In this document: in pieces, positions 1 through 64,000 of the stretch
How positions within the stretch are numbered: the stretch's first letter is position 1
Layout of the letters: the number at the start of each line of letters is the position of its first letter
Source: Candidatus Latescibacterota bacterium
GTDB lineage: Bacteria > Latescibacterota > UBA2968
NCBI GenBank assembly: GCA_965205975.1
Contig: OZ242195.1
Location: 3,862,656-3,926,655 of the forward strand
Length of the DNA: 64,000 nt
Direction of reading: 5' to 3'
Program-made: the position numbers and the translations under genes
Notes under the pieces: generated by a model
Told to the model about the DNA's origin: nothing
Databases searched by the model: none
What the model saw: the letters and a program-made list of their open reading frames with translations, nothing else

Positions 1-324
1 CGAAGCTATAACTGTCGGCACTTGATTTGCCGATCTATCGAACATAACACTGGCTGCTGGCGTTCCCGCAATCTCGACAACACTGCTGGCAGTCACGACT
101 GGATAGCGCCCATCGTACACAAGCACATCGCATTCACCAACCCGCATCTCCTTAAAACCCTCGGGAACCTCCGAACACCGAAAAAGATATGTATCGTCAC
201 CGTCATAAAAAACAAGAGGAACCGCGAGCGGATCAAAGCCCGGCCACAATTCACCCCGTGCGGCCAGACGCTCAATCTCACGCGCCAAATCTGACACATG
301 TCTCCTATCTTTGGGAACACACAT
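1..324 (-). CDS. 3'-partial hypothetical CDS; only its N-terminal 108 codons lie in the window and it runs off the window start; its start overlaps the queF stop in TGATG
   Basis: The minus-strand frame is open from the ATG at 324-322 to position 1 with no stop: MCVPKDRRHVSDLAREIERLAARGELWPGFDPLAVPLVFYDGDDTYLFRCSEVPEGFKEMRVGECDVL... Start and stop overlap (TGATG) with the upstream queF, which suggests translational coupling. It is not in the ORF track because it is incomplete. Confidence 0.4.
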   Translation of the reverse strand, partial: MCVPKDRRHVSDLAREIERLAARGELWPGFDPLAVPLVFYDGDDTYLFRCSEVPEGFKEMRVGECDVLVYDGRYPVVTASSVVEIAGTPAASVMFDRSANQVPTVIAS

Positions 325-686
325 CAGACAGATCCCTCCTCATCTACCCGCTGATACGACGCCGTAATCTCGTGATCTATGCCCCCGCGAATATTGAAAC
401 GGCTGATCACCTCCATCTCGACCGGATCGCACAGATCTACCAGATCGTTCAAAATCTGATTCGTCACAGGCTCCATATAAATCCCCTGATCTCGGAACGA
501 CCAGAAATAGTGCTTCAGCGACCGCAACTCCACGCACCGCGGACCGGGAACATACCAGATCACAATCGTCGCAAAATCCGGCTGCCCCGTCTTGGGACAC
601 AACGACGTAAACTCCGGAAACGTAAACTCAATCGTATAACGCCGTTCCGGATTCGGATTATCAAACGCCTCTAATAGTGGACTCAT
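324..686 (-). CDS. queF: NADPH-dependent 7-cyano-7-deazaguanine (preQ0) reductase QueF, type I (T-fold)
   Basis: 120 aa. The motifs [15 protein letters not shown] (catalytic Cys region) and [13 protein letters not shown] (QueF E(S/L)K(S/A)hK(L/Y)(Y/F/W) motif) match Bacillus-type QueF, for example [24 protein letters not shown]. Confidence 0.85.
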   Translation of the reverse strand: [120 protein letters not shown]

Positions 687-765
687 ACTTCATCCTTCAC
701 ACTTCACATCTTATCTGCGTTCATCTGCGAAAAACGCTCAAATTACTCGCGTTTTTTTCTGCGGA

Positions 766-1110
766 TCATACCTCATCCTCACGCTCATACGCCACAGACA
801 CCCGCGTCTCAATCCCACCACGCACTGTAAAATCACCCGTCACATCCAACGTCAGCGGATCGCACGCCGCTACAAAATCATCCACAATTTTATTCACCAC
901 ACCCTCGTAAAACACCTTCTCATCCCGAAACGACCCCAAATACCGCTTCAGCGACATCTGCTCCACACACACCTCTCCCGGCACATAAGAAATCGAAACC
1001 GTCGCAAAAATCGGCTGCCCCGTCACCGCGTACAGCGCCGTAAACTCCGACGACTCAAAATCAATCGTATAAACCCGCCCGCGCTCGGGATTTTTAACGC
1101 ACGCTAACAT
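766..1110 (-). CDS. QueF-like T-fold paralog lacking the catalytic cysteine
   Basis: 115 aa taking the internal ATG (M43 of ORF 766..1236). It aligns with queF across its length: FESSEFTALYAVTGQPIFATVSISYVPGE matches [29 protein letters not shown], and it keeps EQMSLKRYLGSFR. The catalytic Cys is replaced by Tyr and the CPK triad by YAV. Confidence 0.7.
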   Translation of the reverse strand: MLACVKNPERGRVYTIDFESSEFTALYAVTGQPIFATVSISYVPGEVCVEQMSLKRYLGSFRDEKVFYEGVVNKIVDDFVAACDPLTLDVTGDFTVRGGIETRVSVAYEREDEV

Positions 1111-1114
1111 AAAA

Positions 1115-2281
1115 TCACTCAAATGGCACCAGACTCGCGCCCACCGGATCGGGATTCGTGGGCCGAATCGGCATCTCCTCATAAGAACGATAAGATATAT
1201 CCAGATGCGGCGTCTCAACCCGTCTGTACCCCTCATACCGCGAATCTATCAACGCCTCCAGCGCACCTGAAATCAACAACGTGCGCTCAACCGGATACTG
1301 CGGCTTACCCGTCAAAAACATCTGCTGAATATTCAAACTCAAATAACTAAAATGCGCATGCGGATTATCCGGCAAAAAAACGCGCATATTATCCACCTCT
1401 CCCCCGCGCCGCGCCGCAAAACCCCACCCCCGCGTGTACCCATTCAACATAAACGTCGCCGCCCTCAACCCATCTGCATACGCCAACAAAAAAACAGCCG
1501 GATTCTCGCAGTGATCGCGCACATCGCCATCTTCTTTCGCCTCAATATGCGCTATCGCCGCCGCGTACAAATCCCTATCCCACGCATCCGACGCCCAGAC
1601 ATCATCCCCCTCCAAACACTGCACCGCCACAATCCCCGTCTCCCCGCCCGCGCGGCGCTCAACCATACACTGCAGCGTCTCCAGCGCGTGAAAACCATAA
1701 GAATCAAGCCCACCAAAAGCCACCGACACCGCCGTCTCAATCTCCGTATCCAGTTCATACTCAAGCCACGGCTTTCGCCATGCAAGCGGCAGAGACGACC
1801 CCGCCATAAACGGCACATCGAGTTCCCGCGCGCGATCGCACATCCACTTTGCATCGTGCCAATTATACGACAGATGCTTATCGCTAAACACCGGCACAGA
1901 CCGCCCAGACGAAGCAAACACCCCGCAAATCTGCTCAAAAAAATACTTCCGCGGATACATATGTTGCTCCTTCTCATTCCACGGATAATCGCCATGCTCG
2001 CCAATCAGCAACACCCCATCCACCGCCAGCTTATCACCGCCCAAAGTCAAAGCCTGGTTAATACTCCCATACATCGGCACACCGAATTCCTCGGCAATCG
2101 CGCACCCGATATCGTCTCTGTAATGCACCTGATCCAGATACATCGACACCACATCCACCTCTGGTGGAAGCAACCCGTCATCTGTCGGAAACCCCTTCAA
2201 AAACTTCGTCACAATCACATCGGCGTGTGACCGCGGAAAATACGACGTAATCACCGCTGCAATTTTCTTTCGCTCGGCCAT
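1115..2281 (-). CDS. hypothetical protein, 389 aa; its 3' end lies 5 nt upstream of the QueF-like paralog (likely co-transcribed)
   Basis: Long ORF. I take the ATG at M23 (MAERKKIAAVITSYFPRSHADV...), which has a GGAGGA RBS 6 nt upstream. I recognise no family. Confidence 0.5.
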   Translation of the reverse strand: MAERKKIAAVITSYFPRSHADVIVTKFLKGFPTDDGLLPPEVDVVSMYLDQVHYRDDIGCAIAEEFGVPMYGSINQALTLGGDKLAVDGVLLIGEHGDYPWNEKEQHMYPRKYFFEQICGVFASSGRSVPVFSDKHLSYNWHDAKWMCDRARELDVPFMAGSSLPLAWRKPWLEYELDTEIETAVSVAFGGLDSYGFHALETLQCMVERRAGGETGIVAVQCLEGDDVWASDAWDRDLYAAAIAHIEAKEDGDVRDHCENPAVFLLAYADGLRAATFMLNGYTRGWGFAARRGGEVDNMRVFLPDNPHAHFSYLSLNIQQMFLTGKPQYPVERTLLISGALEALIDSRYEGYRRVETPHLDISYRSYEEMPIRPTNPDPVGASLVPFE

Positions 2282-2357
2282 GGCTTTCCTCCAATTGTGT
2301 GTCTCGTTATATAATCGTAAATTATACCACAAGGAGTATAACAACAATAAAAAAAAC

Positions 2358-2446
2358 CACTGGATCGCGGCTCAAGCATGCCCCTGCATGGTTTAAGCAG
2401 GGGACCATGCCGCGATGACGGGCGAGGCATGCCTCGCCCCTACAAT
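2358..2446. repeat. composite palindromic intergenic repeat (modules B+D+A)
   Basis: CTGGATCGCGGC...GCCGCGATGAC outer stem enclosing the CCCCTGCATGGTTTAAGCAGGGG hairpin, followed by the perfect palindrome GGGCGAGGCATGCCTCGCCC and then CTACA. The same modules recur about 25 times in the window. Confidence 0.85.
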
Positions 2447-2550
2447 GGATAACTGAACACTGACCGCTAAATATTCTTACATCCTCACACCCAAAATTTG
2501 GTATCTTAAAGCGTCCAAAACGCACTTTAACCATTACCGGGAGGAATATC

Positions 2551-3156
2551 TTGACCGAAGTCAAAGCCACCAACATCGTCTGGCACGAAGGCCATGTCGC
2601 GCGCAAACAGCGCGAAGACCTGCTCGAACAAAAAGGCGCACTCATCTGGCTCACCGGACTGCCCAGCTCGGGCAAAAGCACGATAGCATTCACCACAGAA
2701 CACGCCCTGATTGAACGCGGGCGCATGGCCTACGTACTCGACGGCGACAACATCCGCCATGGACTCAACAAAAACCTCGGATTCTCAGCCGAAGACCGCG
2801 CCGAAAACATCCGCCGCATCGGCGAAGTCGGCAAACTCTTTGCCGACACCGGCATCATCACCCTATCCAGCTTTGTAAGCCCCTATCGCACCGACCGCGA
2901 CGGCGTGCGCGAACTCATGGAAGACAAAAACTTCATCGAAGTATTCATCAACACCCCCCTCGACGTATGTGAAGAACGCGACCCAAAGGGCCTGTACAAA
3001 AAAGCGCGCACAGGTGAAATACCCAACTTCACCGGCATCTCTGACCCCTATGAACCGCCTGAAAATCCCGAACTCGTCATACACACCGTTGACAGCACCC
3101 CACAAGAGGCCGCATTGCAAATCATCGCCCTGCTCGAAACGCGCGGAAACATATAG
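2551..3156 (+). CDS. cysC: adenylyl-sulfate (APS) kinase
   Basis: P-loop LTGLPSSGKST and the APS kinase motifs YVLDGDNIRHGLNKNLGF and SFVSPY. TTG start with a GGGAGGA RBS. Confidence 0.9.
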   Translation: MTEVKATNIVWHEGHVARKQREDLLEQKGALIWLTGLPSSGKSTIAFTTEHALIERGRMAYVLDGDNIRHGLNKNLGFSAEDRAENIRRIGEVGKLFADTGIITLSSFVSPYRTDRDGVRELMEDKNFIEVFINTPLDVCEERDPKGLYKKARTGEIPNFTGISDPYEPPENPELVIHTVDSTPQEAALQIIALLETRGNI

Positions 3157-3161
3157 ACGAC

Positions 3162-3821
3162 ATGCCCATCATCGACCTCACCATGCCCATTGCCGACCAC
3201 TTTCGCTGGCCTGTTGAGCGCAGCCTCAAAAGCAGTTTTGAAACCGGCGACATGGCGCAAGTGACCCACATGGGATGGGCTGTCCACGGATTTACGCACG
3301 TCGATGCGCCGTGCCACATGTTCCCGGAAGGACCCACCACCAGCGACACCGAACTCGACCAAATCGTGGGACAGGCCGCAGTCGTCGATCTCTCGGGCAT
3401 CGCGCCGGAAACGCCGATCACCGAAGCGCAGATTCGCGCTGCCGGACAGCACATACGGTCTGGAGACATCGTCGTCATGAAAACGCGGTGGGACGAAATA
3501 GAATCGCATCAAACCCCCGAATTCTGGACCCGCGCGCCCTACATGTCGCGCCCCGCCGCAAAGTGGCTGCGCGCGCAAAACATCCGCGCCATAGCATTTG
3601 ACTTTCCGCAAGACTATCCCATACGCCAGTTGCTCAGTGGCGAGAGAGCACCCCTTTCCGAATTTGTAACCCACGACATCCTCTTGCGCGATGGCATCAT
3701 CCTCATCGAATACATCTGCAACACGGGCAGGATAGCTGCGGACCGCGTATCGTTCTTCGCCCTGCCCTTAAAAATCCCCGAAGCCGACGGCGCACCGGCT
3801 CGCGTCATCGCAATTCAATAA
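3162..3821 (+). CDS. cyclase family protein (kynurenine formamidase-like)
   Basis: HMGWAVHGFTHVDAPCHM is the cyclase-family HxGTHxDxPxH motif. About 219 aa. Confidence 0.75.
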   Translation: MPIIDLTMPIADHFRWPVERSLKSSFETGDMAQVTHMGWAVHGFTHVDAPCHMFPEGPTTSDTELDQIVGQAAVVDLSGIAPETPITEAQIRAAGQHIRSGDIVVMKTRWDEIESHQTPEFWTRAPYMSRPAAKWLRAQNIRAIAFDFPQDYPIRQLLSGERAPLSEFVTHDILLRDGIILIEYICNTGRIAADRVSFFALPLKIPEADGAPARVIAIQ

Positions 3822-3837
3822 CCCCTGGAAAATCACC

Positions 3838-5202
3838 ATGATCTACCACCAACTCTTCTCCCAAATTGACCGCACCGTACGCGTTGGCGTCATCGGCACC
3901 GGACACTACGCCACAGCCCTCATCACACAATCGCGCGTCGTCGATCAACTCCACGTACCCGTCGTCTGTGACACAAACCCTGACGCAGCCCAAAATGCAT
4001 ATCATCACGCCGGCCTGGACACCGACAAAACCATCATAGCCGACACCACCCAACAGGCAGCCAAAGCCATAGAACAGGGCAAACACGTCATCCTCACCGA
4101 CGCCATGCAAATGATGGACCTGCCCCTCGACGTCATCGTAGAATCCACGGGCGTCCCGAGTGCAGGCGCAAAACACGGCATAGAAGCCATACGACACGGC
4201 AAACACGTCGCCATGGTATCCAAAGAAACCGACGTCACCGTCGGACCCATCCTCAAACACCTCGCAGACAAAGCCGGACTCGTCTATACCGCTGTTGACG
4301 GCGACCAGCACGGCCTGCTCATGGGCCTTGTGCAATGGGCGCGCGGCCTGGGCCTCGAAGTACTCTGCGGAGGCAAATCACTGGACTCTGACCGCGTTTA
4401 CGACCCACAGACCAACGCCATCGTCTGGTCCAAAGGCAAAATCCAGATCCCCGACGAACAGATATTCTCCACCCAAAATCCCTCGGCCTACATCGCACAA
4501 CGCCGTCAAATCATGGGCGAACTCGGCGCCATCGCCGGTTACGACATCACCGAACTCACCATCGCCGCCAATGCCACCGGTCTCATCCCCGATATAGACA
4601 CCCTGCACACACCCGTAGTCCGCACCGTTGAAATACCCGAAGTCCTCGCACCCAGAGAAGACGGCGGCATCTTATCCCACCGCGGCGTCATCGACTGCGT
4701 CTCCTGCCTGCGCCAGGCAAATGAACCCGGCCTTGGCGGCGGCGTCTTCATCGTCATCGCCTGTGAAAACGCCTACTCCCGCCACATCCTCACCACCAAA
4801 GGACTCATCCCCAACAAAAAAGGCACCACAGCCCTCATCTACCGCCCCTATCACCTCTGCGGCGTTGAAACACCCATCACAACACTCGTCGCCGGCCTCT
4901 TAAACCTGCCCACGGGCACGACCGACTACCACCCATCCTTTGACGTTGTAGGCCGCGCAAAAGAACACCTCAAAGCCGGTGATCGGATCGGCAACGACCA
5001 CAGCAAAAACATCGAATACCTCATGCGCCCCGCGCTACCCGTCGCGCCCGACAACCCCCTCCCCTACCACATGGCCAACGGCAATACCCTCAGCCGGGAC
5101 ATCCCCGCTGGCACCTTCATCACAGCAAGCGCGATACAACCCAAAGACAACGACCCCCTCTGGACGCTTCGCAAAGAACAGGACGCGCATTTTCTAAAAT
5201 AA
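3838..5202 (+). CDS. NAD(P)-binding oxidoreductase, homoserine-dehydrogenase-like with a C-terminal SAF-like region (COG4091-type)
   Basis: N-terminal Rossmann motif VGVIGTGHYAT and a 454-aa architecture typical of predicted homoserine-dehydrogenase-like proteins. The family assignment is tentative. Confidence 0.5.
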   Translation: MIYHQLFSQIDRTVRVGVIGTGHYATALITQSRVVDQLHVPVVCDTNPDAAQNAYHHAGLDTDKTIIADTTQQAAKAIEQGKHVILTDAMQMMDLPLDVIVESTGVPSAGAKHGIEAIRHGKHVAMVSKETDVTVGPILKHLADKAGLVYTAVDGDQHGLLMGLVQWARGLGLEVLCGGKSLDSDRVYDPQTNAIVWSKGKIQIPDEQIFSTQNPSAYIAQRRQIMGELGAIAGYDITELTIAANATGLIPDIDTLHTPVVRTVEIPEVLAPREDGGILSHRGVIDCVSCLRQANEPGLGGGVFIVIACENAYSRHILTTKGLIPNKKGTTALIYRPYHLCGVETPITTLVAGLLNLPTGTTDYHPSFDVVGRAKEHLKAGDRIGNDHSKNIEYLMRPALPVAPDNPLPYHMANGNTLSRDIPAGTFITASAIQPKDNDPLWTLRKEQDAHFLK

Positions 5203-5243
5203 AAAAAACCGAGTACATCTTTGCAATGTACTCGGTTTTTCTC
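5201..5243. terminator. bidirectional Rho-independent terminator
   Basis: An A-tract, then the CCGAGTACAT / ATGTACTCGG stem, then TTTTTCTC. It sits between convergent genes (3838..5202 + and 5262..5849 -). Confidence 0.8.
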
Positions 5244-5261
5244 TAAATATTATCGACCTAC

Positions 5262-5849
5262 TCACCAAATCTCATCCAAATCCAGTTCAAATCCCCGCAA
5301 AACGGGATCGCCAGAAATGCGCGAAGGCTGCTCCAACTCCTCTATGGGCAAGCCAGCGCGATACACATAAACGCGCCGTGCATAAGGATCGATCAACCAC
5401 CCCAAACTAAGGCCATTATCGAGATATTCCCGCATCTTTTCCTGCAATGGAGCCAACTGATCACTTTCCGACCGCAATTCAATGACAAAATCGGGACATA
5501 ATGGAACAAACTTGCGTCGGTCTTCTGAAGACAATGCCATCAGCCGCGTATATTCAATCCACGCGGCATCGGGCGACCGCACCGCCCCATTGGGCAACTG
5601 AAACCCACCTGACGAATCAAAACTCGCACCCGTACCATCCCCTTTTGCCCAAAACCGCAACTGCATAGTAATCTCTGCATTGCGCTCGCTCGTCTCACCC
5701 CCCGCTGGTGGCATAATAATCACATCTCCCTGCGCATTGCGCTCAATGCAAACATCGCGATTGAGTTGGCAAAACGCATAAAAATCCTCATCACTCACCT
5801 CGATCACCGGCTGAAAATGCAAGACAGTTTCCATCTTTGCAATCTCCAT
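5262..5849 (-). CDS. Uma2-family (DUF820) putative restriction-endonuclease-fold protein
   Basis: 195 aa with a typical Uma2 signature (FYAFCQLNRDVCIERNAQGDVIIMPPAGGETSERNAEI). Confidence 0.7.
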   Translation of the reverse strand: MEIAKMETVLHFQPVIEVSDEDFYAFCQLNRDVCIERNAQGDVIIMPPAGGETSERNAEITMQLRFWAKGDGTGASFDSSGGFQLPNGAVRSPDAAWIEYTRLMALSSEDRRKFVPLCPDFVIELRSESDQLAPLQEKMREYLDNGLSLGWLIDPYARRVYVYRAGLPIEELEQPSRISGDPVLRGFELDLDEIW

Positions 5850-8530
5850 TATTGATCCTTCAAAAAACCCCGCAACACCGTATGCAAAATCCCCCCATTG
5901 CGATAATAATCGATCTCCACAGGCGTATCGATACGCACCGTTGCAGAAAACGACTTCACATTCCCATCCTCATCCGTCGCCGTCACCGTCACATCTTGCA
6001 AAGGCTGCAAATCATCGCTCAGCCCGGTAATGTCATACACCTCCCGCCCCGTAAGCCCCAGCGACTCGGCATTCTCCCCATCCACAAACTCCAGCGGCAA
6101 CACCCCCATACCCACCAGATTGCTGCGGTGAATGCGTTCAAAACTCTCCACAAGCACTGCGCGCACACCCAAAAGTAACGGACCCTTAGCCGCCCAATCG
6201 CGCGACGACCCCGAACCGTACTCCGCGCCCGCAATCACAATCGTCGGCACGCCCTCATCCACATACCGCATCGCCGCATCGTAAATACTCATCTGTTCAC
6301 CCGAAGGCAGATGCACCGTCACGCCGCCCTCTGTCCCTGGCGCCAGCGAATTGCGAATGCGAATATTCGCAAACGTACCCCGCATCATCACCTCGTGATT
6401 GCCCCGCCGCGAACCATAAGAATTGAAATCCTTTGGCTCAACCCCCTTTGAAATCAAAAACTGCCCCGCCGGACTATCCACCGCAATCGAACCCGCCGGA
6501 GAAATATGATCCGTCGTCACCGAATCGCCCAACCGCGCCAACACCCGCGCACCTCTAATATCTGTAATCGCGTCTAACTCCGGCGACAAATCCACAAAAA
6601 ACGGCGGCTCCTGCACATAAGTACTCTCCGCCTGCCACCCATAGAGATCTCCTTCTTGCCCGCCAACCGCATTCCACATCTCATTGCCTTCAAACACATT
6701 GCCGTAGCGCGCCTCAAACATATCCGGTTTGAGCGCCCTTGCAATCGTATCACCGATCTCATCCTGACTGGGCCAGAGATCGCGCAAAAACACCGCATTG
6801 CCATCCCCATCCAGCCCTATCGGCTCCGCAGTCAAATCCAAATCCACCCGCCCCGCCAGAGCATAAGCCACAACCAGCGGTGGCGACGCCAGATAATTCG
6901 CCTTCACATGCGGATGCACACGACCTTCAAAGTTGCGATTGCCACTCAACACCGACGCCGCCACCAGATCATCCTCGTGAATCGCGGCAACCACCGGATC
7001 GGGCAACGGCCCGCTATTTCCGATACACGTCGTACAACCATAACCCACCGTATGAAACCCGAGTTGCTCCAAATACGGCGTCAAACCCGCCTGATCGAGA
7101 TAATCCGACACCACGCGCGAACCCGGCGCCAGACTCGTCTTGACATGTGCGTGGACCTTCAAGCCCTTTTCCACCGCCTTCTTCGCCAACAAACCAGCGG
7201 CCACCATCACAGAGGGATTGCTCGTATTGGTACAACTCGTAATCGCCGCAATCACCACTGCCCCGTGCCCCAGCACGCCATTCATCCTCTTTTGAACCTC
7301 ATCATCATCCAGCCCAAAACCACTATTGCCCACCGGTGCGCGCAACGCGCCTTCAAACGCATCCTTCATCTGCTCCAGTGCAATGCGATCCTGCGGGCGT
7401 TTTGGACCCGCCAAGCTCGGCTCCACCGTACTCAAATCCAGTTCAAGCGTATCCGTAAACTGCGGCTCCGGCGTATCATCCGTTCGGAACAACCCCTGCT
7501 CCTTCGCGTACCGCTCAACCACATCCACCTCCGCCGCCGTGCGACCCGTGCGCGCCAAATAACGCAACGTCTCATCATCCACCGGGAAAAACCCCATCGT
7601 CGCCCCGTATTCCGGCGCCATATTGGCAATCGTCGCGCGATCAGCCAGCCCAATACCCGTCAACCCCGTACCGTAAAACTCGACAAACTTATCCACCACG
7701 CCCTTCTCGCGCAACATCTGAACCACCGTCAACGTCAAATCCGTCGCCGTCGTACCCTCGGGCAACTGCCCATCCAACTTGAACCCGACAACCTCGGGCG
7801 TCAGCATATAAATCGGCTGCCCCAGCATCACCGCCTCTGCCTCAATACCCCCCACACCCCAGCCCACCACACCCAGACCATTAATCATCGTCGTATGTGA
7901 ATCTGCCCCCACCAGACTATCGGGAAAAGCCACCCCATCCCGGGCAATAACCCCCTTTGCCAGATACTCGAGATTGACCTGATGCACAATACCCGTCAGC
8001 GGCGGCACCACCCTGAAACGCTCAAACGCATTGGCACCCCAGCGCAAAAACTCATACCGCTCCCGATTGCGATCAAACTCAATCTCTGCATTTCTGCGCA
8101 ACGCATCCGAATTTGCAAAACTATCCACCTGTACCGAATGATCCACCACCAGATCCACCGGAATCAACGGCTCAACGCGACTTGCATCGCCTCCCATACG
8201 CCCCATAGCCGAACGCAACGCCGCCAGATCCACCAGCGAAGGCACACCCGTAAAATCCTGCAACACAACCCGTGCAGGCTTAAACGGTATCTCTATCGGA
8301 TTGGGATCCGCCGCATTCCAATTCGCCAGCGTCCCCACATCTTCTTCGCGCACCTGATACCCATCCAAATTTCGCAGCGCCGCCTCGAGCAGCACCCGCA
8401 CGGAAAACGGCAAAGTCGATACTGCCCCAACCCCATCAACCTCCAACCGATCCAGCCGAAAAATTGCGAGATCACCCGCCATAGTAGAAAGTGTATCGCG
8501 CGAATTCAAAGGATTATGCGTTTGACTCAT
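5849..8530 (-). CDS. acnA: aconitate hydratase A
   Basis: 893 aa. Fe-S ligand regions ([20 protein letters not shown]) and aconitase family residues are present throughout. Confidence 0.95.
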
Positions 8531-8693
8531 AAACTGATTCCTCTTTTGATGTTATTCATTATCCAGATCGTACCGCTCTTTATACGCCATAAAAATACCC
8601 CCTATTAGTGGTTAATTAACAAGAGGTGATATACCAAATCTATGCGTATAAGTCAATAAAATCAACAAATTATTTGAATATCAAGCTTCAATG

Positions 8694-8927
8694 TCATGGA
8701 TCGCAAATAGGACGTTCTTTGTAATTGGGTGGCTCTCGAAAACCGCCCATAGCAACCTTACAAATCGGGAGAGACCCATCATCTTGAAGTATTCTAATCC
8801 TCTCTAAACAGAGTTCTTTAGAAGTATTGTCATATGGAGAAATTTTTAGAGGTCCTCCAGTTCTATGTAAAATCCAATACCACTTATCCATGTAATCATA
8901 GAAGTATATCGCTATGAATTCCAGCAT
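8694..8927 (-). CDS. hypothetical small protein in an AT-rich islet
   Basis: 77-aa ORF in a low-GC segment (about 8560-9520). No family recognised. Confidence 0.3.
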   Translation of the reverse strand: MLEFIAIYFYDYMDKWYWILHRTGGPLKISPYDNTSKELCLERIRILQDDGSLPICKVAMGGFREPPNYKERPICDP

Positions 8928-8942
8928 CTCTAACCTCCTTAT

Positions 8943-9161
8943 CTAAGGAAGCCACTTAATAAGTGCAACAATAACAGCAAGACCTCCAAATATCACTGTG
9001 AGCATCCATTTAGCGGAAATATCCATACGACTTGTCAGCTCACTTCGCATCTCTTTTATATCTTCCCGAATGCCTGAAACTTGCTCCTTGATGATCTCAA
9101 CATTGATCTCTACATCTCTTTCCAATTTAGTTAATCGGTGTTCTACCTCTTGATCATTCAT
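8943..9161 (-). CDS. small coiled-coil protein with a C-terminal TM helix (XhlA/hemolysin-like architecture)
   Basis: 72 aa. Heptad-rich N-terminus (LTKLERDVEINVEIIKEQVSGIREDIKEM) followed by the TM segment WMLTVIFGGLAVIVALI. It has the same architecture as ORFs 51408..51671 and 57490..57774. Confidence 0.5.
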   Translation of the reverse strand: MNDQEVEHRLTKLERDVEINVEIIKEQVSGIREDIKEMRSELTSRMDISAKWMLTVIFGGLAVIVALIKWLP

Positions 9162-9303
9162 TTGTTACTCCCCTTAGTGTGAAAAAGGTGCTGAATTATA
9201 TAAGGTAACGAAACCATTATACACTGTCAACACCTCCAACATCTTTAACCTATCTGACCGATAAAGGTTACTAAAGTATATCGTTCCCGTCGGATGATCG
9301 TCT

Positions 9304-9432
9304 TCAACGTACGCGCTCAAAGGCGGTATCATCTTCAGCAATGGTCTCTTCTTCTGTCCGGGATTCGACATGGTCAATGACCTCCTGGACGCGCTTCTGA
9401 TTCCAACCCTCGGGATATTTATTTTTATCCAT
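9304..9432 (-). CDS. small ORF (42 aa) with a conserved acidic C-terminus; possible TA-associated small protein
   Basis: MDKNKYPEGWNQKRVQEVIDHVESRTEEETIAEDDTAFERVR. It is not in the ORF track because it is under 60 aa. I prefer it over the overlapping 9174..9377 ORF, whose sequence is low-complexity. Confidence 0.3.
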   Translation of the reverse strand: MDKNKYPEGWNQKRVQEVIDHVESRTEEETIAEDDTAFERVR

Positions 9433-9644
9433 AGTTAAAGAAAAATACCACAACAACCCGTATTTTCAAACTCTTTTTGTACGCTTCGCACTTGATTGGA
9501 TTGGGAAGAATATATATTTTCTCTCGTTGCAGATTGTAAGGGCGAGGCATGCCTCGCCCCTACGGTTGCTTCACACTTCACGGACCCTCTTTTTTATTTG
9601 CATTCATCTGCGTTCATCTGCGTTCATCTGCGGATCACACTTCC

Positions 9645-11225
9645 ATGACCAACCAACGCTTTGTCGCACTCATCATCCTCGACGGCTGGGGATTAAACCC
9701 GCGCCGGGACCACAACGCCGTGGCCCTTGCCAGCACCCCGACAATGGACCGCATCTGGGCCAACTACGCCCACACCACCCTCAACACTTCGGGACGCGCA
9801 GTCGGACTACCCGACGGGTTAATGGGCAACTCCGAAGTCGGCCACCTCAACCTCGGTGCGGGACGCACCGTCATGCAAGCCATGACCCAGATCGACGACC
9901 GCATACGAGACGGCAGCCTGTACAAAAACGAAGCCTTAATCGCCGCCATAGACCGCATCAAAAACCACAACCGCAACCTCCACCTCATCGGCCTCGTCTC
10001 CGACGGCGGCGTACACTCATGGCCCGGACACTACGAGGGCCTCATCAAAATGGCAGCCGAGCGCGGCCTTCCCTCAAACCGCCTCTTCATCCACGCCTTC
10101 ACAGACGGACGCGACACACCGCCCCAAAGTGCAATCCACCGCATGCGCGAACTCCTCGCCATGTTCAAAACCCATGGCATTGGCCGCGTCGCATCCATAT
10201 CCGGGCGATATTACGCCATGGACCGCGACCACCGCTGGGAACGCACCCAAATAGCCTATGACCTCCTCACACAGGGCAAAGGCATCGCAGAAACCGACCC
10301 CATCACAGCCATACAAAACGCCTATAACAGGGGTGAAACCGACGAATTTATCAAACCCATCGCCATCGCCGGCAACCCCACCATAAAAGACGGAGACAGC
10401 GTCATCTTCTTCAACTTCCGCGGCGACAGACCCCGGCAACTCACCCGTGCCTTTACACTCAAAGACTTCGACGGCTTTCAACGCCATATCAGGCCCAGCG
10501 TACACTTCACCACCCTCACCCGATACGAAGCCGACGTACCCGTCACCGGCATCGCGTACCCCCCCGAAACCCTCTCGCAAAACATGCCCAACATCTGCGG
10601 ATCGGTCATCGCCCGGGCCAACAAACGACAACTACGCATCGCAGAAACAGAAAAATACGCCCACGTCACCTTCTTCTTCAACGGCCAACGGGAAACACCC
10701 TTTGACGGCGAAGAACGCATCCTCGTACCATCGCCCAAAGACGTCCCCACCTACGACCACAAACCCGAAATGAGCGCCTCTGAAATCGCAGACCGATTCA
10801 CAGAAGCCATTGCATCCAACCAATACGACGCCGCAATATGCAACTTTGCCAACCCCGACATGGTGGGCCACACCGGCATCCTCGAAGCCGCCATACAGGC
10901 CGTCACCACCGTTGACACCTGCCTGGACCGCGTCCTCAAAGCCATAGAAAACGCAAACGGCGCAGCCATCGTCACCGCTGACCACGGCAACGCCGAACAA
11001 ATGCTACATTACAACACCGGCGAACCCCACACCGCACACACCACCAACCCCGTACCCTTTGTACTCGTTGACCCCACCTACAAGGGAAAACTGCGCGACG
11101 GTGGCACCTTGCGCGACGTCGCCCCCACCCTGCTCGCCCTCCTCAACCTGCCAAAACCCGATGAAATGACTGGAAAGGATCTAAGGCAAAAGCAACCACC
11201 GATAAACACAGATGGACACAGATGA
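9645..11225 (+). CDS. gpmI: 2,3-bisphosphoglycerate-independent phosphoglycerate mutase
   Basis: LIILDGWG, GNSEVGHLNLGAGR, and the metal-binding TADHGN and GHTG motifs. The true start is M33 of the track ORF; the upstream extension is read through a repeat. The last ~10 codons (..NTDGHR) run into repeat module C. Confidence 0.92.
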   Translation: MTNQRFVALIILDGWGLNPRRDHNAVALASTPTMDRIWANYAHTTLNTSGRAVGLPDGLMGNSEVGHLNLGAGRTVMQAMTQIDDRIRDGSLYKNEALIAAIDRIKNHNRNLHLIGLVSDGGVHSWPGHYEGLIKMAAERGLPSNRLFIHAFTDGRDTPPQSAIHRMRELLAMFKTHGIGRVASISGRYYAMDRDHRWERTQIAYDLLTQGKGIAETDPITAIQNAYNRGETDEFIKPIAIAGNPTIKDGDSVIFFNFRGDRPRQLTRAFTLKDFDGFQRHIRPSVHFTTLTRYEADVPVTGIAYPPETLSQNMPNICGSVIARANKRQLRIAETEKYAHVTFFFNGQRETPFDGEERILVPSPKDVPTYDHKPEMSASEIADRFTEAIASNQYDAAICNFANPDMVGHTGILEAAIQAVTTVDTCLDRVLKAIENANGAAIVTADHGNAEQMLHYNTGEPHTAHTTNPVPFVLVDPTYKGKLRDGGTLRDVAPTLLALLNLPKPDEMTGKDLRQKQPPINTDGHR

Positions 11226-11419
11226 CAATCAAAACCAACGGCAAAAACTTCTGGATCACGGCTTTAAGCATGCCGCGATGACGGCTTTGTTTATGGAGCG
11301 GGAAAAGGATTTCCCTCCTACGGGACGGCACGACAGCACGGGGACCGTCCCCTACAACATACTGGATCTCGCCTCTTGCCTTTTATCCGTGTTTATCCGT
11401 GTTCATCGGTGGTTGCATT

Positions 11420-12844
11420 TCAACTGTATTCCTCCCAAACCGGAATCGTCCCCGCAGTTGAGCCATCTTTCACCAGAAGCTGTTCGCCATCTGTAAAACC
11501 TTCTGGACGCCCGACCAATTCCCCAATAAGACGAGACCGCCACATCGCGACCTCATCTGCCCACCCCGGATCATCCGCCAGATTACTCATCTCGCAGGGA
11601 TCATTTTCCACATCGAAAAACAGCTCTCGCCCCTGTCCTGGCAAATAAGCGAACTTGCGCTTGCCATCCGTCACATATTGCATCCCGCTATTCGACGTAG
11701 GCACACTCGCGCACTCGCCGTGAACATAATCTCGCCACGCCGCTTGTGAATCGCGAATAATCGGCAACACACTCTCCCCATCCACCGTATCCGGAACCGG
11801 AACGCCCACCGCATCGAGCAACGTCGGCATAATATCCATCAACTCTACCGGACGATCAATCACCTGCTCCTGCGGCAACCTCAAACTATCGGGAAACTTC
11901 ATCAACAACGGAACCCGCGCAGACGGCTCAAAAGGATTGCGCTTTCGCAACCACTGATGATCCCCCAACATCTCCCCGTGATCAGAAGCAAACACCACAA
12001 TCGTATTGTCCGGCAACACGCGACCACTAACCAGACGTGCGATCTGGTGATCGATATGCTCGACACACCCGTAATAACCCGCCCGCGTCGCCTTCATAAC
12101 TGGCGGATCCAAACACAACCGCCAGCACTCCGGCTGCAACCCCCGCACAGGACCGTCAAAAACCCGCGCCCAATCCCCCACATAAGGCTCTGGCAAATCC
12201 ATCGCCATATACTTATCAAAATAATGTGCGGGCGGCGTAACCGGCTGGTGCGGATGGATAAAATTGACCGCCAAAAACCACGGCTGATCCCCCCTTTGCG
12301 AATCGATAAACTCCAGCCCCTTCTGCGTACACCAGTTGGTAAAATGCAAATGCTCATCCAAATGCCACGGACGCCCTGGAAAACCATTGCTATACATCCC
12401 GTGCGCATCGGAAGCGCGGTGCCACGCCGCACCATTCTCGCGCACATATTTCTGATAATCATTATCAGCCCCTGAAATCGGACTATCCGCCCATTCCGCA
12501 GAATCAAACCCCAGTTCCCTCGCAGGCGGACCCCAGTGCGCCTTGCCGGACAGATGGGTGCGATACCCCGCATCGCGCAAAACCCCGGGCAAAGTCGGCC
12601 ACGGCAGCGGTGCTTTGGCATTTTGAAGCGCACCGTGATTGCTCGGCTTGCGCCCCGTAATCACCGTACGGCGAGCCGGCACACACACCGGACAAGCCGA
12701 ATAAGCGTGGCGAAAACGCACTCCCGACGCAGCCATAAAATCCAGATTCGGCGTCTGCAACACGGGATGGCCCTCAATACCCAGACAATCGCCGCGCTGC
12801 TGATCCGTCATAATAAGTAAAATATTTGGTCTCTTATCTGGCAT
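11420..12844 (-). CDS. sulfatase (Cys-type arylsulfatase family)
   Basis: PNILLIMTDQQRGD, CPVCVPARRT (the C-x-P-x-R formylglycine motif) and GKAHW. The ATG is at M19 of the track ORF. Confidence 0.88.
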   Translation of the reverse strand: MPDKRPNILLIMTDQQRGDCLGIEGHPVLQTPNLDFMAASGVRFRHAYSACPVCVPARRTVITGRKPSNHGALQNAKAPLPWPTLPGVLRDAGYRTHLSGKAHWGPPARELGFDSAEWADSPISGADNDYQKYVRENGAAWHRASDAHGMYSNGFPGRPWHLDEHLHFTNWCTQKGLEFIDSQRGDQPWFLAVNFIHPHQPVTPPAHYFDKYMAMDLPEPYVGDWARVFDGPVRGLQPECWRLCLDPPVMKATRAGYYGCVEHIDHQIARLVSGRVLPDNTIVVFASDHGEMLGDHQWLRKRNPFEPSARVPLLMKFPDSLRLPQEQVIDRPVELMDIMPTLLDAVGVPVPDTVDGESVLPIIRDSQAAWRDYVHGECASVPTSNSGMQYVTDGKRKFAYLPGQGRELFFDVENDPCEMSNLADDPGWADEVAMWRSRLIGELVGRPEGFTDGEQLLVKDGSTAGTIPVWEEYS

Positions 12845-13562
12845 TATAATCTCCTTTTTGAAAATGATGCATACAAATCGCGGCGGCAGCAGACACATTC
12901 AGAGACCCGATAGCACCGCGAGGGACAATGCGACATATTTCATCGCACTTATCGCGCGTCAGGCGTCGCATCCCGCTCTCCTCATTCCCCAGCACCAGAA
13001 GCCAGGAGCGATCCGCCGAAAACGCACCCAAATCCTTCTCCGCATGCTCAGAAGTCCCCAAAACCCACAAACCCGCATCCTTCGCCACATCCAACGCCCG
13101 GCTCAAATTGGTCTGAACAGAAAACGGAACATACTCGACACCCCCCGAAGCAACATCGTACGCCGCGCCGCTCATCGGAGCGGAACGATCTCGGGTAAGC
13201 AAAACACCGCGCACCCCAAAAAAAGCCGCCGTGCGAAAAACCGCCCCCAGATTTTGCGGATCCTGAACCGTATCCAGCGCCAAAAAAAGACCCGCATTAT
13301 CGGCAAACAGCTCCGCGAGATCACAACCCGGATGTTCTTTAACCGCAGCTTCTGCGTCTCCTCCGCGAGATCGATCCTGCCGCACAGCCCCCTGTTCGCT
13401 CCTCCCGAAAAACACGCGCACACCGACCTCCTCTGCCCGTTCCCGCACAGTACTCCACACGCTACCGCCCTGTTTGGCAGGCAATCGAATCTCGAAAATA
13501 TCCTGCGGACGCTTTTCTATCACCGCCAGAATACTGTGCGGATTTTTGAGATAAATCGGCAT
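12834..13562 (-). CDS. TrmH/SpoU-family RNA 2'-O-methyltransferase (RlmB-like)
   Basis: SpoU motifs LVLGNEESG (LGNExxG) and IPxxGxxxSLNVSAAAAI. The internal ATG (M64) gives 242 aa. It overlaps the sulfatase start by 11 nt. Confidence 0.75.
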   Translation of the reverse strand: MPIYLKNPHSILAVIEKRPQDIFEIRLPAKQGGSVWSTVRERAEEVGVRVFFGRSEQGAVRQDRSRGGDAEAAVKEHPGCDLAELFADNAGLFLALDTVQDPQNLGAVFRTAAFFGVRGVLLTRDRSAPMSGAAYDVASGGVEYVPFSVQTNLSRALDVAKDAGLWVLGTSEHAEKDLGAFSADRSWLLVLGNEESGMRRLTRDKCDEICRIVPRGAIGSLNVSAAAAICMHHFQKGDYNAR

Positions 13563-13569
13563 ACGATCT

Positions 13570-14055
13570 CTATTTGCTCTCAAACCTATCGACTCTCGGC
13601 ACGCGCTTCTCCAACTCAATCTGTGACGTGACGGACTTTGTTCCAGCGCCGTAAAAATAAACCAGATGCCCACCCGTATATCCCGCCGCGCACACCAGAC
13701 CCGCGGTAACAAGACCGAAAACGAGATACACATAGCGAACAAACCCGACAAATTTCTTTTTTAAAACAAAATGCGTGCGCACCAGCGCCAGAGCAAAAGC
13801 GAGGAACGTCGTAACCGTACCCAGCGTATCGTGATCCTCTAAATCTGCGGCAATACCATCGATATACTGCGCAACCTCGGCCGCACTATCCCCGGTAAGC
13901 ACGACTGGAATCGCGGTCAAAGCACCAAGCGAAAAAAGCAAATACCCCGCTCGCACAAAAAAGTCGCGATGACGTAATACCCCAACAGCATCGCAAACAA
14001 CGCCGATGATCAGCAATACAATGGGAAAATGTGCAACAAGAGGATGAATATCCAT
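13570..14055 (-). CDS. DUF2231-like integral membrane protein
   Basis: 161 aa with 4 predicted TM helices. The family assignment is tentative. Confidence 0.45.
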   Translation of the reverse strand: MDIHPLVAHFPIVLLIIGVVCDAVGVLRHRDFFVRAGYLLFSLGALTAIPVVLTGDSAAEVAQYIDGIAADLEDHDTLGTVTTFLAFALALVRTHFVLKKKFVGFVRYVYLVFGLVTAGLVCAAGYTGGHLVYFYGAGTKSVTSQIELEKRVPRVDRFESK

Positions 14056-14151
14056 AACAAAATAAAAAAACTATTTCAATCTCGCGAAAAATCCATTACA
14101 ATGGGCGGGTTAAAATACAAACAAACAAGACCTGCGACAAGGAAGGATTGC

Positions 14152-15483
14152 ATGAACGACCGACCAAACATCTTATTTATGCACTCGCACAACACCGGAA
14201 CCTATATCGAACCCTATGGACACGCTGTACCAACGCCACACCTGCAGCAACTGGCAGAACAAGGCGTCTTATTTCGTCGGGCGTATGCCACAGCCCCCAC
14301 CTGTTCGCCCAGCAGAGCCAGCTTCTTAACCGGCATGTACCCCCACTCCTGCGGCATGACAGGCCTTGCACACCGCGGCTTTGCCATGTCCAATTACGAC
14401 TGGCATGCAGCCCGCATCTTCAAGACACATGGCTACTTCACCGCAACCGCTGGCGTAGAGCATACTGCACCGGACCTGGATACAATTGGATACGACGAAA
14501 TCCTCTCCGGACTGGACACAAATTACCCCGGACAGCCCAAATGGATTGAACCCGCGGATGCCGTCGTAGATTTTTTGCAAAACGCCCCCCAACAACCCTT
14601 CTTCTTAAATTTGGGATTAAACGAAACGCACCGGCCATTTCACAGTGCCAACCCGGACAAACACCCCGCAGAACGCGAACAATACTGCATTCCCCCCCGT
14701 CCCCTGCCCGACACACCGGAAACCCGCGCCGACACAGCCGACTACAAAGCCTCTGCGCGCATCATGGACAACCACTACGGCAACGTACTCACAGCACTCG
14801 AAGAAACCGGCCTATCCGACAACACCCTCGTATTCTGCTTTGCCGACCACGGCCTGCAATTTCCGCGCAACATGTGCAACCTGACAGACCACGGCATTGG
14901 CGTGTACCTCATCATACGCGGACCGGGCGGATTTGAAGGCGGAAAAGTCATAAACGCGATGGTCAGCTTAATGGACCTGTTGCCCACCGCATATCGCGCT
15001 GCCGGCATAGAAATCCCCGCCCACGTACAGGGAAAATTCCTGCACCCTCTGATAAACGAAGACAGCCACCGGGAAGAAATCTTTTCAGAAGTCACCTATC
15101 ACGCCGCGTATGAACCCATGCGCAGCATCCGCACAGAGCGATACAAATATATTCGGCGATACGACAACCGCGACAAACTCGTATTGCCCAACGTCGATGA
15201 CACCCCCACAAAAGCCTTCTTACTCAATCAAAACTGGGAAAATTTGCCACGCGATCAGGAAATGTTGTACGACCTCATATTTGACCCCGATGAAACTCAC
15301 AACATCATCGACCGGGAAGACATGGCACCTGTGCGGAAAAACCTGAGCCATCGAATGCACGCATGGATGGCAGAAACAAATGACCCCCTCTTGCCAGACG
15401 GACACATCGCCGCACCGGGCGGTTCGCAGGTCAACAACTCCGATGGTCGCTCGCCGAATGAGGCGCCGGAGGTCGTGGCGTAG
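14152..15483 (+). CDS. sulfatase (Cys-type)
   Basis: PNILFMHSHNTG, CSPSRASFLTG (C-x-P-x-R), FADHG. The ATG is at M42 of the track ORF. Confidence 0.88.
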   Translation: MNDRPNILFMHSHNTGTYIEPYGHAVPTPHLQQLAEQGVLFRRAYATAPTCSPSRASFLTGMYPHSCGMTGLAHRGFAMSNYDWHAARIFKTHGYFTATAGVEHTAPDLDTIGYDEILSGLDTNYPGQPKWIEPADAVVDFLQNAPQQPFFLNLGLNETHRPFHSANPDKHPAEREQYCIPPRPLPDTPETRADTADYKASARIMDNHYGNVLTALEETGLSDNTLVFCFADHGLQFPRNMCNLTDHGIGVYLIIRGPGGFEGGKVINAMVSLMDLLPTAYRAAGIEIPAHVQGKFLHPLINEDSHREEIFSEVTYHAAYEPMRSIRTERYKYIRRYDNRDKLVLPNVDDTPTKAFLLNQNWENLPRDQEMLYDLIFDPDETHNIIDREDMAPVRKNLSHRMHAWMAETNDPLLPDGHIAAPGGSQVNNSDGRSPNEAPEVVA

Positions 15484-15513
15484 GCTGGATACTTTTTAAA
15501 AAGGAGACACCCC

Positions 15514-16611
15514 ATGAAAATGCAAGCATCGCTACTCTATGAACCGGGCAGGCCATTGGAAGTGGCGGACCTGGACCTGGAAGGACCAAAAGAAGACGAA
15601 GTCATGGTACGCATGATCGCCACCGGCGTATGTCACAGTTGTTTACACGTCGTAGATGGCAGCTGGACCGGATTTCCAATGCCAATGGTACTCGGCGATG
15701 AAGGGGCTGGAATAGTAGAAGAAATAGGACCCGGCGTTCGACATATAAAACCCGGCGACCACGTCATCCTATCCTGGGCATCCACATGCGGGCGCTGTCA
15801 CTACTGCGTAACCGGACTATCGCACCTGTGTGAACGCACTCCGCCGGGCAAAGGGGTATTAATGGACGGCACATCCAGAATGAAAATAAAAGGCCAAACC
15901 GTGTACCATTACGGACCCGCGTGCAGCTACGCCTCATACTCCGTCATGCCCGCCTCCTGTGCCGTCCCCATCCGGGAAGACATGCCCCTCGAAGTAGCCG
16001 CATTAATCGGCTGTTCGGTCATGACCGGCGTAGGCTCCGTCATCAACACCGCCGCCGTAACGCCCGGAGCCAGCATAGCCGTATTCGGCACCGGGGGAAT
16101 TGGCCTGAACGTCATACAGGGCGGAACCCTCGTACAGGCACACCCGATAATCGCAGTCGATATCAACCCCGCCAAACTGGAATACGCAAAATCCTTTGGC
16201 GCAACACACACCATCGACGCCAGCAAAGAAAATCCGGTCGAAGCCATAAAAGACCTCACCGGACGCGGGGCGGATTATTCATTTGTAGCAGTCGGCAACG
16301 CGCAAGTCATCAATCAAGCGTGGGACTGTCTGGCATCCAGGGGCCAGTGTCTGCTCATCGGCCTGCCCCCAACCGGCTCCACCGTGACATTTGACACCGA
16401 CAACCTCCAATCCAACGAACGCATCCTGCGCGGCTGCAAATACGGAAGCGCGAGAACCTGGGACGACTTCCCGCGCATGGTAGAACTCTATCTGGCTGGC
16501 AAACTAAAAATCGACGAACTCGTAACCCGGCGATTTGATCTCGAAGGCGCCAACGAAGCATTTGACGCCCTGGCCGCTGGAGAAGTCGCCCGGGGATTGA
16601 TCGTCTTCTAA
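15514..16611 (+). CDS. zinc-dependent alcohol dehydrogenase (MDR superfamily)
   Basis: GVCHSCLHVVDG (Zn ligands), GDHV, the structural-Zn CGRCHYC motif, and the Rossmann GTGGIG. Confidence 0.9.
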   Translation: MKMQASLLYEPGRPLEVADLDLEGPKEDEVMVRMIATGVCHSCLHVVDGSWTGFPMPMVLGDEGAGIVEEIGPGVRHIKPGDHVILSWASTCGRCHYCVTGLSHLCERTPPGKGVLMDGTSRMKIKGQTVYHYGPACSYASYSVMPASCAVPIREDMPLEVAALIGCSVMTGVGSVINTAAVTPGASIAVFGTGGIGLNVIQGGTLVQAHPIIAVDINPAKLEYAKSFGATHTIDASKENPVEAIKDLTGRGADYSFVAVGNAQVINQAWDCLASRGQCLLIGLPPTGSTVTFDTDNLQSNERILRGCKYGSARTWDDFPRMVELYLAGKLKIDELVTRRFDLEGANEAFDALAAGEVARGLIVF

Positions 16612-17034
16612 TTAAAGACTATCTACAGGACTGGAGGCAGGAAAAATAGTAGTAATAGCGTGCTGCGTAAGCGAATCTGAAAACGAAACCCGGGGAGAAT
16701 CGGTCCGGCTCGTATCCATAACAGCAGCCGGCGATTCGGGAGACCGTGTCGCCGCGGGATCGGGCTGCGACTTGCGGATACCCAAAACCGCAAACAGAAC
16801 AATCCCCATCGCGAAAGCCATCTGATAAACGGGCAAGCGCACCGGGAACCTGAAAAAACGCAATACATTGAACCCACCGCGTTCGCGCGCAGACATCTGG
16901 GCAACAACAGAATTGCGAATCGCCGGATCCGGTTCAAGACCCCCGGACCTGGGAACTGCAAGCACCTGGCTCAACATCCCATCTACATCTTTTTTATTAT
17001 TAAACTCAATAGGAATAACCCGCTTCATATCCAT
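16612..17034 (-). CDS. putative anti-sigma factor (single-pass membrane protein)
   Basis: 141 aa starting from the ATG that overlaps the sigma-factor stop. TM segment AFAMGIVLFAVLGI. Its position immediately downstream of an ECF sigma gene is the main argument. Confidence 0.45.
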   Translation of the reverse strand: MDMKRVIPIEFNNKKDVDGMLSQVLAVPRSGGLEPDPAIRNSVVAQMSARERGGFNVLRFFRFPVRLPVYQMAFAMGIVLFAVLGIRKSQPDPAATRSPESPAAVMDTSRTDSPRVSFSDSLTQHAITTIFPASSPVDSL

Positions 17035-17038
17035 CTCC

Positions 17039-17626
17039 TCATCCACACAGGGAATTTCGCCCCTGAAGTTTCTCTGCCAGCCTCTGCGTAACATGGTGAA
17101 GCCTCGACTTAACCGTACCCTCGGGACACCCGAGAATCTGGCTAATCTCTCGAATACTGCGACACTCTTGATGCCGCAACAAAAACGTCGTACGCTGATC
17201 CACACTGAGCTTATCCAGCTCATCCATCATCGCGCGCAGAAAAGCCCGTTCATCGCACGCCTTTTCTATCGCATGATCACCGTCAACCCACCCACAATGC
17301 ATATCGATATCGGGATCATTAACCACAATCTTGCGCACACTCTGCTTGCGATACTCGTTCTTGCACATATTGTGTGCAACCGTATAAAGCCAGGACGTAA
17401 AGGCATTACCCCGCTTAAAACGGGTGGACTTCTCGACAATTTTCAAAAACAAATCCTGCAGAAAATCCTGCGCCTTCTCCTCGTCCCCCCCCAGCATGCG
17501 ATGAAAATAGTAAAGCATCCGCTTGCTATATCGGGCATAGAGTTCGTCAAATGCGGCCGTATCGCCCCGCTGAATGCGGGACATGAGCTTTTCATCGGAA
17601 AGCGTGTGATATTTTCTCGGGAACAT
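17039..17626 (-). CDS. RNA polymerase sigma-70 factor, ECF subfamily
   Basis: Region 2 (FDELYARYSKRMLYYFHRMLG ... FTSWLYTVAHNMCKN) and region 4 (DQRTTFLLRHQECRSIREISQILGCPEGTVKSRLH). Confidence 0.88.
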   Translation of the reverse strand: MFPRKYHTLSDEKLMSRIQRGDTAAFDELYARYSKRMLYYFHRMLGGDEEKAQDFLQDLFLKIVEKSTRFKRGNAFTSWLYTVAHNMCKNEYRKQSVRKIVVNDPDIDMHCGWVDGDHAIEKACDERAFLRAMMDELDKLSVDQRTTFLLRHQECRSIREISQILGCPEGTVKSRLHHVTQRLAEKLQGRNSLCG

Positions 17627-17685
17627 AAAAATCCAGACGGTGCGTGATTTATAGCGCCTTTCTACCTATTGCATACCCCTGACAT

Positions 17686-17708
17686 TGCCAAAAAGTTCAA
17701 ACTTTTTT
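17686..17708 (-). promoter_or_regulatory. conserved promoter/operator motif TGCCAAAA(A/G)GTTCAAACTTTTT upstream of the ECF sigma operon
   Basis: A near-identical 23-mer recurs at 18438-18460. It contains the imperfect palindrome AAAAGTT-CA-AACTTTT. On the coding (minus) strand it reads TTGAAC-N17-TAnnnT. Confidence 0.4.
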
Positions 17709-18178
17709 TACTGCGTAACATCGGCTTCTACGACAAACTCGACCTTACAGTTCACAATATGAAATAACGCGAGCATTTGCCGAATGGATTTTCGATAATT
17801 GGTCTGATCGAGAAGGCGGTAGTATTGCGCGGGCGATGTACCGAGCCGACGAATAATCTCACGGGTGCTCAGCGGCGACCTCTCGACCGCCTCCCGAACC
17901 CGGCATGTCAACTCATAGAGCAACAAATCCGCCATATAACCGGGATCGCGATTGTATTCGAGCACATGATCGATATGAACCGTCCCCTCATCCCCGGAAG
18001 CGAGCACATAGACAAACCCCTCATTGTCCAACTCCGGATCCACATAAACGTTGACAACCCAGCGCCCTTTGCGCGGTATTGGTCGCACAACCGCATAGGG
18101 AAACACATAGGTATTATTGTACGTATAAACCTCAAAAGCCTTCTTCCGATTATTCGGCACAACTTTTCGAATTTTCAA
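17708..18178 (-). CDS. DUF2442-like protein with a C-terminal HTH extension
   Basis: N-terminus MKIRKVVP... resembles DUF2442. The C-terminal TREIIRRLGTSPAQYYRLLDQ looks like an HTH. Its start overlaps the upstream DUF4160 gene by 4 nt. Confidence 0.5.
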   Translation of the reverse strand: MKIRKVVPNNRKKAFEVYTYNNTYVFPYAVVRPIPRKGRWVVNVYVDPELDNEGFVYVLASGDEGTVHIDHVLEYNRDPGYMADLLLYELTCRVREAVERSPLSTREIIRRLGTSPAQYYRLLDQTNYRKSIRQMLALFHIVNCKVEFVVEADVTQ

Positions 18179-18369
18179 AGCGCACCCCTATCTTGCAATT
18201 CTCGTATATATTTTAAAATTTGACCCGTCGGCTTTCCCTTCATCGCCCTATTATTTTCCAAATCCCATTTAACGACCAGCTTACCCGACTGATAGACGTG
18301 AACGTGTCTTGGGGGATGGTCGCCAGCCCAAAACACAAAAATGAAATTTCCTCGCCGAATTCTACCCAT
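18175..18369 (-). CDS. DUF4160-family protein
   Basis: FWAGDHPPRHVHVYQSGKLVVKWDL matches the DUF4160 xDHxPPHxH signature. I take the internal ATG at M16. DUF4160 and DUF2442 genes are typically paired. Confidence 0.6.
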   Translation of the reverse strand: MGRIRRGNFIFVFWAGDHPPRHVHVYQSGKLVVKWDLENNRAMKGKPTGQILKYIRELQDRGAL

Positions 18370-18437
18370 TCTTAAATGTAACCATATACGGTTACATTTG
18401 TCAAGAGCGGGCAAAAAAAATTTGATTTATCCTATTG

Positions 18438-18460
18438 TGCCAAAAGGTTCAAACTTTTTC
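18438..18460 (-). promoter_or_regulatory. second copy of the TGCCAAAAGGTTCAAACTTTTT motif, upstream of the DUF4160-DUF2442/HTH operon
   Basis: 22 of 23 positions match the copy at 17686-17708. In minus orientation it reads TTGAAC-N17-TAAATC. Confidence 0.4.
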
Positions 18461-18530
18461 TATTTTTTATTTATATTGAGAGGGTGTATAATTTGATTTA
18501 TACAACCCCCTCAATTAAATCGGAGACACA

Positions 18531-19640
18531 ATGGACCGAGTAAAACGTCGCGACTTCATAAAAAAAGCTGGCCTTGCCGGCGGCGCTGCACTATTGGCGG
18601 GCTGTGCATCCCCACAAGAAACTGGGGCACCCGCTGTACAAACGCGCAAAAAATACGAATGGAAAATGGTCACAACCTGGTCGCCGCACTTCCCCATCCT
18701 GGGAGAATCCGCTGAACACATCGCCAAATGGACAGAAGAAATGTCCGAAGGCCAGCTCAAAATACAGGTCTATGGCGGCGGCGAACTCATCCCCCCCCTC
18801 GAAGGCTTTGACGCCGTAAGCGCGGGAACCGCGGAAATGTGTCACGGCGCCGCGTATTACTGGGCTGGAAAAGCGCAGGCAACCCAATTCTTCGCCTCTG
18901 TACCCTTTGGCATGAACGCCCAACAAATGAACGCCTGGATCACCAGTGGCGGAGGCCTCGCCTTATGGGAAGAACTCTACGCCCCATTTAACCTCATCCC
19001 CATCCCCGCAGGCAACACCGGCGTACAAATGGGTGGCTGGTTCAACCGAGAAATCAACGCCGTAAGCGACCTTCAGGGCCTCAAAATGCGCATCCCGGGC
19101 CTCGGCGGCAAAGTCATCTCCAAAGCTGGCGGCGCCGCAATATTATCAGCAGGAACAGAAATCTTCACCAACCTCGAACGCGGCGTCATCGACGCAACCG
19201 AATGGATCGGACCCTATCACGACTCACTCATGGGCTTTTACAAAGCCGCCAAATACTATTATTATCCCGGCTGGCACGAACCCGGCACCGTCATAGAACT
19301 CATCGTCAACAAATCCGCCTACGAAACCCTGCCCAAAAACCTGCAAGACATCGTGCGAACCGCTGCAGCCCGCGCAAATGCCTGGACACTATCGGAATTT
19401 GAAGCAAAAAACAACGCGCATCTGCAAACCCTCATAAAAGACCACAACGTCATACTAAAAAAATTCCCCGACGAAGTCCTCAGCACACTTCAAAAATACG
19501 CCGGAGAAGTCATAGATGAACTCGTCGCAGCCGATGCCATGAGCAAAAAAGTATATGAATCATTTGAAGCATTTCGCAAAAAAATGCACGGCTGGGCGGC
19601 GATATCGGAGAAAATCTATTACGAGAACTTGAGTGCATGA
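18531..19640 (+). CDS. dctP: TRAP transporter substrate-binding protein (DctP family) with a Tat/lipoprotein-type signal
   Basis: RRDFIKKAGLAGGAALLAGCAS signal and DctP-family residues throughout. 369 aa. Confidence 0.9.
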   Translation: MDRVKRRDFIKKAGLAGGAALLAGCASPQETGAPAVQTRKKYEWKMVTTWSPHFPILGESAEHIAKWTEEMSEGQLKIQVYGGGELIPPLEGFDAVSAGTAEMCHGAAYYWAGKAQATQFFASVPFGMNAQQMNAWITSGGGLALWEELYAPFNLIPIPAGNTGVQMGGWFNREINAVSDLQGLKMRIPGLGGKVISKAGGAAILSAGTEIFTNLERGVIDATEWIGPYHDSLMGFYKAAKYYYYPGWHEPGTVIELIVNKSAYETLPKNLQDIVRTAAARANAWTLSEFEAKNNAHLQTLIKDHNVILKKFPDEVLSTLQKYAGEVIDELVAADAMSKKVYESFEAFRKKMHGWAAISEKIYYENLSA

Positions 19641-19643
19641 CCG

Positions 19644-20963
19644 CTATCCCCCCAAATACTTTGGCAGAGAAGTCGCCATCTCGGGAAACGCGATCACGAG
19701 CGTCAGCCCAATCAGTTGAATAATAATAAACGGAATAATCCCCCGATAAATATGGCCCGTGCGGACCTCGGGAGGCGCGACCCCCTTCAGATAAAAAAGT
19801 GAAAAACCAAAAGGCGGCGTCAAAAAAGAAGTCTGTAAATTCATCGCAATCAAAATACCCAACCACAGAAGATCCACACCCAACGCAACAAAAATAGGCG
19901 CCACAACCGGAACAATAATAAACGTAATCTCGATAAAATCGATAAAAAAGCCCGCCACAAAAATCATAACCATCACAAGCGCGAGAAACGCGCCCGGACT
20001 CATATTCGCCGAAAGAATCAGATTCGTCAAATACGCATCCCCGTGCATACCGCGAAACACCAGACCAAACGCCGTAGCACCCACCAGAATAATAAAAACC
20101 ATACACGTCAGATGCGTCGTCTCCACCATCACCGACTTCAGCGTCGCATAAGAAAACTTCTTTTGCAGCACCGTCAAAAGCGTCGCGCCAAACGCACCCA
20201 CAGCCGCCGCCTCGGTAGGCGAAGCAATCCCCGCAAAAATAGACCCCAGAACCGCAACAACGAGAACAGCCGGCAGAACAAAAGCCTGAAAAACGCGCCG
20301 CACCATCGCCCTGCCGTGAAACTGCGCGAGTTCTTCCTCCGGCATCGCCGGTGCCCACTCGGACTTAAAAACCGCGACCAAAACGAGATAAACCACATAG
20401 AGCAATACCAGAACAAAACCCGGCACCACAGCACCCACAAACATATCCCCAATCGAAACATTCAGCACACTACCCAACAGCACCAGCACAATACTCGGCG
20501 GAATAATCTGCCCCAAAGTACCCGACGCCGAAATCGTCCCCGTCGCCACCTCCGCACGGTATCCCCGCTTCAGCATCGTTGGCAAACTCAGCAAACCCAT
20601 CGTAACCACAGTCGCGCCAACAATACCCGTAGAAGCCCCGAACAGCGCCCCCACAGCAACCACAGAAATCGCCAGCCCCCCGCGCAAATGACCAAAAAGC
20701 AACGCCATAGTTTCCAGCAAATTCTCAGCCAAACCGGACTTCTCCAGCATCACCCCCATAAACACAAACAAAGGCACGGCAATCAGCACATAATTCGTCA
20801 TCACGCCCCAAATACGCAGGGGCAATAGATTAAAAAAAACCGGACCAAACGTCAAATAGCCCAAAATAAAAGAAACACCACCGAGCGTAAACGCAACGGG
20901 AAAACCGAGCAAAAGAAGAAGAAAAAGAACGCCAAACAGAATCAGGGGCATCGCCTCGATCAT
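19644..20963 (-). CDS. dctM: TRAP transporter large permease
   Basis: 439 aa, polytopic, with typical DctM conservation (FLALVMVMIFVAGFFIDFIE...). Confidence 0.9.
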   Translation of the reverse strand: MIEAMPLILFGVLFLLLLLGFPVAFTLGGVSFILGYLTFGPVFFNLLPLRIWGVMTNYVLIAVPLFVFMGVMLEKSGLAENLLETMALLFGHLRGGLAISVVAVGALFGASTGIVGATVVTMGLLSLPTMLKRGYRAEVATGTISASGTLGQIIPPSIVLVLLGSVLNVSIGDMFVGAVVPGFVLVLLYVVYLVLVAVFKSEWAPAMPEEELAQFHGRAMVRRVFQAFVLPAVLVVAVLGSIFAGIASPTEAAAVGAFGATLLTVLQKKFSYATLKSVMVETTHLTCMVFIILVGATAFGLVFRGMHGDAYLTNLILSANMSPGAFLALVMVMIFVAGFFIDFIEITFIIVPVVAPIFVALGVDLLWLGILIAMNLQTSFLTPPFGFSLFYLKGVAPPEVRTGHIYRGIIPFIIIQLIGLTLVIAFPEMATSLPKYLGG

Positions 20964-21478
20964 CCATCCACCTCCTCATCCCGAATGGAAAGCAAAGACC
21001 GACACGCCAGCCCCAGCCCCTGTAGCAAAAGCAGAACAAAACCAAGGGGAATAGCCGCCTTCAGCACCCACCGCGCGGGCAGACCCCCCGGATCGGGTGA
21101 CGTCTCCCCAATGTGGAATGCACTAACCACAAAATACTGCGAACTCACAATCACAATAATGCAAAACGGAATCAAAAACAGAACGCTGCCAATCAGATTC
21201 ACCCACGCCTTCTTACGAGCGGAAAACCGGCTATAGAAAACATCCACGCGCACGTGTTGATCGTGCTTGAGCGAATACGCAGCACCAAGCAAAAAAATCA
21301 GCGCGAACAAATGCCATTCCAATTCCTGAACAGCCACCAGGCTATTCTTCAGCAAATAGCGGGTAAAAACATCGTAACAAACCACCGCCACCAGCACAGC
21401 GGTAAGCCACGCAATCGCCCTGCCAACGCGCTCATTTAAACCATCGACAAATCGGATATATGCTCTTAAAACCTGCAA
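20960..21478 (-). CDS. dctQ: TRAP transporter small permease
   Basis: 4-TM protein overlapping the dctM start by 4 nt. The ATG at 21577 in the track lies inside an upstream terminator hairpin, so I propose an internal TTG (L34) preceded by an AGGAG RBS. The start is uncertain. Confidence 0.7.
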   Translation of the reverse strand: MQVLRAYIRFVDGLNERVGRAIAWLTAVLVAVVCYDVFTRYLLKNSLVAVQELEWHLFALIFLLGAAYSLKHDQHVRVDVFYSRFSARKKAWVNLIGSVLFLIPFCIIVIVSSQYFVVSAFHIGETSPDPGGLPARWVLKAAIPLGFVLLLLQGLGLACRSLLSIRDEEVDG

Positions 21479-21560
21479 AATGCGCTCCTGAAAAAATGGT
21501 TCAAAGAATATAAATAAATTCGCATAGTAGAAGAGAAAAAACGAATACAAAACCAACAGC

Positions 21561-21601
21561 AAAAAGTCCGGATACACGATATGGTATCCGGACTTTTTTT
21601 T
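21561..21601. terminator. Rho-independent terminator (bidirectional: A-run, perfect 10-bp stem, T-run)
   Basis: AAAAAGTCCGGATAC-ACGATATG-GTATCCGGACTTTTTTTT. Confidence 0.85.
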
Positions 21602-21623
21602 AAAGTTCAGGCTTTGGGTATTC

Positions 21624-21989
21624 TCAAGTGTGGTATTTTCGGTAAAATTCTTTTACTATTTTGGATGTGCGTTTAGATTTACATAGACCTGCATGCATCC
21701 TATATAATAATTCATTGGATATAGTTTCTTGTTGCTTTCCCTGTCTTTTAATATATTCGACATTGGATTCTTTGATTATGCTCGCTTTTCCGTATAGAAC
21801 GACAGATTTTTTTCTTATGAAGGGATGTTCACCAGGTTGAATAATACAAGTCTCATCTGAATTTTTACGCCATGATGTGATATTCACTATTATTGCTTGT
21901 GGTGGGTCGCCCAAATAATCTGTTAAAAATATATGTAAATGATAGCCCCCACCATCTTCAAACAAATAACACTCGCCAGCTAATGACAT
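21624..21989 (-). CDS. uncharacterised small protein encoded immediately downstream of a Panacea-domain gene; candidate toxin
   Basis: 121 aa: MSLAGECYLFEDGGGYHLHIFLTDYLG... Its N-terminus is homologous to ORF 59733..59966 (MGLAGTCILAQDEIGIRKHLLIFVTDLV). AT-rich. Confidence 0.5.
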   Translation of the reverse strand: MSLAGECYLFEDGGGYHLHIFLTDYLGDPPQAIIVNITSWRKNSDETCIIQPGEHPFIRKKSVVLYGKASIIKESNVEYIKRQGKQQETISNELLYRMHAGLCKSKRTSKIVKEFYRKYHT

Positions 21990-21991
21990 AT

Positions 21992-22570
21992 TTATCCAAT
22001 TAACTTATCGTAAAATAGCATGACACGCATTTCGTCTTTTATTGCCATTAAATCTTCTCCGTCCCATCCTGTAACATTGAAAAGTGTAGTCCAGGATATT
22101 GGTGTAGAAGTCTCGCCAGATTCCTCAAATTCAGGTAGAGAATGCGTATATTCTTTTAACTCTTGAAAACTCATATTTCCGTACTTTTTAAATACATCAT
22201 TCATTAATTCAATTTCTATCTCGGATAATTCCCCATCATCTACATCAAATGTTTTCAACCTCACAATATGATCTGTTTGAGAATATGAAAAGTACTTTGA
22301 CCAATATTCTCCTTTCTTCTTTTCGCATGCAAGATCATAGGTATTACTCAACACAGGACCAAAAGGCATATTGAATGGCCTGTCAAATGTTACAAGGTCG
22401 CCAAATTTTTCTAAGCCACGCCGATCAATTAGATACATCAGTTTAATGAGCTTGTACAAATCAATTTTGCCACCATTGCGTTTTGCCAACAACGTAGCGA
22501 TTTGTACGGTTTTTAACTCCTTGAAAGCGGGAACATCACTGTCGGAAACAAAAACCTTATCCTTGACCAT
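21992..22570 (-). CDS. Panacea-domain (DUF4065, SocA/PanA-like antitoxin) protein
   Basis: DLYKLIKLMYLIDRRGLEKFGDLVTFDRPFNMPFGPVLSNTYDL is the Panacea core. The ATG is at M18, with an AAGGAGG RBS. The paralog is at 59957..60661. Confidence 0.7.
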   Translation of the reverse strand: MVKDKVFVSDSDVPAFKELKTVQIATLLAKRNGGKIDLYKLIKLMYLIDRRGLEKFGDLVTFDRPFNMPFGPVLSNTYDLACEKKKGEYWSKYFSYSQTDHIVRLKTFDVDDGELSEIEIELMNDVFKKYGNMSFQELKEYTHSLPEFEESGETSTPISWTTLFNVTGWDGEDLMAIKDEMRVMLFYDKLIG

Positions 22571-22845
22571 CTTGACCTCCTTACACAGGGGAATATAAGG
22601 GGAAGGTTTGAGGTTAGACACCTTATCCTATATTAAATATAGAGAACCGATACTCCTGCGTCAAATTTTAAGGAGAATCCCTATATCCCAAACTACGCTA
22701 TTTATTGAGTTTTAACTCCTCACCTACTTCAATCTTCGCGTCAATTTTTATTCTCGTCACGGCAGCAAAACATGATCCTTGATATGGAATCGTTTTTTGT
22801 GTAAATTTAATTTGTCATTTTAGATTTACACAAAAAAACGCGCTT

Positions 22846-24000
22846 ATGAATTACCGTCCTCGACAAATTGAACCCATCCTGTCCGACTATCTCAATGCAT
22901 TCCCTGTGGTCGGCATTACAGGACCTCGGCAATCTGGAAAATCCACGCTCCTCCAGCAGGTACTGCGCGATGCTTACACCTACGTCACCTTTGACGACAT
23001 AAGACAACTGGCATTATTTGAAGACGACCCCGAAAAATTTATGCAAATGTATCACCACCGCGTTATTTTTGACGAAGTTCAAAAAGCCCCTGCACTTTTC
23101 AACCACATCAAGCTCGCCGTTGATCGAGATCGCGATACCTATGGCAAATTTGTACTCACCGGATCCAGCCAATTCACGCTCATGCAAAATGTAGCGGACA
23201 GTCTGGCAGGGCGCATTGGTTTATTGTCACTTCTCCCCTTTGATCATCGAGAATTGCCCAAAGCACTTTGTGCAACAGCGATATGGCGCGGCTGTTATCC
23301 CGAACTGGTCACGCGCCATTATCGCAATGCCGACGATTGGTATGCCTCCTATATCGAAACCTACCTCGCACGCGATGTGCGAGACGTGGCACAAATTGGC
23401 AATCTGCGCGATTTTCGGAACTTGATCCAGTTACTCGCTGCAAATACGGCCCAGATACTCAACATGTCTCGCCTCGCCAGTGACCTCGGCGTAACAATGC
23501 CCACAATCAAACGGTGGATTTCCATATTAGAAATGTCCTATGTCATCTTTCTCTTGCCCCCTTATTTTCGGAACTTCGGCAAACGGGTTATCAAACGCCC
23601 CAAAATATATTTTTACGACACGGGCCTCGTATCGGCTCTCACGGGCATTCGGACTGAAGAAATGTATGACCGCGGACCCATGGCTGGTACACTCTTTGAA
23701 AATTATATCCTATCTCAAATCCTCAAACACCACAAACACACCAATCGACGTTGTGAATTTTATTTTTACCGAACCAGTCATGGCGTAGAAATCGATCTCG
23801 TTATCGACACGGGACAAACCCGTCATTTTGTCGAAATAAAAAAAACCGCGACCTTTAGACCTCGCCTGATAAAAACACTCCATACACTCGCTTCTCAAGC
23901 CGACACAGCGACACTGATCTATCAGGGAGAATCACTGCCCGATTACAGCGGTATTCGCATTTGCAACTGGTCGAATTACCTCACCCCAAAAAAGGAGTAA
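22846..24000 (+). CDS. AAA-family ATPase with a DUF4143 C-terminal domain
   Basis: Walker A GITGPRQSGKSTLL, Walker B VIFDEVQ, and the DUF4143 region (FYRTSHGVEIDLVID). Confidence 0.85.
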   Translation: MNYRPRQIEPILSDYLNAFPVVGITGPRQSGKSTLLQQVLRDAYTYVTFDDIRQLALFEDDPEKFMQMYHHRVIFDEVQKAPALFNHIKLAVDRDRDTYGKFVLTGSSQFTLMQNVADSLAGRIGLLSLLPFDHRELPKALCATAIWRGCYPELVTRHYRNADDWYASYIETYLARDVRDVAQIGNLRDFRNLIQLLAANTAQILNMSRLASDLGVTMPTIKRWISILEMSYVIFLLPPYFRNFGKRVIKRPKIYFYDTGLVSALTGIRTEEMYDRGPMAGTLFENYILSQILKHHKHTNRRCEFYFYRTSHGVEIDLVIDTGQTRHFVEIKKTATFRPRLIKTLHTLASQADTATLIYQGESLPDYSGIRICNWSNYLTPKKE

Positions 24001-24005
24001 CTGCC

Positions 24006-25436
24006 ATGCCAGAACAACCGAACATCCTCCTCTTCATCAGCGACCAACAGCGCACGGACACCTTGAAATGTTATGGCAACGACTGGATACAATCGCCGCA
24101 TCAAGACGCCCTTGCAGAGCGCAGCTTCGTCTTTGAAAACACCTACGTCACACAGCCCGTATGCACCCCTGCACGCGGATCCTTAATGACGGGTCTCTAC
24201 CCGCACAACCACGAATGCATGGTCAACCGCGACATATTGCGCGACGAAATCCCATCCATCGCGGAAATGCTACCCGACACCTATCGAAAAGCCATGTTTG
24301 GAAAATGGCACCTCGGCGACGACTCCGTGCGACAACACGGCTTTGACGAATGGATCAGCACAGAAGACGACCACCGCAACAAATACTCCCGCCCCGGCTT
24401 GCCTTTCAGCAGCTATTACTACTGGATGAAAGAACAGGGCATAGAACCCCAAAACAACAGCGCCACCGGAGAAATCATCTTCTCACCGCGCCAGCGATCC
24501 CAACTCCCCGCAGAATACCAGATGGCCACCTTCATCGCCAACCACTCCGAGCGATTCATCCGGGAAAACACACACCGCCCGTGGCTCCTCGTATTCAGCA
24601 CATTTGAACCACACCCCCCAATGACCGGACCCTACGACGGCATGTACGACCCCGATGCCCTACCCGTAGGTCCCACCTTCATGAAAAAACCAGAAGGACA
24701 CGCCCTGTTTAACCGCGCCCGCGCAGAACACTACCTCAGCAACAGAGTTGAAGGCCAGGACCTGCGACAAGAACAATCCTGGCGAAAACTGCGAGCGCAA
24801 TACTACGGCAACGTAAAAATCATCGACGACGCCATAGGCCGCATGGTACAGGCACTGGAAGAAACCGGACAAATGGAAAACACCATCTTTGCCGTCACCA
24901 GTGACCACGGTGAAATGGCAGGCGACCATGCCATGCTGGAAAAACGCGCATTCTACGAAGAATCTGCACGCGTACCCATGATCTTAAGCGTCCCGTGGCT
25001 CACACAAACGCAAGAGCGCATCGACGGCGTCTTTGGACACGCGGACCTGATCGCAACCCTCATAGAATTGGCCAATCAGCCACTCTCAGACGCCCTCCCG
25101 GGCCGCCCGTGTGCCGACGTCTTAAACGGCAGCGCCGACCTGCGCGACCACACCGCATTCATGGAATGGAACGGCATTGGCGACCGCAACCTGGGCAACC
25201 CCAAAATCAACCTCATGGCAACCTTGCCCTGGCGCTGTGCCGTAACCGGAGACCGGTGGAAACTCAACTTATGTGCCGGCGACCAGTGCGAATTATTTGA
25301 CCTGAACAACGACCCTTATGAAGAAACCAATCTCTTTGACGACCCTGCACACCGCGACCGGGCGCGGGAAATCGCGGCTCGCATTCGCCTGTGGCAACAC
25401 GAAACAAATGACCGCGCGCCCTTGCCAGCGATTTAA
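24006..25436 (+). CDS. sulfatase (Cys-type)
   Basis: PNILLFISDQQRTD, CTPARGSLMTG (C-x-P-x-R), GKWHLG, TSDHGEM. The ATG is at M16 of the track ORF, with an AAGGAG RBS. Confidence 0.88.
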   Translation: MPEQPNILLFISDQQRTDTLKCYGNDWIQSPHQDALAERSFVFENTYVTQPVCTPARGSLMTGLYPHNHECMVNRDILRDEIPSIAEMLPDTYRKAMFGKWHLGDDSVRQHGFDEWISTEDDHRNKYSRPGLPFSSYYYWMKEQGIEPQNNSATGEIIFSPRQRSQLPAEYQMATFIANHSERFIRENTHRPWLLVFSTFEPHPPMTGPYDGMYDPDALPVGPTFMKKPEGHALFNRARAEHYLSNRVEGQDLRQEQSWRKLRAQYYGNVKIIDDAIGRMVQALEETGQMENTIFAVTSDHGEMAGDHAMLEKRAFYEESARVPMILSVPWLTQTQERIDGVFGHADLIATLIELANQPLSDALPGRPCADVLNGSADLRDHTAFMEWNGIGDRNLGNPKINLMATLPWRCAVTGDRWKLNLCAGDQCELFDLNNDPYEETNLFDDPAHRDRAREIAARIRLWQHETNDRAPLPAI

Positions 25437-25739
25437 GATCGCAGACGGGAAGGCACACGCAGGGGCGAGGCATGCCTCGCCCCTACACGAATTAACAATA
25501 TCACCACCTTTACAATTTATCTTGCATATAAGAGGAGAATGACTATATTGCATATCGAGTGAGAACGCGGAATTGCGGGTATTAGTCATTCTTTCGCAGA
25601 GCCTCCCCTATCTCTGCTAACTGTGCCCTTCCTCACCTTCCGAGTATCTCGCTTTTTTTCCCTCTACAATTCGTTCCGACTCTCTATTTCTATCAGAGAG
25701 CGGTGTAGTTATGTTTCACATCTCTTAAGGAATCCCGTC

Positions 25740-25952
25740 ATGAACGACACGGCATTGTTAAAACTGCTGGCGGCTGGGATAGACGAAGACGTTGCTGCTA
25801 CACAACTGAACATTTCTCCCCAACAAGTTAAAGGACGAATCAGAGAATATTTGCAAGCAGGCATCTTAAATTGCAATGGCGAACGCGAAACCATCAACTG
25901 GAAAGCCTTTGGCAAATGGAAAAAACTGGCACAAACTGTTGAAACCGTATAG
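25740..25952 (+). CDS. hypothetical small protein (70 aa)
   Basis: MNDTALLKLLAAGIDEDVAATQLNISPQQVKGRIREYL... followed by an intrinsic terminator. The function is unknown. Confidence 0.35.
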   Translation: MNDTALLKLLAAGIDEDVAATQLNISPQQVKGRIREYLQAGILNCNGERETINWKAFGKWKKLAQTVETV

Positions 25953-25982
25953 AAAAAGCAAAATGGATTTATGTAACAAGAT

Positions 25983-26016
25983 GGGCAGTCGCATGTGTGC
26001 AACTGCCCGTTTTTTA
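25983..26016 (+). terminator. Rho-independent terminator
   Basis: GGGCAGT-CGCATGTGTGCA-ACTGCCC followed by GTTTTTTATC. It lies inside the track's N-terminal extension of the next ORF, which argues for a later start for that gene. Confidence 0.75.
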
Positions 26017-26031
26017 TCTGGAGAAAGAAGC

Positions 26032-27240
26032 GTGGGAATAGGTAAACGGTACACCTCCATACTCTTTCTTTTATACTTCGCTACATCTGTCTCAGCAACA
26101 CAGCTACAAATGGGTGTAGATGTATTTTTGGAACACCACACCCATCTGGTAGCGGACGCACGGGTTGGATTAATCACCAATCCCACCGGACGCACAAAAA
26201 CAGGCATCACCACAATCAATGCCTTGCAACAGCATCCCGACGTCAATCTCGTCGCCCTATTTGCACTTGAACACGGAATCAAAGCAAAAGCAAAAGCCGG
26301 CGAACACGTGCGCGACACGCAAATAGACAGCCTACCCGTATATTCCCTCTACGGAAGCGGCCGCTCCTTAAAATCCGCACTGGACAACATCGACGTCATA
26401 ATCTACGACATACAGGACGTAGGCAGCAGAGCCTACACCTACATCTGGAGCCTGAGCAAAATCATAAAAGCCGCGGGCGAACACGACAAGCGCGTCATCG
26501 TCCTCGACCGCCCCAATCCCCTCGGCGGGCGAACAATAGATGGTCCCATAACCGAAGAAAAATGGCGATCCTTAGTCGCGGGCTATTATCCAGTACCCCG
26601 CGCGTATGGACTCACAGTAGGCGAACTCGCGCGGTATCTCAACCGGGAACACCTGCTCGCGTGCTCCCTCACAGTCGTCCCCATGAAAGGATACCAGCGC
26701 AACACGCGCTGGACAGACATCGGACGCGAATGGATCCCGCCATCGCCCAACATCCCATCGCCTCAGGCTGCCATAACCTTTGCCGCAACCGGAACCATAG
26801 GCGCATTGGGAACCCTACACATCGGCGTTGGAACCGACATGTCCTTTCAAATCGTTGGCGCGCCGTGGATCAACGCAGAAAAAACAGCTCGCGACCTGAA
26901 CGCCATGCAACTGCCCGGCGTAGAATTTCAACCCATAACACTTACACCCGACACATGGCTCTTTCGCAACAAAAAAGTACAGGCTATATTCCTATACATA
27001 ACAGACCCCATCGCCTTTCGCCCAACGCGCACAGAAGTAGCCATACTCGCCCATCTCGTGGCAACATATCCCGAATTCAAAATCCCAAAAGACCGGTATG
27101 AACGCTTTGACCAAGCCATGGGAACCAGCACCGTACGCGAAGCCCTCTTAAAAGGCGACACCGCGCGGGAAATATGGGAGCGATGGAAAGGGGAATTGGA
27201 GAAATTCGCTACTGTGAGGGAAAAATACTTTTTGTATTAA
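26032..27240 (+). CDS. DUF1343-family protein (NamZ/YbbC-like exo-beta-N-acetylmuramidase family), secreted
   Basis: GTG start after a GGAGAAAG RBS, signal peptide GIGKRYTSILFLLYFATSVSA, and DUF1343-typical length and conservation (GLITNPTG..., DIQDVG). Confidence 0.6.
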   Translation: MGIGKRYTSILFLLYFATSVSATQLQMGVDVFLEHHTHLVADARVGLITNPTGRTKTGITTINALQQHPDVNLVALFALEHGIKAKAKAGEHVRDTQIDSLPVYSLYGSGRSLKSALDNIDVIIYDIQDVGSRAYTYIWSLSKIIKAAGEHDKRVIVLDRPNPLGGRTIDGPITEEKWRSLVAGYYPVPRAYGLTVGELARYLNREHLLACSLTVVPMKGYQRNTRWTDIGREWIPPSPNIPSPQAAITFAATGTIGALGTLHIGVGTDMSFQIVGAPWINAEKTARDLNAMQLPGVEFQPITLTPDTWLFRNKKVQAIFLYITDPIAFRPTRTEVAILAHLVATYPEFKIPKDRYERFDQAMGTSTVREALLKGDTAREIWERWKGELEKFATVREKYFLY

Positions 27241-27338
27241 ACCTTCTGGATCGCGGCTCAAAACCATGCCGCGATGACGGGCGGGTACGGGGACCCGCCC
27301 CTACAATCTGGATCGCAGATCAATAAAGGAACATCACA

Positions 27339-27995
27339 ATGCCCGGCATCATCTTCTGGGATGTTGATACCCAATACGACTTCATCATGCCCGACGGCAA
27401 ACTCTACGTCACCGCATCGGAAAAACGCTTGCCAAATCTCAAAAAACTCACAGACTATGCCAGACAGCGGGGCATCCCCATCTACGGCTCGGTTGACAAC
27501 CACCAGATAGCAGACCCTGAAATCTCCGACACCCCGGACTTTCAGGAGACCTTTCCGCCCCACTGCATAGCTGGAACCTCTGGACAAAAAAAAGTACCCG
27601 AAACCCAACCGCAAAACCCCCTCTGGATCGACCCGGACGCCTCGGGCGGCCTCATCGACCAAGTACAAAAACACCGCGGTGAAATCATCTTTCGCAAACA
27701 GCACTTTGACGTCTTCACCAACCCCAACGTCGAACCCGTACTCAACGCCATCAAACCCGACCGCATCGTCCTCTACGGCGTAGCCCTCGACGTCTGCAAC
27801 GCCTACGCAATTAACGGCTTCTTAAAACGCAACACAGCGCCCATACAACTCGTCCTGGACGCCGCACAAGCCATCGACCCCGAACGCGGCGACCGCATGG
27901 TAGCCGAATGGCGACAACAGGGCGTTGAAATCGTATCGACGGATGAAATTGTCAACCCTAAAAACGTAAAAGCAACCACAGATGAACACAGATAA
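27339..27995 (+). CDS. isochorismatase-family cysteine hydrolase
   Basis: IFWDVDTQYDF, the nucleophile context in VLYGVALDVCN, and the family length. The C-terminal 7 codons (ATTDEHR) are supplied by repeat module C. Confidence 0.7.
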   Translation: MPGIIFWDVDTQYDFIMPDGKLYVTASEKRLPNLKKLTDYARQRGIPIYGSVDNHQIADPEISDTPDFQETFPPHCIAGTSGQKKVPETQPQNPLWIDPDASGGLIDQVQKHRGEIIFRKQHFDVFTNPNVEPVLNAIKPDRIVLYGVALDVCNAYAINGFLKRNTAPIQLVLDAAQAIDPERGDRMVAEWRQQGVEIVSTDEIVNPKNVKATTDEHR

Positions 27996-28112
27996 ACACA
28001 GATGAAAAGCAAAAGCCTGCCCCTGCATGGTGTTGAGCAGGGGGCAAAAAACTCTGGATCGCGGCTAAAAACCATACCGCGATGACGGGCGACCACAAGG
28101 GTCGCCCCTACA
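27970..28112. repeat. composite intergenic repeat (modules C+D+B+A variant)
   Basis: AGCAACCACAGATGAACACAGATAAACACAGATGAAAAGCAAAAGC; the CCCCTGCATGGTGTTGAGCAGGGGG hairpin; CTGGATCGCGGC..GCCGCGATGAC; GGGCGACCACAAGGGTCGCCCCTACA. Confidence 0.85.
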
Positions 28113-28134
28113 CACTTCAACCTACACACTTCCC

Positions 28135-29919
28135 ATGAACGTCTTCCTCCGCCTCATCACATACATCCGCCCTTACCTGGGCCGCGTGTGCATCGGTATC
28201 GGCGCCACCCTCGTCATGATTGGCCTGGATGCCGCGCAACCCCTGCTCATGCGCGAAGTCATCGACAACATATTAACCCCTTACTTCACAGAAGGGAATT
28301 ATATTGGCGGCGACTTCTCCGACACAAAAATCGCAGCCGACTTCGACAGCCTCCAATTCTACGCCCTGCTCCTCCTCGGCATCTATATACTCCACACCAT
28401 CTTCAGCTTCATCAACCGCTACTTACTCAACCGAACGGGACAGGACATCCTCTTCAGCCTCCGCGTCCAGGTCTATGACCACCTCCAGCACCTGGGACTG
28501 CGTTTTTACAACGACCGCAGCACCGGCGAATTGATGTCGCGCGTAACCGCCGACGTCGAATCCCTCCAATACACCGTCACAGACACCCTGGAACGCGTAC
28601 TCGTAAATATCGCAACCATCGTCATCTACGGCATCATCCTCTTTGGCCTCAGCTTCGAACTCGCCCTCATTACCCTGTTGCCCATGCCTATATACAGCAT
28701 CCTCATCATCTTCTACAACCGCACCATACGCCCCTATTACACCATGGCACGCGAACGCATAGCCGACATCAGCGCCCTTTTGCAAGACAACCTCTCCGGC
28801 ATCCGCGTCATCAAATGCTTTGCCCGCGAAGGCCACGAACTCTCTCGCTTCACCCAAAAATGCAAAGCCTTCCTCACCATCAGCATCACCATCATCAAAA
28901 CCCGCGTCGCCTTCTTCCCCCTCGCCCGATTCATCATCTCCATGGGACCCCTCCTCGTCCTCCTCTTCGGCGGGCAACAAATCATCTCGGGCGACCTCAC
29001 CATCGGCACCCTCTTCGCCTTTCAAAGCTTTCTCTGGCGTTTCTACGGCCCCGTAGAAAGCCTCACCCGCATCAACGACACGATCGTACGCGCAGCCGCC
29101 TCAGCGCGTCGCATCTTTGAAATCCTGGACACCCAACCCGAAATAAAAGACACCCCCAATGCGCTCCCCTTTGACCGCCTGAACGGCAGCGTTGAATTTC
29201 AGAACGTCACCTTTGCCTACGAACACGGACCCCCTGTTCTCCAGGGCGTATCCCTCAGCGCACAACCCGGGCAACTCATCGGCCTCGTTGGCCCCAGCGG
29301 CGCGGGCAAAACCACCATCATCAACCTCATCTGCCGCTTCTATGACCCCGACTCTGGCACCGTGTGCGTTGACGGCCATGACCTCAAAAACATGCAACGC
29401 GCATCCTTGCGCAGCCAAATCGGCATGGTCTTACAAGAACCATTCCTCTTCAACGGAACCATCCGCGAAAACATCGCTTATGGCAAACTCAACGCCACCG
29501 AAACCGACATCATCAACGCCGCAATGATGGCCAACGCCCACGACTTCGTCTGCGGATTCCCGGACGCTTATGACACCCACATTGGCGAACGGGGCGTGCG
29601 CTTATCCGGCGGCGAAAAACAGCGCATCTCCATAGCCCGCGCCATCCTCAACGACCCGCGCATCCTCATCCTGGACGAAGCCACATCCTCTGTTGACACC
29701 GAAACCGAAATGCTCATACAAAACGCCCTCGAACGCCTCATGGAAGGCCGCACCACCTTTGCGATCGCCCATCGCTTATCCACCGTGCGCCGCGCCGACT
29801 GCCTCTACGTCATCGACCGCGGCAAAATCGTCGAATTCGGCACACACACCCAGCTACTCGCCAGCGACGGCCTCTACGCTCGCCTGTGCGACATGCAATT
29901 TGCCTTGGAAGAAGCGTGA
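28135..29919 (+). CDS. ABC transporter ATP-binding/permease fusion (MsbA-like type I exporter)
   Basis: 6-TM N-terminal domain. Walker A GPSGAGKTT, signature LSGGEKQR, Walker B ILILDEATSS, and the H-loop. Confidence 0.9.
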   Translation: MNVFLRLITYIRPYLGRVCIGIGATLVMIGLDAAQPLLMREVIDNILTPYFTEGNYIGGDFSDTKIAADFDSLQFYALLLLGIYILHTIFSFINRYLLNRTGQDILFSLRVQVYDHLQHLGLRFYNDRSTGELMSRVTADVESLQYTVTDTLERVLVNIATIVIYGIILFGLSFELALITLLPMPIYSILIIFYNRTIRPYYTMARERIADISALLQDNLSGIRVIKCFAREGHELSRFTQKCKAFLTISITIIKTRVAFFPLARFIISMGPLLVLLFGGQQIISGDLTIGTLFAFQSFLWRFYGPVESLTRINDTIVRAAASARRIFEILDTQPEIKDTPNALPFDRLNGSVEFQNVTFAYEHGPPVLQGVSLSAQPGQLIGLVGPSGAGKTTIINLICRFYDPDSGTVCVDGHDLKNMQRASLRSQIGMVLQEPFLFNGTIRENIAYGKLNATETDIINAAMMANAHDFVCGFPDAYDTHIGERGVRLSGGEKQRISIARAILNDPRILILDEATSSVDTETEMLIQNALERLMEGRTTFAIAHRLSTVRRADCLYVIDRGKIVEFGTHTQLLASDGLYARLCDMQFALEEA

Positions 29920-29922
29920 AAA

Positions 29923-30060
29923 AGCAACCACAGATGAACACAGATAAACACGGATGAAAGGCAAAAAGCGAAAGGCAAAATCAAAATCAAAACCTCTGGA
30001 TCGCGGCTAACACCATGCCGCGATGACAGACGGGACGGCACAGGGGCCGTCCCCTACGGA
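29923..30060. repeat. composite intergenic repeat (modules C+B+A variant)
   Basis: AGCAACCACAGATGAACACAGATAAACACGGATGAAAGGCAAAAAGC...; CTGGATCGCGGC..GCCGCGATGAC; GGGACGGCACAGGGGCCGTCCCCTAC. Confidence 0.85.
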
Positions 30061-30069
30061 GATCTCGAC

Positions 30070-30612
30070 ATGGACCTCATGGTACAACAACTCATCCCCG
30101 AAACCATTGACTTATGTCAAAACGGTGACAGCCTGATCCTCTTTGCCGACGGAGAAGAACTACACATCGATCACATCGTGCGATGTTTTCCCTTTTCCAC
30201 GCCCGATCAATGGATCAGCCTCCGCGACCGGGACAGAACCGAACTCGGCCTCTTGCCCACACTTGACGGATTAAATGCACAATCGCGGACACTCGTTGAA
30301 GAACACCTCAAAGACCGCTACGACATCCCCCAAATCCAGACCATACTCAACATCGAAAGCAACAAAGAAGGCGGCACAAACTGGGACATTGACACCAACG
30401 CGGGACCTATGAACTTCACACTCCGAGGCGACCAGAACCTCAACCTCAACGCATTTCCCGAAATCGTATTCACCGACGCCATAACGCGCAAACGCTACAA
30501 AATCCCCGACTATACCAAACTCGACCGCGCCAGCCAAAAAACCGCCCGCGCGTACCTGCCCATGAGCTCTCGCCACTACTCCGGGCGCCGCGGCGGCAGG
30601 AGTGGAAGGTAA
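30070..30612 (+). CDS. hypothetical protein (180 aa) downstream of the ABC exporter
   Basis: An ORF with a clean start. No family confidently recognised. Confidence 0.45.
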   Translation: MDLMVQQLIPETIDLCQNGDSLILFADGEELHIDHIVRCFPFSTPDQWISLRDRDRTELGLLPTLDGLNAQSRTLVEEHLKDRYDIPQIQTILNIESNKEGGTNWDIDTNAGPMNFTLRGDQNLNLNAFPEIVFTDAITRKRYKIPDYTKLDRASQKTARAYLPMSSRHYSGRRGGRSGR

Positions 30613-30802
30613 AAAAAACGGGCGACCACAGGGGGTCGCCCCTACAATACCTTCTGGATCGCACGGGACGGCACAGGGGCCGTCCCCTACACCATGCCTG
30701 CCCCTGTATGCTTTAAGCAGGGGCCGCGATGACATGCCTTTAACGTCTTGTATCTTACGTTTTATCGGTGTTTATCGGTGTTCATCTGTGGTTGCATTTC
30801 CC
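30613..30802. repeat. cluster of palindromic repeats (A variants, B, D, C reversed)
   Basis: GGGCGACCACAGGGGGTCGCCCCTACA; CTTCTGGATCGC..; GGGACGGCACAGGGGCCGTCCCCTACA; CCCCTGTATGCTTTAAGCAGGGG; the reversed C module TTATCGGTGTTTATCGGTGTTCATCTGTGGTTGCAT. Confidence 0.85.
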
Positions 30803-32260
30803 CTACTTCCCCCTTCTCGACCCCATCATCTTCGACGCGATCTCGACCTCCTCGGCAAACGCCTCTGCCTCATCGTCATACGTATCAAACGGATCGCGGA
30901 AACTCAAATGGAATTCATTTTCCAAATACACCGAATCCCAATCCACAATATACCGCACCCGATTTTGCGACAACGTCTTCACCATTGCCGCCCGCGCCTT
31001 TGCCCGCGTATCAGCCGGAGGCGCCCCACAAGCCTCTTCAACGCGCTCATCCGTCAGCACCCGCTGCATCTTACCCTGCTGCACCAGATCAAAATACAAC
31101 CCGCGATTGGGATCGATATTGTGATACTCCAAATCCAAACTCTGCAACCACGGATCGTTCCAACTCAAATTCTCCGACTCGCGAAACGCATCCAACAACC
31201 ACTTCTTAGCCACCCAGTCCAAACGATCTGTCAACTGCATCGGATCGGACTCCAGATCATCAAGTGTGCGCTCCCACTCATCCAGCACCCAATCTGACTC
31301 CTCATCCAAACCCCTCAAATGGCGTTGCGCCAAATCCAAATACGTGCGCTGTATATCAATAGCCGAAATAGACCGCCCATTCTGCCGATCCAGAATCCAC
31401 TTATGTGTCGGATCCCGCGAAATCTCCTTCAATGCCCACACCGGATCCCCCAGATCCACATCCTGAGGAAAAATTTTGCGCTCTAAGAGATTCAGCACCA
31501 TCGCAGTCGTACCAACCTTCAAAGCCGTCGCATACTCCGACATATTCGAATCGCCCACCAGAAGGTGCAAACGGCGGTACTTGCTGTGATCTGCCAGCGG
31601 TTCATCTCGCGTATTGATAATCGCGCGAGAAAACTGAATCCACTGATAAATCTCTGTAACAATATGATCGGCACGCTGAGAAATCTGGAAAGAAACCGCA
31701 TCCTCTGTATCGGCGGCATCTCGCACATTTTGCCCATAATAATAAAAACTATCATCATAACTGCCCACGCGACCTGCACCGCAAAAAATTTGGCGCGTCA
31801 CCAAGAACGGCAACAACGCGGGAATAACAACCGTTGAAAACGGCACATTGCGCCTGACCAGATAATTTTCATGACAGCCAAACGTCGCACCCGTATAATG
31901 ATCGATATTATTCTTCAAAAACGAAGCTTCTTTAGCCAACCCCAGCGCGTGCAATGCCCGATACAAAATACAATCGCCCGCCCGATCAAAAGCCACAATA
32001 TCCCACAACCCCATACACTCCGGCGTGGCGTATTCCAGATGCCCCATATCGATATAAACCCGCCCCGCATTAAACAAAAAACCCCCATTGCCCGGGGGTT
32101 CATCCCGTCCGCGATAGTGAATATCTACAATCCCTATTCGGTCAACGTGAAAAATGTGATCCTTTACCTTCACCGAAATCGTATCTGGACTCACAAAACC
32201 CTCGTGCTCGGGTGCCAAACACCCATACTCGGTTTCTATGCCAAAAATGCGATCTCTCAT
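30803..32260 (-). CDS. Pup-ligase-family protein (PafA/Dop homolog), paralog 2
   Basis: N-terminal MRDRIFGIETEYG is the Pup-ligase/deamidase signature, and the carboxylate-amine ligase fold has the expected length (485 aa). A second paralog lies at 34274..35797. Confidence 0.85.
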   Translation of the reverse strand: MRDRIFGIETEYGCLAPEHEGFVSPDTISVKVKDHIFHVDRIGIVDIHYRGRDEPPGNGGFLFNAGRVYIDMGHLEYATPECMGLWDIVAFDRAGDCILYRALHALGLAKEASFLKNNIDHYTGATFGCHENYLVRRNVPFSTVVIPALLPFLVTRQIFCGAGRVGSYDDSFYYYGQNVRDAADTEDAVSFQISQRADHIVTEIYQWIQFSRAIINTRDEPLADHSKYRRLHLLVGDSNMSEYATALKVGTTAMVLNLLERKIFPQDVDLGDPVWALKEISRDPTHKWILDRQNGRSISAIDIQRTYLDLAQRHLRGLDEESDWVLDEWERTLDDLESDPMQLTDRLDWVAKKWLLDAFRESENLSWNDPWLQSLDLEYHNIDPNRGLYFDLVQQGKMQRVLTDERVEEACGAPPADTRAKARAAMVKTLSQNRVRYIVDWDSVYLENEFHLSFRDPFDTYDDEAEAFAEEVEIASKMMGSRRGK

Positions 32261-32278
32261 GGGGGGGCCTCAATGATA

Positions 32279-32336
32279 GATGGGCGAGGCATGCCTCGCT
32301 CCTACAATCGGGCAACCACGAGGGTTGCCCCTACAA
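32279..32336. repeat. two tandem A-type hairpin repeats between prcA and the pafA-like gene
   Basis: GGGCGAGGCATGCCTCGCTCCTACAATC + GGGCAACCACGAGGGTTGCCCCTACAAT. Confidence 0.85.
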
Positions 32337-33122
32337 TATAAACGGTGCCAGCGCGGGCGCAATCTCTTCTGCATCGACATTGCGATATTTGTTTTTACCC
32401 ACCTGCGACCGCCCCAACACCACCGCCTCCACCTCCAAATCCACCAACGCCGTCTCAAGCACATCAGCCACATCGACCGCCCCAGCCACCTGCTCCAACT
32501 CGTCGGCATCTGTAGGTACCTCTTCCATCTTCCCAATCCATCGCCCGATTGCCCAGGCGCGAAGCGCAGCACCTGCGGCATCTGACAAAGACAACGCCTC
32601 CGTATCCAAACCCGACAACTCGCGCACCATCATCACATCTGCCTCCACAACACCCCCCACAGCAACACATCCCTCGTGCCGATAAAACGCACCATCGTAA
32701 TCCACCGTATAAAAAATCTGCGCCCCCTCCTGCCCATCCAACTCCGCCAGAAGCACCCGCGCCAAAAACGGAGACCGCACCACATCGTCAAACCCCGCCT
32801 TCATCGCAGGACCCAGACCAAAATACACAATCTGGCGCAACGTCACATCGTCCTCTGAATAATTAAACCCAATCGAATGCGCCATATCAATCGCAGCCTG
32901 CCTGAGCTTCTCGATATCCGTCGAATGCCCAATCGCCGCAAGTCCGATGCAGTCGTACACCTCAAACACCTTTTGCTGACTCTGCGACAGCGTCAGCAAC
33001 AAAATCCCATCCTCGTACCCAACACCCACAACCGGACTCCCCGTCCGAATCTGATCTTCGATATAATCGCGCCGATTCGCAACAGCCTCTGCCCAGCGAT
33101 ACGGCTCATCTGACAACATCAT
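32331..33122 (-). CDS. prcA: 20S proteasome alpha subunit
   Basis: 263 aa of Ntn-hydrolase family lacking the N-terminal Thr. It sits immediately downstream of the beta subunit with a 4-nt overlap. Confidence 0.8.
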   Translation of the reverse strand: MMLSDEPYRWAEAVANRRDYIEDQIRTGSPVVGVGYEDGILLLTLSQSQQKVFEVYDCIGLAAIGHSTDIEKLRQAAIDMAHSIGFNYSEDDVTLRQIVYFGLGPAMKAGFDDVVRSPFLARVLLAELDGQEGAQIFYTVDYDGAFYRHEGCVAVGGVVEADVMMVRELSGLDTEALSLSDAAGAALRAWAIGRWIGKMEEVPTDADELEQVAGAVDVADVLETALVDLEVEAVVLGRSQVGKNKYRNVDAEEIAPALAPFIL

Positions 33123-33922
33123 GCGCGTCCCGCCTCCTCCCCATCCACATATTGAACATAGAGCTGCCGCAACGCCTCGGTCTCGATCTCTTCCAGACCC
33201 GACGCCGTAATCGTCTTCACCGACGGAAAAATATCAGCCGACCGCTCGTATCGACCCGTCGCCGAATCGTATTCTGACGCTGTATCCAGAAGCTGAAGCG
33301 CGTGCCCGATAGCCGCATCGCGATCCATCTCCACAAACCGCCGACCGCTCCAGCGATTCAAATAATACATCGCCCCGCGAATCGCCGGCGACCCCGACCC
33401 CGTCGTCGTAAAATCGGCGCTCTCGAACTGCGCCCCCAGCGCATCGTAAAAATAAATTTTACCCCGCGCATCCACCTGATCATACGTCGCAAAAATGGGA
33501 ATCACAGCACCAATACCCTGCATCGCCATCGGCAAATTATCCTTAATCAACAGCGACAACCTGCGCAACTTCGCCTGCAAACTCATCTCCTGAAGCAAAC
33601 GACGGCGATAATACTGAAATGCATGCTCCAAAATTCGCGCAATCTCAAACGCAATAGACGGCGATCCCGAAATCGCCATCACAGAATACGCATCCAGATC
33701 AATCACCTTATCCGCGCGATCATAAAGCACCATATTGCCCGCTGTAGCGCGGCGATCACCTGCAACGAGCACCCCATCGGCATATTGAAATGCCAGAATC
33801 GTCGTCGCATCCGTCGGCTCAAAAGGCAAATCGCGCTCGGACTGAACATCGCCCAAATTTTCACCTGGGAACCGGTAGCCCGTCTGCCGCAGCAAATCGA
33901 CAAAATCCCCACCCGATTGCAT
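33119..33922 (-). CDS. prcB: 20S proteasome beta subunit
   Basis: Propeptide, then TTILAFQYADGVLVAGDRRAT (active-site Thr context) and GSGS. Confidence 0.85.
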   Translation of the reverse strand: MQSGGDFVDLLRQTGYRFPGENLGDVQSERDLPFEPTDATTILAFQYADGVLVAGDRRATAGNMVLYDRADKVIDLDAYSVMAISGSPSIAFEIARILEHAFQYYRRRLLQEMSLQAKLRRLSLLIKDNLPMAMQGIGAVIPIFATYDQVDARGKIYFYDALGAQFESADFTTTGSGSPAIRGAMYYLNRWSGRRFVEMDRDAAIGHALQLLDTASEYDSATGRYERSADIFPSVKTITASGLEEIETEALRQLYVQYVDGEEAGRA

Positions 33923-33925
33923 AAG

Positions 33926-34117
33926 CTACTCGCCTGTACGCTGGCGATAACGCCGCGCCTGATTGGGATCAACGCGCCGCATGCGCCGCAGCAAATCGCG
34001 CGTATCTGGCCGCTCCACCTTCGGGCGCGCAGGGCCACCATCGCCATCATCACCAGGACCAGGACCTCCCGGATCGACTGGCTTCGTCCGTCGCTCAAAC
34101 TGCAAGACCTTATCCAT
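33926..34117 (-). CDS. prokaryotic ubiquitin-like protein of the UBact type (Pup homolog ending in RTGE)
   Basis: 63 aa, Gly/Asp/Pro-rich and apparently disordered: MDKVLQFERRTKPVDPGGPGPGDDGDGGPARPKVERPDTRDLLRRMRRVDPNQARRYRQRTGE. The conserved C-terminal ...RQRTGE and the position between the dop/pafA-like gene and prcB both fit. Confidence 0.75.
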   Translation of the reverse strand: MDKVLQFERRTKPVDPGGPGPGDDGDGGPARPKVERPDTRDLLRRMRRVDPNQARRYRQRTGE

Positions 34118-34202
34118 CTACGGCCTCCTTAATGAAAAATGTCTGAATCAGGATTTACAGGATTATAGGATGAAAAACAAAATCAAAACCAACAGCAAAA
34201 TC

Positions 34203-34240
34203 TTCTGGATCGCGGCTTACACCCTGCCGCGATGACAATC
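34203..34240. repeat. B-type palindromic repeat
   Basis: CTTCTGGATCGCGGCTTACACCCTGCCGCGATGAC. Confidence 0.85.
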
Positions 34241-34273
34241 ACCCCTCACACTTCACACTTTCTCCTTCACACT

Positions 34274-35797
34274 TCACACTTTCTCCAACGCAGCTAAAAA
34301 ACTTTCCAACGTCTCCGAACGATCAAGCACCTCATTATAACGCTCTACCCGCTCCGCATCCACCAATAATTTCATATCCACTGCATGCTGGCGGCCATTG
34401 CGCTTAAACACAATGCGATCCCAGTTAATCGACGACACATAATCGCCGAACTTCTCCAAACTGCGCCCTCGAAAATACGCCCGCGTACCCGAAGGCGGTT
34501 CCGACATCGCCGCAGCCACCTCATCATCGCCCACCAGACGCACCATCTGCCCCTGCGACTCCAGCAAATAATACAAACCCGCATCCCGATCCACATTGCT
34601 ATACTCCAGATCCTGACTCTGCATCCAGAACAAATCATCGGGATTATCCCACGCCAGATTCTCCGCCTCGCAAAAACTATCGATCAACCACTTCTTCGTC
34701 ACCCAATCGCACACACCCACCAGATCCATCGGATCGCGGCTCAACTTCTCCAACACATCTTCCCACGCCGACAACACCCAATCCGTCTCTCGATCCCGCC
34801 CGGCAAACTCGCGCCGTGCCAAATTCAAAAACGCATCCTGAATCTCAACCGCGGGAACGAGGCGATGGCCGGGCCCCTCCACCTCAACCAACCACGCATG
34901 CGACTGATCCCGCGCGATATTCTTCATCGCCGCAATCGGATCCTTCAACCGATAATCCGGCAAACAATCCGCCTCAATCAAATCGATCACCAGCGCCGTT
35001 GTCCCCACCTTAAGCGCCGTAATATACTCCGACATATTGGCATCGCCCACAATTACATGCAACCGGCGATATTGCGCCGCATCTGCGTGGGGTTCATCGC
35101 GCGTATTCACAACCGGACGCTTGTGCATCGTATCCACACTCGCGATCACCTCAAAAAACTCCGCGCGCTGCGACAACTGATAAATCGGTGCGCGATCCTC
35201 CCGCTCAACCCCCACCTTGCCAGCCCCGCAAAAAATTTGCCGCGTGGGGAAAAACAACAACAACCCCTTCAATATACGCTCGAAAGGCACCGAGCGATCC
35301 ATCAAATAATTCTCGTGACACCCATAGCTATGCCCTTCAAAATCCGTATTATTCTTATACATCCGCACAGTGCCCTGATCGAGCATCTCCGTCCGCCGCT
35401 GCGCGCAAATATCCACAATGCGCTCCCCCGCCTTATCCTGTGCCACAAGCTCGAACAAACTTATGCACTCACCCGTCGAATACTCTGGATGCGTATGATC
35501 GTTGTAAAACCGGGACCCATTGTAAATAATCAAATCGCTCTTCAATTCCTTAAACGGAATCTTGCGCTTGCGATCCTGTTGCAAATGCACCTTTTCATCG
35601 ACATCATTCAACAGATTTTTAACTTCAAACCCCCGCTCATCCCGACGGGGATTCTCCAGCCGATAATCCCACAACGGAACAAACTTACCCTGCTGATAGC
35701 ACCGAATCAACTGCATTGACTCTTCCACCACATCGACCTTATCCACCTCGTCAATCGTGATTCCGTATTCTGTTTCTATACCGAATAAGCGCGTCAT
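34274..35797 (-). CDS. Pup-ligase-family protein (Dop/PafA homolog), paralog 1
   Basis: MTRLFGIETEYG at the N-terminus. 507 aa, homologous to 30803..32260 throughout (GCHENYL, RQIFCGAGKVG). Confidence 0.85.
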   Translation of the reverse strand: MTRLFGIETEYGITIDEVDKVDVVEESMQLIRCYQQGKFVPLWDYRLENPRRDERGFEVKNLLNDVDEKVHLQQDRKRKIPFKELKSDLIIYNGSRFYNDHTHPEYSTGECISLFELVAQDKAGERIVDICAQRRTEMLDQGTVRMYKNNTDFEGHSYGCHENYLMDRSVPFERILKGLLLFFPTRQIFCGAGKVGVEREDRAPIYQLSQRAEFFEVIASVDTMHKRPVVNTRDEPHADAAQYRRLHVIVGDANMSEYITALKVGTTALVIDLIEADCLPDYRLKDPIAAMKNIARDQSHAWLVEVEGPGHRLVPAVEIQDAFLNLARREFAGRDRETDWVLSAWEDVLEKLSRDPMDLVGVCDWVTKKWLIDSFCEAENLAWDNPDDLFWMQSQDLEYSNVDRDAGLYYLLESQGQMVRLVGDDEVAAAMSEPPSGTRAYFRGRSLEKFGDYVSSINWDRIVFKRNGRQHAVDMKLLVDAERVERYNEVLDRSETLESFLAALEKV

Positions 35798-35895
35798 AAT
35801 TCAGTCCCGAACCACCACCTGCGGGCGGGCACAAGACCCGCCCCTACAATTTTTCCATCTGCGTCCATCTGCGTCCATCTGCGTCTATCTGCGGA

Positions 35896-37536
35896 TCACA
35901 CCACACCATGCCCGCGGGTGCGTCGTTCTCGCCTGGGGCGAATCGGTGCTGCGCGCACCACATTTTCCGGATCGTAATCCAGCAACTTCAACCAATCCTC
36001 TGTATTATCCGTCGGCGGGAAAATCTCATTCTCGCTATACTCCGTCTCAATCCCCGCGAGCAAATCGTCAAAACCAATCCCATCTTCCGCGCCAGAAGCA
36101 ATACACCGCTTAATCGCAATCTCCTTCGCACGCTGCGCAATAGACTCGAGAATTGCCCCACTACACAGATCTCCGCGACTCAACACTTCCTTCCGACCGC
36201 TTCTAAGCGTCACCTCCAAAAAACGCGTATCATCGCGCCTGGCATATATCTCTGCAATCGCGCGCGCCACCAGATCGTCAACTGCTGCCCGCACATTGCC
36301 ATCATGCACATTTAACGCAGCCTCTGACAGCGGCAAATCAGCCGTCAAATAAATACCCAAAATCTCGCGCGCCGCATCCATATCCGGTCGAATAACCTTG
36401 ATCTTGCGATCAATTCTCCCCGGACGCAAAATCGCCGGATCGATCAAATCTGGACGATTGGACGTCAAAATAATCACCACATCTTGCAGTGACTCGATCC
36501 CATCCATCTCGGAACAAAACATCGGCACAACCGTATTTGAAATATTGTGCGACCGAATTGCCCGCCGCGTCCCCAAAACCGACTCTGCCTCGTCGATAAA
36601 CACCACCGGCAAAAATCCCTCGCGCCGCTTCTCCCGCGCCTGGGAGAAAATCTCGCGCACCTTGCGTTCAGACTCTCCCAACCACATATTCAAAATCTCA
36701 GGACCCTTAATATGCATAAAACACGCCTTGAGATTCAGGCCGTCTTCCTGCACCTGCCGCTCCAGATTGTACGCCGTCGCCTTCCCAATCAGCGTCTTGC
36801 CACACCCCGGCGGACCGTACAACAAAAACCCCTTGGGCGTACTGTACTGAAACCGCTTAAACAACTCTGGATGCAACACCGGCATCTCAATCGTATCTTT
36901 AATCGCCTGAATCGCATCCTTTTGTCCACCGATCTTCTCCCACGGCAAATCGGGCACTTCCTCCAAATAAAAATCCTTAACCTCGCACATCTTCTCCAGC
37001 GCCACGCGAAAATGCGGATCGATACGCACCTCTTCGCCCGCCTTCAAAGCCTCGGCCTCCAGATCTGCCCCTCGCAGCAGAACATGCGTCTGCGAACCGT
37101 GCTCTTGCCCCACCTGCAAACGCCCATCGTCCAGCACATCGACAATTTTGCCCACAGTCCCCGACGGAGACTCCCCCATATCGCCCACCACGGCAAACGC
37201 CTCATTGACCAGCACGCGCGTACCCACCCTCAAACTGCGGTCATCCAACCGCGAATCCACATTCGCATAATACTCCGCCCCCCCCACCGTAAGATACGCG
37301 ATACCATTCTCTGGCGGTGCCAACAGCGTCCCCACCCGATTGGCCGGAGCCGTCACCTTCTCCAGCGCCCCTTCCAGCTCCACAATCGTGCGCCTCGCCT
37401 CTTCAAACGTAATCTCATCTTCCTGAAGCTGCCGACGCAACTGGTACAACAGGGGCCGCCGTCGATCCGTCTCATCCATCGTCATCAAAATTTGATCGAT
37501 AATCGACAACGACTGAAACGTATGCTGCATATCCAC
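35896..37536 (-). CDS. proteasome-associated AAA+ ATPase (Mpa/ARC family)
   Basis: N-terminal coiled coil, an OB/inter-domain, and an AAA module with Walker A GPPGCGKT, Walker B VVFIDEAES and a second-region-of-homology SNRPDLIDPAILRPGRIDRKI. 546 aa. Confidence 0.85.
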   Translation of the reverse strand: MDMQHTFQSLSIIDQILMTMDETDRRRPLLYQLRRQLQEDEITFEEARRTIVELEGALEKVTAPANRVGTLLAPPENGIAYLTVGGAEYYANVDSRLDDRSLRVGTRVLVNEAFAVVGDMGESPSGTVGKIVDVLDDGRLQVGQEHGSQTHVLLRGADLEAEALKAGEEVRIDPHFRVALEKMCEVKDFYLEEVPDLPWEKIGGQKDAIQAIKDTIEMPVLHPELFKRFQYSTPKGFLLYGPPGCGKTLIGKATAYNLERQVQEDGLNLKACFMHIKGPEILNMWLGESERKVREIFSQAREKRREGFLPVVFIDEAESVLGTRRAIRSHNISNTVVPMFCSEMDGIESLQDVVIILTSNRPDLIDPAILRPGRIDRKIKVIRPDMDAAREILGIYLTADLPLSEAALNVHDGNVRAAVDDLVARAIAEIYARRDDTRFLEVTLRSGRKEVLSRGDLCSGAILESIAQRAKEIAIKRCIASGAEDGIGFDDLLAGIETEYSENEIFPPTDNTEDWLKLLDYDPENVVRAAPIRPRRERRTRGHGVV

Positions 37537-37675
37537 ATAGTCCTGAAGAAAATCTTCAGGTGACTTTCTCTGACGATCAGAATCATTGGTATTGATGGGT
37601 CACCTCCGGATCAGGATGTGCAGGAAAGATTTTCTGAAGAATACCATATCTCAAAACCCGTGTCAAGCCGCGAGA

Positions 37676-37700
37676 CGGGCGAGGCATGCCTCGCCCCTAC
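37676..37700. repeat. A-type palindromic repeat
   Basis: GGGCGAGGCATGCCTCGCCCCTAC. Confidence 0.9.
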
Positions 37701-38632
37701 TCCTTCTCCAACTTCTCTAACTTGCGCTCCATATCGATCTTAACCTCGGCGACAATATTGGCAATCGGATCCCGCTTCCCCGCTTTAATCACCACGGGCC
37801 TATCGATATTAAAATGCACCTTGTGCTCCATCACCAGGCCGCGCGTCGCATCGATCACCCACGACCCCCCGCCTGTACCCTTCCCATTGTAATACAAAGA
37901 AGCCGCACTCACATCGATCCACCCCGCGTACATCACCTCACTATCCTCATCGATATGCACCTCCACGCGCCCCTTCTCCTGCTTGATATTCTTCACCTCA
38001 TACGTACTCTTAATTTTAATCTCCGAATCGCGCCCCAGCATATCCATACTCGCAAAAGGACGCCAAAAAACGCGCTCCCCCGTCCAGGTATCGCCCTTAT
38101 TAACCGGACCCTCTGGCAAAACCGGTGCAAACGCCGGCATCGCCCCCTGGTACATATCCGTAATCAAATCCTGCCGCTCCACGCGAAACGCGGGAAAATC
38201 CGGCTCGAACTTCTGCGCTATGCCCTCGGGCGTCACCTGCCAGGTAAAAACCCTGTCATTAAACATATCAAACGTAAACGGAAACTGCTCATACGTCTGC
38301 TTCTCACCCAGAAAAATCGCTGCACTCGCCCCCTTTTTAATCTCAGCGCGGATCCCCATCACCCCTTCGGGAATCGTCCGCCCCGGCAATGCCCGGGGCA
38401 CAACCACCTCTTCATGGCTGCGCCACTCATTATCTATAATCACGCGAATATGCCCGCTCCGCATCACAATCTGCTCGCCCTGATTGCTGTAATACTCCAC
38501 CCGGAACTTGTGCTTATATCGCGCCTTGCGTCCTTCCGGAAACTTCAATGCCAGCACAGTGGGTTGCGCCCAACAATCGGCGGCAACACCGGCGAGTAAC
38601 CCGAGAACAATCGTTAATTTCCACATAAGCAC
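37697..38632 (-). CDS. secreted hypothetical protein (signal peptide)
   Basis: MWKLTIVLGLLAGVAADCWAQP signal. 311 aa. No family recognised. Confidence 0.5.
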   Translation of the reverse strand: MLMWKLTIVLGLLAGVAADCWAQPTVLALKFPEGRKARYKHKFRVEYYSNQGEQIVMRSGHIRVIIDNEWRSHEEVVVPRALPGRTIPEGVMGIRAEIKKGASAAIFLGEKQTYEQFPFTFDMFNDRVFTWQVTPEGIAQKFEPDFPAFRVERQDLITDMYQGAMPAFAPVLPEGPVNKGDTWTGERVFWRPFASMDMLGRDSEIKIKSTYEVKNIKQEKGRVEVHIDEDSEVMYAGWIDVSAASLYYNGKGTGGGSWVIDATRGLVMEHKVHFNIDRPVVIKAGKRDPIANIVAEVKIDMERKLEKLEKE

Positions 38633-38674
38633 CTCCTAAACGATCACGGATGAAAGCCTGCCCCTCATCTCATA

Positions 38675-38898
38675 CCAACTCAGGTGGTAAAGATGCTTCG
38701 GCTGCGCTCAGCATGACAAAACACCACTCGCCAACTCAGGTGGAACAGATGCTTCGGCTGCGCTCAGCATGACAAAACACCACTCGCCAACTCAGGTGGA
38801 ACAGATGCTTCGGCTGCGCTCAGCATGACAAAACACCACTCGCCAACTCAGGTGGAACAGATGCTTCGGCTACGCTCAGCATGACAAAACACCGGACA
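38675..38898. repeat. 56-bp tandem repeat x4 (non-coding period) in the upstream region of the secreted-protein gene
   Basis: Unit CCAACTCAGGTGGAACAGATGCTTCGGCTGCGCTCAGCATGACAAAACACCACTCG. Copies begin at 38675, 38731, 38787 and 38843 with 1-3 mismatches. Confidence 0.9.
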
Positions 38899-38933
38899 TC
38901 CGTAACATCAGGTATTAATTTTAAAACAGCTTC

Positions 38934-39947
38934 CTACCTCCTACTTCGCGTGCGCTTCACCCGCACGGGGCGCCCGCCTTTTTCTGCCGACTCCCATGCG
39001 GCCTCGGTCAACTGAATCACGCGCAAACCGCACACGGGCGGCACCTGAACTTCATCGCGTCCCAAAATCGCATCCACAAAATTTTGATCTGGACTCACAA
39101 ACCGCGACGGCAAACTATCCGCATCCACCTCTACCGGTGCGCTGCCGCCGTATTTGCACGTCACCTTTCCATTGCGGGAATAAATCGCCCCCTTTGTGCC
39201 CCAAATCGTAATATCCTCCCACATCCCCGGACCGGGACCTGTACCCACAACAGAAAAATTCGCCAACGCACCATTTTCAAACACAATCGACAGCGCCGAA
39301 TTGATATCCACCTCTGTATCCAGATAATCCATAAACGCCGACACGCGCGCAGGCGCCTGATCCACCATCCACAGCACAATATCCAGCAAATGGCTCCCCG
39401 AATCATTCAACTGCCCCCCGCCCGACAGCGCGTGAACCTGTCGCCACTTCCCCTGTTGATTCGCATACCAGTGCTGATCTTGCATCGCCTGAATAAACTG
39501 AACCTCTCCGATCTCCCCCGCCTGAATCTGATTCCGCATAAACCGAAACGTCGGCGCCAGATGCCGTTGATAGGACACCATCAAAACGCGATCCACCTCC
39601 TCGGCCTTATCCATCACCTGAAACGCGTGATCAACCGTACACACCATCGGCTTCTCTGTCAGCACATGCAGACCCTTATCCAGACTATCCATAATCTGTT
39701 CAAAATGCAACGTATGCGGCGTAGAAATCTCTGTCGCATCCATCGCCACCTCATTCAGCATCTCCTTGTGATCTGCAAACCTCGGCAACTGCTCTGCCTG
39801 GGGCACGCGCTCAAACAACCTTGCAAAACTCGCCTCACTCGGATCTGCCAGCGCCACAACCTCCACATCCTGCATCTTCATCAACCGCCCGAGGTGACCG
39901 CCCATATTGCCACCACACCCGATCAAGCCCATTCGCACCTTCTCCAT
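38934..39947 (-). CDS. Gfo/Idh/MocA-family NAD(P)-dependent oxidoreductase
   Basis: MEKVRMGLIGCGGNMGGHLGRL Rossmann N-terminus and family conservation. 337 aa. Confidence 0.85.
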   Translation of the reverse strand: MEKVRMGLIGCGGNMGGHLGRLMKMQDVEVVALADPSEASFARLFERVPQAEQLPRFADHKEMLNEVAMDATEISTPHTLHFEQIMDSLDKGLHVLTEKPMVCTVDHAFQVMDKAEEVDRVLMVSYQRHLAPTFRFMRNQIQAGEIGEVQFIQAMQDQHWYANQQGKWRQVHALSGGGQLNDSGSHLLDIVLWMVDQAPARVSAFMDYLDTEVDINSALSIVFENGALANFSVVGTGPGPGMWEDITIWGTKGAIYSRNGKVTCKYGGSAPVEVDADSLPSRFVSPDQNFVDAILGRDEVQVPPVCGLRVIQLTEAAWESAEKGGRPVRVKRTRSRR

Positions 39948-39964
39948 TTATGTCTCCTTTTAAA

Positions 39965-40028
39965 TGCAACCACAGATGAACACAGATAAACACGGATAAA
40001 TGACGGGCGAGGCATGCCTCGCCCCTAC
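39965..40028. repeat. C-module direct repeat plus A-type hairpin
   Basis: GCAACCACAGATGAACACAGATAAACACGGATAAATGAC + GGGCGAGGCATGCCTCGCCCCTACA. Confidence 0.9.
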
Positions 40029-40225
40029 AGGTGTTCACACTTCAACCATCGTGCTCGAATATAGTTTCACATATATAATACCGCAATAACAAAAAAAAGG
40101 CCACTGGACAAAATGTCCAGTAGCCTTTTTAAATCGGCACCGTCCCAGGAATCGGCGCCATCCTCACGGGCGTAAAATTTTACGCCCCTACAATCATCTG
40201 CGTACATCTGCGTACATCTGCGGAT

Positions 40226-42268
40226 CTATTTCAACAACAGCATCTTCTGGATCGCGGTATTTGGACCCGCTTTGATCTTGGCAATATAAACGCCACTACC
40301 AACACTGCGGCCCATAAAGTCCTTCGCATCCCACTGGACGCTATAGCGACCCGCTGTATAATGCTGACTCACGAGATGACGAATCTCCTGCCCAATCGCA
40401 TCGTAAATGATAATTGACACATCTGCGTCAGCGGGCAAATCGTAGGAAATCGTCGTTCTCGGATTAAACGGATTGGGATAAACAGCCGACGCAAATTCTG
40501 TGGGCAGAATGAAACGCGCGCCCAACAGCACCTCAATCGGATTCGACAGATTAACCGTCCCATCCAGATCAACCTGCTCGAGAACATAATAAACGATCTC
40601 AGCAGCCGGAAGGCTCGTATCCTCAAACATATAATCCATCAACTGATCGGTCGTACCGGCACCCGCGATAAGCTCGCTGACCACCTCGTAGGTCTCTCCA
40701 TCCGTACTGCGAAGCACGCGGAAACCCGCATTATTGGTCTGCGAAGCCGTCGCCCAATTGAGCACCACGCGGTTTTCGACCACGGATCCGACAAACGACG
40801 ACAACTCAATCGGCACCTGCTCGTCAAACTGAACCGTCACCTCCTGAGAAGCCATGCCATCGGAAGCCGTCACCTTCACAACAGCCGAACCGAGACCTGT
40901 CGCAGTCAAAACATAGACATTCTGCATATCCATTTCCGGGTGGCCATCAATCATAGCCGCGCCTTCTACAGTATGCGCAAAAGTAATCTTCGCACCCTCG
41001 GCAAAACCCAGAGCTGTAATTTTAATCGTCGCAGAATCACCGCGCGGAATCGTCGCAATATGCGCAGACACCTCCAGCCGCGGACCGAAATTATACATCA
41101 CCGGTGCGGGATTCATCAGCATAGTCTCTTCGCCAGAACCGAGAACTGCTCTAAACGACTCGACAGAAACCGTAAACGGCACAGCCTCTTCACCCGTCGT
41201 CAGCTTCAGCGTGCCCAAAAAACCACCATTGGACAGCATCACAGCTTCTTCGGAACCGACATCGATCTGATTACCGGAAATACCCAACAGCGTCATACCC
41301 TCAGCAGGGTCAAAACCCGTAATCATCGCCGCAGAAGCCGGATCAATGACAAAAACGATACTCGCACCGCCGAGACCGCCATCTACATCACCTGCAAACA
41401 CCTCAATAGCGATCTCTTGATTGGCATCGGCACTGCCCGCGAGCATGCCATCATCCATCATATTCATCATGTCCATGCCTGCGATATCCAGCGCGGGAAT
41501 CCGCATCTCGACAAACTTAATCTCAACCGGATCGGTCGAAGCCATACCATCACTCGCCGTCACCGTTGCCGTTGCCGGACCACTCGCCGTCAGTGTCAAC
41601 GTGGCACCTTCTTGAGCATGCATAATATTATCGAGCATCATACCCTGCACATCAAACGCAATCGTCGCATCGGCGGGGAAATTCACAGCCGTCACCGTCG
41701 CCGTGCCCGTGCCACCTGGCGGCACCGGAACCGTAGTCGCACTTGCATCCAACCTGGGAACAGCATTGAAAGACAAGGGCGCCATCATCGCCGTGGTAAT
41801 ATTATCCGTATCTGTAGGATTGGCAGCACCGGCCAGATTCATAATACTGACACCAACGGTAAATTCGGTACTCGCCATCAAACCCTCTACGGGCGACAGC
41901 GTAACAGTCCCGAAATAATCGTTGGTCAAAGTACCAGAAGGAACAGCACCAAAAGAAACGGTACTCGCCGTTGTACCCAGCGCAAAAAATCCCGTAGCAG
42001 GAGCCGCGCTTGTGACCGTCAGCTTATCCGTATCAAAAGTCACCACACCACCGACAATGGGACCTGCCAGCCCGGTAATAAATATTTCAACGACAACATC
42101 GGTACCCGCAACAGCAGTACCCGATGTATTGCCATCATTCATCTTATTGTCACTGGCATCAATGTCAACTGCCACAACAGCATTTGCATTGGGACCCGCA
42201 GAAGCTTGCCCCACAAAAGCCAGCAACATAAGAGCAGTAAAAAATAACAATCCTTTTTTCAAAAACAT
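40226..42268 (-). CDS. secreted cell-surface protein with a T9SS-type C-terminal sorting domain
   Basis: Signal MFLKKGLLFFTALMLLAFVGQASA. Thr/Ala/Val-rich Ig-like repeats. C-terminal YPNPFNPRTTISYDLPADADVSIIIYDAIGQEIRHL...GVYIAKIKAG...KMLLLK (Por-secretion-tail-like). I take the ATG at M29 of the track ORF. Confidence 0.75.
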   Translation of the reverse strand: MFLKKGLLFFTALMLLAFVGQASAGPNANAVVAVDIDASDNKMNDGNTSGTAVAGTDVVVEIFITGLAGPIVGGVVTFDTDKLTVTSAAPATGFFALGTTASTVSFGAVPSGTLTNDYFGTVTLSPVEGLMASTEFTVGVSIMNLAGAANPTDTDNITTAMMAPLSFNAVPRLDASATTVPVPPGGTGTATVTAVNFPADATIAFDVQGMMLDNIMHAQEGATLTLTASGPATATVTASDGMASTDPVEIKFVEMRIPALDIAGMDMMNMMDDGMLAGSADANQEIAIEVFAGDVDGGLGGASIVFVIDPASAAMITGFDPAEGMTLLGISGNQIDVGSEEAVMLSNGGFLGTLKLTTGEEAVPFTVSVESFRAVLGSGEETMLMNPAPVMYNFGPRLEVSAHIATIPRGDSATIKITALGFAEGAKITFAHTVEGAAMIDGHPEMDMQNVYVLTATGLGSAVVKVTASDGMASQEVTVQFDEQVPIELSSFVGSVVENRVVLNWATASQTNNAGFRVLRSTDGETYEVVSELIAGAGTTDQLMDYMFEDTSLPAAEIVYYVLEQVDLDGTVNLSNPIEVLLGARFILPTEFASAVYPNPFNPRTTISYDLPADADVSIIIYDAIGQEIRHLVSQHYTAGRYSVQWDAKDFMGRSVGSGVYIAKIKAGPNTAIQKMLLLK

Positions 42269-42320
42269 TTGCAAAACTCCTTCGCTGAAAACTACTCCTT
42301 GTAAGTTCTGAGGGGAAATA

Positions 42321-42350
42321 GGTAGGGGCGAAAGATTTTTCACCCCTACC
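42321..42350. repeat. intergenic palindromic hairpin GGTAGGGG-N14-CCCCTACC between two giant genes
   Basis: GGTAGGGGCGAAAGATTTTTCACCCCTACC. Confidence 0.6.
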
Positions 42351-42358
42351 AAAACGAA

Positions 42359-45300
42359 TTACTTGAGCAGCATCAGCTTCCGCACATCCTGGAACTTCCC
42401 TGCCGAAATCTGGTAGAAATAAATTCCACTCGAAACCGGCATCCCACGATCATCCATACCGTCCCAACGGACCTGATATCGACCGACCGACTGCGGTTCA
42501 GCAACCATAAGTGTCCGAACCACCTGACCCACCACATTGTAAATCTGGAGCGTCACATCGGCAGACTCGGCCAATTCATAACCGATCGTTGTTTCGGGGT
42601 TAAACGGATTGGGGAAATTCTGGAGCAGTGCAAACTCTGTAGGCGTCGTCTGAATATCCAGCACACTGCCAGCCAGTGGATTGGCGAGTTGGCTCGGATC
42701 GAAAACCAGACCATTGGCAATCTCGAATCGCGCATTATCTTCAAAATCGCGCAACACGCGGAACACCAACCGAACGATATCGCCATCACCAGAAACCTCT
42801 GAGCCATTCACGATCGCATTCATAACGTGAACCTGCCCGGCCTCAGGCGACCAACCCCTCAACAGCGGGGTCTCGCCACCTGTTGACGTCAGCAAATCCT
42901 CAGTAGCTGGCACAGCTTCTACAAACTCGAACGTCTCAGCGTCGTAGTGCAGCACAAACCCATAACCCATCAGAGCCTGTACATTGGCCAGAGACACATC
43001 CACAAACATCGTCTCGCCAGCCACCACGCGATCACTGCCCAAACGCAACGACAACTCGGCAGCCTCATTCACGCCAAGAACAGGCGTAACCAGAGACTTA
43101 CCAGCCGGACCTGTCGCCTCTTTGCCATAAGAGCCAAAGAACAGAATGAAGTCATCGAAATTAACCACAGCATCGTCATTCAGATCAGCCTGAATAAAGA
43201 CTCGCCATTCCTCGCGCGTCGAGGTGGCCTCACTTGTATTAAACGCCATCGTAAAGGCCACAAAATCTTCAAAGTCAACCAACAGCGGCGTCATAGCCCC
43301 GTACCTATCGAGCTTCACGACAAAAACGGGATTGCCATCGGCATCCGCAAACAGCTTGCGCTTCGGTGCAAGTTCAACCACCAGAGGCGGTACAATCGAC
43401 GTCATGTTGGTGCCGTCCATCACAACCACATCTATCAGCACCGCAGGCACGCCCTGATCAATCAGAGACTCAATCAAAACCTGGGGAACCGTTAAACTGG
43501 TCGAACCAGGAGGAAGAACCCCTCCAACCACTGCGGTAACATCAATCGGCGGTGCTTCTGAACCGACGACACTGGCCATAACCCTGTAGCCCGTCACATG
43601 CGGAACCATAATCGCGTGACCGCGATACATCACAGCATCCATACCGCCATCATCTGCGGACGCCGTCCAGGTAATAACCCCGGTATCCGGATCAGCAGCA
43701 ACATCGGTCACAGCAGCAGGAGCCGTATCATCTACTGCACCCGCCATACCACCATCGTTTGCCACGACAATTGGAGACGAAACAATGGGACCAAGATGAC
43801 CATCTGTGCGGATATTCTGCGGAACAGCCAAATCGCCACCAATGAGAACACTCAAATCGGGATCCAGAGCCGCAAACACCACATTCTTCCTGCCGCCAGT
43901 AAGCGAATTAATATAATCAGCAGAAGGCATCAACATCTCGCTGAGCGCATTCTCGGTCACAACCAGATTGGGATCAACACCCAAAAGCTGAACGATCGCC
44001 TGCACGCTCTCTTTGGAGAACACGCGCTTGCCAGCAGGCGTAATCACTTCCTCGCTCGACTCCTGGCCCGATTCCGCTGCAACGCCCCAGCGCGTCGCGT
44101 TGTTATCCGTCACCGGAACAACCGCGCGCGTAATACCCGCTTCATCATTGTCCATCGCGTCAACAACAGCCCAGGACATCCACGTTGCAACCGGCGTATC
44201 GGTCGTCACCACATTGCCATCGGCATCCAGCGCGGTATTCACCATCATCTCGCGATAAATGCGATACTGACTCACATCCGCGTGATTTGCCGAATTGGCA
44301 AAACTAACCATCACATAATGACCGTTATCGCCTTCATTATCCTGCACAACCACACTGCTGGGTGCAGCGGGCAGTGCCTGCTCGAACGCAACCTCAACCG
44401 CAGACGTCGTAACGCCCGCGCCAGAAGCCGTCACAGAAACAGAAACCGTACCCGTAGCAGTCAGTGTCAGCACATTGCCATCTGCCGACGTCGTAAGATT
44501 GGGATGGCTCGCCGGATCGACATTAAACGTAATATCGGCACCTTCGGGGAAACCCGCCGCAACGACCATTGCCATTGCACTGGGAACCTCAGCTTGCGGA
44601 ACCATGACAACATCAGGCGCATCTGAACCAACAGTGGGCATCGCCCGGAACAGAATACTAATCGCCTCAGTCGTATCATCAGCATCAGAAGCCGTCACCG
44701 TCACCGTAGCAGACCCCATACCGCTCCCCGTAATCGTCACCATATCACCATCGGTATCGGCGTTAATCGTAGCGGTACCGGAAGAGCTAATCGCATAAGT
44801 AATCGCACCTTCCAGACCCGTTGCAGAAACCGTCACCGACTTCTCTCCACCCTCGGGAATAATAACATCATCTTCACTCGCCGTCAGGTAAGGATCGGGA
44901 TCCGTAAACGTAAGCGTAAGCGAAGCAGAAGACGTACCATCGGTCGCCGTCACCGTCACCGTGCCAGCCGAAGCCGTCGTAATCGTCAAATTGGCACCAT
45001 CTTCCATCGACGTAAAATCGGCAGTCGCTTCATAAGAATAGTCAATCTCGGCACCTTCTTCAAAATTCATAGCCGTAATCGACACCGAAGCCTCGGTACC
45101 AAAATCTTCAAACGTAATCGCGGTCTCTCCATCAGCAGTCACCAACTCCGGCACGGGACCACCGCTAACCACCACAGCATCGCCAGCAGCAGCGGCAACT
45201 CTCATCCCACCCGATGTAAACACAGTAACCGAAGCACTAATGGAAACCTCCGACCCATCGTAAGCAGGGCCCAGAGTCAACACCACAGTGCCATAACTGC

Positions 45301-46045
45301 CGTCTGTCAACGTCGTTGGCGCGCCAATAAGCGTAAGGCTCATACCGACAATACCGTCTGGAGACACGACCAAACCGCCAGCAGGATCGCCACCAGTGAT
45401 CGCCGCCACAGCGGGATCAACCGCAATGCTAATCTCGGCACCAACTGTTGCAGCCTCCAACCCATCAACAGCGACATTGACAACAATATTATCACCTGCA
45501 GCAACAGGTCCCTCGCCGTCACGCGTCAGAGAAACGGACAAATTATCATAAGACGGCGTCATACCAGTGCCGCCATTACCATTGCCATCACCATTGCCAC
45601 CAGTCCCACCTTCATTAAACACAAGTGCTCCGGGAAGTGGAACAGTAATAGCAACATCATTGAGTTTAATTGACGCAATGCCAATAGAAAATTCCACATC
45701 CGTTACATCTGAGGCTGTGGTAAAGGTAAAAGACGCACTTGCGGGCACTGCTGTCGCCTGAATGGCAACCAGGCTTCCACTATTACCAGAAACAAGGCCA
45801 GTAAAGTCATCAGCAGAAGCGGCAGTCAATGTTACAGAATTATCAACAGCGAACTCAACCGCTATGGCATTCACGGATGCGGTAAGACCCATCTGGGACA
45901 CAACAACCGTAATTTCCGTGCCCGATCCTGAAACCGTGGTGGAGCCATCCCCACCAACAGCGAGCGACACCTGCGCAGAAGCCTGCCCTGCAAACATCAG
46001 CAATGCCAAAGCAGTCGTAAACAAAAGACTTTTTTTCAAAAACAT
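42359..46045 (-). CDS. giant secreted surface protein (1228 aa): Ig-like repeats, dockerin-like Ca-binding repeats, a cohesin-like module, and a T9SS C-terminal sorting domain
   Basis: Signal MFLKKSLLFTTALALLMFAGQASA. Dockerin-like FEDFVAFTMAF ... DLNDDAVVNFDDFILFFGSYG. Cohesin-like GVNEAAELSLRLGSDRVVAGETMFVDVSLANVQALMGYGFVLHYDAETFEFV. C-terminal NFPNPFNPETTIGYELAESADVTLQIYNVVGQVVRTL...SGIYFYQISAGKFQDVRKLMLLK. Confidence 0.8.
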   Translation of the reverse strand: MFLKKSLLFTTALALLMFAGQASAQVSLAVGGDGSTTVSGSGTEITVVVSQMGLTASVNAIAVEFAVDNSVTLTAASADDFTGLVSGNSGSLVAIQATAVPASASFTFTTASDVTDVEFSIGIASIKLNDVAITVPLPGALVFNEGGTGGNGDGNGNGGTGMTPSYDNLSVSLTRDGEGPVAAGDNIVVNVAVDGLEAATVGAEISIAVDPAVAAITGGDPAGGLVVSPDGIVGMSLTLIGAPTTLTDGSYGTVVLTLGPAYDGSEVSISASVTVFTSGGMRVAAAAGDAVVVSGGPVPELVTADGETAITFEDFGTEASVSITAMNFEEGAEIDYSYEATADFTSMEDGANLTITTASAGTVTVTATDGTSSASLTLTFTDPDPYLTASEDDVIIPEGGEKSVTVSATGLEGAITYAISSSGTATINADTDGDMVTITGSGMGSATVTVTASDADDTTEAISILFRAMPTVGSDAPDVVMVPQAEVPSAMAMVVAAGFPEGADITFNVDPASHPNLTTSADGNVLTLTATGTVSVSVTASGAGVTTSAVEVAFEQALPAAPSSVVVQDNEGDNGHYVMVSFANSANHADVSQYRIYREMMVNTALDADGNVVTTDTPVATWMSWAVVDAMDNDEAGITRAVVPVTDNNATRWGVAAESGQESSEEVITPAGKRVFSKESVQAIVQLLGVDPNLVVTENALSEMLMPSADYINSLTGGRKNVVFAALDPDLSVLIGGDLAVPQNIRTDGHLGPIVSSPIVVANDGGMAGAVDDTAPAAVTDVAADPDTGVITWTASADDGGMDAVMYRGHAIMVPHVTGYRVMASVVGSEAPPIDVTAVVGGVLPPGSTSLTVPQVLIESLIDQGVPAVLIDVVVMDGTNMTSIVPPLVVELAPKRKLFADADGNPVFVVKLDRYGAMTPLLVDFEDFVAFTMAFNTSEATSTREEWRVFIQADLNDDAVVNFDDFILFFGSYGKEATGPAGKSLVTPVLGVNEAAELSLRLGSDRVVAGETMFVDVSLANVQALMGYGFVLHYDAETFEFVEAVPATEDLLTSTGGETPLLRGWSPEAGQVHVMNAIVNGSEVSGDGDIVRLVFRVLRDFEDNARFEIANGLVFDPSQLANPLAGSVLDIQTTPTEFALLQNFPNPFNPETTIGYELAESADVTLQIYNVVGQVVRTLMVAEPQSVGRYQVRWDGMDDRGMPVSSGIYFYQISAGKFQDVRKLMLLK

Positions 46046-46115
46046 TACAAACTCCTCTATTGAAAATGGAATCGGGAAGCCTCACATTTGGGAAACTTCC
46101 CGATCCATCGGCGAA

Positions 46116-49100
46116 TTACTTGAGCAGCATCAGCTTCCGCACATCGCTGAACTTTCCGTCTGCCGCAATCTGGTAGAAGTAAATTCCACTCGAAACCGGC
46201 ACACCGCGCTCATCCATACCATTCCAGCGGATCTGATAGCGACCCGCATTCTGTGCCTCAGAAGCGACCAGCGTCCGAACCACCTGACCCAACACATTGT
46301 AAATCTGGAGCGTCACGTCAGCGGACTCGGCCAAATCGTACTTAATGGTCGTATCCGGGTTAAATGGATTGGGGAAGTTCTGGTGCAAAGCGAACTCTCT
46401 GGGTGTGCTCTGGAGTTCCAACACACCCGCGACCACCGCCGGGTTCTGCAACTGACTCGGGTCAAAGACCAGACCGTTGGCAATCTCAAACCGGGCGTTA
46501 TCCTCGAACTCATACAACACGCGGAACACAAACCGGACAATGTCGCCACCGCCGGAAACCGCTGTACCATTATACATACCCGTGGCAACTTCAACCTGAC
46601 CGTCGCCCGCGATGTGATGGAACAACGTCTCGCCACCTGTTGACGTGAGCAAATCCTCATCGGCCTGAGCAACACTCACGAACTCGAACTTCGCAGCATC
46701 GTAATTGAGCGTGAACCCATAACCGATCACAGATGCGACATTGGCAAGCGATACATCGACAGCCACCAACTCGCCAGCAACCACGCGCTCGCTACCCAGA
46801 CTCAGTGAGAACTCAGCATTCTCGTTTACGCCGGGAGCCAGAACGATAGGCTTAGACGCCGGACCATCAATTGTCCTGCCCCAAGAAGTAATAAACAGGA
46901 GGAAGTCAGCCACATCAACCGTGTCATCATCGTTGATATCAGCCTGAGGATTGTAATTCGCATCACCAGGACTGCTACCCCACGCAGCAACAAGGGCAAG
47001 GAAGTCATCCACGCCAACCGTGCCAGAAGACTTGGCAATCAGATAAACGGGATCGCCATTTGCATCGACATAACTGCGACGACCCATTTGCTCTTCATGG
47101 ACAATATCAAGACTCGTCGAATACTGACCACTCGTAGCCGTCACCGACACAGTGCCTGACCCGGTCAGGGTAATAGACTGTGTAGCATAGCCACTGGCAT
47201 CTGCTGTCGCTTCTGTCTCATCACCGTCAACGTTAAAGGTAACCGTATCGCCCTCGTCCAGACCTTCTGCACGAGCCGTTACCTCTACCTCGCCACCAGC
47301 GGGAATCGTGACAGTTTCACCAGCCTGATCCCCATCCATACCGGGAACCCAGAGCGTAATGGAAAGATCCAGAGGCGCGCTAATGGTAAAACTCTCAGTA
47401 GCTTTGATATCCCTACTCCGCATATCAGCATCGTCTAAGGACGCATTCGCGACCAAGACCTGAACCGCCACACTCTTCTTGTTATCAGGTGCTACGAGTT
47501 CAAACGTCTCACCTGCCAACGGAATCGGCCATTCAAATAGAGAAGGCAGATCATCAAGCGCGGGATTGGAACGGAACGTAACGTCAACATCATCATATTT
47601 GAGGACTTTCGCCGTAATGGCAGCGGCCGTTTTGACGACATTTGCATCCAACAGATTCAAGGTGTCTGCAACATTGGCTGGAGCCTGCTTAAAAGCCTTC
47701 AAAGAGGGGTTGCCATACTTATCAGTCGGAACCACTCGGAGAGTGAAATCACCCCAGACCGATGTCGCAGCGCCTACTACGCCTTCTTCCCAAGCAGTTA
47801 TTTCAAAGTCGGCGAAGTCAGCGGCGTCAACAGTAATATCTACTGACTCGGTAATGGTCGCAACACCGTCAGCGCCCATTTCTGTCACAGCAACCGTGAA
47901 AGTACCTGCCTTTTCTGATATCACCACGATACCCTCGAACACGCCTGCAGTCCAGGTATCGCCATTCAGCGTAGCAGAACCGTCTCCATTATCCGTGACA
48001 CCCGTGCCTCCGAAAGATACCTCGGACACCATGTTACCATCGGAATCCGTAGCGGAGACCATCACACCGTCTGCAGAGTAGGTAACAGCCGTCTTTTTCA
48101 ATGTTGCGTCACGCGCCGTAACTTCCAAATGCAACGCCTGACCAGCAATCACAGCAGGCTTATTCTTATTTCCGCCACCAGTGGTAGTGGTAACAAGCAC
48201 AAACTGATCAGCCGAAGGATTAACGATATTGTTGTCAAACGTCAAACCTAATTGCCTGCCACTGGTACCTACATAACCAGCCTTGTCTCGAACATAGACT
48301 TGCAGATCATATACGTCGTCCTGCTGAAGCATTTCGTCTCCGAGGAACGAGATCCTGATATTCTGTCCCACCGTGGACTTCTGAGCAGCAGTACCCGCTA
48401 CTTCGAGAATACCATCACTACCCTCGTAGCGAACCAAAATCGAATCCGCTGCTTCGCTAATACGGAAAACCGGATGCTGTGTCCCGCCGCCAATCTTATT
48501 ATCGGACAGGTCATCAGTATTGGGGAACAATCTCGAAACTGTGGGTGCCAGGTTGTCGAAAATTGCTTGTCCGGCATTTCCAGATGTACCTTTTTTAGGC
48601 GAGACCGTCCCCAGGTTACCAACCTCGTCTCTTACACCAATTTTGAGATTGGCTGCTGCACCCTTATTATACTTCTTCAGCACTCCTGGGTGTTGAGTGG
48701 CCTTGAGAGTAGCATTTCCCTTCCGATGCGTAAGCGCTCCCAAGTCCGCCTGCAAACCTGCATCGTCCGCAGAAAAATCAATATCTTCCAATATAAGGCT
48801 ATCTGCGCCAATGACGATGAACGATTCATGGTTTGTAGCTTCATCAGAACTGAAGTTCAGCGGGTTGAGATCAAGGTCCACATCATCACCTTCTCCGATA
48901 AATGAGTAGAGTTGCGTCGATAGTGATGTGTAGTGCTTATGAGAACTATCGGGATGCGCGATCGTAATTTTCGGCGGCTTGGAATCCAGCGTAAATACCG
49001 CAGACAATCCGCCGTCGGCAACATCTGCATCCAATTCAGTCTGGGTATATTGATCGCCTTTGTTACCAGCTTTATCCGTCACCTGTGCCCGCGCACGCAC

Positions 49101-50528
49101 CATCATATTATCGGCTTCAAGCAGATCATTCTTCTTAACTTTATCAGCCGCATAAGCTGTGGTAGCTTTGCGCTTAAACTGGTTCGCCGACACTGTGAAC
49201 TTATGGCTCACTTCACCGCCAGCATCCAATATTTCTCTAGCCATAAACGTCTTAGAAAACCCAACCAGAGGTGCATCTGCAGCGACGACCGGTACTTCAT
49301 CACCACTGCCCATTTGATCAGGAGTTGGATCCCTCACATCTTCTCCCGTATCGATGATTTCAACCAGCACGCTGGTATCGTTGAAAATACCATTGATGGT
49401 CACGCTCAACGTAATCTGGTCCTTGATGCCAGCTGTTGTTGTCCCACCAACACCATTTTTGTTAGCAATTTTATGCGTCAAGGCACTAACAACATCGCCA
49501 CCAGGTGCAACGCGGTCAATTTTTATCAGCCTTCCATCACCGACCACATCATCAAAAGCCGAATGAATCTTTGTTTCGGTGTCCCGGCTCTCAATCTGGT
49601 TATTTGCACTAAGATCACCGCTGGTCAATGTAGCAACAGCATACACCTTGGACAAATCCGCATCCGTGCCAGCAGTTCCCGGTGGTATTGTAAGCACGAA
49701 CTCAAGCGTGTCATAGTGGCCCGTTCGGGATCTCTCTGTATAGAATGCCTGAGTGCCTGCACCGCCGGCGTCTGCTTCCAGGGTATCCTTTTTTACATCT
49801 TCCAGACCCAAACTGCTGAGTTGATTGTTTGTGCCCTGTGAAATTGTCATGGAATAGTATGCCGTAGCAGAGGCAGGGCGTTTACTACCAGTAGTTGCAT
49901 CTACATTATCACCATCCTGAGACTCATCAAACAACCCAACCGAAATCGAAGAAAAGTTACCCCAGGGGAAGGACGGGCCCTGTCTGCGAAGCAACCGAAC
50001 CTTAACCTTGCCTTCGATTCCCGTCCACTCCTTAGATGGTGGCACGATTTCAACGCGGAATCCCGAAACAGAATTAGCGGCGGGCGTGCCAACAGCCACC
50101 GCGTTATCGTTTATTTCAAGGGTAGCAGTCTGACTCTCGAAATTAGGTGCAGAAGCCGTCACTGTGACTGTTATATCTTGATCATCTTTATCCTGTGTGA
50201 TACCCGCGAAAACCAGTACACCATCTGTTGAGGTACCAGTTACATTGCCCGAAGTAACCGGCACTTCGACATCAACGGAGGGCCTGCCATCATAGGCACC
50301 TCGCATAGATGGCGCAGTTACTCTCACAGTAACCGTCGTGTCATTGTCAGGAGCGGTTTCGAAAGTCACATTCACGGACGCTGTCACTGTCGAGCTTGCG
50401 ACATTATCCTGTATAGTAGTCGGATTAAGCGTAAGCGTGATTGTGTTTTGTGCAAAACTATCTGGCACTCCGATGCCCACCATGAGCAAAAGAGCCGCCA
50501 AAAAGCCAATTGTTTTGTGAAAATTCAT
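46116..50528 (-). CDS. giant secreted surface protein (1470 aa) with the same C-terminal dockerin-like / cohesin-like / T9SS-tail architecture
   Basis: Signal MNFHKTIGFLAALLLMVGIGVPDSFA. GVDDFLALVAAWG...DINDDDTVDVADFLLFITSWG (dockerin-like). GVNENAEFSLSLGSERVVAGELVAVDVSLANVASVIGYGFTLNYDAAKFEFV. C-terminal tail near-identical to that of 42359..46045. Confidence 0.8.
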   Translation of the reverse strand: MNFHKTIGFLAALLLMVGIGVPDSFAQNTITLTLNPTTIQDNVASSTVTASVNVTFETAPDNDTTVTVRVTAPSMRGAYDGRPSVDVEVPVTSGNVTGTSTDGVLVFAGITQDKDDQDITVTVTASAPNFESQTATLEINDNAVAVGTPAANSVSGFRVEIVPPSKEWTGIEGKVKVRLLRRQGPSFPWGNFSSISVGLFDESQDGDNVDATTGSKRPASATAYYSMTISQGTNNQLSSLGLEDVKKDTLEADAGGAGTQAFYTERSRTGHYDTLEFVLTIPPGTAGTDADLSKVYAVATLTSGDLSANNQIESRDTETKIHSAFDDVVGDGRLIKIDRVAPGGDVVSALTHKIANKNGVGGTTTAGIKDQITLSVTINGIFNDTSVLVEIIDTGEDVRDPTPDQMGSGDEVPVVAADAPLVGFSKTFMAREILDAGGEVSHKFTVSANQFKRKATTAYAADKVKKNDLLEADNMMVRARAQVTDKAGNKGDQYTQTELDADVADGGLSAVFTLDSKPPKITIAHPDSSHKHYTSLSTQLYSFIGEGDDVDLDLNPLNFSSDEATNHESFIVIGADSLILEDIDFSADDAGLQADLGALTHRKGNATLKATQHPGVLKKYNKGAAANLKIGVRDEVGNLGTVSPKKGTSGNAGQAIFDNLAPTVSRLFPNTDDLSDNKIGGGTQHPVFRISEAADSILVRYEGSDGILEVAGTAAQKSTVGQNIRISFLGDEMLQQDDVYDLQVYVRDKAGYVGTSGRQLGLTFDNNIVNPSADQFVLVTTTTGGGNKNKPAVIAGQALHLEVTARDATLKKTAVTYSADGVMVSATDSDGNMVSEVSFGGTGVTDNGDGSATLNGDTWTAGVFEGIVVISEKAGTFTVAVTEMGADGVATITESVDITVDAADFADFEITAWEEGVVGAATSVWGDFTLRVVPTDKYGNPSLKAFKQAPANVADTLNLLDANVVKTAAAITAKVLKYDDVDVTFRSNPALDDLPSLFEWPIPLAGETFELVAPDNKKSVAVQVLVANASLDDADMRSRDIKATESFTISAPLDLSITLWVPGMDGDQAGETVTIPAGGEVEVTARAEGLDEGDTVTFNVDGDETEATADASGYATQSITLTGSGTVSVTATSGQYSTSLDIVHEEQMGRRSYVDANGDPVYLIAKSSGTVGVDDFLALVAAWGSSPGDANYNPQADINDDDTVDVADFLLFITSWGRTIDGPASKPIVLAPGVNENAEFSLSLGSERVVAGELVAVDVSLANVASVIGYGFTLNYDAAKFEFVSVAQADEDLLTSTGGETLFHHIAGDGQVEVATGMYNGTAVSGGGDIVRFVFRVLYEFEDNARFEIANGLVFDPSQLQNPAVVAGVLELQSTPREFALHQNFPNPFNPDTTIKYDLAESADVTLQIYNVLGQVVRTLVASEAQNAGRYQIRWNGMDERGVPVSSGIYFYQIAADGKFSDVRKLMLLK

Positions 50529-51100
50529 CCTATCGACCTCCTAAAAAAAAGTCAGGATCGAGTAAATGATTGTTTACGAACGTTTTGATTCTACTGCGAA
50601 ACTGCATCATCTCGCGCTGTCCATCGCGCTGTTTAAGACCGGACCCCAGAACAGGGTGAGAGCCGCGACCTTTGCGACACAGCGGAGAAGTTGATCGGGT
50701 TTCAAACCCGACCCTACGAAAATCCAAATTTATATCCCTCCCTTCAACAGACTTGTTTTCATTTCTTTTAATTCCTTTCAATACAACAAGTTACGAACAA
50801 CTATGAATTAACCATTTTATTCAAGTACCTCCTTCCAAAAACAGCCTAACACACACCAATGCAACATCCTCACAATGGCGTTAAGGAGTAATGCGTTAGG
50901 AAAAATCAACACCCTTTCTGTTTTGTTTGATGTTTGATTCATGGGAACTGCTCCACCTTAAATATATGACGGGCTAATTATATGCAATCAAAATGGTAGT
51001 GTCAAGCGTTTTTTCTTCGGTAATGATATGATAATAAAAAAGAAACGCAAAGGCAATCAGAAACGGTGTACAACTGGTCGATTCCCAGACCAGTTCATCA

Positions 51101-51350
51101 GGATGTACAGGATTAAAGGATGTACAGGATGAAAGGCAAAAGCAAAAGGCAAAAAGCATCCGCAGATGACGCAGATGACGCGGATGAAAAGGCGAAAGGC
51201 AAAGGCAACCACAGATGAACACCGATGAACACGGATGAAAAGGCGAAAGGCAGAGGCGAATCCGCAGATGACGCAGATGACACAGATAAAAGGCAAAGGC
51301 AAAAGCAAACCTTCTGGATCGCGGGTAACACCACCCCGCGATGACACCTT
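51101..51350. repeat. array of short direct repeats plus a B-type palindromic repeat
   Basis: CAGGATGTACAGGAT..., CCGCAGATGACGCAGATGACGCGGATGAAAAGGCGAAAGGCAAAGGCAACCACAGATGAACACCGATGAACACGGATGAAAAGGCGAAAGGC..., CTTCTGGATCGCGGGTAACACCACCCCGCGATGAC. Confidence 0.85.
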
Positions 51351-51407
51351 AGAGGCAAAGGCAAAAGCAAAATCTTCTCCAGTGGTAGCGCATCCGAGAC
51401 ACCTTTT

Positions 51408-51671
51408 TTATCCGAGTTTGACAAGAATGAGCGTTCCGAGTGTGATCAACGTTGTAAGCTGCGTGCTGATCAAAATACCGATAAGCCAGCGAAAATCTGT
51501 TCTGGCGGTTTGGCGTGTTTCGGCAAAGCCATGCTCAACCTTTTGCTCAAGGCTGGTCAAGCGCGTCTCAAGGCTGGTCAAGCGCGTGGCGATTTGCTCA
51601 GTAATGCCTTCAACCCGCGATAGGCGGGCGTCAAACTCGGACAGCTTGTTTTCAACGGTTGGAAGCTGCAT
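51408..51671 (-). CDS. small coiled-coil protein with a C-terminal TM helix (paralog of 57490..57774)
   Basis: MQLPTVENKLSEFDARLSRVEGITEQIATRLTSLETRLTSLEQ... followed by TM LIGILISTQLTTLITLGTLILV. It aligns with the MQLPSAESRMADIDTRMSRIEGIVDQIVQRLTSMDARMTSIEQ paralog. Confidence 0.55.
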   Translation of the reverse strand: MQLPTVENKLSEFDARLSRVEGITEQIATRLTSLETRLTSLEQKVEHGFAETRQTARTDFRWLIGILISTQLTTLITLGTLILVKLG

Positions 51672-51742
51672 TGTAAAAACTCCAGTGAAAGGAATATACG
51701 GTTTAAGGAATATAAGGAATATGGGGGAAGAACAAAAGTAAA

Positions 51743-53383
51743 TTACCTGCTTTCAGCCGCGAAGCGGATACCATTATTGGGTGGGGGTTCTGGCGCATTG
51801 GGATTGACTTGCTTCATAATCTGATCCAAATTCCCGACAACTATCGGATTGTACGCCTCCCATTGACGGATCGGCGCATCATTCTCGTCTCGGCGCCAGA
51901 TCTGGACATCGCCGAATTGCTTCTCCACTGTATAGCCGGGAATAGTGAGATTGGTATTCTCCGACACAATATGGCTGACCGAAGCCGCAGTTATCTCCAG
52001 ACCCTTGTTTATCGCACGCCCTGAATACGCATCGTAAAACGGTATCTCCCGGTGCAAATAGTAGTAGCCAGGAAGGTTGTAATAAGGTCGGTCGGCCTGC
52101 CACACCCCCAGAACACCGGGCACGCGGGCGAGATAGCGATACGCGGCAAAAATCGGATCCTGATCGCGGATGAACCCCACCTTCCCCGTCTCTTTGGAAA
52201 AAGCGCGATAAATCTGAACCTGTGAAGGCAGCGCATTCAGAACCCCGCCTATTGAAATTGCCGCGAACAAACCCCCCACCAATCCCCAAACGCGCACATG
52301 CCCACCAAATCGCGCCACCACATCTGCACCGAGCAAAAGCCACAGCGGAACAACCGCAAAAACGAACCGGTACTCCTTGTGCGCCTGAACAGAATGAATG
52401 AGCAACACCAGAGCGACCATCGCCAGAACAAACCCATAACGCCGCACATCGCGCAATGCGACAACCACACACAGCGCACCCAACCCCACACTCGCCAGCA
52501 AAAGCCACCACAAAAACTGGTATCCCGGGGACTCGCCAGCGCGCCCCTGATCAAAGATGAGATTAAAACGGATATTCGCAACATAGGAATGAAATAAACC
52601 GCCATCCCACGTCATCGCATCGAACACCCCCACCGCCAGCAAAAACGCACCCGCAGCAACCAATAGCTGAACCTTCTTCTCCGTCCTCAAAAAGAACACA
52701 CCCAAAAGCAACAATGCAATCGGCGCGTACTGCACTCGTATCGCCGCCGCCAGCACCGCCACAAGTGCCATCAACCAGACCGTCCCCATCCTGTGTACCG
52801 ACGACCGCGCACACATCACCAGCAACGCCATCAACAGGGCCGTAGCCACAAACTCCGTCATCGGCTTGTGGGCAAACCCCACCAACTCATACCAGAAAGC
52901 ACCAGCCAATAATGCAACCCGCGCCGAAGTCTCCCCAAAATGCCGCCGCGCAAAAAAATACATCCCCACTGGAATCAACAGAGAAATTGCACAAAACATC
53001 AGCTTGACACCGCCCACATACCAGAACGGCTCATCGAGTCCCACCAGATCAAACACCTTCAACACCCCCGCAACCATGCCCGGCACCAGCCATGCACGCG
53101 CCCCGTAAAAAAACTCCCAATACGTAACCCCATTCCCAAAAACCAGACGATGCGCCGGCTCCAAATACTGCATAATTTCATCCGGGTGCAAAACAAAATC
53201 GCCACACAGCGCAATCGCCGCACGCACCGCGAATGCCAAAACAAGCACTGGCAACAAAAACTTCCACGGACGCTCATCGGACACCTGCAAATGCAACACG
53301 CGATCCACCAAAGGGACCAACGACCTCTGCCGATCCCCGCGCGGATCGCGGCGCGTCCTCCTTGTCTTCCTTCTGTTTGCCAT
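51743..53383 (-). CDS. GT-C-fold membrane glycosyltransferase, ALG9/PIG-B-like mannosyltransferase family (GT22-like)
   Basis: Polytopic. The LHPDEIMQYLEPAHRLVFGNGVTYWEF motif is typical of the Glyco_transf_22 / mannosyltransferase family. The polybasic N-terminus MANRRKTRRTRR is shared with the gene at 54288..55844. Confidence 0.6.
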   Translation of the reverse strand: MANRRKTRRTRRDPRGDRQRSLVPLVDRVLHLQVSDERPWKFLLPVLVLAFAVRAAIALCGDFVLHPDEIMQYLEPAHRLVFGNGVTYWEFFYGARAWLVPGMVAGVLKVFDLVGLDEPFWYVGGVKLMFCAISLLIPVGMYFFARRHFGETSARVALLAGAFWYELVGFAHKPMTEFVATALLMALLVMCARSSVHRMGTVWLMALVAVLAAAIRVQYAPIALLLLGVFFLRTEKKVQLLVAAGAFLLAVGVFDAMTWDGGLFHSYVANIRFNLIFDQGRAGESPGYQFLWWLLLASVGLGALCVVVALRDVRRYGFVLAMVALVLLIHSVQAHKEYRFVFAVVPLWLLLGADVVARFGGHVRVWGLVGGLFAAISIGGVLNALPSQVQIYRAFSKETGKVGFIRDQDPIFAAYRYLARVPGVLGVWQADRPYYNLPGYYYLHREIPFYDAYSGRAINKGLEITAASVSHIVSENTNLTIPGYTVEKQFGDVQIWRRDENDAPIRQWEAYNPIVVGNLDQIMKQVNPNAPEPPPNNGIRFAAESR

Positions 53384-53545
53384 TTCGTCTCCGTGAGCGG
53401 AAAACTTACACCAATCTATTAACCAAAATAAAAAACAAACGCCTCACGGGTCGGCAAAAAGACCTGGGAGGCACTTAAAAAAAGATAGAACCTTCTGGAT
53501 CACGCGGGACGGCACAGGGGCCGTCCCCTACAACACCAGACTGCG
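53384..53545 (-). promoter_or_regulatory. duplicated ~150-bp leader/promoter cassette (copy 1) with a terminator-like hairpin in the 5' UTR, plus a B/A repeat
   Basis: Near-identical copies at 55845-56030 and 57041-57150. In mRNA sense it reads GCCTCCCAGGTCTTTTTGCCGACCCGTGAGGC, then GUUUGUUUUUUAUUUU, then ...CCGCTCACGGAGACGAA-ATG. Confidence 0.6.
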
Positions 53546-53589
53546 ATGACGGTGATGGATTATTGGCGTCAGGCTTCAGGGCAATCGCG

Positions 53590-54108
53590 TCACGCATCCA
53601 ACACGTGCTCAAATGCCTCAAGACTGGACACCTGAACCGCCGAGCGAAGCAACTGCTTCAGGCGCTGCAAATCATCAATCGCGGCAATGCGCGTGGATAG
53701 CGGGTGCGCTTCACGCAGATCAAATCGAATCTCCAACACGTCGAGGATATCTTCGAGCTTACTTCTTCTTTCACCTTCCTCAATACCCTGTTGCTTGATG
53801 TATTGTGTAAACGACGATTCGCGCATGATGGCGTCCATAAGACCCTCCTGTAAGAGAATGCGATTGATCAGTGCCTCATCATACTCTAACCCACTCAATA
53901 TCATCAACCGCTCCAAAATGTCAACCTTTATTGATTCATCCACCCGCAAAGCATTTGCAGCGTCAACACAGTGATGCAGCCACGCCTCTGAATCTATGCC
54001 AACAGGACGCTTCATCAACGATGCAAATGGAAACAAGCCCGAAGGTCCACCATCAAGAATATCCTGTCCTTCTATCTCACTCAACCGAATCACTGTGTAT
54101 TCTAACAA
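53590..54108 (-). pseudogene. N-terminally truncated Rpn-family (YhgA-like recombination-promoting nuclease / putative transposase) gene fragment
   Basis: Its 172 aa align with residues ~125-321 of the full-length paralog 57875..58840 (VIRLSEIEGQDILDGGPSGLFPF...). It lacks the N-terminal PD-(D/E)XK nuclease region and the GIEQ repeat. The upstream sequence 54170-54290 matches the upstream region of the intact copy. Confidence 0.6.
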
Positions 54109-54287
54109 AACGCGACGGCCGAGAAAATCCTGGATATAATATCCCGGATCGCGCCGACCTGCATTGCGCCCCTAACTTGAATGCAGGAATCACTTTGAGA
54201 GATACATATAAATGGAACGCGCTGGGCGTTAAGCGTGTAAGTTTTGATCTATGGAGGATGGGATATCGTGAAAAATATGTACCTTTA

Positions 54288-55844
54288 TCACTCCCGTGGA
54301 GAAAGATAGAGAATCGGCATTTTCTTGTTGATATATGCTTGCATCAACCTTTTTTTAAGCGCCCTCTCCCGCTCAAAATTGGCGATATGGTAGGCAATCT
54401 GTGGCCTCGTCCACTGCCAAAGACTATCCTTGTCGGGATTGTTATCGCGCGTCTCGTTCCACCACTGCTCGGTCCATCCCGTCACACTATAACTATAAGC
54501 CCCGATGAATTGCACCGTAACGGACCAAATCAACAAAGCACCAAACAGCACCCGCATGCGACGGTTGGCAACAACCCGCTCAATAATCGGAACCATCAAC
54601 AGCGCAAAAAATGGAACCGTATCCACAATAGACCGATAACCATAAGCCGAGCCGCCCCACCAATCGTACCACATAGACGCCACCAGAATCAGCAACACAG
54701 TCGCCACTTGCAGGGGAAGCAAAGGTCGGTAGCGAGAATCTCGCCACGCCAACACCGCGCCGACAACGCCGAACAACAGCACAGGAGAAAAGAAAACCAA
54801 CCCTCGCGACGGACTGATAAAAAGCCCCGGCAGGCTCTCCCACACGGGACTCTGCCAGAGATCGTCAGACCCCGTAGTCGCAAGCGCGATATTCTTCGAC
54901 GTAATGGTCTGCCCAAACTCGAGAATATTACCAAAGTAGTAGCCATTGTACGCTGCCAGGATAACGGCGAAAGGCACCCCCCCAAGCACAAAAGCAACGA
55001 ACCCGCGGCGATTCACCCACAACAAATACGCCCCCACGCAAACAACCACCACAGCACTCGTCGGACGGCACAAAACCGCCATGCCAAGAGCCGCACCACA
55101 ATAAGCCGCATAGCACTCTCGCACTGAGATACCAAACAAAAAATAAGCACCAAGACTTAAAAAAAACGTATTCGCCGGATGCTGCCAAAGTGCCTGACTG
55201 CTAATGGGCCACGCGCAACTGCCCAGCCCAAACGCCAGAGCCACCAGAAACGCAGGTATGGGCGCGACAAAGCGACGCGCCGACAAAAAAATGAACAACG
55301 TCGCAAATGCGACCAGCAAAGAAGCGGTCAAGGCACCGCCGTGCCACCACCAGTACCGATCGGATTCAACATCGACAAAAAAATCGAGAACCGCATAAAT
55401 CGGCAGCCCGACAACCGCCGATCCAATCCCAAAAGCGTTGACATACACATCGGGCCGCGTGGTCTGGGCAAGATAGTAGCCTCCTCTGGCTTTTAATTGG
55501 CCCTTCTCGTACAGATCATTGACCTCCTGATCCCAGGCGTTGACAGTGACACGAAGCGGATTCTCACCGGGCCGTTCCAGTGTCCATAAAAAAGCCCCCG
55601 GCGCATCTGGCGGACTGAGCGAAAAGGTGTTGCGCTTTAGCAGATTCACGCTAAGCAGCATATTGCCTTCCTGATCACCACCAGGGAGAAAATCGCCATT
55701 GCTCACGTACGCCCCAAAGCAACCGACGAACAGGAGAACCGGCAGAAAGTATTTCGACAAAGCCACTCTCCCCCCAGCCTGCGCAGTCGGCGTTGCGCCT
55801 GGTCTTTCGAGACGCGTCCTTCTCGTTTTCCTTCTTCTTGCCAT
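54288..55844 (-). CDS. GT-C-fold membrane glycosyltransferase (ArnT/PMT_2-like family)
   Basis: Polytopic, 518 aa from the ATG at M31 (MARRRKTRRTRLERPG...). Architecture is characteristic of GT-C glycosyltransferases. Its first ~12 codons and ~150 bp of upstream DNA are shared with the gene at 51743..53383. Confidence 0.55.
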   Translation of the reverse strand: MARRRKTRRTRLERPGATPTAQAGGRVALSKYFLPVLLFVGCFGAYVSNGDFLPGGDQEGNMLLSVNLLKRNTFSLSPPDAPGAFLWTLERPGENPLRVTVNAWDQEVNDLYEKGQLKARGGYYLAQTTRPDVYVNAFGIGSAVVGLPIYAVLDFFVDVESDRYWWWHGGALTASLLVAFATLFIFLSARRFVAPIPAFLVALAFGLGSCAWPISSQALWQHPANTFFLSLGAYFLFGISVRECYAAYCGAALGMAVLCRPTSAVVVVCVGAYLLWVNRRGFVAFVLGGVPFAVILAAYNGYYFGNILEFGQTITSKNIALATTGSDDLWQSPVWESLPGLFISPSRGLVFFSPVLLFGVVGAVLAWRDSRYRPLLPLQVATVLLILVASMWYDWWGGSAYGYRSIVDTVPFFALLMVPIIERVVANRRMRVLFGALLIWSVTVQFIGAYSYSVTGWTEQWWNETRDNNPDKDSLWQWTRPQIAYHIANFERERALKKRLMQAYINKKMPILYLSPRE

Positions 55845-56030
55845 TTCATCTCCGTGAGCGGAAAACTTACACCAATCTATAACCAATATAAAAAACAAAC
55901 GCCTCACGGGTCGGCAAAAAGACCTAAGAGGCACTTGAAGAAAGAGAGAACCTTCTGGATCGCGCGGGACGGCACGGGGCCTGCCCCGTAATGTCTCTAT
56001 ACGGGGACCGTCCCCTACTATGCCGTGATG
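55845..56030 (-). promoter_or_regulatory. duplicated leader/promoter cassette (copy 2) plus a B/A-type repeat
   Basis: CTCCGTGAGCGGAAAACTTACACCAATCTATAACCAATATAAAAAACAAACGCCTCACGGGTCGGCAAAAAGACCTAAGAGGC...CTTCTGGATCGCGCGGGACGGCACGGGGCC... Confidence 0.6.
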
Positions 56031-56135
56031 TCACAGATGACAAGCTGGGTATTGGTTCTTGATTTTCAGTCCCAGGTTTTATATTTTTTTCGCAACAATC
56101 TATATCTTCCAAACCATTATTAAAGGATTTTAGAC

Positions 56136-56387
56136 ATGAATAAAACGATAAAAACAAAAGTAACAGCCCAAGGGGTTTTGATCCCTCGGCAGTTGTTAGA
56201 AGGAATCGAAGAAGTGGAAATAAAAAAAGAAAATGATGTAATTACAATTATGCCGACGGGACAGATAAATTCCAACGGTAGCCGTTCACAGCTTGATCCC
56301 ATTTGGAATCTGGGAGAAAATCCAGTGGAATGTGATATTTCAGATGCTTCCGAACAGCATGACAAATATTTGTATGGAACATCTTGA
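56136..56387 (+). CDS. vapB: type II antitoxin VapB (AbrB/MazE-fold)
   Basis: 83 aa. It overlaps a downstream PIN-domain gene by 4 nt. AT-rich islet. Confidence 0.7.
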   Translation: MNKTIKTKVTAQGVLIPRQLLEGIEEVEIKKENDVITIMPTGQINSNGSRSQLDPIWNLGENPVECDISDASEQHDKYLYGTS

Positions 56388-56800
56388 TGAACTCAAATAT
56401 ATTCTTTCTTGATACAGGTTATCTCATTGCCCTTGAAGCTTCAAACGACAAAAATCATACACGCGCAAAAAATCATTGGCAAAATCTTATTCGCTCGCGC
56501 CCGTCTTTAGTGACCACTTCCTTTGTATTTGATGAAGCGGTCACTTTTTTTAACAGTCGAAATCGACATGATAAAGCAGTTGAAGTTGGCTCGCGTCTCT
56601 TGAACAGTCCTTCCATTCGGTTAATCCAGGTGGATGATTCTCTTTTTCGCAAAGGTTGGGAATATTTCGAGCAACATTCAGATAAGCTCTACTCTTTGAC
56701 AGATTGCATTTCATTTGTTGTCATGCAACAACAAAAAATTCAGACCGCCCTAACTTTTGATAGACACTTTACGCAAGCCAATTTTTTGACCATTCCCTAA
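56384..56800 (+). CDS. vapC: type II toxin VapC (PIN-domain ribonuclease)
   Basis: FLDTGYLIAL (first acidic residue) ... FVFDEAVTFF ... LTDCISFVVM ... FDRHF: the PIN acidic quartet pattern. 138 aa. Confidence 0.8.
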   Translation: MMNSNIFFLDTGYLIALEASNDKNHTRAKNHWQNLIRSRPSLVTTSFVFDEAVTFFNSRNRHDKAVEVGSRLLNSPSIRLIQVDDSLFRKGWEYFEQHSDKLYSLTDCISFVVMQQQKIQTALTFDRHFTQANFLTIP

Positions 56801-56880
56801 ATCTCCAGTGCTGTAACGTCAAGTCATCTTATGTCTTAATGTTTTAACTGCTCTCATCTCTTTTAAGCACTTCTCGACAC

Positions 56881-57040
56881 AGATCATTAGAACACATCTG
56901 CAAGTGGCAATTGCCAGCCGGGCACGACATCGCCGCCATCAATAAGACCCTCCTGTAAGAGAATGCGATTGATCAGTGTCTGATCATAGGCTAACCCACT
57001 CAATATCATCAGCCGACCCAAAATGTCAACCTTTCTTTAG
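56881..57040 (-). pseudogene. internal fragment of an Rpn-family gene fused to leader cassette copy 3
   Basis: 56930-57040 is about 85% identical to 53820-53940, which encodes ...MDAIMRE..LINRILLQEGL... It is followed upstream by leader copy 57041-57110 and a B repeat at 57111-57150. Confidence 0.5.
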
Positions 57041-57176
57041 CCGAGATAAAAAAATAAACGCCTCACGGGTCGGCAAAAAGACCTAAGAGGCACTTGAAGA
57101 AAGATAGAACCTTCTGGATCGCGGCTTTAATCATGCCGCGATGACAACAACAGCACAACGTCAATATCGCGCATTA

Positions 57177-57455
57177 TTATTTCAGCCCAACCTCTCGACG
57201 CAAGTCGTCAACGGATTGGGCGGGTTCTGTACCGGCTTTTGCTCGATTTAGCGCTGTTGCCAATCGTTCCGCATTTTTGGGTGAGCTGAGAAGATGAGCG
57301 GTTTCTATGAGACTGGCAAGCTCAGACGCAGAAATCAAAGCAACATCTTCATGCCCCGGACGGGTGATAATGACGTAATCACTGTCATCCGTCACATCTT
57401 TGCAGAGACTGGCGAGCCTATCGCGTGCCTGAGTATAGGAAAATGTTCTGGTCAT
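57177..57455 (-). CDS. yefM: Phd/YefM-family type II antitoxin (orphan; no toxin gene downstream)
   Basis: 92 aa: MTRTFSYTQARDRLASLCKDVTDDSDYVIITRPGHEDVALISASELASLIETAHL is the YefM fold signature. The position where a toxin gene would be expected downstream is occupied by a B-type repeat. Confidence 0.75.
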   Translation of the reverse strand: MTRTFSYTQARDRLASLCKDVTDDSDYVIITRPGHEDVALISASELASLIETAHLLSSPKNAERLATALNRAKAGTEPAQSVDDLRREVGLK

Positions 57456-57489
57456 ATTATTTGAAATATAAGGAATAACAAAGCCCGCC

Positions 57490-57774
57490 CTATTTGGGGA
57501 GATTCATCAAAATGGTAATTGACGTGCCGAAAATGGCGATCAGAACCGTCAAAAGAAGTCCAACCGTCCATTTTAAATGGCTGGTCATGCGGGTTTCTAT
57601 ACTGTTCAAACGGTTGTCCACACGGGTTGACAATTCGCGTTGGCTTTGCTCAATGCTGGTCATGCGAGCGTCCATGCTGGTCAAACGCTGCACGATCTGA
57701 TCAACAATCCCTTCTATTCGACTCATGCGCGTATCGATATCGGCCATTCTGCTTTCTGCTGACGGAAGCTGCAT
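57490..57774 (-). CDS. small coiled-coil protein with a C-terminal TM helix (paralog of 51408..51671)
   Basis: 94 aa taking the ATG at M6 (MQLPSAESRMADIDTRMSRIEGIVDQ...), then TM WTVGLLLTVLIAIFGTSITILM. Confidence 0.55.
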   Translation of the reverse strand: MQLPSAESRMADIDTRMSRIEGIVDQIVQRLTSMDARMTSIEQSQRELSTRVDNRLNSIETRMTSHLKWTVGLLLTVLIAIFGTSITILMNLPK

Positions 57775-57874
57775 TGTGTGTCCTATCATTTTCGAATGAT
57801 ACGTTTAAGCGCGCGGAACCTGGCCCCGTAGCTATAATATATTGAAGACGATGATAAATATGAAGGAAATCGCG

Positions 57875-58840
57875 TCACCCATCCAACGCTTGCTCAAATG
57901 CCTCAAGATTGGACACCTGGATCGCCGCACGGTGCAACTGCTTGAGACGTTGCAAATCATCAATCGCGGCAATGCGTTTGGATAGCGGGTGTGCTTCACG
58001 CAGGTCAAATCGAATCTCCAACACGTCGAGAATATCTTCAATCGCGCGTTGCCTGCCCCCTTGCTCAATACCTTGCTCAATACCTTGCTCAATACCCTGC
58101 TCAATACCTTGCTCAATACCTTGCTCAATACCCTGCTCAATACCTTGCTCAATACCTAATTGCTTGATGTATTGTGCAGACAATGATTCGCGCATAATGG
58201 CATCCATAAGACCCTCCTGTAATAGAATACGATTGATCAGTGTCGGATCATACGCTAACCCACTCAATATCATCAACCTGCCTAAAAAGTCAACCTTTAT
58301 TGATTCATCCACCGGCAGCGCATTCGTCGCGTCAACACAGTGACGCAGCCACGCCTCTGAATCTATGCCAGACGGACGCTTCATCAACGGCACGAACGGA
58401 AACAAGCCCGAAGGTCCACCATCAAGAATATCCTGTCCCTCTATTTCACTCAGCCGAATCACGCTATATTTGATCACAGCAAGATGGCCGGACATTTTAT
58501 GAATAAAGTGCCCCGGATCGCGCCGACCTGCATTGCGTCGCAAGTAGATCACACTGGAATAAATCGGCAGGTTGTGCTGCTCTATCGCACGTATCATATA
58601 GCCCGCCATGCGCAGCGGCATAGACGGATCGTCAGTGGTTTGAAACTCCGTATGGATCAACGCCTCCTCACCTGCGATAAGGACGCGGATAAGGCTGTCC
58701 ATGTGTCGTGTTTCAACGGTGTTTTGCTCTGTGTCGAGGATGTCGAGGACTTCTACATCGTCCTGTCCGAATGTGAGGCGGATGAAGTCTTTGGGGTAGG
58801 TTTGGATGAGGTCTTTAGAGATGGTGTCATATTCGGCCAT
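57875..58840 (-). CDS. Rpn-family recombination-promoting nuclease / putative transposase (YhgA-like), with an internal (GIEQ)x8 repeat
   Basis: 321 aa. N-terminal PD-(D/E)XK-like region (DSLIRVLIAGEEALIHTEFQ), a C-terminal DUF4351-like region, and a 12-bp in-frame tandem repeat at ~58040-58140. Confidence 0.7.
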   Translation of the reverse strand: MAEYDTISKDLIQTYPKDFIRLTFGQDDVEVLDILDTEQNTVETRHMDSLIRVLIAGEEALIHTEFQTTDDPSMPLRMAGYMIRAIEQHNLPIYSSVIYLRRNAGRRDPGHFIHKMSGHLAVIKYSVIRLSEIEGQDILDGGPSGLFPFVPLMKRPSGIDSEAWLRHCVDATNALPVDESIKVDFLGRLMILSGLAYDPTLINRILLQEGLMDAIMRESLSAQYIKQLGIEQGIEQGIEQGIEQGIEQGIEQGIEQGIEQGGRQRAIEDILDVLEIRFDLREAHPLSKRIAAIDDLQRLKQLHRAAIQVSNLEAFEQALDG

Positions 58841-59098
58841 GTGGCATGCCTCGCGTCTGATGGGTGAATTTGATCAGACACAAAGCAAATATCAGGCCAA
58901 CATCACTGAATTGAGCGATACATTGTATGGACAGAAGCTCAAATAGCCGCATCAGGCGTTTAATATGCTGTAACCTGAATGCAGGAAGCACCTTTGGAGA
59001 TACATACACATGGAACGCGCTGAAAGGTAAGAGTGTAAGTTTTGATCCATGAAGAATGGGATATCGTGAAAAATATGTACCTTATTATTATAACGCAA

Positions 59099-59719
59099 TC
59101 ATTTCTCGATACTGTGTTCAAGCCGGCCGATCTCGTCGCGCAGCCTGGCGGCTTCTTCGTACTCTTCCAGCGCAACCGCCTCTTGCAAACGCGCCTTGAG
59201 CGCATCTACCTGCTGCGTCACCTGATCGGGTGCCTCTTCAGTGGATTCATCCTCTCCTGCAGCCCTTATAAAAGCAGCAATATTCTCAACGCCTTCAATG
59301 GGTGCCTCGGCCTCTTGCATCTCGACCGACAGCCCCGCCTCCTCAATCACCTGATCTGCCACAAAAATCGGGGCATCAACGCGCAACGCCAATGCCAGCG
59401 CATCGCTCGGACGCGAATCAATACAAATCGATTCCCCATCGCGGACAAGCGTAATCTCCGCAAAAAACGTCTCGTCTTTCAACGCACTGACCAGCACCTG
59501 CTCGACGTGTACATCGAACCCCTCTAAAATATCACACAACAAATCATAGGCAATCGGGCGCGGCGGCGGCTCATCGTGAAGCGCTATAGAAATCGCAACC
59601 GCCTCAAAATTGCCAATCGCAATGGGCAAAAAGACCTTCTGGTCCTTATCCTTTAGCCAGACCAGCGGATGACTGCTATTGGGTTCAAGCTGCACGGCAA
59701 TCACTTCCATTTCTGTCAT
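59099..59719 (-). CDS. bifunctional nuclease (BFN/DUF151) domain protein with a C-terminal UVR motif
   Basis: IALHDEPPPRPIAYDL..FAEITLVRDGE..IDSRPSDALALALR and C-terminal ALEEYEEAARLRDEIGRLE (UvrB/C-like). The ATG is at M13 of the TTG-initiated track ORF. Confidence 0.7.
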   Translation of the reverse strand: MTEMEVIAVQLEPNSSHPLVWLKDKDQKVFLPIAIGNFEAVAISIALHDEPPPRPIAYDLLCDILEGFDVHVEQVLVSALKDETFFAEITLVRDGESICIDSRPSDALALALRVDAPIFVADQVIEEAGLSVEMQEAEAPIEGVENIAAFIRAAGEDESTEEAPDQVTQQVDALKARLQEAVALEEYEEAARLRDEIGRLEHSIEK

Positions 59720-59732
59720 GCGAGAAATCCTT

Positions 59733-59966
59733 TTAGATGAGGGAATTAGATACAATATCGAATATAAAAGTCTCGAACCTCAAATCTCGTATATTTAGAT
59801 TTTTGCAACCCTGCAATAACACGAGCCAACACATATTGACGGCAATTGCAAAATACTCTGTCTCGTTACTCCGAACAACAGGAACAAGGTCAGTCACAAA
59901 AATAAGCAGATGTTTACGGATTCCAATTTCATCTTGAGCAAGAATACAGGTGCCCGCTAATCCCAT
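59733..59966 (-). CDS. small ORF downstream of the second Panacea-domain gene; N-terminally homologous to 21624..21989 (candidate toxin, possibly truncated)
   Basis: MGLAGTCILAQDEIGIRKHLLIFVTDLV aligns with MSLAGECYLFEDGGGYHLHIFLTDYL. 77 aa. It overlaps the Panacea gene stop by 10 nt. Confidence 0.4.
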   Translation of the reverse strand: MGLAGTCILAQDEIGIRKHLLIFVTDLVPVVRSNETEYFAIAVNMCWLVLLQGCKNLNIRDLRFETFIFDIVSNSLI

Positions 59967-60661
59967 GCATGTCCAATCATTTTTTCAAAATCCGCTCTGA
60001 TAGCCAAATCTTCTCGTATATCCAATATATCATCCTCATCCCATCCAACAGCACGCAACCAATTATTCCACTCAATAGGTCGAGCAGTGTTACCCGTATC
60101 TTCATACTCTGCCAATTTGTGCGTCTGTTGAGATATTTCATGAAAAGACATATGTCCAACTTCTTCTATCACTTTGTTGATATATTCCATATTCGCTTCA
60201 GACAACGCACCTGTACCAACTTCAACATCTCGCAACTTTACAAGATGTTTGGTATCAAGCCCCCAAAATACCTTATTCCAATACCTACCATTGCCTTCTT
60301 TTATCAATCTATATGTACAGCTCAATAACGGTCCAAACTTCATATTACAAGGACGATCAAAAGTGATGGGATAACCGCGGTCCTCCAGAGACTTTCGATC
60401 TATCAAATAGATTATCTTGAGCAATTTGCCCATATCCATCTTATTGTTAAATTTCTTTACCAATAAGGCAGCAACCTGCACTGTTTTTCTCTCATCAAAA
60501 TCAGGAAGTTTCAAGTCGTCAACGTGAGAGGACCGTAATGTTGCCAGACTCGTTGGACAAGATTCGAGGTAACACCAGTGTACAGGGTTCCGTTGCGTTT
60601 GCTCGCCATGATATATACGCAGGGTTGGTTCATTCCTTAAATATTCTGGATCGCGGCTCAA
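59957..60661 (-). CDS. Panacea-domain (DUF4065, PanA-like antitoxin) protein, paralog 2
   Basis: MGKLLKIIYLIDRKSLEDRGYPITFDRPCNMKFGPLLSCTYRL aligns along its length with 21992..22570. AT-rich islet. The start is uncertain. Confidence 0.65.
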   Translation of the reverse strand: MSRDPEYLRNEPTLRIYHGEQTQRNPVHWCYLESCPTSLATLRSSHVDDLKLPDFDERKTVQVAALLVKKFNNKMDMGKLLKIIYLIDRKSLEDRGYPITFDRPCNMKFGPLLSCTYRLIKEGNGRYWNKVFWGLDTKHLVKLRDVEVGTGALSEANMEYINKVIEEVGHMSFHEISQQTHKLAEYEDTGNTARPIEWNNWLRAVGWDEDDILDIREDLAIRADFEKMIGHAWD

Positions 60662-60965
60662 CTACATAGCCTGCCCCGTAGTGATTCTATACGGGGCCGC
60701 GATGACGAGTGCCACCGCATAGGCATGTGTCGTAATAGCCTGCTCTGGAATGTTTTAATCCAGAGATTCTATACGGCAGGCTTTGCTCGACACCTCTGGA
60801 TTAATGAATTCATTAAAAATAATGAAGTATAAACAGACAAAAAGCAAGCGGAAATAGTCTGTCCCCTTTATTAACACCTCAAGGGACAGATAAAACCTTC
60901 TGGATCGCGGCTCAAGCATGTCCCTGCATGGTGTTGAGCAGGGAACCCATACCGCGATGACGGCG
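60641..60965. repeat. two B/D-type composite palindromic repeats flanking an AT-rich spacer
   Basis: TTCTGGATCGCGGCTCAACTACATAGCCTGCCCCGTAGTGATTCTATACGGGGCCGCGATGAC and CTTCTGGATCGCGGCTCAAGCATGTCCCTGCATGGTGTTGAGCAGGGAACCCATACCGCGATGAC. Confidence 0.85.
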
Positions 60966-61077
60966 GTACCCTCTTCTCCCTTCACACTTCATTCTTCTCC
61001 CTTCTCTTGACAGCCCGCGCGTCGCATCGTATCATTAAACCCGTATTCACGCAACCCATAACCTCAGGAGAATCGCT

Positions 61078-62019
61078 ATGTCCTCCCCCTGCTGCGGTGC
61101 GAGCAGACCTGTCTCATCCAAAAAAAGAAAAACGCGCAAACAAAAAAACAGGCGCAGAAATGACACACCCCTCAAAAACATGATCCGCATATCGGGCGGC
61201 ACATTTCTCATGGGAACAGACAGCGACGAAGGCTTCGCAGAAGACGGCGAAGGACCCATGAGAGAAGTCACAATCGATCCCTTTTACCTCGATGCGTGCG
61301 CCGTCACCAACGCCGACTTTGCCAAATTCGTCCGCACAACCGCGTACAAAACCGAAGCCGAACGCTTTGGCTGGTCCTTTGTATTCCACCTCTTTGTACC
61401 TCCCAACACCGCATCGCACATCTCGCAAACCGTCGTAGATACCCCCTGGTGGTTTGCTGTTGACGGCGCCTGCTGGCACCGCCCCGAAGGACCGGGAACA
61501 AATGTCAACAACCGCTGGAACCACCCCGCCATCCACATCTCGTGGAACGACGCCGTCGCCTATTGCAACTGGACGGGAAAACGCCTGCCCACAGAAGCCG
61601 AATGGGAATTTGCCGCACGGGGCGGCTTAAACAGCATGCGCTACCCCTGGGGAGACGACCTCGAACCCAACGGCAAACACATGTGCAACATCTGGCAGGG
61701 CACATTCCCCGAAGAAAACACCAGAGCAGATGGGCACATCGGCACCGCACCCGTCACCTCATACCCCCCCAACAACTACGGCATCTACAACATCTCGGGC
61801 AACGTCTGGGAATGGTGCAGCGACTGGTTCAGCCCCACCTTTCACCTCAAAAGCACCTCTGTAAACCCCACGGGACCCCACATCGGACAGGCGAAAAGCA
61901 TGCGCGGCGGCTCCTACCTTTGCCACGACTCCTACTGCAACCGATACCGCGTTGCTGCCCGCAGCGCAAACACCCCGGACAGCTCCACGGGCAATCTGGG
62001 GTTTCGGTGTGCGAGGTGA
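61078..62019 (+). CDS. formylglycine-generating enzyme (FGE/SUMF1 family), the sulfatase-maturing enzyme
   Basis: RISGGTFLMGTD, WEWCSDWF, and RGGSYLCHDSYCNRYRVAARS (Cu-binding Cys pair) are typical of aerobic FGE. AGGAG RBS. Confidence 0.88.
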   Translation: MSSPCCGASRPVSSKKRKTRKQKNRRRNDTPLKNMIRISGGTFLMGTDSDEGFAEDGEGPMREVTIDPFYLDACAVTNADFAKFVRTTAYKTEAERFGWSFVFHLFVPPNTASHISQTVVDTPWWFAVDGACWHRPEGPGTNVNNRWNHPAIHISWNDAVAYCNWTGKRLPTEAEWEFAARGGLNSMRYPWGDDLEPNGKHMCNIWQGTFPEENTRADGHIGTAPVTSYPPNNYGIYNISGNVWEWCSDWFSPTFHLKSTSVNPTGPHIGQAKSMRGGSYLCHDSYCNRYRVAARSANTPDSSTGNLGFRCAR

Positions 62020-62020
62020 G

Positions 62021-62105
62021 GCGCGAATAGACGAATCAACGAATAGACGAATCAACGAATAGACGAATCAACGAATAGACGAATCAACGAATAGACGAAT
62101 CGGCG
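62021..62105. repeat. 16-bp tandem repeat (ACGAATAGACGAATCA) x5
   Basis: CGAATAGACGAATCAACGAATAGACGAATCAACGAATAGACGAATCAACGAATAGACGAATCAACGAATAGACGAATCGGCGAACAGAC. Confidence 0.9.
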
Positions 62106-62112
62106 AACAGAC

Positions 62113-62153
62113 AAAAAAAGCGGAAGACGCAAACACGTCTTCCGCTTTTTTTC
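62113..62153. terminator. bidirectional Rho-independent terminator
   Basis: AAAAAAAGCGGAAGACG-CAAACA-CGTCTTCCGCTTTTTTTC, sitting between the convergent FGE and rplI genes. Confidence 0.85.
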
Positions 62154-62179
62154 ACACTTCCTACTTCACACTTCACACT

Positions 62180-62623
62180 TCACTCTCTAACCACCCACAC
62201 CTTCACAGACACCACAACCCCTGCATAAAGCCGAATGGGCACATCATATACCCCCAGTGCTCGAATCGGCTCTTCAAGCTCTATGTCTCGGCGATCAATA
62301 TCGAACCCCAGATCACTGAGCGCAGCTGCTATTTGCTGTGCCGTCACCGATCCAAAAATGCGATCCTCTTCGCCAGCCTTAACCGCCACATTGCACGAAA
62401 CCTCTTTCAAAGCCTCTGCCAGCGACTCGGCACCGCGCGTTTCACGCGCGCGTTGGGCTTCGCGTTGCTGGCGCACCTTCTCGTACACCGCCATATTTTG
62501 CTCATTTGCAATCAGCGCCACCGAACGAGGCAGCAAAAAATTTCGCGCATAGCCATCCTTCACCTCAACCACATCGCCAGCATTGCCCAGCGCATCCACA
62601 TCTGCTGTAAGAATAATTTTCAT
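62180..62623 (-). CDS. rplI: 50S ribosomal protein L9
   Basis: MKIILTADVDALGNAGDVVEVKDGYARNFLLP is the L9 N-domain signature. The ATG is at M12 of the track ORF. Confidence 0.9.
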   Translation of the reverse strand: MKIILTADVDALGNAGDVVEVKDGYARNFLLPRSVALIANEQNMAVYEKVRQQREAQRARETRGAESLAEALKEVSCNVAVKAGEEDRIFGSVTAQQIAAALSDLGFDIDRRDIELEEPIRALGVYDVPIRLYAGVVVSVKVWVVRE

Positions 62624-62676
62624 AATATATTCCCGGAATATTAAGCGGGCGGGCACGGAGGCACCGCCCCTACAAT

Positions 62677-62928
62677 CTAACGAATCGAATCATTCACATA
62701 AGGCATAAGCGCGAGGAAGCGGGCGTGCTTAATCGCGCGCACCAATGCGCGCTGCCCCTTTGCACACGTACCCGTCATACGCCGGGGAACAATTTTCCCG
62801 CGCTCGGTAACAAACCGGCGCAACAAACGCTCATTCTTATAATGAACATCCAAACGGTGTGCTTCAAAATGGCAGGCCCCTGTATGACCCTCGCAAATAT
62901 GGCAAACCTTCACTCGTCCTCTATTCAT
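62677..62928 (-). CDS. rpsR: 30S ribosomal protein S18
   Basis: ...[50 protein letters not shown]. Confidence 0.9.
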
Positions 62929-63287
62929 TGGGCAACCTCCTCTTCGATAACATCTTCAGACAATTCTTCAGCCGCCTCTTCAGCGTCATCCTCTTCCTCT
63001 TGAGGAGGAATTTCAGTCTGAAGAATCAGATGCCGCAAAACAGCCTCATCCAAACGGCACGCCCGCTCAACATCCGCAATCGCGCCCGGATCGGCCTGAA
63101 AATAAAAAATTGTATAGTCGCCCTGCTGCCGCTTTTGAATCTCATAAGCGAGCCTGCGCACGCCCCAGCGGTCAATATTGACCACCGTAGCGCCCTGATC
63201 GGCGAGCAATGACGCATAGCGTTCGACCGTCTCATCCGCATTCTCCTGCGTACCGACAATCAAAACCATCTCGTACTCTCGTGACAT
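62925..63287 (-). CDS. rpsF: 30S ribosomal protein S6
   Basis: [11 protein letters not shown]...[30 protein letters not shown], with an acidic C-terminal tail. It overlaps rpsR by 4 nt. Confidence 0.88.
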
Positions 63288-63348
63288 AAACTATCCCCCA
63301 TGGACGTGTGGTTCAGAAAACCGTGTTCTGAACGAGGAAAAAAAGCGC

Positions 63349-63500
63349 GAATCTGCGAATCTACGAATCTACGAATCTACGAATCTACGAATCTGCGAAT
63401 CTACGACGGAGTTTGTAACGACTTTGGGTGGTTGAGCGGGGTTCGTCTATTCGTCTATTCGTCTATTCGTCTATTCGTCTATTCGTCTATTCGTCTATTC
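63349..63500. repeat. two octamer tandem-repeat tracts, (CGAATCTA)x~8 and (CGTCTATT)x~9, upstream of rpsF
   Basis: GCGAATCTGCGAATCTACGAATCTACGAATCTACGAATCT... and GGTTCGTCTATTCGTCTATTCGTCTATTCGTCTATTCGTCTATTCGTCTATT... The second is the reverse complement of the AATAGACG unit seen at 62021-62105. Confidence 0.9.
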
Positions 63501-63502
63501 GT

Positions 63503-64000
63503 TCACACCAACATTGGAGCCAGAATCAGCGAAACCACCGACATCAACTTAATCAAAATATTCAACGCGGGACCAGACGTATCTTTTAACGGATCGCCAA
63601 CCGTATCGCCAACCACGGCAGCTTTATGCGCCTCGGACCCCTTACCCCCCAAATTGCCCCCCTCAATCAACTTCTTCGCATTGTCCAGCGCCCCCCCACT
63701 ATTTGCCATCATCAGCGCCAGCAACACACCCGACACAGTCGCACCCGCCAGCATACCGCCCAACGCCTCGGCCCCCAGAACAAAGCCCACCAGCACCGGC
63801 GTCAAAACAGCCACCAGCCCCGGCACCACCATCTCGCGCAAAGCCGCGACAGAACTGATATCGACACAGCGACGCGTATCCGGCTTGCCCGTCCCCTCCA
63901 TCAACCCTGGAATCTCGCGGAACTGCCGACGCACCTCTTCAACCATCTTAAACGCCGCATTGCCCACACTCGTCATCGTCAACGCCGCCACGCAAAAAGG
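63503..64000 (-). CDS. hppA: K+-insensitive/H+-translocating pyrophosphatase, 5'-partial (only the C-terminal part is in the window)
   Basis: [33 protein letters not shown] is the V-PPase C-terminal signature. The ORF continues beyond position 64000. Confidence 0.85.

Follow-up and report, generated by a model that had tools for sequence, protein, structure and literature searches.

QueF converts a nitrile to a primary amine in a four-electron reduction that is, to our knowledge, unique in biology, and the enzyme attracts interest in queuosine research as well as in biocatalysis. The QueFs characterised so far, as far as we know, all form homo-oligomers, the unimodular ones decamers and the bimodular ones dimers. 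The family is defined by Cys55, Asp62 and Glu97, together with the QueF motif that contains Glu78 (PMC5372742), with Cys and Asp working as an interdependent pair during covalent catalysis (PMC7317782). In unimodular QueFs the active sites are located at subunit interfaces; in bimodular QueFs the motif and the Cys/Glu residues reside on different modules, which meet in one active site (PMC5372742, PMC5699537). The paralogue QueF-L keeps Cys and Asp and forms the thioimide, and has lost NADPH binding (PMC5485725, PMC5699537). Our literature search returned nothing relevant on a Cys-less QueF paralogue, on heteromeric QueF or on queuosine in Latescibacteria.

The window, a 64-kb stretch of DNA (64,000 nucleotides) from a Candidatus Latescibacterota bacterium, was analysed for a locus of four ORFs, all of which lie on the minus strand, at the positions assigned to them beforehand. 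The first (1115..2281) comprises 389 codons including the stop and thus encodes a protein of 388 aa (hereafter U388), not 389 aa as initially assigned. Its stop is separated by 4 nt from the ATG of a QueF-like gene for a 114-aa protein (766..1110; QueF'), and a spacing of 79 nt leads to a second gene, which encodes a 120-aa QueF (324..686; QueFc). The fourth ORF (1..324) represents the N-terminal 108 codons of a gene for ~440 aa, and its ATG overlaps the QueFc stop in the TGATG at 326..322, as the first-pass annotation had described. The same annotation had proposed two tandem QueF-type genes, and both were confirmed by profile searches. QueF' matched PF14489 with E=2e-27 and TIGR03139 with 124.9 bits, above the cutoff of 86.9, and QueFc matched the same models with E=1e-28 and 162 bits, all of which is far beyond chance.

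To the other side of U388, a divergent intergenic region (2282..2550) separates it from an APS kinase gene on the plus strand. Direct reading of this region revealed a Shine-Dalgarno sequence GGAGGA (2292..2287), and an extended -10-like site, TGGTATAAT (2329..2321), was picked out by eye; the consensus promoter scan, by its own criteria, reported no site here. A REP-like palindrome is also present in one copy (2421-2438). The promoter and terminator scan gave nothing above the shuffled background, with no terminator between the genes, and U388 is presumably co-transcribed with QueF' and QueFc. No preQ1 or other riboswitch was found in positions 1-3000 at E<=5, and a six-frame regular-expression search of the 64-kb window, which is a weak test, found no signature motifs of Tgt, QueC, QueD, QueE, QueA, QueG or FolE.

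The fourth ORF, whose ATG overlaps the queF stop, had been suggested to share one transcript with the other genes. Homologues directly after QueFc were found only in the nearest relatives (L013-L016 and L018); in L010 the homologue lies 3 kb from QueFc, in L001 the ORF has shrunk to a 74-aa remnant, and the deeper lineages lack it. It was therefore dismissed as an operon member and is a lineage-specific neighbour outside the conserved unit. Its full-length relatives carry an HEAFH motif, and a search with one of them gave no Pfam match.

QueFc has a complete catalytic set, consisting of Cys30, Asp37, Glu53 and Glu72, and aligned to the Bacillus subtilis QueF chain 4F8B with E=8e-31. Its motif reads E53-L-R-S-L-K-H-Y and deviates from the consensus at position 3 (Arg for Lys) and position 7 (His for Leu/Tyr). 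It is 57-62% identical to QueFs of Ignavibacteria, Armatimonadetes, Vicinamibacteria and other phyla. Judged by sequence, QueFc is an ordinary canonical unimodular QueF and a predicted preQ0 reductase (EC 1.7.1.13), and preQ0 is the presumed substrate of the pair.

The residues of QueF' were mapped onto the B. subtilis QueF crystal chains 4F8B and 4FGC by HMMER alignment, in which ~97 residues were aligned without gaps. Tyr27 of QueF' aligns to the catalytic Cys55 and Ile34 to its partner Asp62. Glu50, the counterpart of Glu78 in the QueF motif, is retained, as are Ser53 and Lys55 of the same NADPH (QueF) motif, and Glu69, which corresponds to the substrate-anchoring Glu97. No gap occurs around the site, so misalignment does not account for the missing Cys. 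This bears out the earlier description of the upstream copy as Cys-less with the second motif retained, and the check for an overlooked Cys found none at the catalytic position. The loss of the partner Asp had not been mentioned in that description. Cys48 and Cys83 were also considered as a hidden catalytic Cys and were rejected, as the same cysteines occur in canonical QueFs.

The QueF' motif, E-Q-M-S-L-K-R-Y, deviates from the consensus E(S/L)K(S/A)hK(L/Y)(Y/F/W) at positions 2, 3 and 7, and its Glu, Ser, Leu, second Lys and Tyr match. The consensus Lys of position 3 is replaced by Met or Val in QueF' proteins. Across the family alignment 25 positions are invariant, including Glu50, Ser53, Lys55, Glu69 and Arg97-Gly98-Gly99. 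The site equivalent to Cys55 is occupied by Tyr in 40 of the 45 orthologues, by Leu in three, and by His and Arg in one each, and the site equivalent to Asp62 by Ile, Val, Ser, Cys or Phe. When 1.84 billion representative proteins were searched, Tyr was present at the Cys site in only two of the best 150 clusters at 50% identity (P0044 and P0233). The AF2 model of QueF' has a pLDDT of 92.9 and superimposes on 4F8B and 4FGC with a TM of 0.90-0.93 and an rmsd of 1.2 Å, at 42-44% identity.

In total, 45 distinct QueF'/QueFc pairs were collected, nearly all from Latescibacterota genomes, with QueF' first in every pair. The QueF' stop and the QueFc start overlap, in different frames, in 26 of the pairs, and a further 6 have a gap of <=30 nt. 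The QueF' ORF is intact in all 45, which cover 44-96% identity. A genome scan showed the same gene order in ~38 species genomes labelled Latescibacterota and in 4 labelled Gemmatimonadota. The first-pass annotation had named a lack of conserved linkage with queF in related genomes as an observation that would overturn it; among the ~50 related loci surveyed, the order U388, (GFO), QueF', QueFc was conserved in nearly all. Based on 14 close genomes, dN/dS was 0.34 for QueF', 0.125 for QueFc and 0.149 for U388. In L006, a related genome, the place of QueF' is taken by an IS200-type transposase gene and QueFc alone remains, suggesting that QueF' is dispensable. The QueF' clade was monophyletic in 79 of 100 neighbour-joining bootstraps; the best tree places it as sister to the QueFc clade, a relation with a bootstrap of only 16-19%.

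U388 had been described as a protein of no recognised family, and searches against Pfam and NCBIfam indeed gave no match at E<=0.1, including PF01408 and PF02894. A profile search against PDB sequences gave nothing significant (E ~0.9). Its AF2 model (pLDDT 93.2), however, retrieved GenD2 (6NOR) as the best Foldseek match and, below it, numerous Gfo/Idh/MocA enzymes, with E-values from 1e-14 to 1e-10; on this model U388 is predicted to have a Gfo/Idh/MocA-like two-domain fold. Like GenD2, glucose-fructose oxidoreductase and the inositol dehydrogenases, it combines a Rossmann-like N-domain with an alpha/beta C-domain; unlike them, it has no sequence-family match, a TM of only 0.45-0.66 and no glycine-rich dinucleotide loop, the loop after strand 1 reading TSYFPRSHAD. 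The U388 family, which shares the GFO-like fold and has no Pfam model, contains at least 8000 clusters at 90% identity. U388 orthologues are linked to the QueF pair in nearly all loci, often together with a second GFO-family gene.

The conserved neighbourhood further includes GFO-type dehydrogenases, a PTE-family lactonase-like protein, a galactonate-dehydratase-like enolase, an SDR, Kbl and an M42 peptidase. The same 12-14 genes surround the pair in deeply diverged Latescibacterota, where QueF' is only 44-60% identical; in the lineage of the window most of them are gone, and U388, QueF' and QueFc are retained. The wider neighbourhood looks like sugar-acid and amino-acid metabolism, and with no preQ1 riboswitch found in positions 1-3000 and, by the weak motif test, no queC, queD, queE or tgt signatures in the window, it did not bear out the variant 7-deazaguanine pathway that had been suggested for the flanking genes.

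Because the thioimide-forming Cys and the partner Asp have both been lost, QueF' alone should be unable to reduce preQ0. The anchoring Glu and the Glu, Ser and Lys of the QueF motif are invariant in QueF', and in QueF sites this motif is supplied by a neighbouring module, which makes co-assembly with QueFc most likely. The QueF' of Latescibacterota is probably a catalytically dead copy under selection that serves as a non-catalytic partner subunit of QueFc, and the best reading of it is the one already raised from the sequence, a subunit with a regulatory or scaffolding role in a hetero-oligomeric QueF. For the underlying history we tentatively favour, with confidence a little short of even, an old duplication of a unimodular queF, after which one copy turned into a non-catalytic partner that co-assembles with the active one. 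An old tandem duplication would have given two small genes that became fixed in the Latescibacterota lineage. QueFc would act as the NADPH-dependent nitrile reductase from preQ0 to preQ1, and QueF', a folded T-fold protein maintained by purifying selection and usually translationally coupled to QueFc, would join it in a mixed T-fold oligomer. In such a hetero-oligomer, a QueFc subunit would meet, at its Cys/Asp/Glu face, the motif face contributed by QueF', and the reciprocal interface would be silent in catalysis, possibly still binding ligand.

Several considerations weigh against this proposal. Unimodular QueF rings are pentamers, in which strict alternation of two subunit types is impossible, so a QueF'/QueFc heteromer would need another stoichiometry or ring size. 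QueFc also has its own complete QueF motif, which should make a partner unnecessary and counts against the heteromer. The absence of QueF' from L006, the Met or Val at motif position 3 and the low bootstrap for the sister relation of the two clades count against the proposal as well. We regard as rather unlikely a bolder version, in which the two genes yield a heteromeric nitrile reductase, obligate or regulatory, the silent QueF' pocket, its anchoring Glu intact, has an allosteric or channelling role for a 7-deazaguanine, and U388 is perhaps tied to it functionally. If true, the two-gene QueF would be a natural unfused intermediate between unimodular and bimodular T-fold enzymes, and the tie to U388 could be, for example, NADPH supply or a shared substrate.

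The invariance of Glu69 throughout the QueF' family can also be read in terms of binding. The E97Q substitution chiefly raises the Km for preQ0, 280-fold (PMC5372742), and a QueF' with its predicted fold intact and its catalytic dyad gone might form a homo-oligomer outside the QueFc ring, which binds preQ0, preQ1 or another guanine- or pterin-like base without catalysis and buffers, delivers or senses it. We consider this unlikely, as it leaves unexplained the invariant Glu50, Ser53 and Lys55, which serve NADPH and the active site of the neighbour, and likewise the widespread stop/start overlap with QueFc; moreover, neither a riboswitch nor a regulator gene is located nearby.

The replacement of Cys by Tyr in 40 of the 45 pairs, taken with the partly retained NADPH motif and the anchoring Glu, raises the question of a new enzymatic function. 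QueF' could be a neofunctionalised NADPH-dependent reductase in which Tyr acts as general acid and no covalent intermediate is formed. It would reduce a carbonyl or imine carried by a purine- or pterin-like compound or by some other substrate, possibly tied to the Gfo/Idh/MocA-like neighbours; the tight, conserved placement next to U388, and often also next to a second GFO-family gene, would fit such a role. We find this improbable. Leu, His or Arg replaces the Tyr in five otherwise intact orthologues, making a catalytic role of this residue unlikely and weakening the earlier suggestion of a different substrate chemistry, and the site once held by Asp is hydrophobic or variable. The dN/dS of QueF' is almost three times as high as that of QueFc, a pattern that agrees with relaxed constraint and not with a new catalytic one.

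The conserved surroundings of the pair, and the finding of neither que genes nor a preQ1 riboswitch nearby, would also agree with the whole pair, the Cys-bearing copy included, serving the pathway of the surrounding cluster instead of queuosine synthesis. This seems to us quite improbable, as QueFc has all the residues that define a preQ0 reductase, scores far over the TIGR03139 equivalog cutoff and is 57-62% identical to QueFs from unrelated phyla. The neighbours have unrelated functions, which fits conserved synteny and not one pathway, and the lineage of the window dropped most of them yet kept U388, QueF' and QueFc. That QueF' is a decaying, functionless duplicate is very improbable, for although its catalytic residues are gone, it evolves faster than QueFc and it has been lost or IS-replaced in L006, its ORF is intact across 45 divergent pairs, with 25 invariant positions, a dN/dS well under 1 and a confidently predicted fold.

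The proposed partner role of QueF' has implications for both enzymology and annotation. A conserved paralogue without the dyad, always found beside an active copy, would be the first indication that two-subunit QueFs exist, and it would provide a living model for how the split active site of bimodular QueF could have evolved through duplication and partial degeneration. Public records label QueF' as 'preQ(1) synthase', and its score exceeds the TIGR03139 equivalog cutoff. QueF' nevertheless fails two of the four published QueF-defining features.

Compared with known systems, QueF' and QueFc each resemble the unimodular QueF of the YkvM type from B. subtilis (4F8B/4FGC; EC 1.7.1.13) in consisting of a single PF14489/TIGR03139 T-fold module. 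That enzyme is a homodecamer of one gene product with Cys55 and Asp62 in every subunit, whereas here the gene for a dyad-less subunit accompanies the active QueFc. The B. subtilis protein (165 aa) also has N- and C-terminal extensions, which QueF' and QueFc lack. QueF-L, the archaeosine synthase of Crenarchaeota (5JYX; TM ~0.8 to the QueF' model), is likewise a same-fold QueF paralogue with altered chemistry. It shows the opposite pattern, and QueF' was rejected as a QueF-L on account of the absent Cys and Asp and the presence of most of the motif.

The bimodular QueF of the YqcD type from Escherichia coli and Vibrio cholerae (3S19, 3BP1) comes close in architecture, with tandem homologous T-fold modules like those of QueF'-QueFc. 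As in the present pair, Cys and Asp are located on one module and the other carries the motif Glu that lines the same site (PMC5372742, PMC7317782). The modules of the bimodular enzyme are fused in one chain of ~280 aa, whereas QueF' and QueFc are separate genes. Its N-module has also lost the anchoring Glu, which QueF' retains, and its C-module has lost the motif, which QueFc retains. In the alignment, QueF' matches the C-terminal module of bimodular QueF; its hit to PF14819 (QueF_N), at E=0.09, fails the cutoff, and an assignment as QueF_N was rejected on this score and on the separate genes. Both the alignment and the PF14819 score indicate that the likeness to bimodular QueF is convergent and not orthologous. 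QueF' and QueFc would accordingly have arrived independently, and as unfused proteins, at a division of labour analogous to the one between the modules of the bimodular enzyme.

The two small proteins encoded in tandem at the start of the window both belong to the QueF family. The upstream copy (QueF', 114 aa) and the downstream canonical copy (QueFc, 120 aa) matched Pfam PF14489 with E-values of 2e-27 and 1e-28, respectively. Both also exceeded the 86.9-bit cutoff of the NCBIfam equivalog TIGR03139 'preQ(1) synthase', QueF' with 124.9 bits and QueFc with 162. Direct reading of the sequence confirmed the coordinates and motifs quoted in the first-pass annotation. All genes lie on the minus strand: QueF' (1110..766) begins 4 nt past the TGA of a longer gene, U388 (2281..1115), and is followed after a 79-nt spacer by QueFc (686..324). 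The U388 ORF, preceded by a GGAGGA Shine-Dalgarno sequence, was found where it had been placed, but its product has 388 residues rather than 389. Between the genes no terminator-like site is conspicuous, which agrees with, but does not establish, the single transcript that had been proposed from the spacing. A search of positions 1-3000 against Rfam, preQ1 riboswitches included, gave no match. A perfect 18-nt palindrome, GGCGAGGCATGCCTCGCC, which resembles a REP-type intergenic repeat, occurs in 6 copies in the 64 kb, one of them with 1 mismatch, where 0 are expected (2421-2438, 9541-9558, 25464-25481, 32283-32300, 37678-37695 and 40006-40023). One copy is located upstream of U388, within the divergent promoter region.

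In HMMER alignments to the B. subtilis QueF crystal chains 4F8B, 4FGC and 5UDG, neither protein required a gap, and residues were compared in the literature numbering of that enzyme. Cys55 corresponds to Cys30 in QueFc and to Tyr27 in QueF', and Asp62 to Asp37 and Ile34. The suspected absence of the catalytic Cys is therefore real, and the loss of Asp62 goes beyond the earlier claim; QueF' retains neither residue of the Cys/Asp dyad that performs covalent catalysis in QueF (PMC7317782). The preQ0-anchoring Glu97 (Glu72 in QueFc) is retained as Glu69, and Glu78 of the QueF motif (Glu53 in QueFc) as Glu50. The NADPH motif is mostly retained, reading EQMSLKRY against the consensus E(S/L)K(S/A)hK(L/Y)(Y/F/W). 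In its AlphaFold model (pLDDT 92.9), QueF' adopts the beta-beta-alpha-alpha-beta-beta T-fold; superposition on B. subtilis QueF gave a TM-score of 0.90-0.93 and an rmsd of 1.2 A. In the definition of Mohammad et al., a QueF has Cys55, Asp62, Glu97 and the Glu78-containing motif, and a sequence without any one of these counts as non-QueF (PMC5372742). On these criteria QueFc qualifies as a QueF and QueF' does not. Nitrile reduction by the QueF mechanism is very probably impossible for QueF'.

QueF' represents a conserved family, not a peculiarity of this locus. Among 5.8 billion proteins searched, about 66 clusters (90% identity) were 51-94% identical to QueF'. Cys was missing in all of them (Tyr in nearly all, His in one), with Ile or Val at the Asp site, and ordinary Cys-bearing QueFs started below this identity level. 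When 1.84 billion representatives were scanned exhaustively with HMMER, Tyr occupied the Cys site in only 2 of the nearest 150 clusters at 50% identity (P0044 and P0233); beyond the first cluster the score fell to 109 bits from 164. Scanning one genome per GTDB species gave 46 loci, about 38 labelled Latescibacterota and 4 labelled Gemmatimonadota/Gemmatimonadetes with the same gene order, the remainder being ordinary acidobacterial QueFs. Invariant positions in the family alignment include E50, S53, K55, E69 and R97-G98-G99; the Asp62 position is variable. Median dN/dS values in 14 closely related genomes were 0.34 for QueF', 0.125 for QueFc and 0.149 for U388, indicating that QueF' is under purifying selection that is clearly more relaxed than that on QueFc. 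In neighbor-joining trees the QueF' clade was monophyletic in 79/100 bootstraps, yet its position as sister to the QueFc clade in the best tree had a bootstrap support of just 16-19%, so a lineage-specific duplication is the likely, but unproven, origin of the pair. Another degenerate QueF-like variant, P0070 (123 aa, from a metagenome), clusters with the QueF' clade. In it, Asn stands in for Cys55 and Glu for Asp62, and the substrate anchor Glu97 has apparently been replaced too.

Loci from the GTDB-species scan and from metagenomes provided 45 distinct QueF'/QueFc pairs, and in every one the dyad-less copy came first and the Cys-bearing copy second. The QueF' stop overlaps the QueFc start by 4, 8 or 11 nt in 26 pairs; the gap is 1-30 nt in 6 and larger in 13, including the window.

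Active sites of unimodular QueF are located at subunit interfaces, and the single site of bimodular QueF is built where its motif-bearing module meets the one with Cys and Glu, the motif Glu89 of E. coli QueF adjoining the nicotinamide and Cys190 (PMC5372742, PMC5699537, PMC7317782). QueF' retains precisely what a neighbouring module supplies (motif Glu/Ser/Lys and RGG loop) together with the anchoring Glu, and has lost precisely what covalent chemistry requires. Given these losses and retentions, the constant gene order and the frequent translational coupling, the most economical reading is that QueF' and QueFc form a mixed oligomer, in which the motif face of QueF' would meet the catalytic face of QueFc. 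We give such a heteromer slightly less than an even chance. The interaction is one that we infer, and it is weakened by two points: strict alternation of two subunit types is impossible in pentameric rings, and QueFc has a complete motif of its own. Moreover, the 8-Mb genome L006 apparently does without QueF': an IS200/Y1-transposase gene (8283-8789) occupies its usual site between a Gfo/Idh/MocA-family (GFO) gene and QueFc, no QueF' remnant was detected, and QueFc alone remains. That QueF' acts instead as a stand-alone ligand binder seems unlikely. It is rather improbable that QueF' has become a reductase of a new, non-covalent type that relies on Tyr, a reading weakened by the orthologues: 40 of the 45 have Tyr at the Cys55 position, and the other five have Leu (3), His (1) or Arg (1).

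U388 matched nothing in Pfam or NCBIfam, and the first-pass annotation had assigned it to no recognised family. Its confidently predicted structure (pLDDT 93.2) revealed a Gfo/Idh/MocA-like fold that sequence profiles had missed, the best matches being GenD2, glucose-fructose oxidoreductase, inositol dehydrogenases and biliverdin reductase (E 1e-14 to 1e-10, TM 0.45-0.66). The loop past the first strand, TSYFPRSHAD, has no glycine-rich motif, which makes classical NAD(P) binding doubtful. The family (e.g. proteins P0091-P0210) is not covered by any Pfam model and is very large, with at least 8000 clusters scored at the 90% identity level; Latescibacterota and Poribacteria are among the names in the matches listed. 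H19, D50, E95-H96-G97, D134-K135 and H198, among others, are highly conserved. Whether loci were reached from QueF', from QueFc or from U388 itself, U388 orthologues (>=65% identity) almost always preceded the QueF pair, sometimes with a bona fide GFO-family gene between. The gene-neighbourhood survey thus bears out the proposed linkage with queF. The full pair is missing in two loci, L006 and L008, the latter having no QueF whatever. Two independent assemblies of one marine lineage (L057 and L058, about 4368-5533) have a U388 orthologue broken by a frameshift near residue 142, with the QueF pair downstream of it intact.

The overlapping downstream ORF (324..1), whose ATG shares the A of the QueFc TGA and which is cut by the window edge, had also been counted with the queF unit. 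It was rejected as a member, as solely the nearest relatives have it behind QueFc, and in L001 a 74-aa C-terminal remnant is all that is left. It encodes the N-terminal portion of a roughly 440-aa protein that carries a HEAFH (HExxH-type) motif (full-length relative e.g. L016:10743-12065); the protein has no Pfam family, and the fragment matched nothing in Pfam or NCBIfam.

In deep Latescibacterota lineages the pair is surrounded by a shared, syntenic block of 12-14 genes (L003:1-16339, L027, L055 and similar). Leftward from a divergent start the block contains a galactonate-dehydratase-like enolase (309 bits; cutoff 311), an SDR and a Kbl glycine C-acetyltransferase (636 bits); rightward follow a PTE-family protein with a twin-arginine-like leader, U388, in some cases GFO, QueF', QueFc, an M42 aminopeptidase and an unknown secreted protein. 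Farther on, an EamA transporter, an Fe-ADH, a glutamine-synthetase-like ligase and a xylose-isomerase-like TIM-barrel protein lie on the opposite strand. The block looks like sugar-acid and amino-acid metabolism held by synteny, which speaks against the variant 7-deazaguanine pathway suggested for the flanking genes. No que-gene signature motifs were found in the 64-kb window, although this is a weak test. The possibility that the whole pair serves the surrounding cluster, and not queuosine, appears remote to us; in the lineage of the window the flanks are gone and U388-QueF'-QueFc alone is left beside APS kinase and cyclase genes. Least credible is a decaying duplicate, which is contradicted by the dN/dS and by intact ORFs across the phylum.

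A literature search for a dyad-less QueF paralogue or a heteromeric QueF found no describing paper. In public records, relatives of QueF' (P0001, P0030, P0046 and P0065) are named 'preQ(1) synthase' or '7-cyano-7-deazaguanine reductase'; the dyad-less paralogue is systematically over-annotated, as it exceeds the TIGR03139 cutoff without Cys55 and Asp62. Apart from exposing this mis-annotation, the finding is relevant to specialists in queuosine and T-fold evolution and in nitrile-reductase engineering. We regard QueF' as a conserved, pseudoenzyme-like partner, with a function that we infer, of a well-studied T-fold enzyme, and as confined to an uncultured phylum. The pair is no new kind of system. 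The mixed oligomer would be an unfused, independently evolved analogue of bimodular QueF, and because QueF' aligns to the C-module and not to QueF_N, the likeness is one of analogy, not of membership.

Follow-up and report, generated by a model that had tools for sequence, protein, structure and literature searches.

Co-oriented tagged hairpin repeats in the intergenic DNA of a Candidatus Latescibacterota bacterium

The window analysed here is a stretch of 64,000 nt of contig OZ242195.1 (positions 3,862,656 to 3,926,655, forward strand) from Candidatus Latescibacterota bacterium (GCA_965205975.1). Its genes lie on both strands and include iPGM, sulfatase genes, an ABC transporter gene, rplI, and the operon mpa-dop-pup-prcBA-pafA. 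Short repeat modules, termed A, B, C, and D, were found in about 19 of the 34 gaps of at least 30 nt in an ORF-based gene list, which first gave 19 of 35, one gap being later judged spurious. Half or so of the divergent gaps (4/8 in the ORF-based list, one gap later judged spurious) carry A or B, and no module was found in the gaps between 12.9 and 25.4 kb of the window. A preliminary description had placed repeats in almost every gap, which was overstated, and had counted about 25 copies, which was too low; about 50 modules were identified (19 A, 13 B, 6 D, and 12 C). All four modules were recovered within 10 nt of the positions first given, but they do not form the single modular family that had been proposed: A, B, and D each constitute a tagged hairpin class of their own, and C is a tandem oligonucleotide array.

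These intergenic repeats are real and far above chance level. The exact 20-mer GGGCGAGGCATGCCTCGCCC occurs 5 times in the window against 0 expected from 100 shuffles, and module D, with no more than 3 mismatches, occurs twice against 0 expected. A covariance-model search of the entire window with filters off gave 19 distinct A loci. Module A alone thus reaches about 0.3 per kb, compared with about 0.13 per kb for the 584 REPs of E. coli K-12 (PMC3333891), in agreement with the initial impression of an unusually high density.

Module A is a GTAG-tagged REP; on the minus strand it reads ATT-GTAG-hairpin, and the tag and hairpin are the defining anatomy of REPs. Except for one two-sided copy, all are assigned to the minus strand. 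Class I copies lie at 2420..2443 (a perfect 20-nt palindrome plus CTAC on the plus strand, abutting the GATGAC end of a B; DNA fold -9.9 kcal/mol, z -4.2), 9540..9563 (in the divergent gap upstream of iPGM, nearly two-sided, and common to the relative L023), 25463..25486 (27 nt past the stop codon of a plus-strand sulfatase gene), 32282..32305 (inside the operon, between prcA and pafA), 37677..37700 (with the GTAG tag supplying the TAG stop codon of gene 37697..38632), and 40005..40028 (immediately after a C module). The list of perfect palindromes given previously stands except for 32282, which has one stem mismatch (CGCTC), and for small shifts in position (37676 to 37677 and 40003 to 40005). 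Class II copies lie at 11322..11355 (with an 8-nt internal duplication relative to L023), 27279..27304 (stem GGGCGGGT/ACCCGCCC, abutting a B; fold z -3.2), 28087..28111 (stem GGGCGACC/GGTCGCCC, also abutting a B), 30032..30057 (stem GGGACGGC/GCCGTCCC), 30620..30645 (the best score of the covariance-model search, 46.4 bits), and 32310..32334 (where the minus-strand gene 32331..33122 takes its TAG stop codon from the GTAG tag). Further copies were found at 35823..35847 (inside the operon, between mpa and dop), 40168..40191 (AT-rich inner stem GGGCGTAAAA/TTTTACGCCC), 62647..62673 (adjoining rplI), and, nested in B modules, at 30665..30690, 53506..53531, and 55966..56018. The copy at 42322..42349 has the form GTAG-hairpin-CTAC with one stem mismatch, so that two of the 19 copies are nearly or fully two-sided.

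The CTAC tail stands on the plus strand in 19 of 19 A copies; the earlier statement that the hairpin is always followed by CTACA holds for CTAC, the next base being A in only 14. The 5′ flanks are mostly GAC, CAC, or CGC; GTAA at 9536 and GCAG at 25459, before the copies at 9540 and 25463, resemble a decayed GTAG. A T-run after the hairpin was not found on either strand at any window copy. The compensatory stem changes that had been suggested were confirmed: 46 double-change cells were counted against 11.2 +/- 2.4 in shuffles, with none of 500 shuffles reaching 46. Four of the seven stem pairs covary, a few G-U pairs included, and 98.4% of cells are paired in an alignment that was fitted to the model (49-64% in slid-control alignments). 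The commonest A sequence, an exact 24-mer, is shared by at least 92 species, which belong to about 20 phylum-level groups. In other lineages this REP occurs mostly as inverted doublets or in two-sided form, without clear polarity, and two-sided 28-nt palindromes are common in other phyla.

Judged by its sequence, module B fits the definition of a CGTC-tagged REP, but with a longer loop. On the minus strand it reads YGTC-ATCGCGGC-loop-GCCGCGAT-CCAG, that is, a YGTC tag, an 8-bp stem starting with AT, and a CCA tail. Simple copies, all of B being on the minus strand, lie at 11251..11282 (32 nt), 27246..27278, 28054..28086, 29996..30027 (fold -11.7 kcal/mol, z -4.8), and 57114..57145 (in a repeat unit of about 110 nt). 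Further copies are found at 34205..34236 (between dop and pup) and 51314..51345 (with a compensated stem change, GCGGG/CCCGC). The remaining copies hold other hairpins in the loop, which serves as a landing site: 2360..2419 (D; composite fold -26.8 kcal/mol, z -4.2), 30654..30733 (both A and D), 53495..53550 (A; belonging to a repeat unit of about 110 nt), 55955..56032 (A, itself holding the variant D′), 60646..60706 (D′), and 60900..60961 (D). The tag is CGTC in seven and TGTC in five of the 12 copies with an intact GATGAC 3′ end; the 13th copy, at 55955-56032, has a degenerate 3′ arm and ends in GATGTC. CGTC-tagged REPs include Neisseria dRS3 and Rickettsia RPE-4/6 (Di Nocera 2013; PMC3733652). 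Module B has in common with them the CGTC/TGTC tag, the 8-bp stem from AT, and the unpaired CCA tail; it differs in its loop (9-10 nt, against 4-5), in its conserved extra 5′ flank AAAACCTT, and in its polar units, which never form head-head dimers. This exact B element was found only in this lineage.

Module D is a third hairpin class, tagged CCTG or CATG. The copy at 28020..28043 is free-standing, is preceded by GCCTG, and folds weakly (z -1.3); all the others are inserted in loops of B or A. Inside B lie 2381..2403 (GCATG directly before the hairpin), 30701..30723, 60922..60943 (stem one bp shorter), and the D′ variant 60674..60696; a second D′, 55984..56006 (CCCCGTA...TACGGGG), sits in the loop of an A that itself lies in a B, which makes a triple nesting. 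All six are assigned to the plus strand. Modules thus adjoin head-to-tail and also sit in each other's loops, and the loop of an extruded hairpin is single-stranded. In the three B::A composites the A subtype and its position are the same; a single event may lie behind all three, in which case nesting events are fewer than the copy count.

Module C consists of tandem 8- or 10-nt units, mostly at gene ends. It occurs in both orientations, as had been noted, and is without strand polarity. Type 1 arrays were found at 11192..11225 (+; overlapping the iPGM 3′ end and stop codon), 11382..11416 (-; right after the stop codon of a minus-strand sulfatase gene), 27972..28006 (+; supplying the TGA stop codon of gene 27339..27995), 29924..29958 (+; right after the ABC transporter gene stop codon), 30761..30795 (-; right after the pafA stop codon), and 39966..40000 (+; antisense, upstream of the start of gene 38934..39947, an exception to the gene-end placement). 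Type 2 arrays lie at 9603..9636 (-; three units, 14 nt upstream of the iPGM start codon), 35855..35897 (-; four units, at the mpa stop codon), and 40195..40226 (-; at the stop codon of gene 40226..42352). Two units lie at 708..729 (-), downstream of the minus-strand gene 766..1236. A cluster of three modules at 51160..51290 (+) comprises an 8-nt-period variant (51160-51188 and 51262-51290) and type 1 (51205-51239), with AAGGC tandem repeats between them. Like the other short tandem arrays, module C belongs to this mosaic intergenic DNA as a feature distinct from the hairpins. Other A/C-rich tandem motifs are as polar as the hairpins (19:0 and 17:0).

The preliminary description did not mention that one strand of the window carries all copies of A, B, and D, though genes lie on both. 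Orientation is the same in all copies of A (19/19), B (13/13), and D (6/6), and strand counts are 20:1 for CCCCTAC, 17:0 for the B 5′ arm, and 12:0 for the B 3′ arm. In every case the tag stands on the G/T-rich strand. Across 28 further contigs of the lineage, orientation follows the sign of the extreme skew, with counts on the C/A-rich strand of 39:2 for A and 49:2 for B; counted by contig and without the window, skew and orientation agree 13:0 for A and 24:2 for B. On the single chromosome OX638329.1, the region at 0.5-0.8 Mb and that at 5.7 Mb are opposite in both skew and orientation. The base skew is of the replication type, since GC3 skew is negative in genes of both strands (-0.53 in plus-strand and -0.44 in minus-strand genes) and the G/T-rich strand carries 65% of the coding DNA. 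We infer from skew and gene orientation that the G/T-rich strand is the leading strand, i.e., the lagging-strand template. The polarity is not merely compositional, because the stems are self-complementary and the loops of D and class II A are G- or G/T-rich on the C/A-rich strand. Part of it could come from the extreme skew or from asymmetric decay of two-sided elements, since the tags CTACAAT and GATGAC and the B flanks are themselves A/C-rich.

Orthologous gaps in the relatives L023, L145, and L151, with flanking genes 85-94% identical, and with 88-94% identity in one relative, differ from the window in that whole modules have been inserted or deleted. A B may be present with or without D, as at 60900..60961, where the orthologous B of L145 lacks it, or with or without a following A. 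At the dop-pup gap, L151 has a tandem B duplication and an A that the window lacks. In L023 the C arrays at 9603..9636 and 11192..11225 are absent, and a B takes the place of that at 11382..11416. No target duplication was seen in filled versus empty sites among these orthologous gaps.

The tag and hairpin anatomy of GTAG and CGTC REPs has been defined (PMC3733652; PMC2817692). The analogy with REPs drawn at the outset was borne out by the GTAG tag and hairpin of A and by the fit of B to CGTC-tagged REPs (PMC3733652). Likeness to BIMEs was not: REPINs and BIMEs of E. coli and Pseudomonas are likewise REP-built, occur in mosaic clusters between genes, and presumably owe their mobility to RAYT, but require two inverted REPs, and the window has only co-oriented copies without inverted pairs. 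Nor do the modules resemble MITEs, as terminal inverted repeats other than the hairpin itself are missing and target duplication is not seen. With the GTAG REPs (REP/RAYT, Nunvar 2010; superfamily, Di Nocera 2013) module A shares a 5′ GTAG tag beside a short-looped, GC-rich stem of 7-10 bp, subfamilies with compensated stem changes, high copy number, extragenic position, and a tag that sometimes gives a TAG stop codon. Its central GCATGC recalls the P. putida REP TGTGGGAGCGGGCATGCCCGCGAA (PMC2817692). Published GTAG families are mostly head-head or tail-tail dimers, with head-to-tail arrangement rare (PMC3733652), whereas window copies are single or head-to-tail and co-oriented; Latescibacterota is not among the host phyla given for GTAG REPs.

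A, B, and D are fairly likely to be non-autonomous REP elements that are mobilised in trans, on the lagging-strand template, by an enzyme of the Y1/RAYT type. The appearance and disappearance of whole modules from one close relative to another, together with nesting, argues for mobility, and the one-way orientation relative to replication fits spread via single-stranded DNA at the fork. On this view, tiny tagged hairpin elements of at least three classes would have spread through the intergenic DNA, and a Y1 HUH enzyme of the RAYT/IS200 type would cut and join them in single-stranded form. Such an enzyme would be encoded elsewhere in the genome, and cutting and joining at the replication fork would fix the orientation of each new copy. 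Single-stranded, fork-linked cutting and joining has been demonstrated experimentally for IS608 and ISDra2. Members of IS200/IS605, such as these, have in common with the window elements subterminal hairpins with a short 5′ guide or tag and a single-strand mechanism, but are autonomous, 0.7-2 kb long, and carry tnpA, whereas the window elements are 24-33 nt without a gene. An orientation bias along fork movement is also shared, and in IS200 and IS200/IS605 it has been explained by lagging-strand-template insertion (PMC3971601; PMC3333891). As had been observed, there is no transposase gene in the window. Unlike in GTAG REP/RAYT systems, no RAYT was found: the window has no Y1/RAYT gene, and the only one in about 1.2 Mb of fetched loci is an unrelated Opitutales copy with other repeats on its flanks.

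An assembly artefact or chance low-complexity matching has practically no probability and nothing in its favour; it is refuted by the shuffles, with zero expected matches, and by the presence of the same modules at orthologous positions in independently assembled genomes and in metagenome contigs, so that they are not confined to the window. The hairpins could instead be mainly RNA elements that selection maintains in the host, whether as 3′-end stabilisers, terminators, or intra-operon processing barriers, rather than mobile DNA. The few G-U pairs among covarying stem positions and the many copies past stop codons or within one operon (mpa|dop, dop|pup, prcA|pafA) are compatible with this, and similar placement of REPs has been reported (PMC3733652). 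We consider it unlikely, as orientation is independent of the direction in which genes are transcribed, A or B also occur in divergent, promoter-side gaps, no T-run follows the hairpin, and gain, loss, and nesting of whole modules point to mobility; ordinary hairpin-plus-T-run terminators exist elsewhere (about 5205-5243, 40097-40137, and 62113-62152). Transcription termination as the primary role is itself unlikely, given the missing T-runs, the divergent gaps, and these separate canonical terminators.

Near-absolute co-orientation with a replication-type skew in many contigs could also mark polar sites of chromosome architecture, i.e., protein-binding motifs selected for their orientation to replication, like KOPS, Chi, or gyrase/IHF-binding BIMEs; REPs and BIMEs are reported to bind several proteins (PMC2817692). 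This is quite unlikely, since the polarity is common to three unrelated hairpin classes, spacing is irregular, clustered, and nested with the 12.9-25.4 kb region empty, copies differ between close relatives, and the identical 24-mer forms inverted doublets without polarity in other phyla. The polarity might, alternatively, be secondary, with either-way or two-sided insertion followed by a strand mutation bias that erodes the G/T-rich tag on the C/A-rich strand and leaves the CTAC side. The extreme GC3 skew, the two flanks like mutated GTAG, the polar A/C-rich tandem motifs, and the two-sided 28-nt palindromes of other phyla all agree with such erosion. However, the favoured changes could not turn GTAG into most of the 5′ flanks, the flanks and loops of B and D are extended and asymmetric, and D co-orients with B (six window copies; the D′ of 60674..60696 also in four further contigs, L172, L174, L176, and L178) although its loops are rich in G and T on the C/A-rich strand. 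The covariance-model search of the window detected no hairpin in reverse orientation with a decayed tag, and we regard a secondary polarity as very improbable.

Small dispersed repeats of about 24 nt and heptamer STRR arrays were reportedly described in Nostocales by Elhai et al. in Genome Research in 2008. These repeats are said to insert in each other and in tandem oligonucleotide arrays, giving mosaic intergenic regions. The window modules are similar in size and mosaic insertion; sequences and phylum differ, and we know of no description of GTAG/CGTC tags or replication polarity for the Nostocales repeats.

On the reading of A, B, and D as mobile REP elements, some settled copies are probably used by the host. 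In three cases a copy provides the TAG stop codon of a gene. Several copies separate neighbouring genes of the mpa-dop-pup-prcBA-pafA operon, and a hairpin in the RNA at such a place could influence mRNA stability. The REP type itself is already known; from published families the window copies differ in their co-orientation, in the Latescibacterota host, and in the long loop of B that serves as a landing site for other hairpins.

An unbiased repeat search of the window recovered direct-repeat families that match all four modules of the preliminary description: A, a GTAG-tagged hairpin; B, a CGTC-type hairpin; D, a third hairpin class; and C, a tandem oligonucleotide array. A covariance model of module A, trained on 12 window copies and run over the entire window with filters off, located 19 distinct loci, and regular-expression censuses of the window gave 13 copies of B, 6 of D and 12 of C. 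The module count is about 50 and not about 25 as first estimated. Modules occupy about 19 of the 34 intergenic gaps of at least 30 nt (an ORF-based list had given 19 of 35, and one gap later proved spurious), fewer than the "almost every" gap of the initial account. The coordinates assigned there were correct to within 10 nt; the copy at 32282, taken for a perfect palindrome, has a mismatch in its stem. The 20-mer GGGCGAGGCATGCCTCGCCC has five exact copies in the window and module D two matches at up to three mismatches, where shuffled sequence leads one to expect none of either. Additional A copies are present in related contigs.

On the minus strand module A reads 5'-ATT-GTAG, a GC-rich stem of 7-10 bp enclosing a loop of 0-7 nt, and GTC. 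REPs associated with RAYT transposases are defined by a GTAG tag at the base of a palindrome (PMC2817692; PMC3333891), and the same tag marks the "GTAG superfamily" (PMC3733652). The unpaired tag, of the GT[AG]G type, is seen in module A as CTAC 3' of the hairpin on the plus strand in all 19 copies; the fifth base of the CTACA earlier said always to follow is present in only 14. Stems and loops correspond to those of GTAG-REPs (6-13 bp, short loop, complementary changes). Such REPs also occur as many dispersed, mostly extragenic copies, and the 19 copies found in 64 kb are all outside ORFs or at ORF edges. On all sequence criteria module A belongs to the GTAG-tagged REP superfamily. Its structure is constrained, as had been argued from covariation within the stems. 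Across 45 model-aligned copies, taken from the window and from related contigs, 98.4% of the pair cells hold standard pairs, four of the seven pairs are changed on both sides, and 46 cells show double changes against 11.2 +/- 2.4 after shuffling (0 of 500 shuffles reached 46), a result somewhat favoured by the alignment having been fitted to the structure. When the partner was slid by 1-3 columns as a control, pairing fell to 49-64%. Stem variants can also be read straight from the sequence: CGAGG/CCTCG, CGGGT/ACCCG, CGACC/GGTCG, ACGGC/GCCGT, CAACC/GGTTG and CGTAA/TTACG. Folded as DNA, A reaches z scores of -3.2 to -4.2 against shuffled controls, and A and B taken together reach -3.2 to -4.8, well past those controls.

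CGTC-tagged REPs, as set out in PMC3733652, carry a CGTC or TGTC tag, a stem of 8-9 bp whose first bases are "almost invariably" A and T, an unpaired CCA tail and a loop of 4-5 nt, with a few families having other loop lengths. Module B reads 5'-(C/T)GTC-ATCGCGGC-(9-10 nt)-GCCGCGAT-CCAG on the minus strand. The terminal tag (CGTC, or TGTC/CCTC) is, as the reverse complement of GATGAC[G/A], CGTC in seven and TGTC in five of the 12 copies whose 3' end is intact, the 13th copy (55955-56032) ending in GATGTC. The stem ATCGCGGC/GCCGCGAT is 8 bp long with A and T first and second, and the unpaired tail is CCAG on the minus strand (CTGG on the plus strand) in 13 of 13 copies. Only the loop departs from the 4-5 nt pattern, being 9-10 nt long in simple copies, and on these features B is a long-loop variant of the CGTC-tagged REPs. 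Module D is a 7-bp hairpin, CCCCTGC...GCAGGGG, with a variant CCCCGTA...TACGGGG (D'), and has CCTG or CATG directly 5'; it folds more weakly than A and B against shuffles. We know of no described counterpart of module D.

The preliminary description likened these elements to REP/BIME or MITE sequences. The REP half of this comparison holds for A and for B, and the kind of element is already known. The units do not form BIMEs. REPINs and BIMEs consist of inverted doublets or of units in alternating orientation; here all copies are co-oriented, and neighbouring units in the window stand head-to-tail throughout, with no inverted REP pair. The likeness to MITEs was not sustained: MITEs have IS-derived terminal inverted repeats, a target-site duplication and, usually, a length of 50-500 bp, whereas the present units are simple hairpins of 24-33 nt, and comparison of filled with empty sites revealed no target duplication. 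Intrinsic terminators have a GC-rich hairpin with a T/U run directly after it; here the flanks, read directly from the sequence, carry CTACAAT on one strand and GTC on the opposite one. A and B are neither REPINs or BIMEs, nor MITEs, nor intrinsic terminators. Ordinary terminators do occur in this genome, since canonical bidirectional ones (A-run, GC hairpin, T-run), distinct from the REP hairpins, were seen at 5205-5243, 40097-40137 and 62113-62152. Rfam and tRNA scans returned nothing, with no Rfam match at gathering score in the entire window.

Grouping all four modules as one family does not hold for C, which is a different kind of thing, occurring in both orientations and at gene ends. 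Its unit, CAGATGAAC(A/G), is repeated in tandem two to four times, most often three, at a period of 10 nt (8 nt in two copies), behind GCAACCA or GATCCG. In about 8 of 10 cases it overlaps the stop codon of the preceding gene or follows it by 4-14 nt, in the sense of that gene. Most copies contain TGA or TAA in all three frames and two do not; as a three-frame stop cassette, C fails for the copies at 35855 and 40195. Other tandem repeats were also noted. Short CTTCACA and AAGGC/AAAGGC repeats, all strictly strand-polar, are found at 690-720, 9567-9582, 28112-28130, 34240-34290, 40030-40045, 60975-61000 and 62150-62185, and at 51140-51380. Across the lineage the CTTCACA repeats (TTCACACTTC), often placed directly after A copies of class I (perfect 20-nt palindrome plus CTAC), are distributed 19:0 and the AAGGC/AAAGGC repeats 17:0. 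The rpsF...rplI ribosomal protein genes are flanked by three long arrays of 8-nt units, at 62024-62115 (CGAATAGA/CGAATCAA), 63340-63415 (CGAATCTA) and, reading in the opposite sense, 63434-63510 (TTCGTCTA). Between two minus-strand genes, 38675-38893 holds four tandem 56-nt units that are 97-98% identical, an array for which no significant fold was found.

The genes of the window are ordinary chromosomal ones, encoding aconitase, iPGM, three sulfatases, an FGE-type sulfatase-modifying enzyme, two very large proteins with type IX secretion tails, ribosomal proteins S6 and L9, and toxin-antitoxin pairs. Three consecutive large minus-strand ORFs (708, 1228 and 1470 aa) occupy 40226-50528; Pfam scans of the 708- and 1228-aa products found FlgD-Ig domains and C-terminal sorting domains of type IX secretion, and internal repeats are common to 42400-43075 and 46160-46832. 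In the region of 53420-58441 there are paralogous genes at 53590-54108 and 57875-58840, with a fragment at 56939-57037. Their match to the Rpn family of recombination-promoting nucleases (TIGR01784) is sub-threshold (31 bits vs a cut-off of 52). Each paralogue is near a repeat unit of about 110 nt made of a terminator-like hairpin and a B::A composite, in which A is nested inside B, and the gene at 57875-58840 contains nine in-frame 12-nt repeats at 58035-58178. Toxin-antitoxin-type genes at 56136-57455 and 59733-60661 encode a PIN-domain protein preceded by a small ORF, a Phd/YefM antitoxin and a SocA/Panacea-domain protein. The related contig L145 has about 390 nt in place of 59734-60997, the segment with the Panacea gene. 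The minus strand at 30803-37536 encodes a complete pupylation-proteasome operon (mpa-dop-pup-prcB-prcA-pafA). The 63-aa Pup-like protein of this operon ends in TGE, and REPs are present at three of its gene junctions. Secondary use of the elements by the host is likely; GTAG tags supply three TAG stop codons (30803, 32331 and 37697) and several copies lie inside the proteasome operon.

Close relatives allow gain and loss of whole units to be followed. Window positions 7328-15330 are collinear with OX638329.1, a 6.5-Mb chromosome of an uncultured Latescibacteria, at 88-94% identity, and the short metagenome contigs L145 and L151 are collinear with other parts of the window at 85-91%, which places the window on a Latescibacterota chromosome. 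Orthologous gaps differ by whole modules. Upstream of iPGM, a C of the window is matched in the related locus L023 by two additional A units and half a B; downstream, two C modules of the window are absent from L023, and a B of L023 stands at the place of a C in the window. The B preceding the FGE-sulfatase gene holds a D in the window and has an intact loop in L145. Between dop and pup the window has a single, bare B, which in L151 is duplicated and followed by an A. Units are inserted next to and into other hairpins. The census places D or D' in the loop of B at 2381, 30701, 60674 and 60922, A inside B at 30665 and 53506, and D' in A in B at 55955-56032. The three B::A composites may derive from one event, since they share one A subtype and one position and two of them belong to the duplicated unit of about 110 nt. 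A often abuts the GATGAC end of B, and the base C occupies position -1 in 14 of 19 A copies, which tentatively suggests a preferred target beside GAC/GTC. Both this head-to-tail and nested organization and the host phylum are new. In addition, an 880-nt low-GC segment (8561-9440) with three small minus-strand ORFs (8694-9377), one of which was tested and had no Pfam match, has no counterpart at the orthologous position in OX638329.1 and resembles a recent insertion.

All A, B and D copies are on one strand of the window, a polarity that the preliminary description did not mention, and genes are on both. The counts for the two strands are 20:1 for CCCCTAC, 17:0 for the 5' arm of B and 12:0 for its 3' arm, and minus-strand matches of the A model are only echoes of palindromic copies. 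The overall GC skew of the window is -0.22 (1-64000). Read on the plus strand, GC3 skew is -0.53 in plus-strand and -0.44 in minus-strand genes, and AT3 skew is +0.35 and +0.52, respectively. As the third-position skew has the same sign in genes of both orientations, the asymmetry belongs to the DNA strand and not to transcription, and the pattern is of the replication type. The G/T-rich minus strand is presumably the leading strand, since it holds 65% of the coding DNA of the window, as expected; no origin lies inside the window. Related contigs have a skew of like magnitude and either sign, and the tagged strand is fixed relative to it. In the window and its relatives, three OX638329.1 loci included, the A tail was found 39 times on the C/A-rich and twice on the G/T-rich strand, and B 49 times and twice; with the window excluded, contigs agree or disagree in ratios of 13:0 for A and 24:2 for B. 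At 0.53 and 0.80 Mb of OX638329.1 a positive skew goes with elements on the minus strand, and at 5.73 Mb both are reversed, as expected for two replichores. D is co-oriented with B wherever both are seen (6 window copies, and D' copies in 4 further contigs). The exact B pattern matched 46 metagenome stretches, of which about 27 are the true element, on contigs of 46-57% GC with strong skew; the other 19 or so, on high-GC soil contigs, are chance or coding matches. A strict replication polarity common to three hairpin classes is new.

The polarity might in part be a product of the base skew itself, as the tags and the flanks of B are A/C-rich and other A/C-rich tandem motifs are equally polar (19:0 and 17:0). 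Hairpin stems, however, are self-complementary, the loops of D and of class II A copies (a second sequence class) run against the skew, and most 5' flanks of A are not derivable from GTAG. The substrate of the E. coli enzyme TnpA-REP, which it both binds and cuts, is the single REP strand that carries 5'-GTAG. The elements IS608 and ISDra2 are excised from, and inserted into, the lagging-strand template (PMC3333891; PMC6006769), and copies of IS200 and IS200/IS605 are oriented along fork movement in many chromosomes (PMC3971601). The spread of REPs is still described as poorly understood in PMC8266576. The GTAG and CGTC strands, which are on the G/T-rich strand, would be on the lagging-strand template. 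These REPs are probably moved in trans at the fork by a Y1 enzyme, a process that would set their orientation.

As stated in the preliminary description, the window has no transposase gene: Pfam and NCBIfam scans of 38 of its ORFs detected none and gave only a sub-threshold Rpn-family nuclease match. A REP/RAYT system pairs the repeats with a RAYT (Y1 HUH) gene that they flank in the same genome. With E. coli RayT and an Opitutales Y1 protein as phmmer queries against all window ORFs and 184 loci, no Y1_Tnp gene was found in the window or in the lineage loci; the sole match was the Opitutales gene itself, which is flanked by unrelated inverted repeats. Two large protein searches for a RAYT gave, among the matches listed, only close relatives of the queries from Enterobacteriaceae or Verrucomicrobiota.

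The main REP also occurs far beyond this lineage. The exact 24-mer GGGCGAGGCATGCCTCGCCCCTAC was found in at least 118 stretches of at least 92 species-representative genomes, which by record titles belong to about 20 phylum-level groups; the arithmetic chance expectation is about 0.004 in 596 Gb. Among the matches listed are Pseudomonadota, Actinomycetota, Chloroflexota, Acidobacteriota, Bacteroidota, Bacillota, Cyanobacteriota, Planctomycetota, Verrucomicrobiota, Deinococcota, Gemmatimonadota, Desulfobacterota and others, and isolates (Erwinia rhapontici 1SR, Pelotalea chapellei DSM 13688) as well as closed chromosomes are represented. What the copies have in common is the hairpin, since their flanks are unrelated. 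Outside the lineage the 24-mer is usually, among the matches listed, part of a two-sided 28-nt palindrome or of an inverted pair with a sister hairpin on the same scaffold (GGGNNNNGGCATGCCNNNNCCC), namely GGGCCGGGCATGCCCGGCCC, GGGTCGGGCATGCCCGACCC or GGGCGACGCATGCGTCGCCC. The 24-mer was also seen in 19 viral-contig stretches, in which no Y1 gene was found, and a plasmid search with a 30-nt two-sided REP gave no match. A literature search found no paper with the REP sequences or their translated peptides. With no more than four or five stem positions free, a very widespread scaffold could give rise to identical variants repeatedly; why the scaffold is conserved would still need explaining. This cross-phylum identity of the main REP is new, and one identical REP across many phyla raises the question of how REP sequences and their enzymes are inherited.

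Taken jointly, these observations can be read, tentatively and with more doubt than confidence, as the first natural, genome-scale evidence of strand-specific integration at the fork by three REP classes, in a lineage whose main REP has the scaffold GTAG-GGGNNNNG-GCATGC-CNNNNCCC, with base-for-base identical copies in about 20 phylum-level groups and at least 92 species. Until now the single-strand, lagging-strand-template model has drawn on biochemical work with one E. coli enzyme and on the analogy of IS608. Any strand preference is masked in most genomes studied, where REPs form pairs of opposite orientation. The lineage makes the model testable by genome comparison because its REPs are single, strictly polar, nested and polymorphic among close relatives and its skew is strong, enough so for the replication strand to be read from a 1-kb contig. 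If the joint reading is true, strand-specific integration would be a step absent so far from models of REP dissemination, and the cross-phylum identity would point to a very old, unusually conserved recognition code between enzyme and hairpin or to repeated transfer between phyla. REP sequences are usually viewed as species-specific and vertically inherited, and either outcome would contradict that view.

Follow-up and report, generated by a model that had tools for sequence, protein, structure and literature searches.

The 64,000-nucleotide stretch of the Candidatus Latescibacterota contig analysed here (hereafter, the window) carries two copies of a two-gene module, in each of which a gene coding for a Panacea-domain protein (panA) is followed on the minus strand by a small ORF coding for its partner (panT); a scan of the window found no panA or panT beyond these two (Table 1). 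An earlier note, made from the sequence alone, had described both arrangements, and its description of the first copy, a Panacea gene with a 121-aa ORF just downstream, was confirmed, with panT starting 2 nt past the panA stop codon. As the note had also stated, the arrangement recurs at 59733–60661, where a second Panacea gene is accompanied by a 77-aa ORF. Both Panacea genes match the DUF4065 family, their scores against the Pfam model PF13274 exceeding the gathering score. PanA of copy 1 and PanA of copy 2 share 42% identity over 201 aa (E = 2e-57), and the two small-ORF proteins can be aligned only over the 28 N-terminal residues (at 50% identity and E = 9e-6). Both copies do sit in AT-rich islets, with a GC content of 0.36 for module 1 and 0.40 for module 2, against 0.518 for the window and 0.51–0.58 for the flanking genes.

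Table 1 Features of the two Panacea modules and of their surroundings, in window coordinates
Feature	Position	Strand	Description
Intrinsic-terminator-like hairpin	21561–21598	minus	15 bp stem and T run; 26 nt past the panT stop
panT copy 1	21624–21989	minus	121 aa; predicted MazF/PemK-like fold; by homology a distant member of PanT cluster T6
panA copy 1	21992–22570	minus	Pfam SocA_Panacea PF13274, E = 2.4e-18; ATG at 22570, 192 aa
Promoter-like site, copy 1	22636–22664	minus	TTGACG, 17-nt spacer, TATATT; 10/12 matches; 5' of panA
Inverted repeat	22793–22837		18 nt, 94% complementary, 9-nt loop, flanked by A and T runs
ATPase gene	22846–24000	plus	AAA_14 and DUF4143; adjoins module 1
321-aa ORF	57875–58840	minus	Faint Transposase_31/YhgA-like match
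Tandem repeat in the 321-aa ORF	58059–58157		8.2 copies of a 12-bp unit, encoding (GIEQ)n near the C-terminus
77-aa ORF, copy 2	59733–59966	minus	Includes the N-terminal panT remnant
panT copy 2, C-terminal remnant (...VLARVIAGLQKSKYTRFEVRDFYIRY)	59755–59847	minus	Other frame; profile positions 94–124, E = 4.5e-5
panT copy 2, N-terminal remnant (MGLAGTCILAQDEIGIRKHLLIFVTD...)	59883–59966	minus	Family profile positions 5–29
panA copy 2	59957–60538	minus	Intact ORF; PF13274, E = 1.4e-18; open to TTG at 60661
GIY-YIG nuclease gene fragment (MNQPCVYIMASKRNGTLYTGVTSNLVQRVWQH...)	60511–60633	minus	40 codons; overlaps the 5' end of panA copy 2 in another frame

Operon anatomy of copy 1

Copy 1 reads as a self-contained bicistronic operon, because a promoter-like site precedes panA and a terminator-like hairpin follows panT. 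An alternative in-frame GTG at 22621 would extend PanA to 209 aa, the 192-aa form being the one called as a gene in other assemblies, and the protein is without a recognisable additional N-terminal domain. The promoter-like match is the sole one found on the minus strand of the region by a consensus scan, in which the count of such matches was not above that in shuffled sequence, and a promoter role for this site is suggestive only. Both genes are under purifying selection: compared with their orthologues, dN/dS is ~0.14 for panT and 0.12–0.14 for panA, as estimated at a dS of ~1.3–1.9. Judged from its sequence, copy 1 (~21561–22664, minus strand) looks like a complete antitoxin-first two-gene type II operon of the PanAT kind. 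The inverted repeat listed in Table 1 separates the divergent ATPase gene from the promoter region of panA, and may serve as an operator or terminate transcription in both directions.

Decay of copy 2

The earlier note had taken copy 2 for a diverged second pair, a view that fails for the toxin gene. The 77-aa ORF begins with a remnant that aligns with the N-terminus of copy-1 PanT, and hmmsearch against a six-frame translation located a C-terminal piece at 59749–59865, in a different frame. Some 60 codons are absent between the two remnants, including those for the conserved D45 and GxHPF (H55) motifs. Copy-2 panT is a pseudogene, a decayed remnant with its catalytic middle deleted and its C-terminus frameshifted.

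The accompanying panA remains an intact ORF, with a further possible TTG start at 60514; exact look-ups of two start variants of the protein returned no entry in the sequence collection. In a relative (locus L105), panA is 94% identical to copy 2 at the nucleotide level, with homology from 60538 on, at the LRSSHVDD codons, and is followed by a 29-aa panT stub and then by two antitoxin-like genes. Since this homology begins just downstream of the GIY-YIG fragment, the comparison suggests that a rearrangement removed the native panA start (the ATG and the upstream region) in copy 2. Relative to L105, dN/dS for copy-2 panA is 0.30, a value derived from 35 substitutions only. Copy 2 has a formylglycine-generating-enzyme gene on one side and a bifunctional-nuclease gene on the other, and this site is empty in some relatives.

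Distribution of the PanT family and its pairing with Panacea

A word-indexed search with the single 121-aa protein returned just four near-identical syntenic relatives, each with a Panacea gene immediately upstream and each located at the same chromosomal spot, between the TRAP transporter genes dctQM and a sulfatase gene. Taken alone, that search would have pointed to PanT as a lineage-restricted orphan, a view overturned by an exhaustive HMMER profile search that started from an alignment of the four relatives, the cluster representatives recovered numbering 2,267 at E≤1e-3 and 357 at E≤1e-10. Members of the family are nearly all single-domain proteins of ~120–135 aa, form >2,000 clusters at 50% identity and occur in many phyla as well as in temperate phages; their database names are ‘hypothetical protein’ throughout. 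The earlier note had proposed just such a profile search, together with a fold comparison (see below), and had held that small ORFs both unconserved outside this genome and non-toxic would refute its proposal; the small ORF proved to be widely conserved.

Copy-1 PanT has no credible match among the Pfam, NCBIfam or PADLOC models. The Pfam search produced chance-level matches only, to P2 GpR and MciZ (E >0.04), and scans of both PanA and both small-ORF proteins against NCBIfam and PADLOC matched nothing. Copy-1 PanT does match a phage protein family, phrog_19071 (E = 4.4e-16), and PanA, too, matches a PHROG family.

Genomes were then scanned with a sub-alignment of sequences carrying the GDHPFI.H motif, a choice that biases the scan to motif-bearing members. 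Out of 168 confirmed loci recovered in this way, 80 were kept, spanning Acidobacteriota, Planctomycetota, Gemmatimonadota, Chloroflexota, Verrucomicrobiota, Photorhabdus, Citrobacter and others. At 78 of the 80 loci, an ORF of ~180–210 aa lies directly upstream of panT on the same strand and ends within a few bases of it; in 72 of these 78 it codes for a Panacea protein (PF13274). The genes flanking the pair vary from locus to locus. Pairing of PanT with Panacea, for which the earlier note had suggested a survey of co-occurrence, is thus far beyond chance and close to obligatory. It extends to the Klebsiella temperate phage ST13-OXA48phi12.5, where a gene for a DUF4065-domain-containing protein lies three bases upstream of the PanT homologue.

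Common to the PanA proteins that accompany this family is a conserved C-terminal stretch, H-x-LPEW-x-DP-x-GS-x-x-PI, part of which falls outside the Pfam model; as a matter of speculation, it is a candidate contact region. Two irregular cases were also encountered. One 107-aa protein (P0004) is a natural in-frame fusion of a PanA C-terminus to a PanT C-terminus, resulting from a deletion across the gene junction. On a low-coverage contig (L004, 472–1042), panA is split into ORFs of 118 and 63 aa, which precede an intact panT, which may reflect a sequencing error or a broken antitoxin.

Predicted fold and conserved residues

The AF2 model of copy-1 PanT (pLDDT 95.8) has the SH3-like barrel fold of MazF, PemK, Kid and CcdB, with MazF and Kid ranking higher than CcdB in both fold searches. 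The relationship to MazF was revealed by fold comparison only. The Pfam PemK_toxin model (PF02452) did not match copy-1 PanT, weak matches to the same model were found in 3 of 146 family members (best E = 3.2e-4), and the family profile gave zero matches among PDB sequences at E≤10.

Conservation within the family is strongest at H17, which is invariant, and includes L18, D45, H55, Y66, G101 and S105, as well as a V-N-x-T-S strand and a G-[DE]-H-P-F motif. Copy-1 PanT keeps all seven of these near-invariant residues. When aligned by hhalign with single MazF proteins of B. subtilis and E. coli, whose sequences as used here may not be exact, it gave full-length, weak alignments (E = 0.026–0.068). 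The catalytic residues of B. subtilis MazF are R25 and T48. In the weak alignment with this protein (E = 0.026), H17 stands opposite R25 and T38 opposite T48, and the weak alignment with E. coli MazF is offset by one residue. The pairing of H17 and T38 with R25 and T48 agrees with the strand order of the PanT model, which we take as a hint only. If it is correct, the canonical catalytic Arg of MazF would be replaced by His in PanT, and the chemistry or the target may differ. On the strength of this weak alignment, the candidate catalytic residues would be the family-invariant H17 and H55, with D45 and T38/S39.

Relationship to PanT cluster T6

From a survey of the surroundings of Panacea genes, Kurata et al. 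(2022, PNAS 119:e2102212119; PMC8832971) derived 88 clusters of toxins, of which T5, T6 and T25 are MazF-like by HHpred, T6 being annotated as EndoA/PemK/MazF RNases. At one of our loci, in Photorhabdus namnaonensis PB45.5 (L075), the PanT homologue proved on exact look-up to be WP_065389115.1. The entry for this protein in Dataset S1 of that study (PMC8832971) gives it as a T6 PanT, with WP_065389114.1 as its PanA, the antitoxin gene first and a 1-nt overlap, an arrangement with which our locus agrees exactly. Copy-1 PanT is 32% identical to WP_065389115.1 over 119 aa (BLASTP, E = 2e-16), and hhalign relates the two with a probability of 99.8%. Entries in the same dataset assign to P. namnaonensis PB45.5 two MazF-like PanAT pairs, one T5 and one T6 (PMC8832971).

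By these comparisons, copy-1 PanT is a distant member of the T6 PanT family, whose partnership with Panacea was reported, with experimental tests, in 2022. The validated T6 pair is that of Pseudomonas moraviensis (PanA WP_083354365.1, PanT WP_083201923.1; PMC8832971), and the link from copy 1 to WP_083201923.1 is indirect, going through the authors’ FlaGs clustering and one Photorhabdus member. The P. moraviensis PanT is toxic in E. coli, is neutralised by its own PanA, for which neither ClpXP nor Lon is required, and was pulled down in a stable complex with it; it inhibits translation, in that incorporation of 35S-Met is affected and that of thymidine is not (PMC8832971).

Insertion sites and neighbouring genes

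Among relatives with a DctM identity of at least 90%, the site between dctQ and the DUF4143 ATPase/sulfatase gene was found to be empty or to hold an 88-aa ORF, a PIN_3 gene or PanAT, the last either alone or together with a UPF0175/DUF3368 pair. As the contents of the site vary among close relatives in this way, the cassette is a strain-variable hot-spot insertion of which the ATPase is not part. The ATPase had been entertained as a third component of the module and was rejected: its gene is present in relatives without PanAT and is absent from one locus that has PanAT (L007). In another relative (L091), the ATPase gene is split into two ORFs.

Genes of the toxin-antitoxin type are found in relatives at both hot spots (L001/L002, 6527–7259; L092, 4729–5163; L105, 3320–3986) and comprise a UPF0175 and DUF3368 pair, PIN_3, and UPF0175-like and PhdYeFM antitoxin genes. 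Their presence points to a recurrent turnover of toxin-antitoxin genes at the same intergenic sites.

Strand composition of the window is strongly biased. GC skew is negative in 63 of 64 1-kb bins (~-0.01 to -0.39), with only the bin at 51001–52000 rising a little above zero (+0.079); AT skew exceeds zero in 59 bins and never falls below -0.041 in the others; and cumulative GC skew drops almost monotonically to -14 across the window. Because plus-strand genes, the sulfatase gene among them, show the bias as well, it looks replication-linked rather than coding-linked, and it is unusually strong.

Discussion

Copy 1 is, in our view, probably a functional type II PanAT module, in which PanT, a MazF-fold endoribonuclease, would be held inactive by directly bound PanA. 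The analysis itself shows the domains, the operon anatomy, the conservation of the pairing, the fold, the family membership, the purifying selection and the pseudogene in copy 2; that PanT of copy 1 is toxic, cuts RNA and is directly neutralised by PanA, and which of its residues are catalytic, we infer. Going by its homology to the T6 toxin that was tested, PanT in its free form would act as an endoribonuclease and so bring about translation arrest; by analogy with the P. moraviensis pair, PanA, as a stand-alone Panacea protein, would neutralise it through a stable direct complex. The module is likely to be a horizontally acquired AT-rich accessory cassette occupying a strain-variable intergenic hot spot, and the same cassette travels on temperate phages as well.

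To regard the conserved partner of a Panacea gene as a toxin, as the earlier note did, was reasonable. Its further proposal of a new toxin family or a new defence effector, unrelated to known ones, now appears extremely improbable. The claim that the partner belongs to no recognised family stands for Pfam, NCBIfam and PADLOC, which hold no model for it, and the family's uniform naming as hypothetical proteins is in keeping with it; it falls on the MazF/PemK/CcdB fold of copy-1 PanT and on its homology to the listed T6 member WP_065389115.1, the T6 representative having been characterised in 2022 (PMC8832971). The fold by itself is shared with a toxin of another kind: CcdB poisons DNA gyrase and does not cut RNA. 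It is nevertheless very unlikely that PanT acts on gyrase and not as an RNase like MazF, given that CcdB ranks below MazF and Kid in the fold searches, that the tested T6 member blocks the incorporation of 35S-Met and not of thymidine, and that the HHpred label of T6 in Dataset S1 is that of EndoA/PemK/MazF RNases (PMC8832971). As to the antitoxin, SocA, the founding Panacea protein, acts as a proteolytic adaptor handing its toxin to ClpXP (PMC8832971), and PanA might in principle do the same instead of serving as a stoichiometric inhibitor. We attach hardly any credence to this, as ClpXP and Lon were dispensable for neutralisation by the PanAs tested, the T6 PanA:PanT complex could be pulled down (PMC8832971), and the toxin here is of the MazF fold and not SocB.

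Copy 1 could be a remnant that is conserved yet has lost its toxicity, such as an inert or domesticated pair, and it is true that many predicted PanTs had no toxic effect in E. coli (8 of the 25 candidates in the tests of Kurata et al.; PMC8832971) and that copy 2 exemplifies the decay of such a module in the same lineage. The copy-1 genes, in contrast, are intact and evolve at a dN/dS of ~0.14, with every near-invariant family residue kept in PanT, which makes this reading improbable. Phage defence by abortive infection, with Panacea sensing the infection and freeing the toxin, is compatible with the proposed mechanism and, as the chief role of the module, possible, if on balance unlikely. 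A sensory Panacea was hypothesised by Ernits et al. (2023), the hot spots are shared with other toxin-antitoxin genes (PIN_3, UPF0175/DUF3368, PhdYeFM), and temperate phages carry the same module. Against this, no PADLOC model was matched by the proteins of either copy, no trigger is known, and the conserved unit comes without adjacent defence genes, the DUF4143 ATPase occurring also in relatives without PanAT.

The working PanAT module proposed for copy 1 shares with T6 PanAT an antitoxin-first two-gene operon with abutting or overlapping genes, a PanA without an added N-terminal domain, and a toxin of ~120–135 aa that has no CDD/Pfam match and a MazF/PemK-like fold. It differs in coming from an uncultured non-proteobacterial lineage (with Gemmatimonadota/Latescibacterota MAG relatives), the T6 members listed in the available part of Dataset S1 being Proteobacteria, and copy-1 PanT has only ~30% identity to the proteobacterial members. 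In MazEF and Kid-Kis (PemIK), the antitoxin is an AbrB- or RHH-type MazE/Kis and not a Panacea protein, and the PemK_toxin model does not detect copy-1 PanT. PanT is set apart from these toxins by the invariant H17, D45 and H55, by a His that the weak alignment puts at the position of Arg25 of B. subtilis MazF, and by extra C-terminal helices. In CcdAB the antitoxin family is unrelated and CcdB hits gyrase, whereas the T6 representative hits translation.

SocAB of Caulobacter crescentus, which is PanT cluster T10, likewise has a Panacea-domain antitoxin, but its toxin SocB is unrelated and acts by blocking the replication clamp, and the ClpXP adaptor function of SocA was not found for other tested PanAs (PMC8832971). 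ToxIN, AbiQ and CptIN have a tandem-repeat RNA antitoxin upstream of the toxin, where copy 1 has a protein antitoxin gene. A type III RNA antitoxin was also sought at copy 1 and rejected, with no tandem repeats in 21300–23000 and no Rfam match above the gathering score.

Going further, the PanT family could form a distinct branch of the MazF fold, with invariant H17, H55 and D45 in place of Arg/Thr, and orphan PanAs could serve as anti-addiction antitoxins. We think this combined proposal unlikely; if true, substrate or chemistry in a His-His-Asp branch could differ from those of MazF. Orphan panA genes do occur beside gutted toxins, at two hot spots and in more than one strain.

Conclusions

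Copy 1 is an ordinary mobile toxin-antitoxin module and, as such, holds little biological surprise. It adds a distant non-proteobacterial member to the validated Panacea toxin-antitoxin class, and with one copy intact and the other decayed, both at hot spots that vary between strains, it neatly illustrates how toxin-antitoxin modules turn over. The apparent replacement of Arg by His at the presumed active site is a mildly useful outcome. In practice the gain is for annotation, as Pfam, NCBIfam and PADLOC all miss a very large family that is almost always paired with Panacea; a profile from the alignment built here would let T6-type toxins be named.
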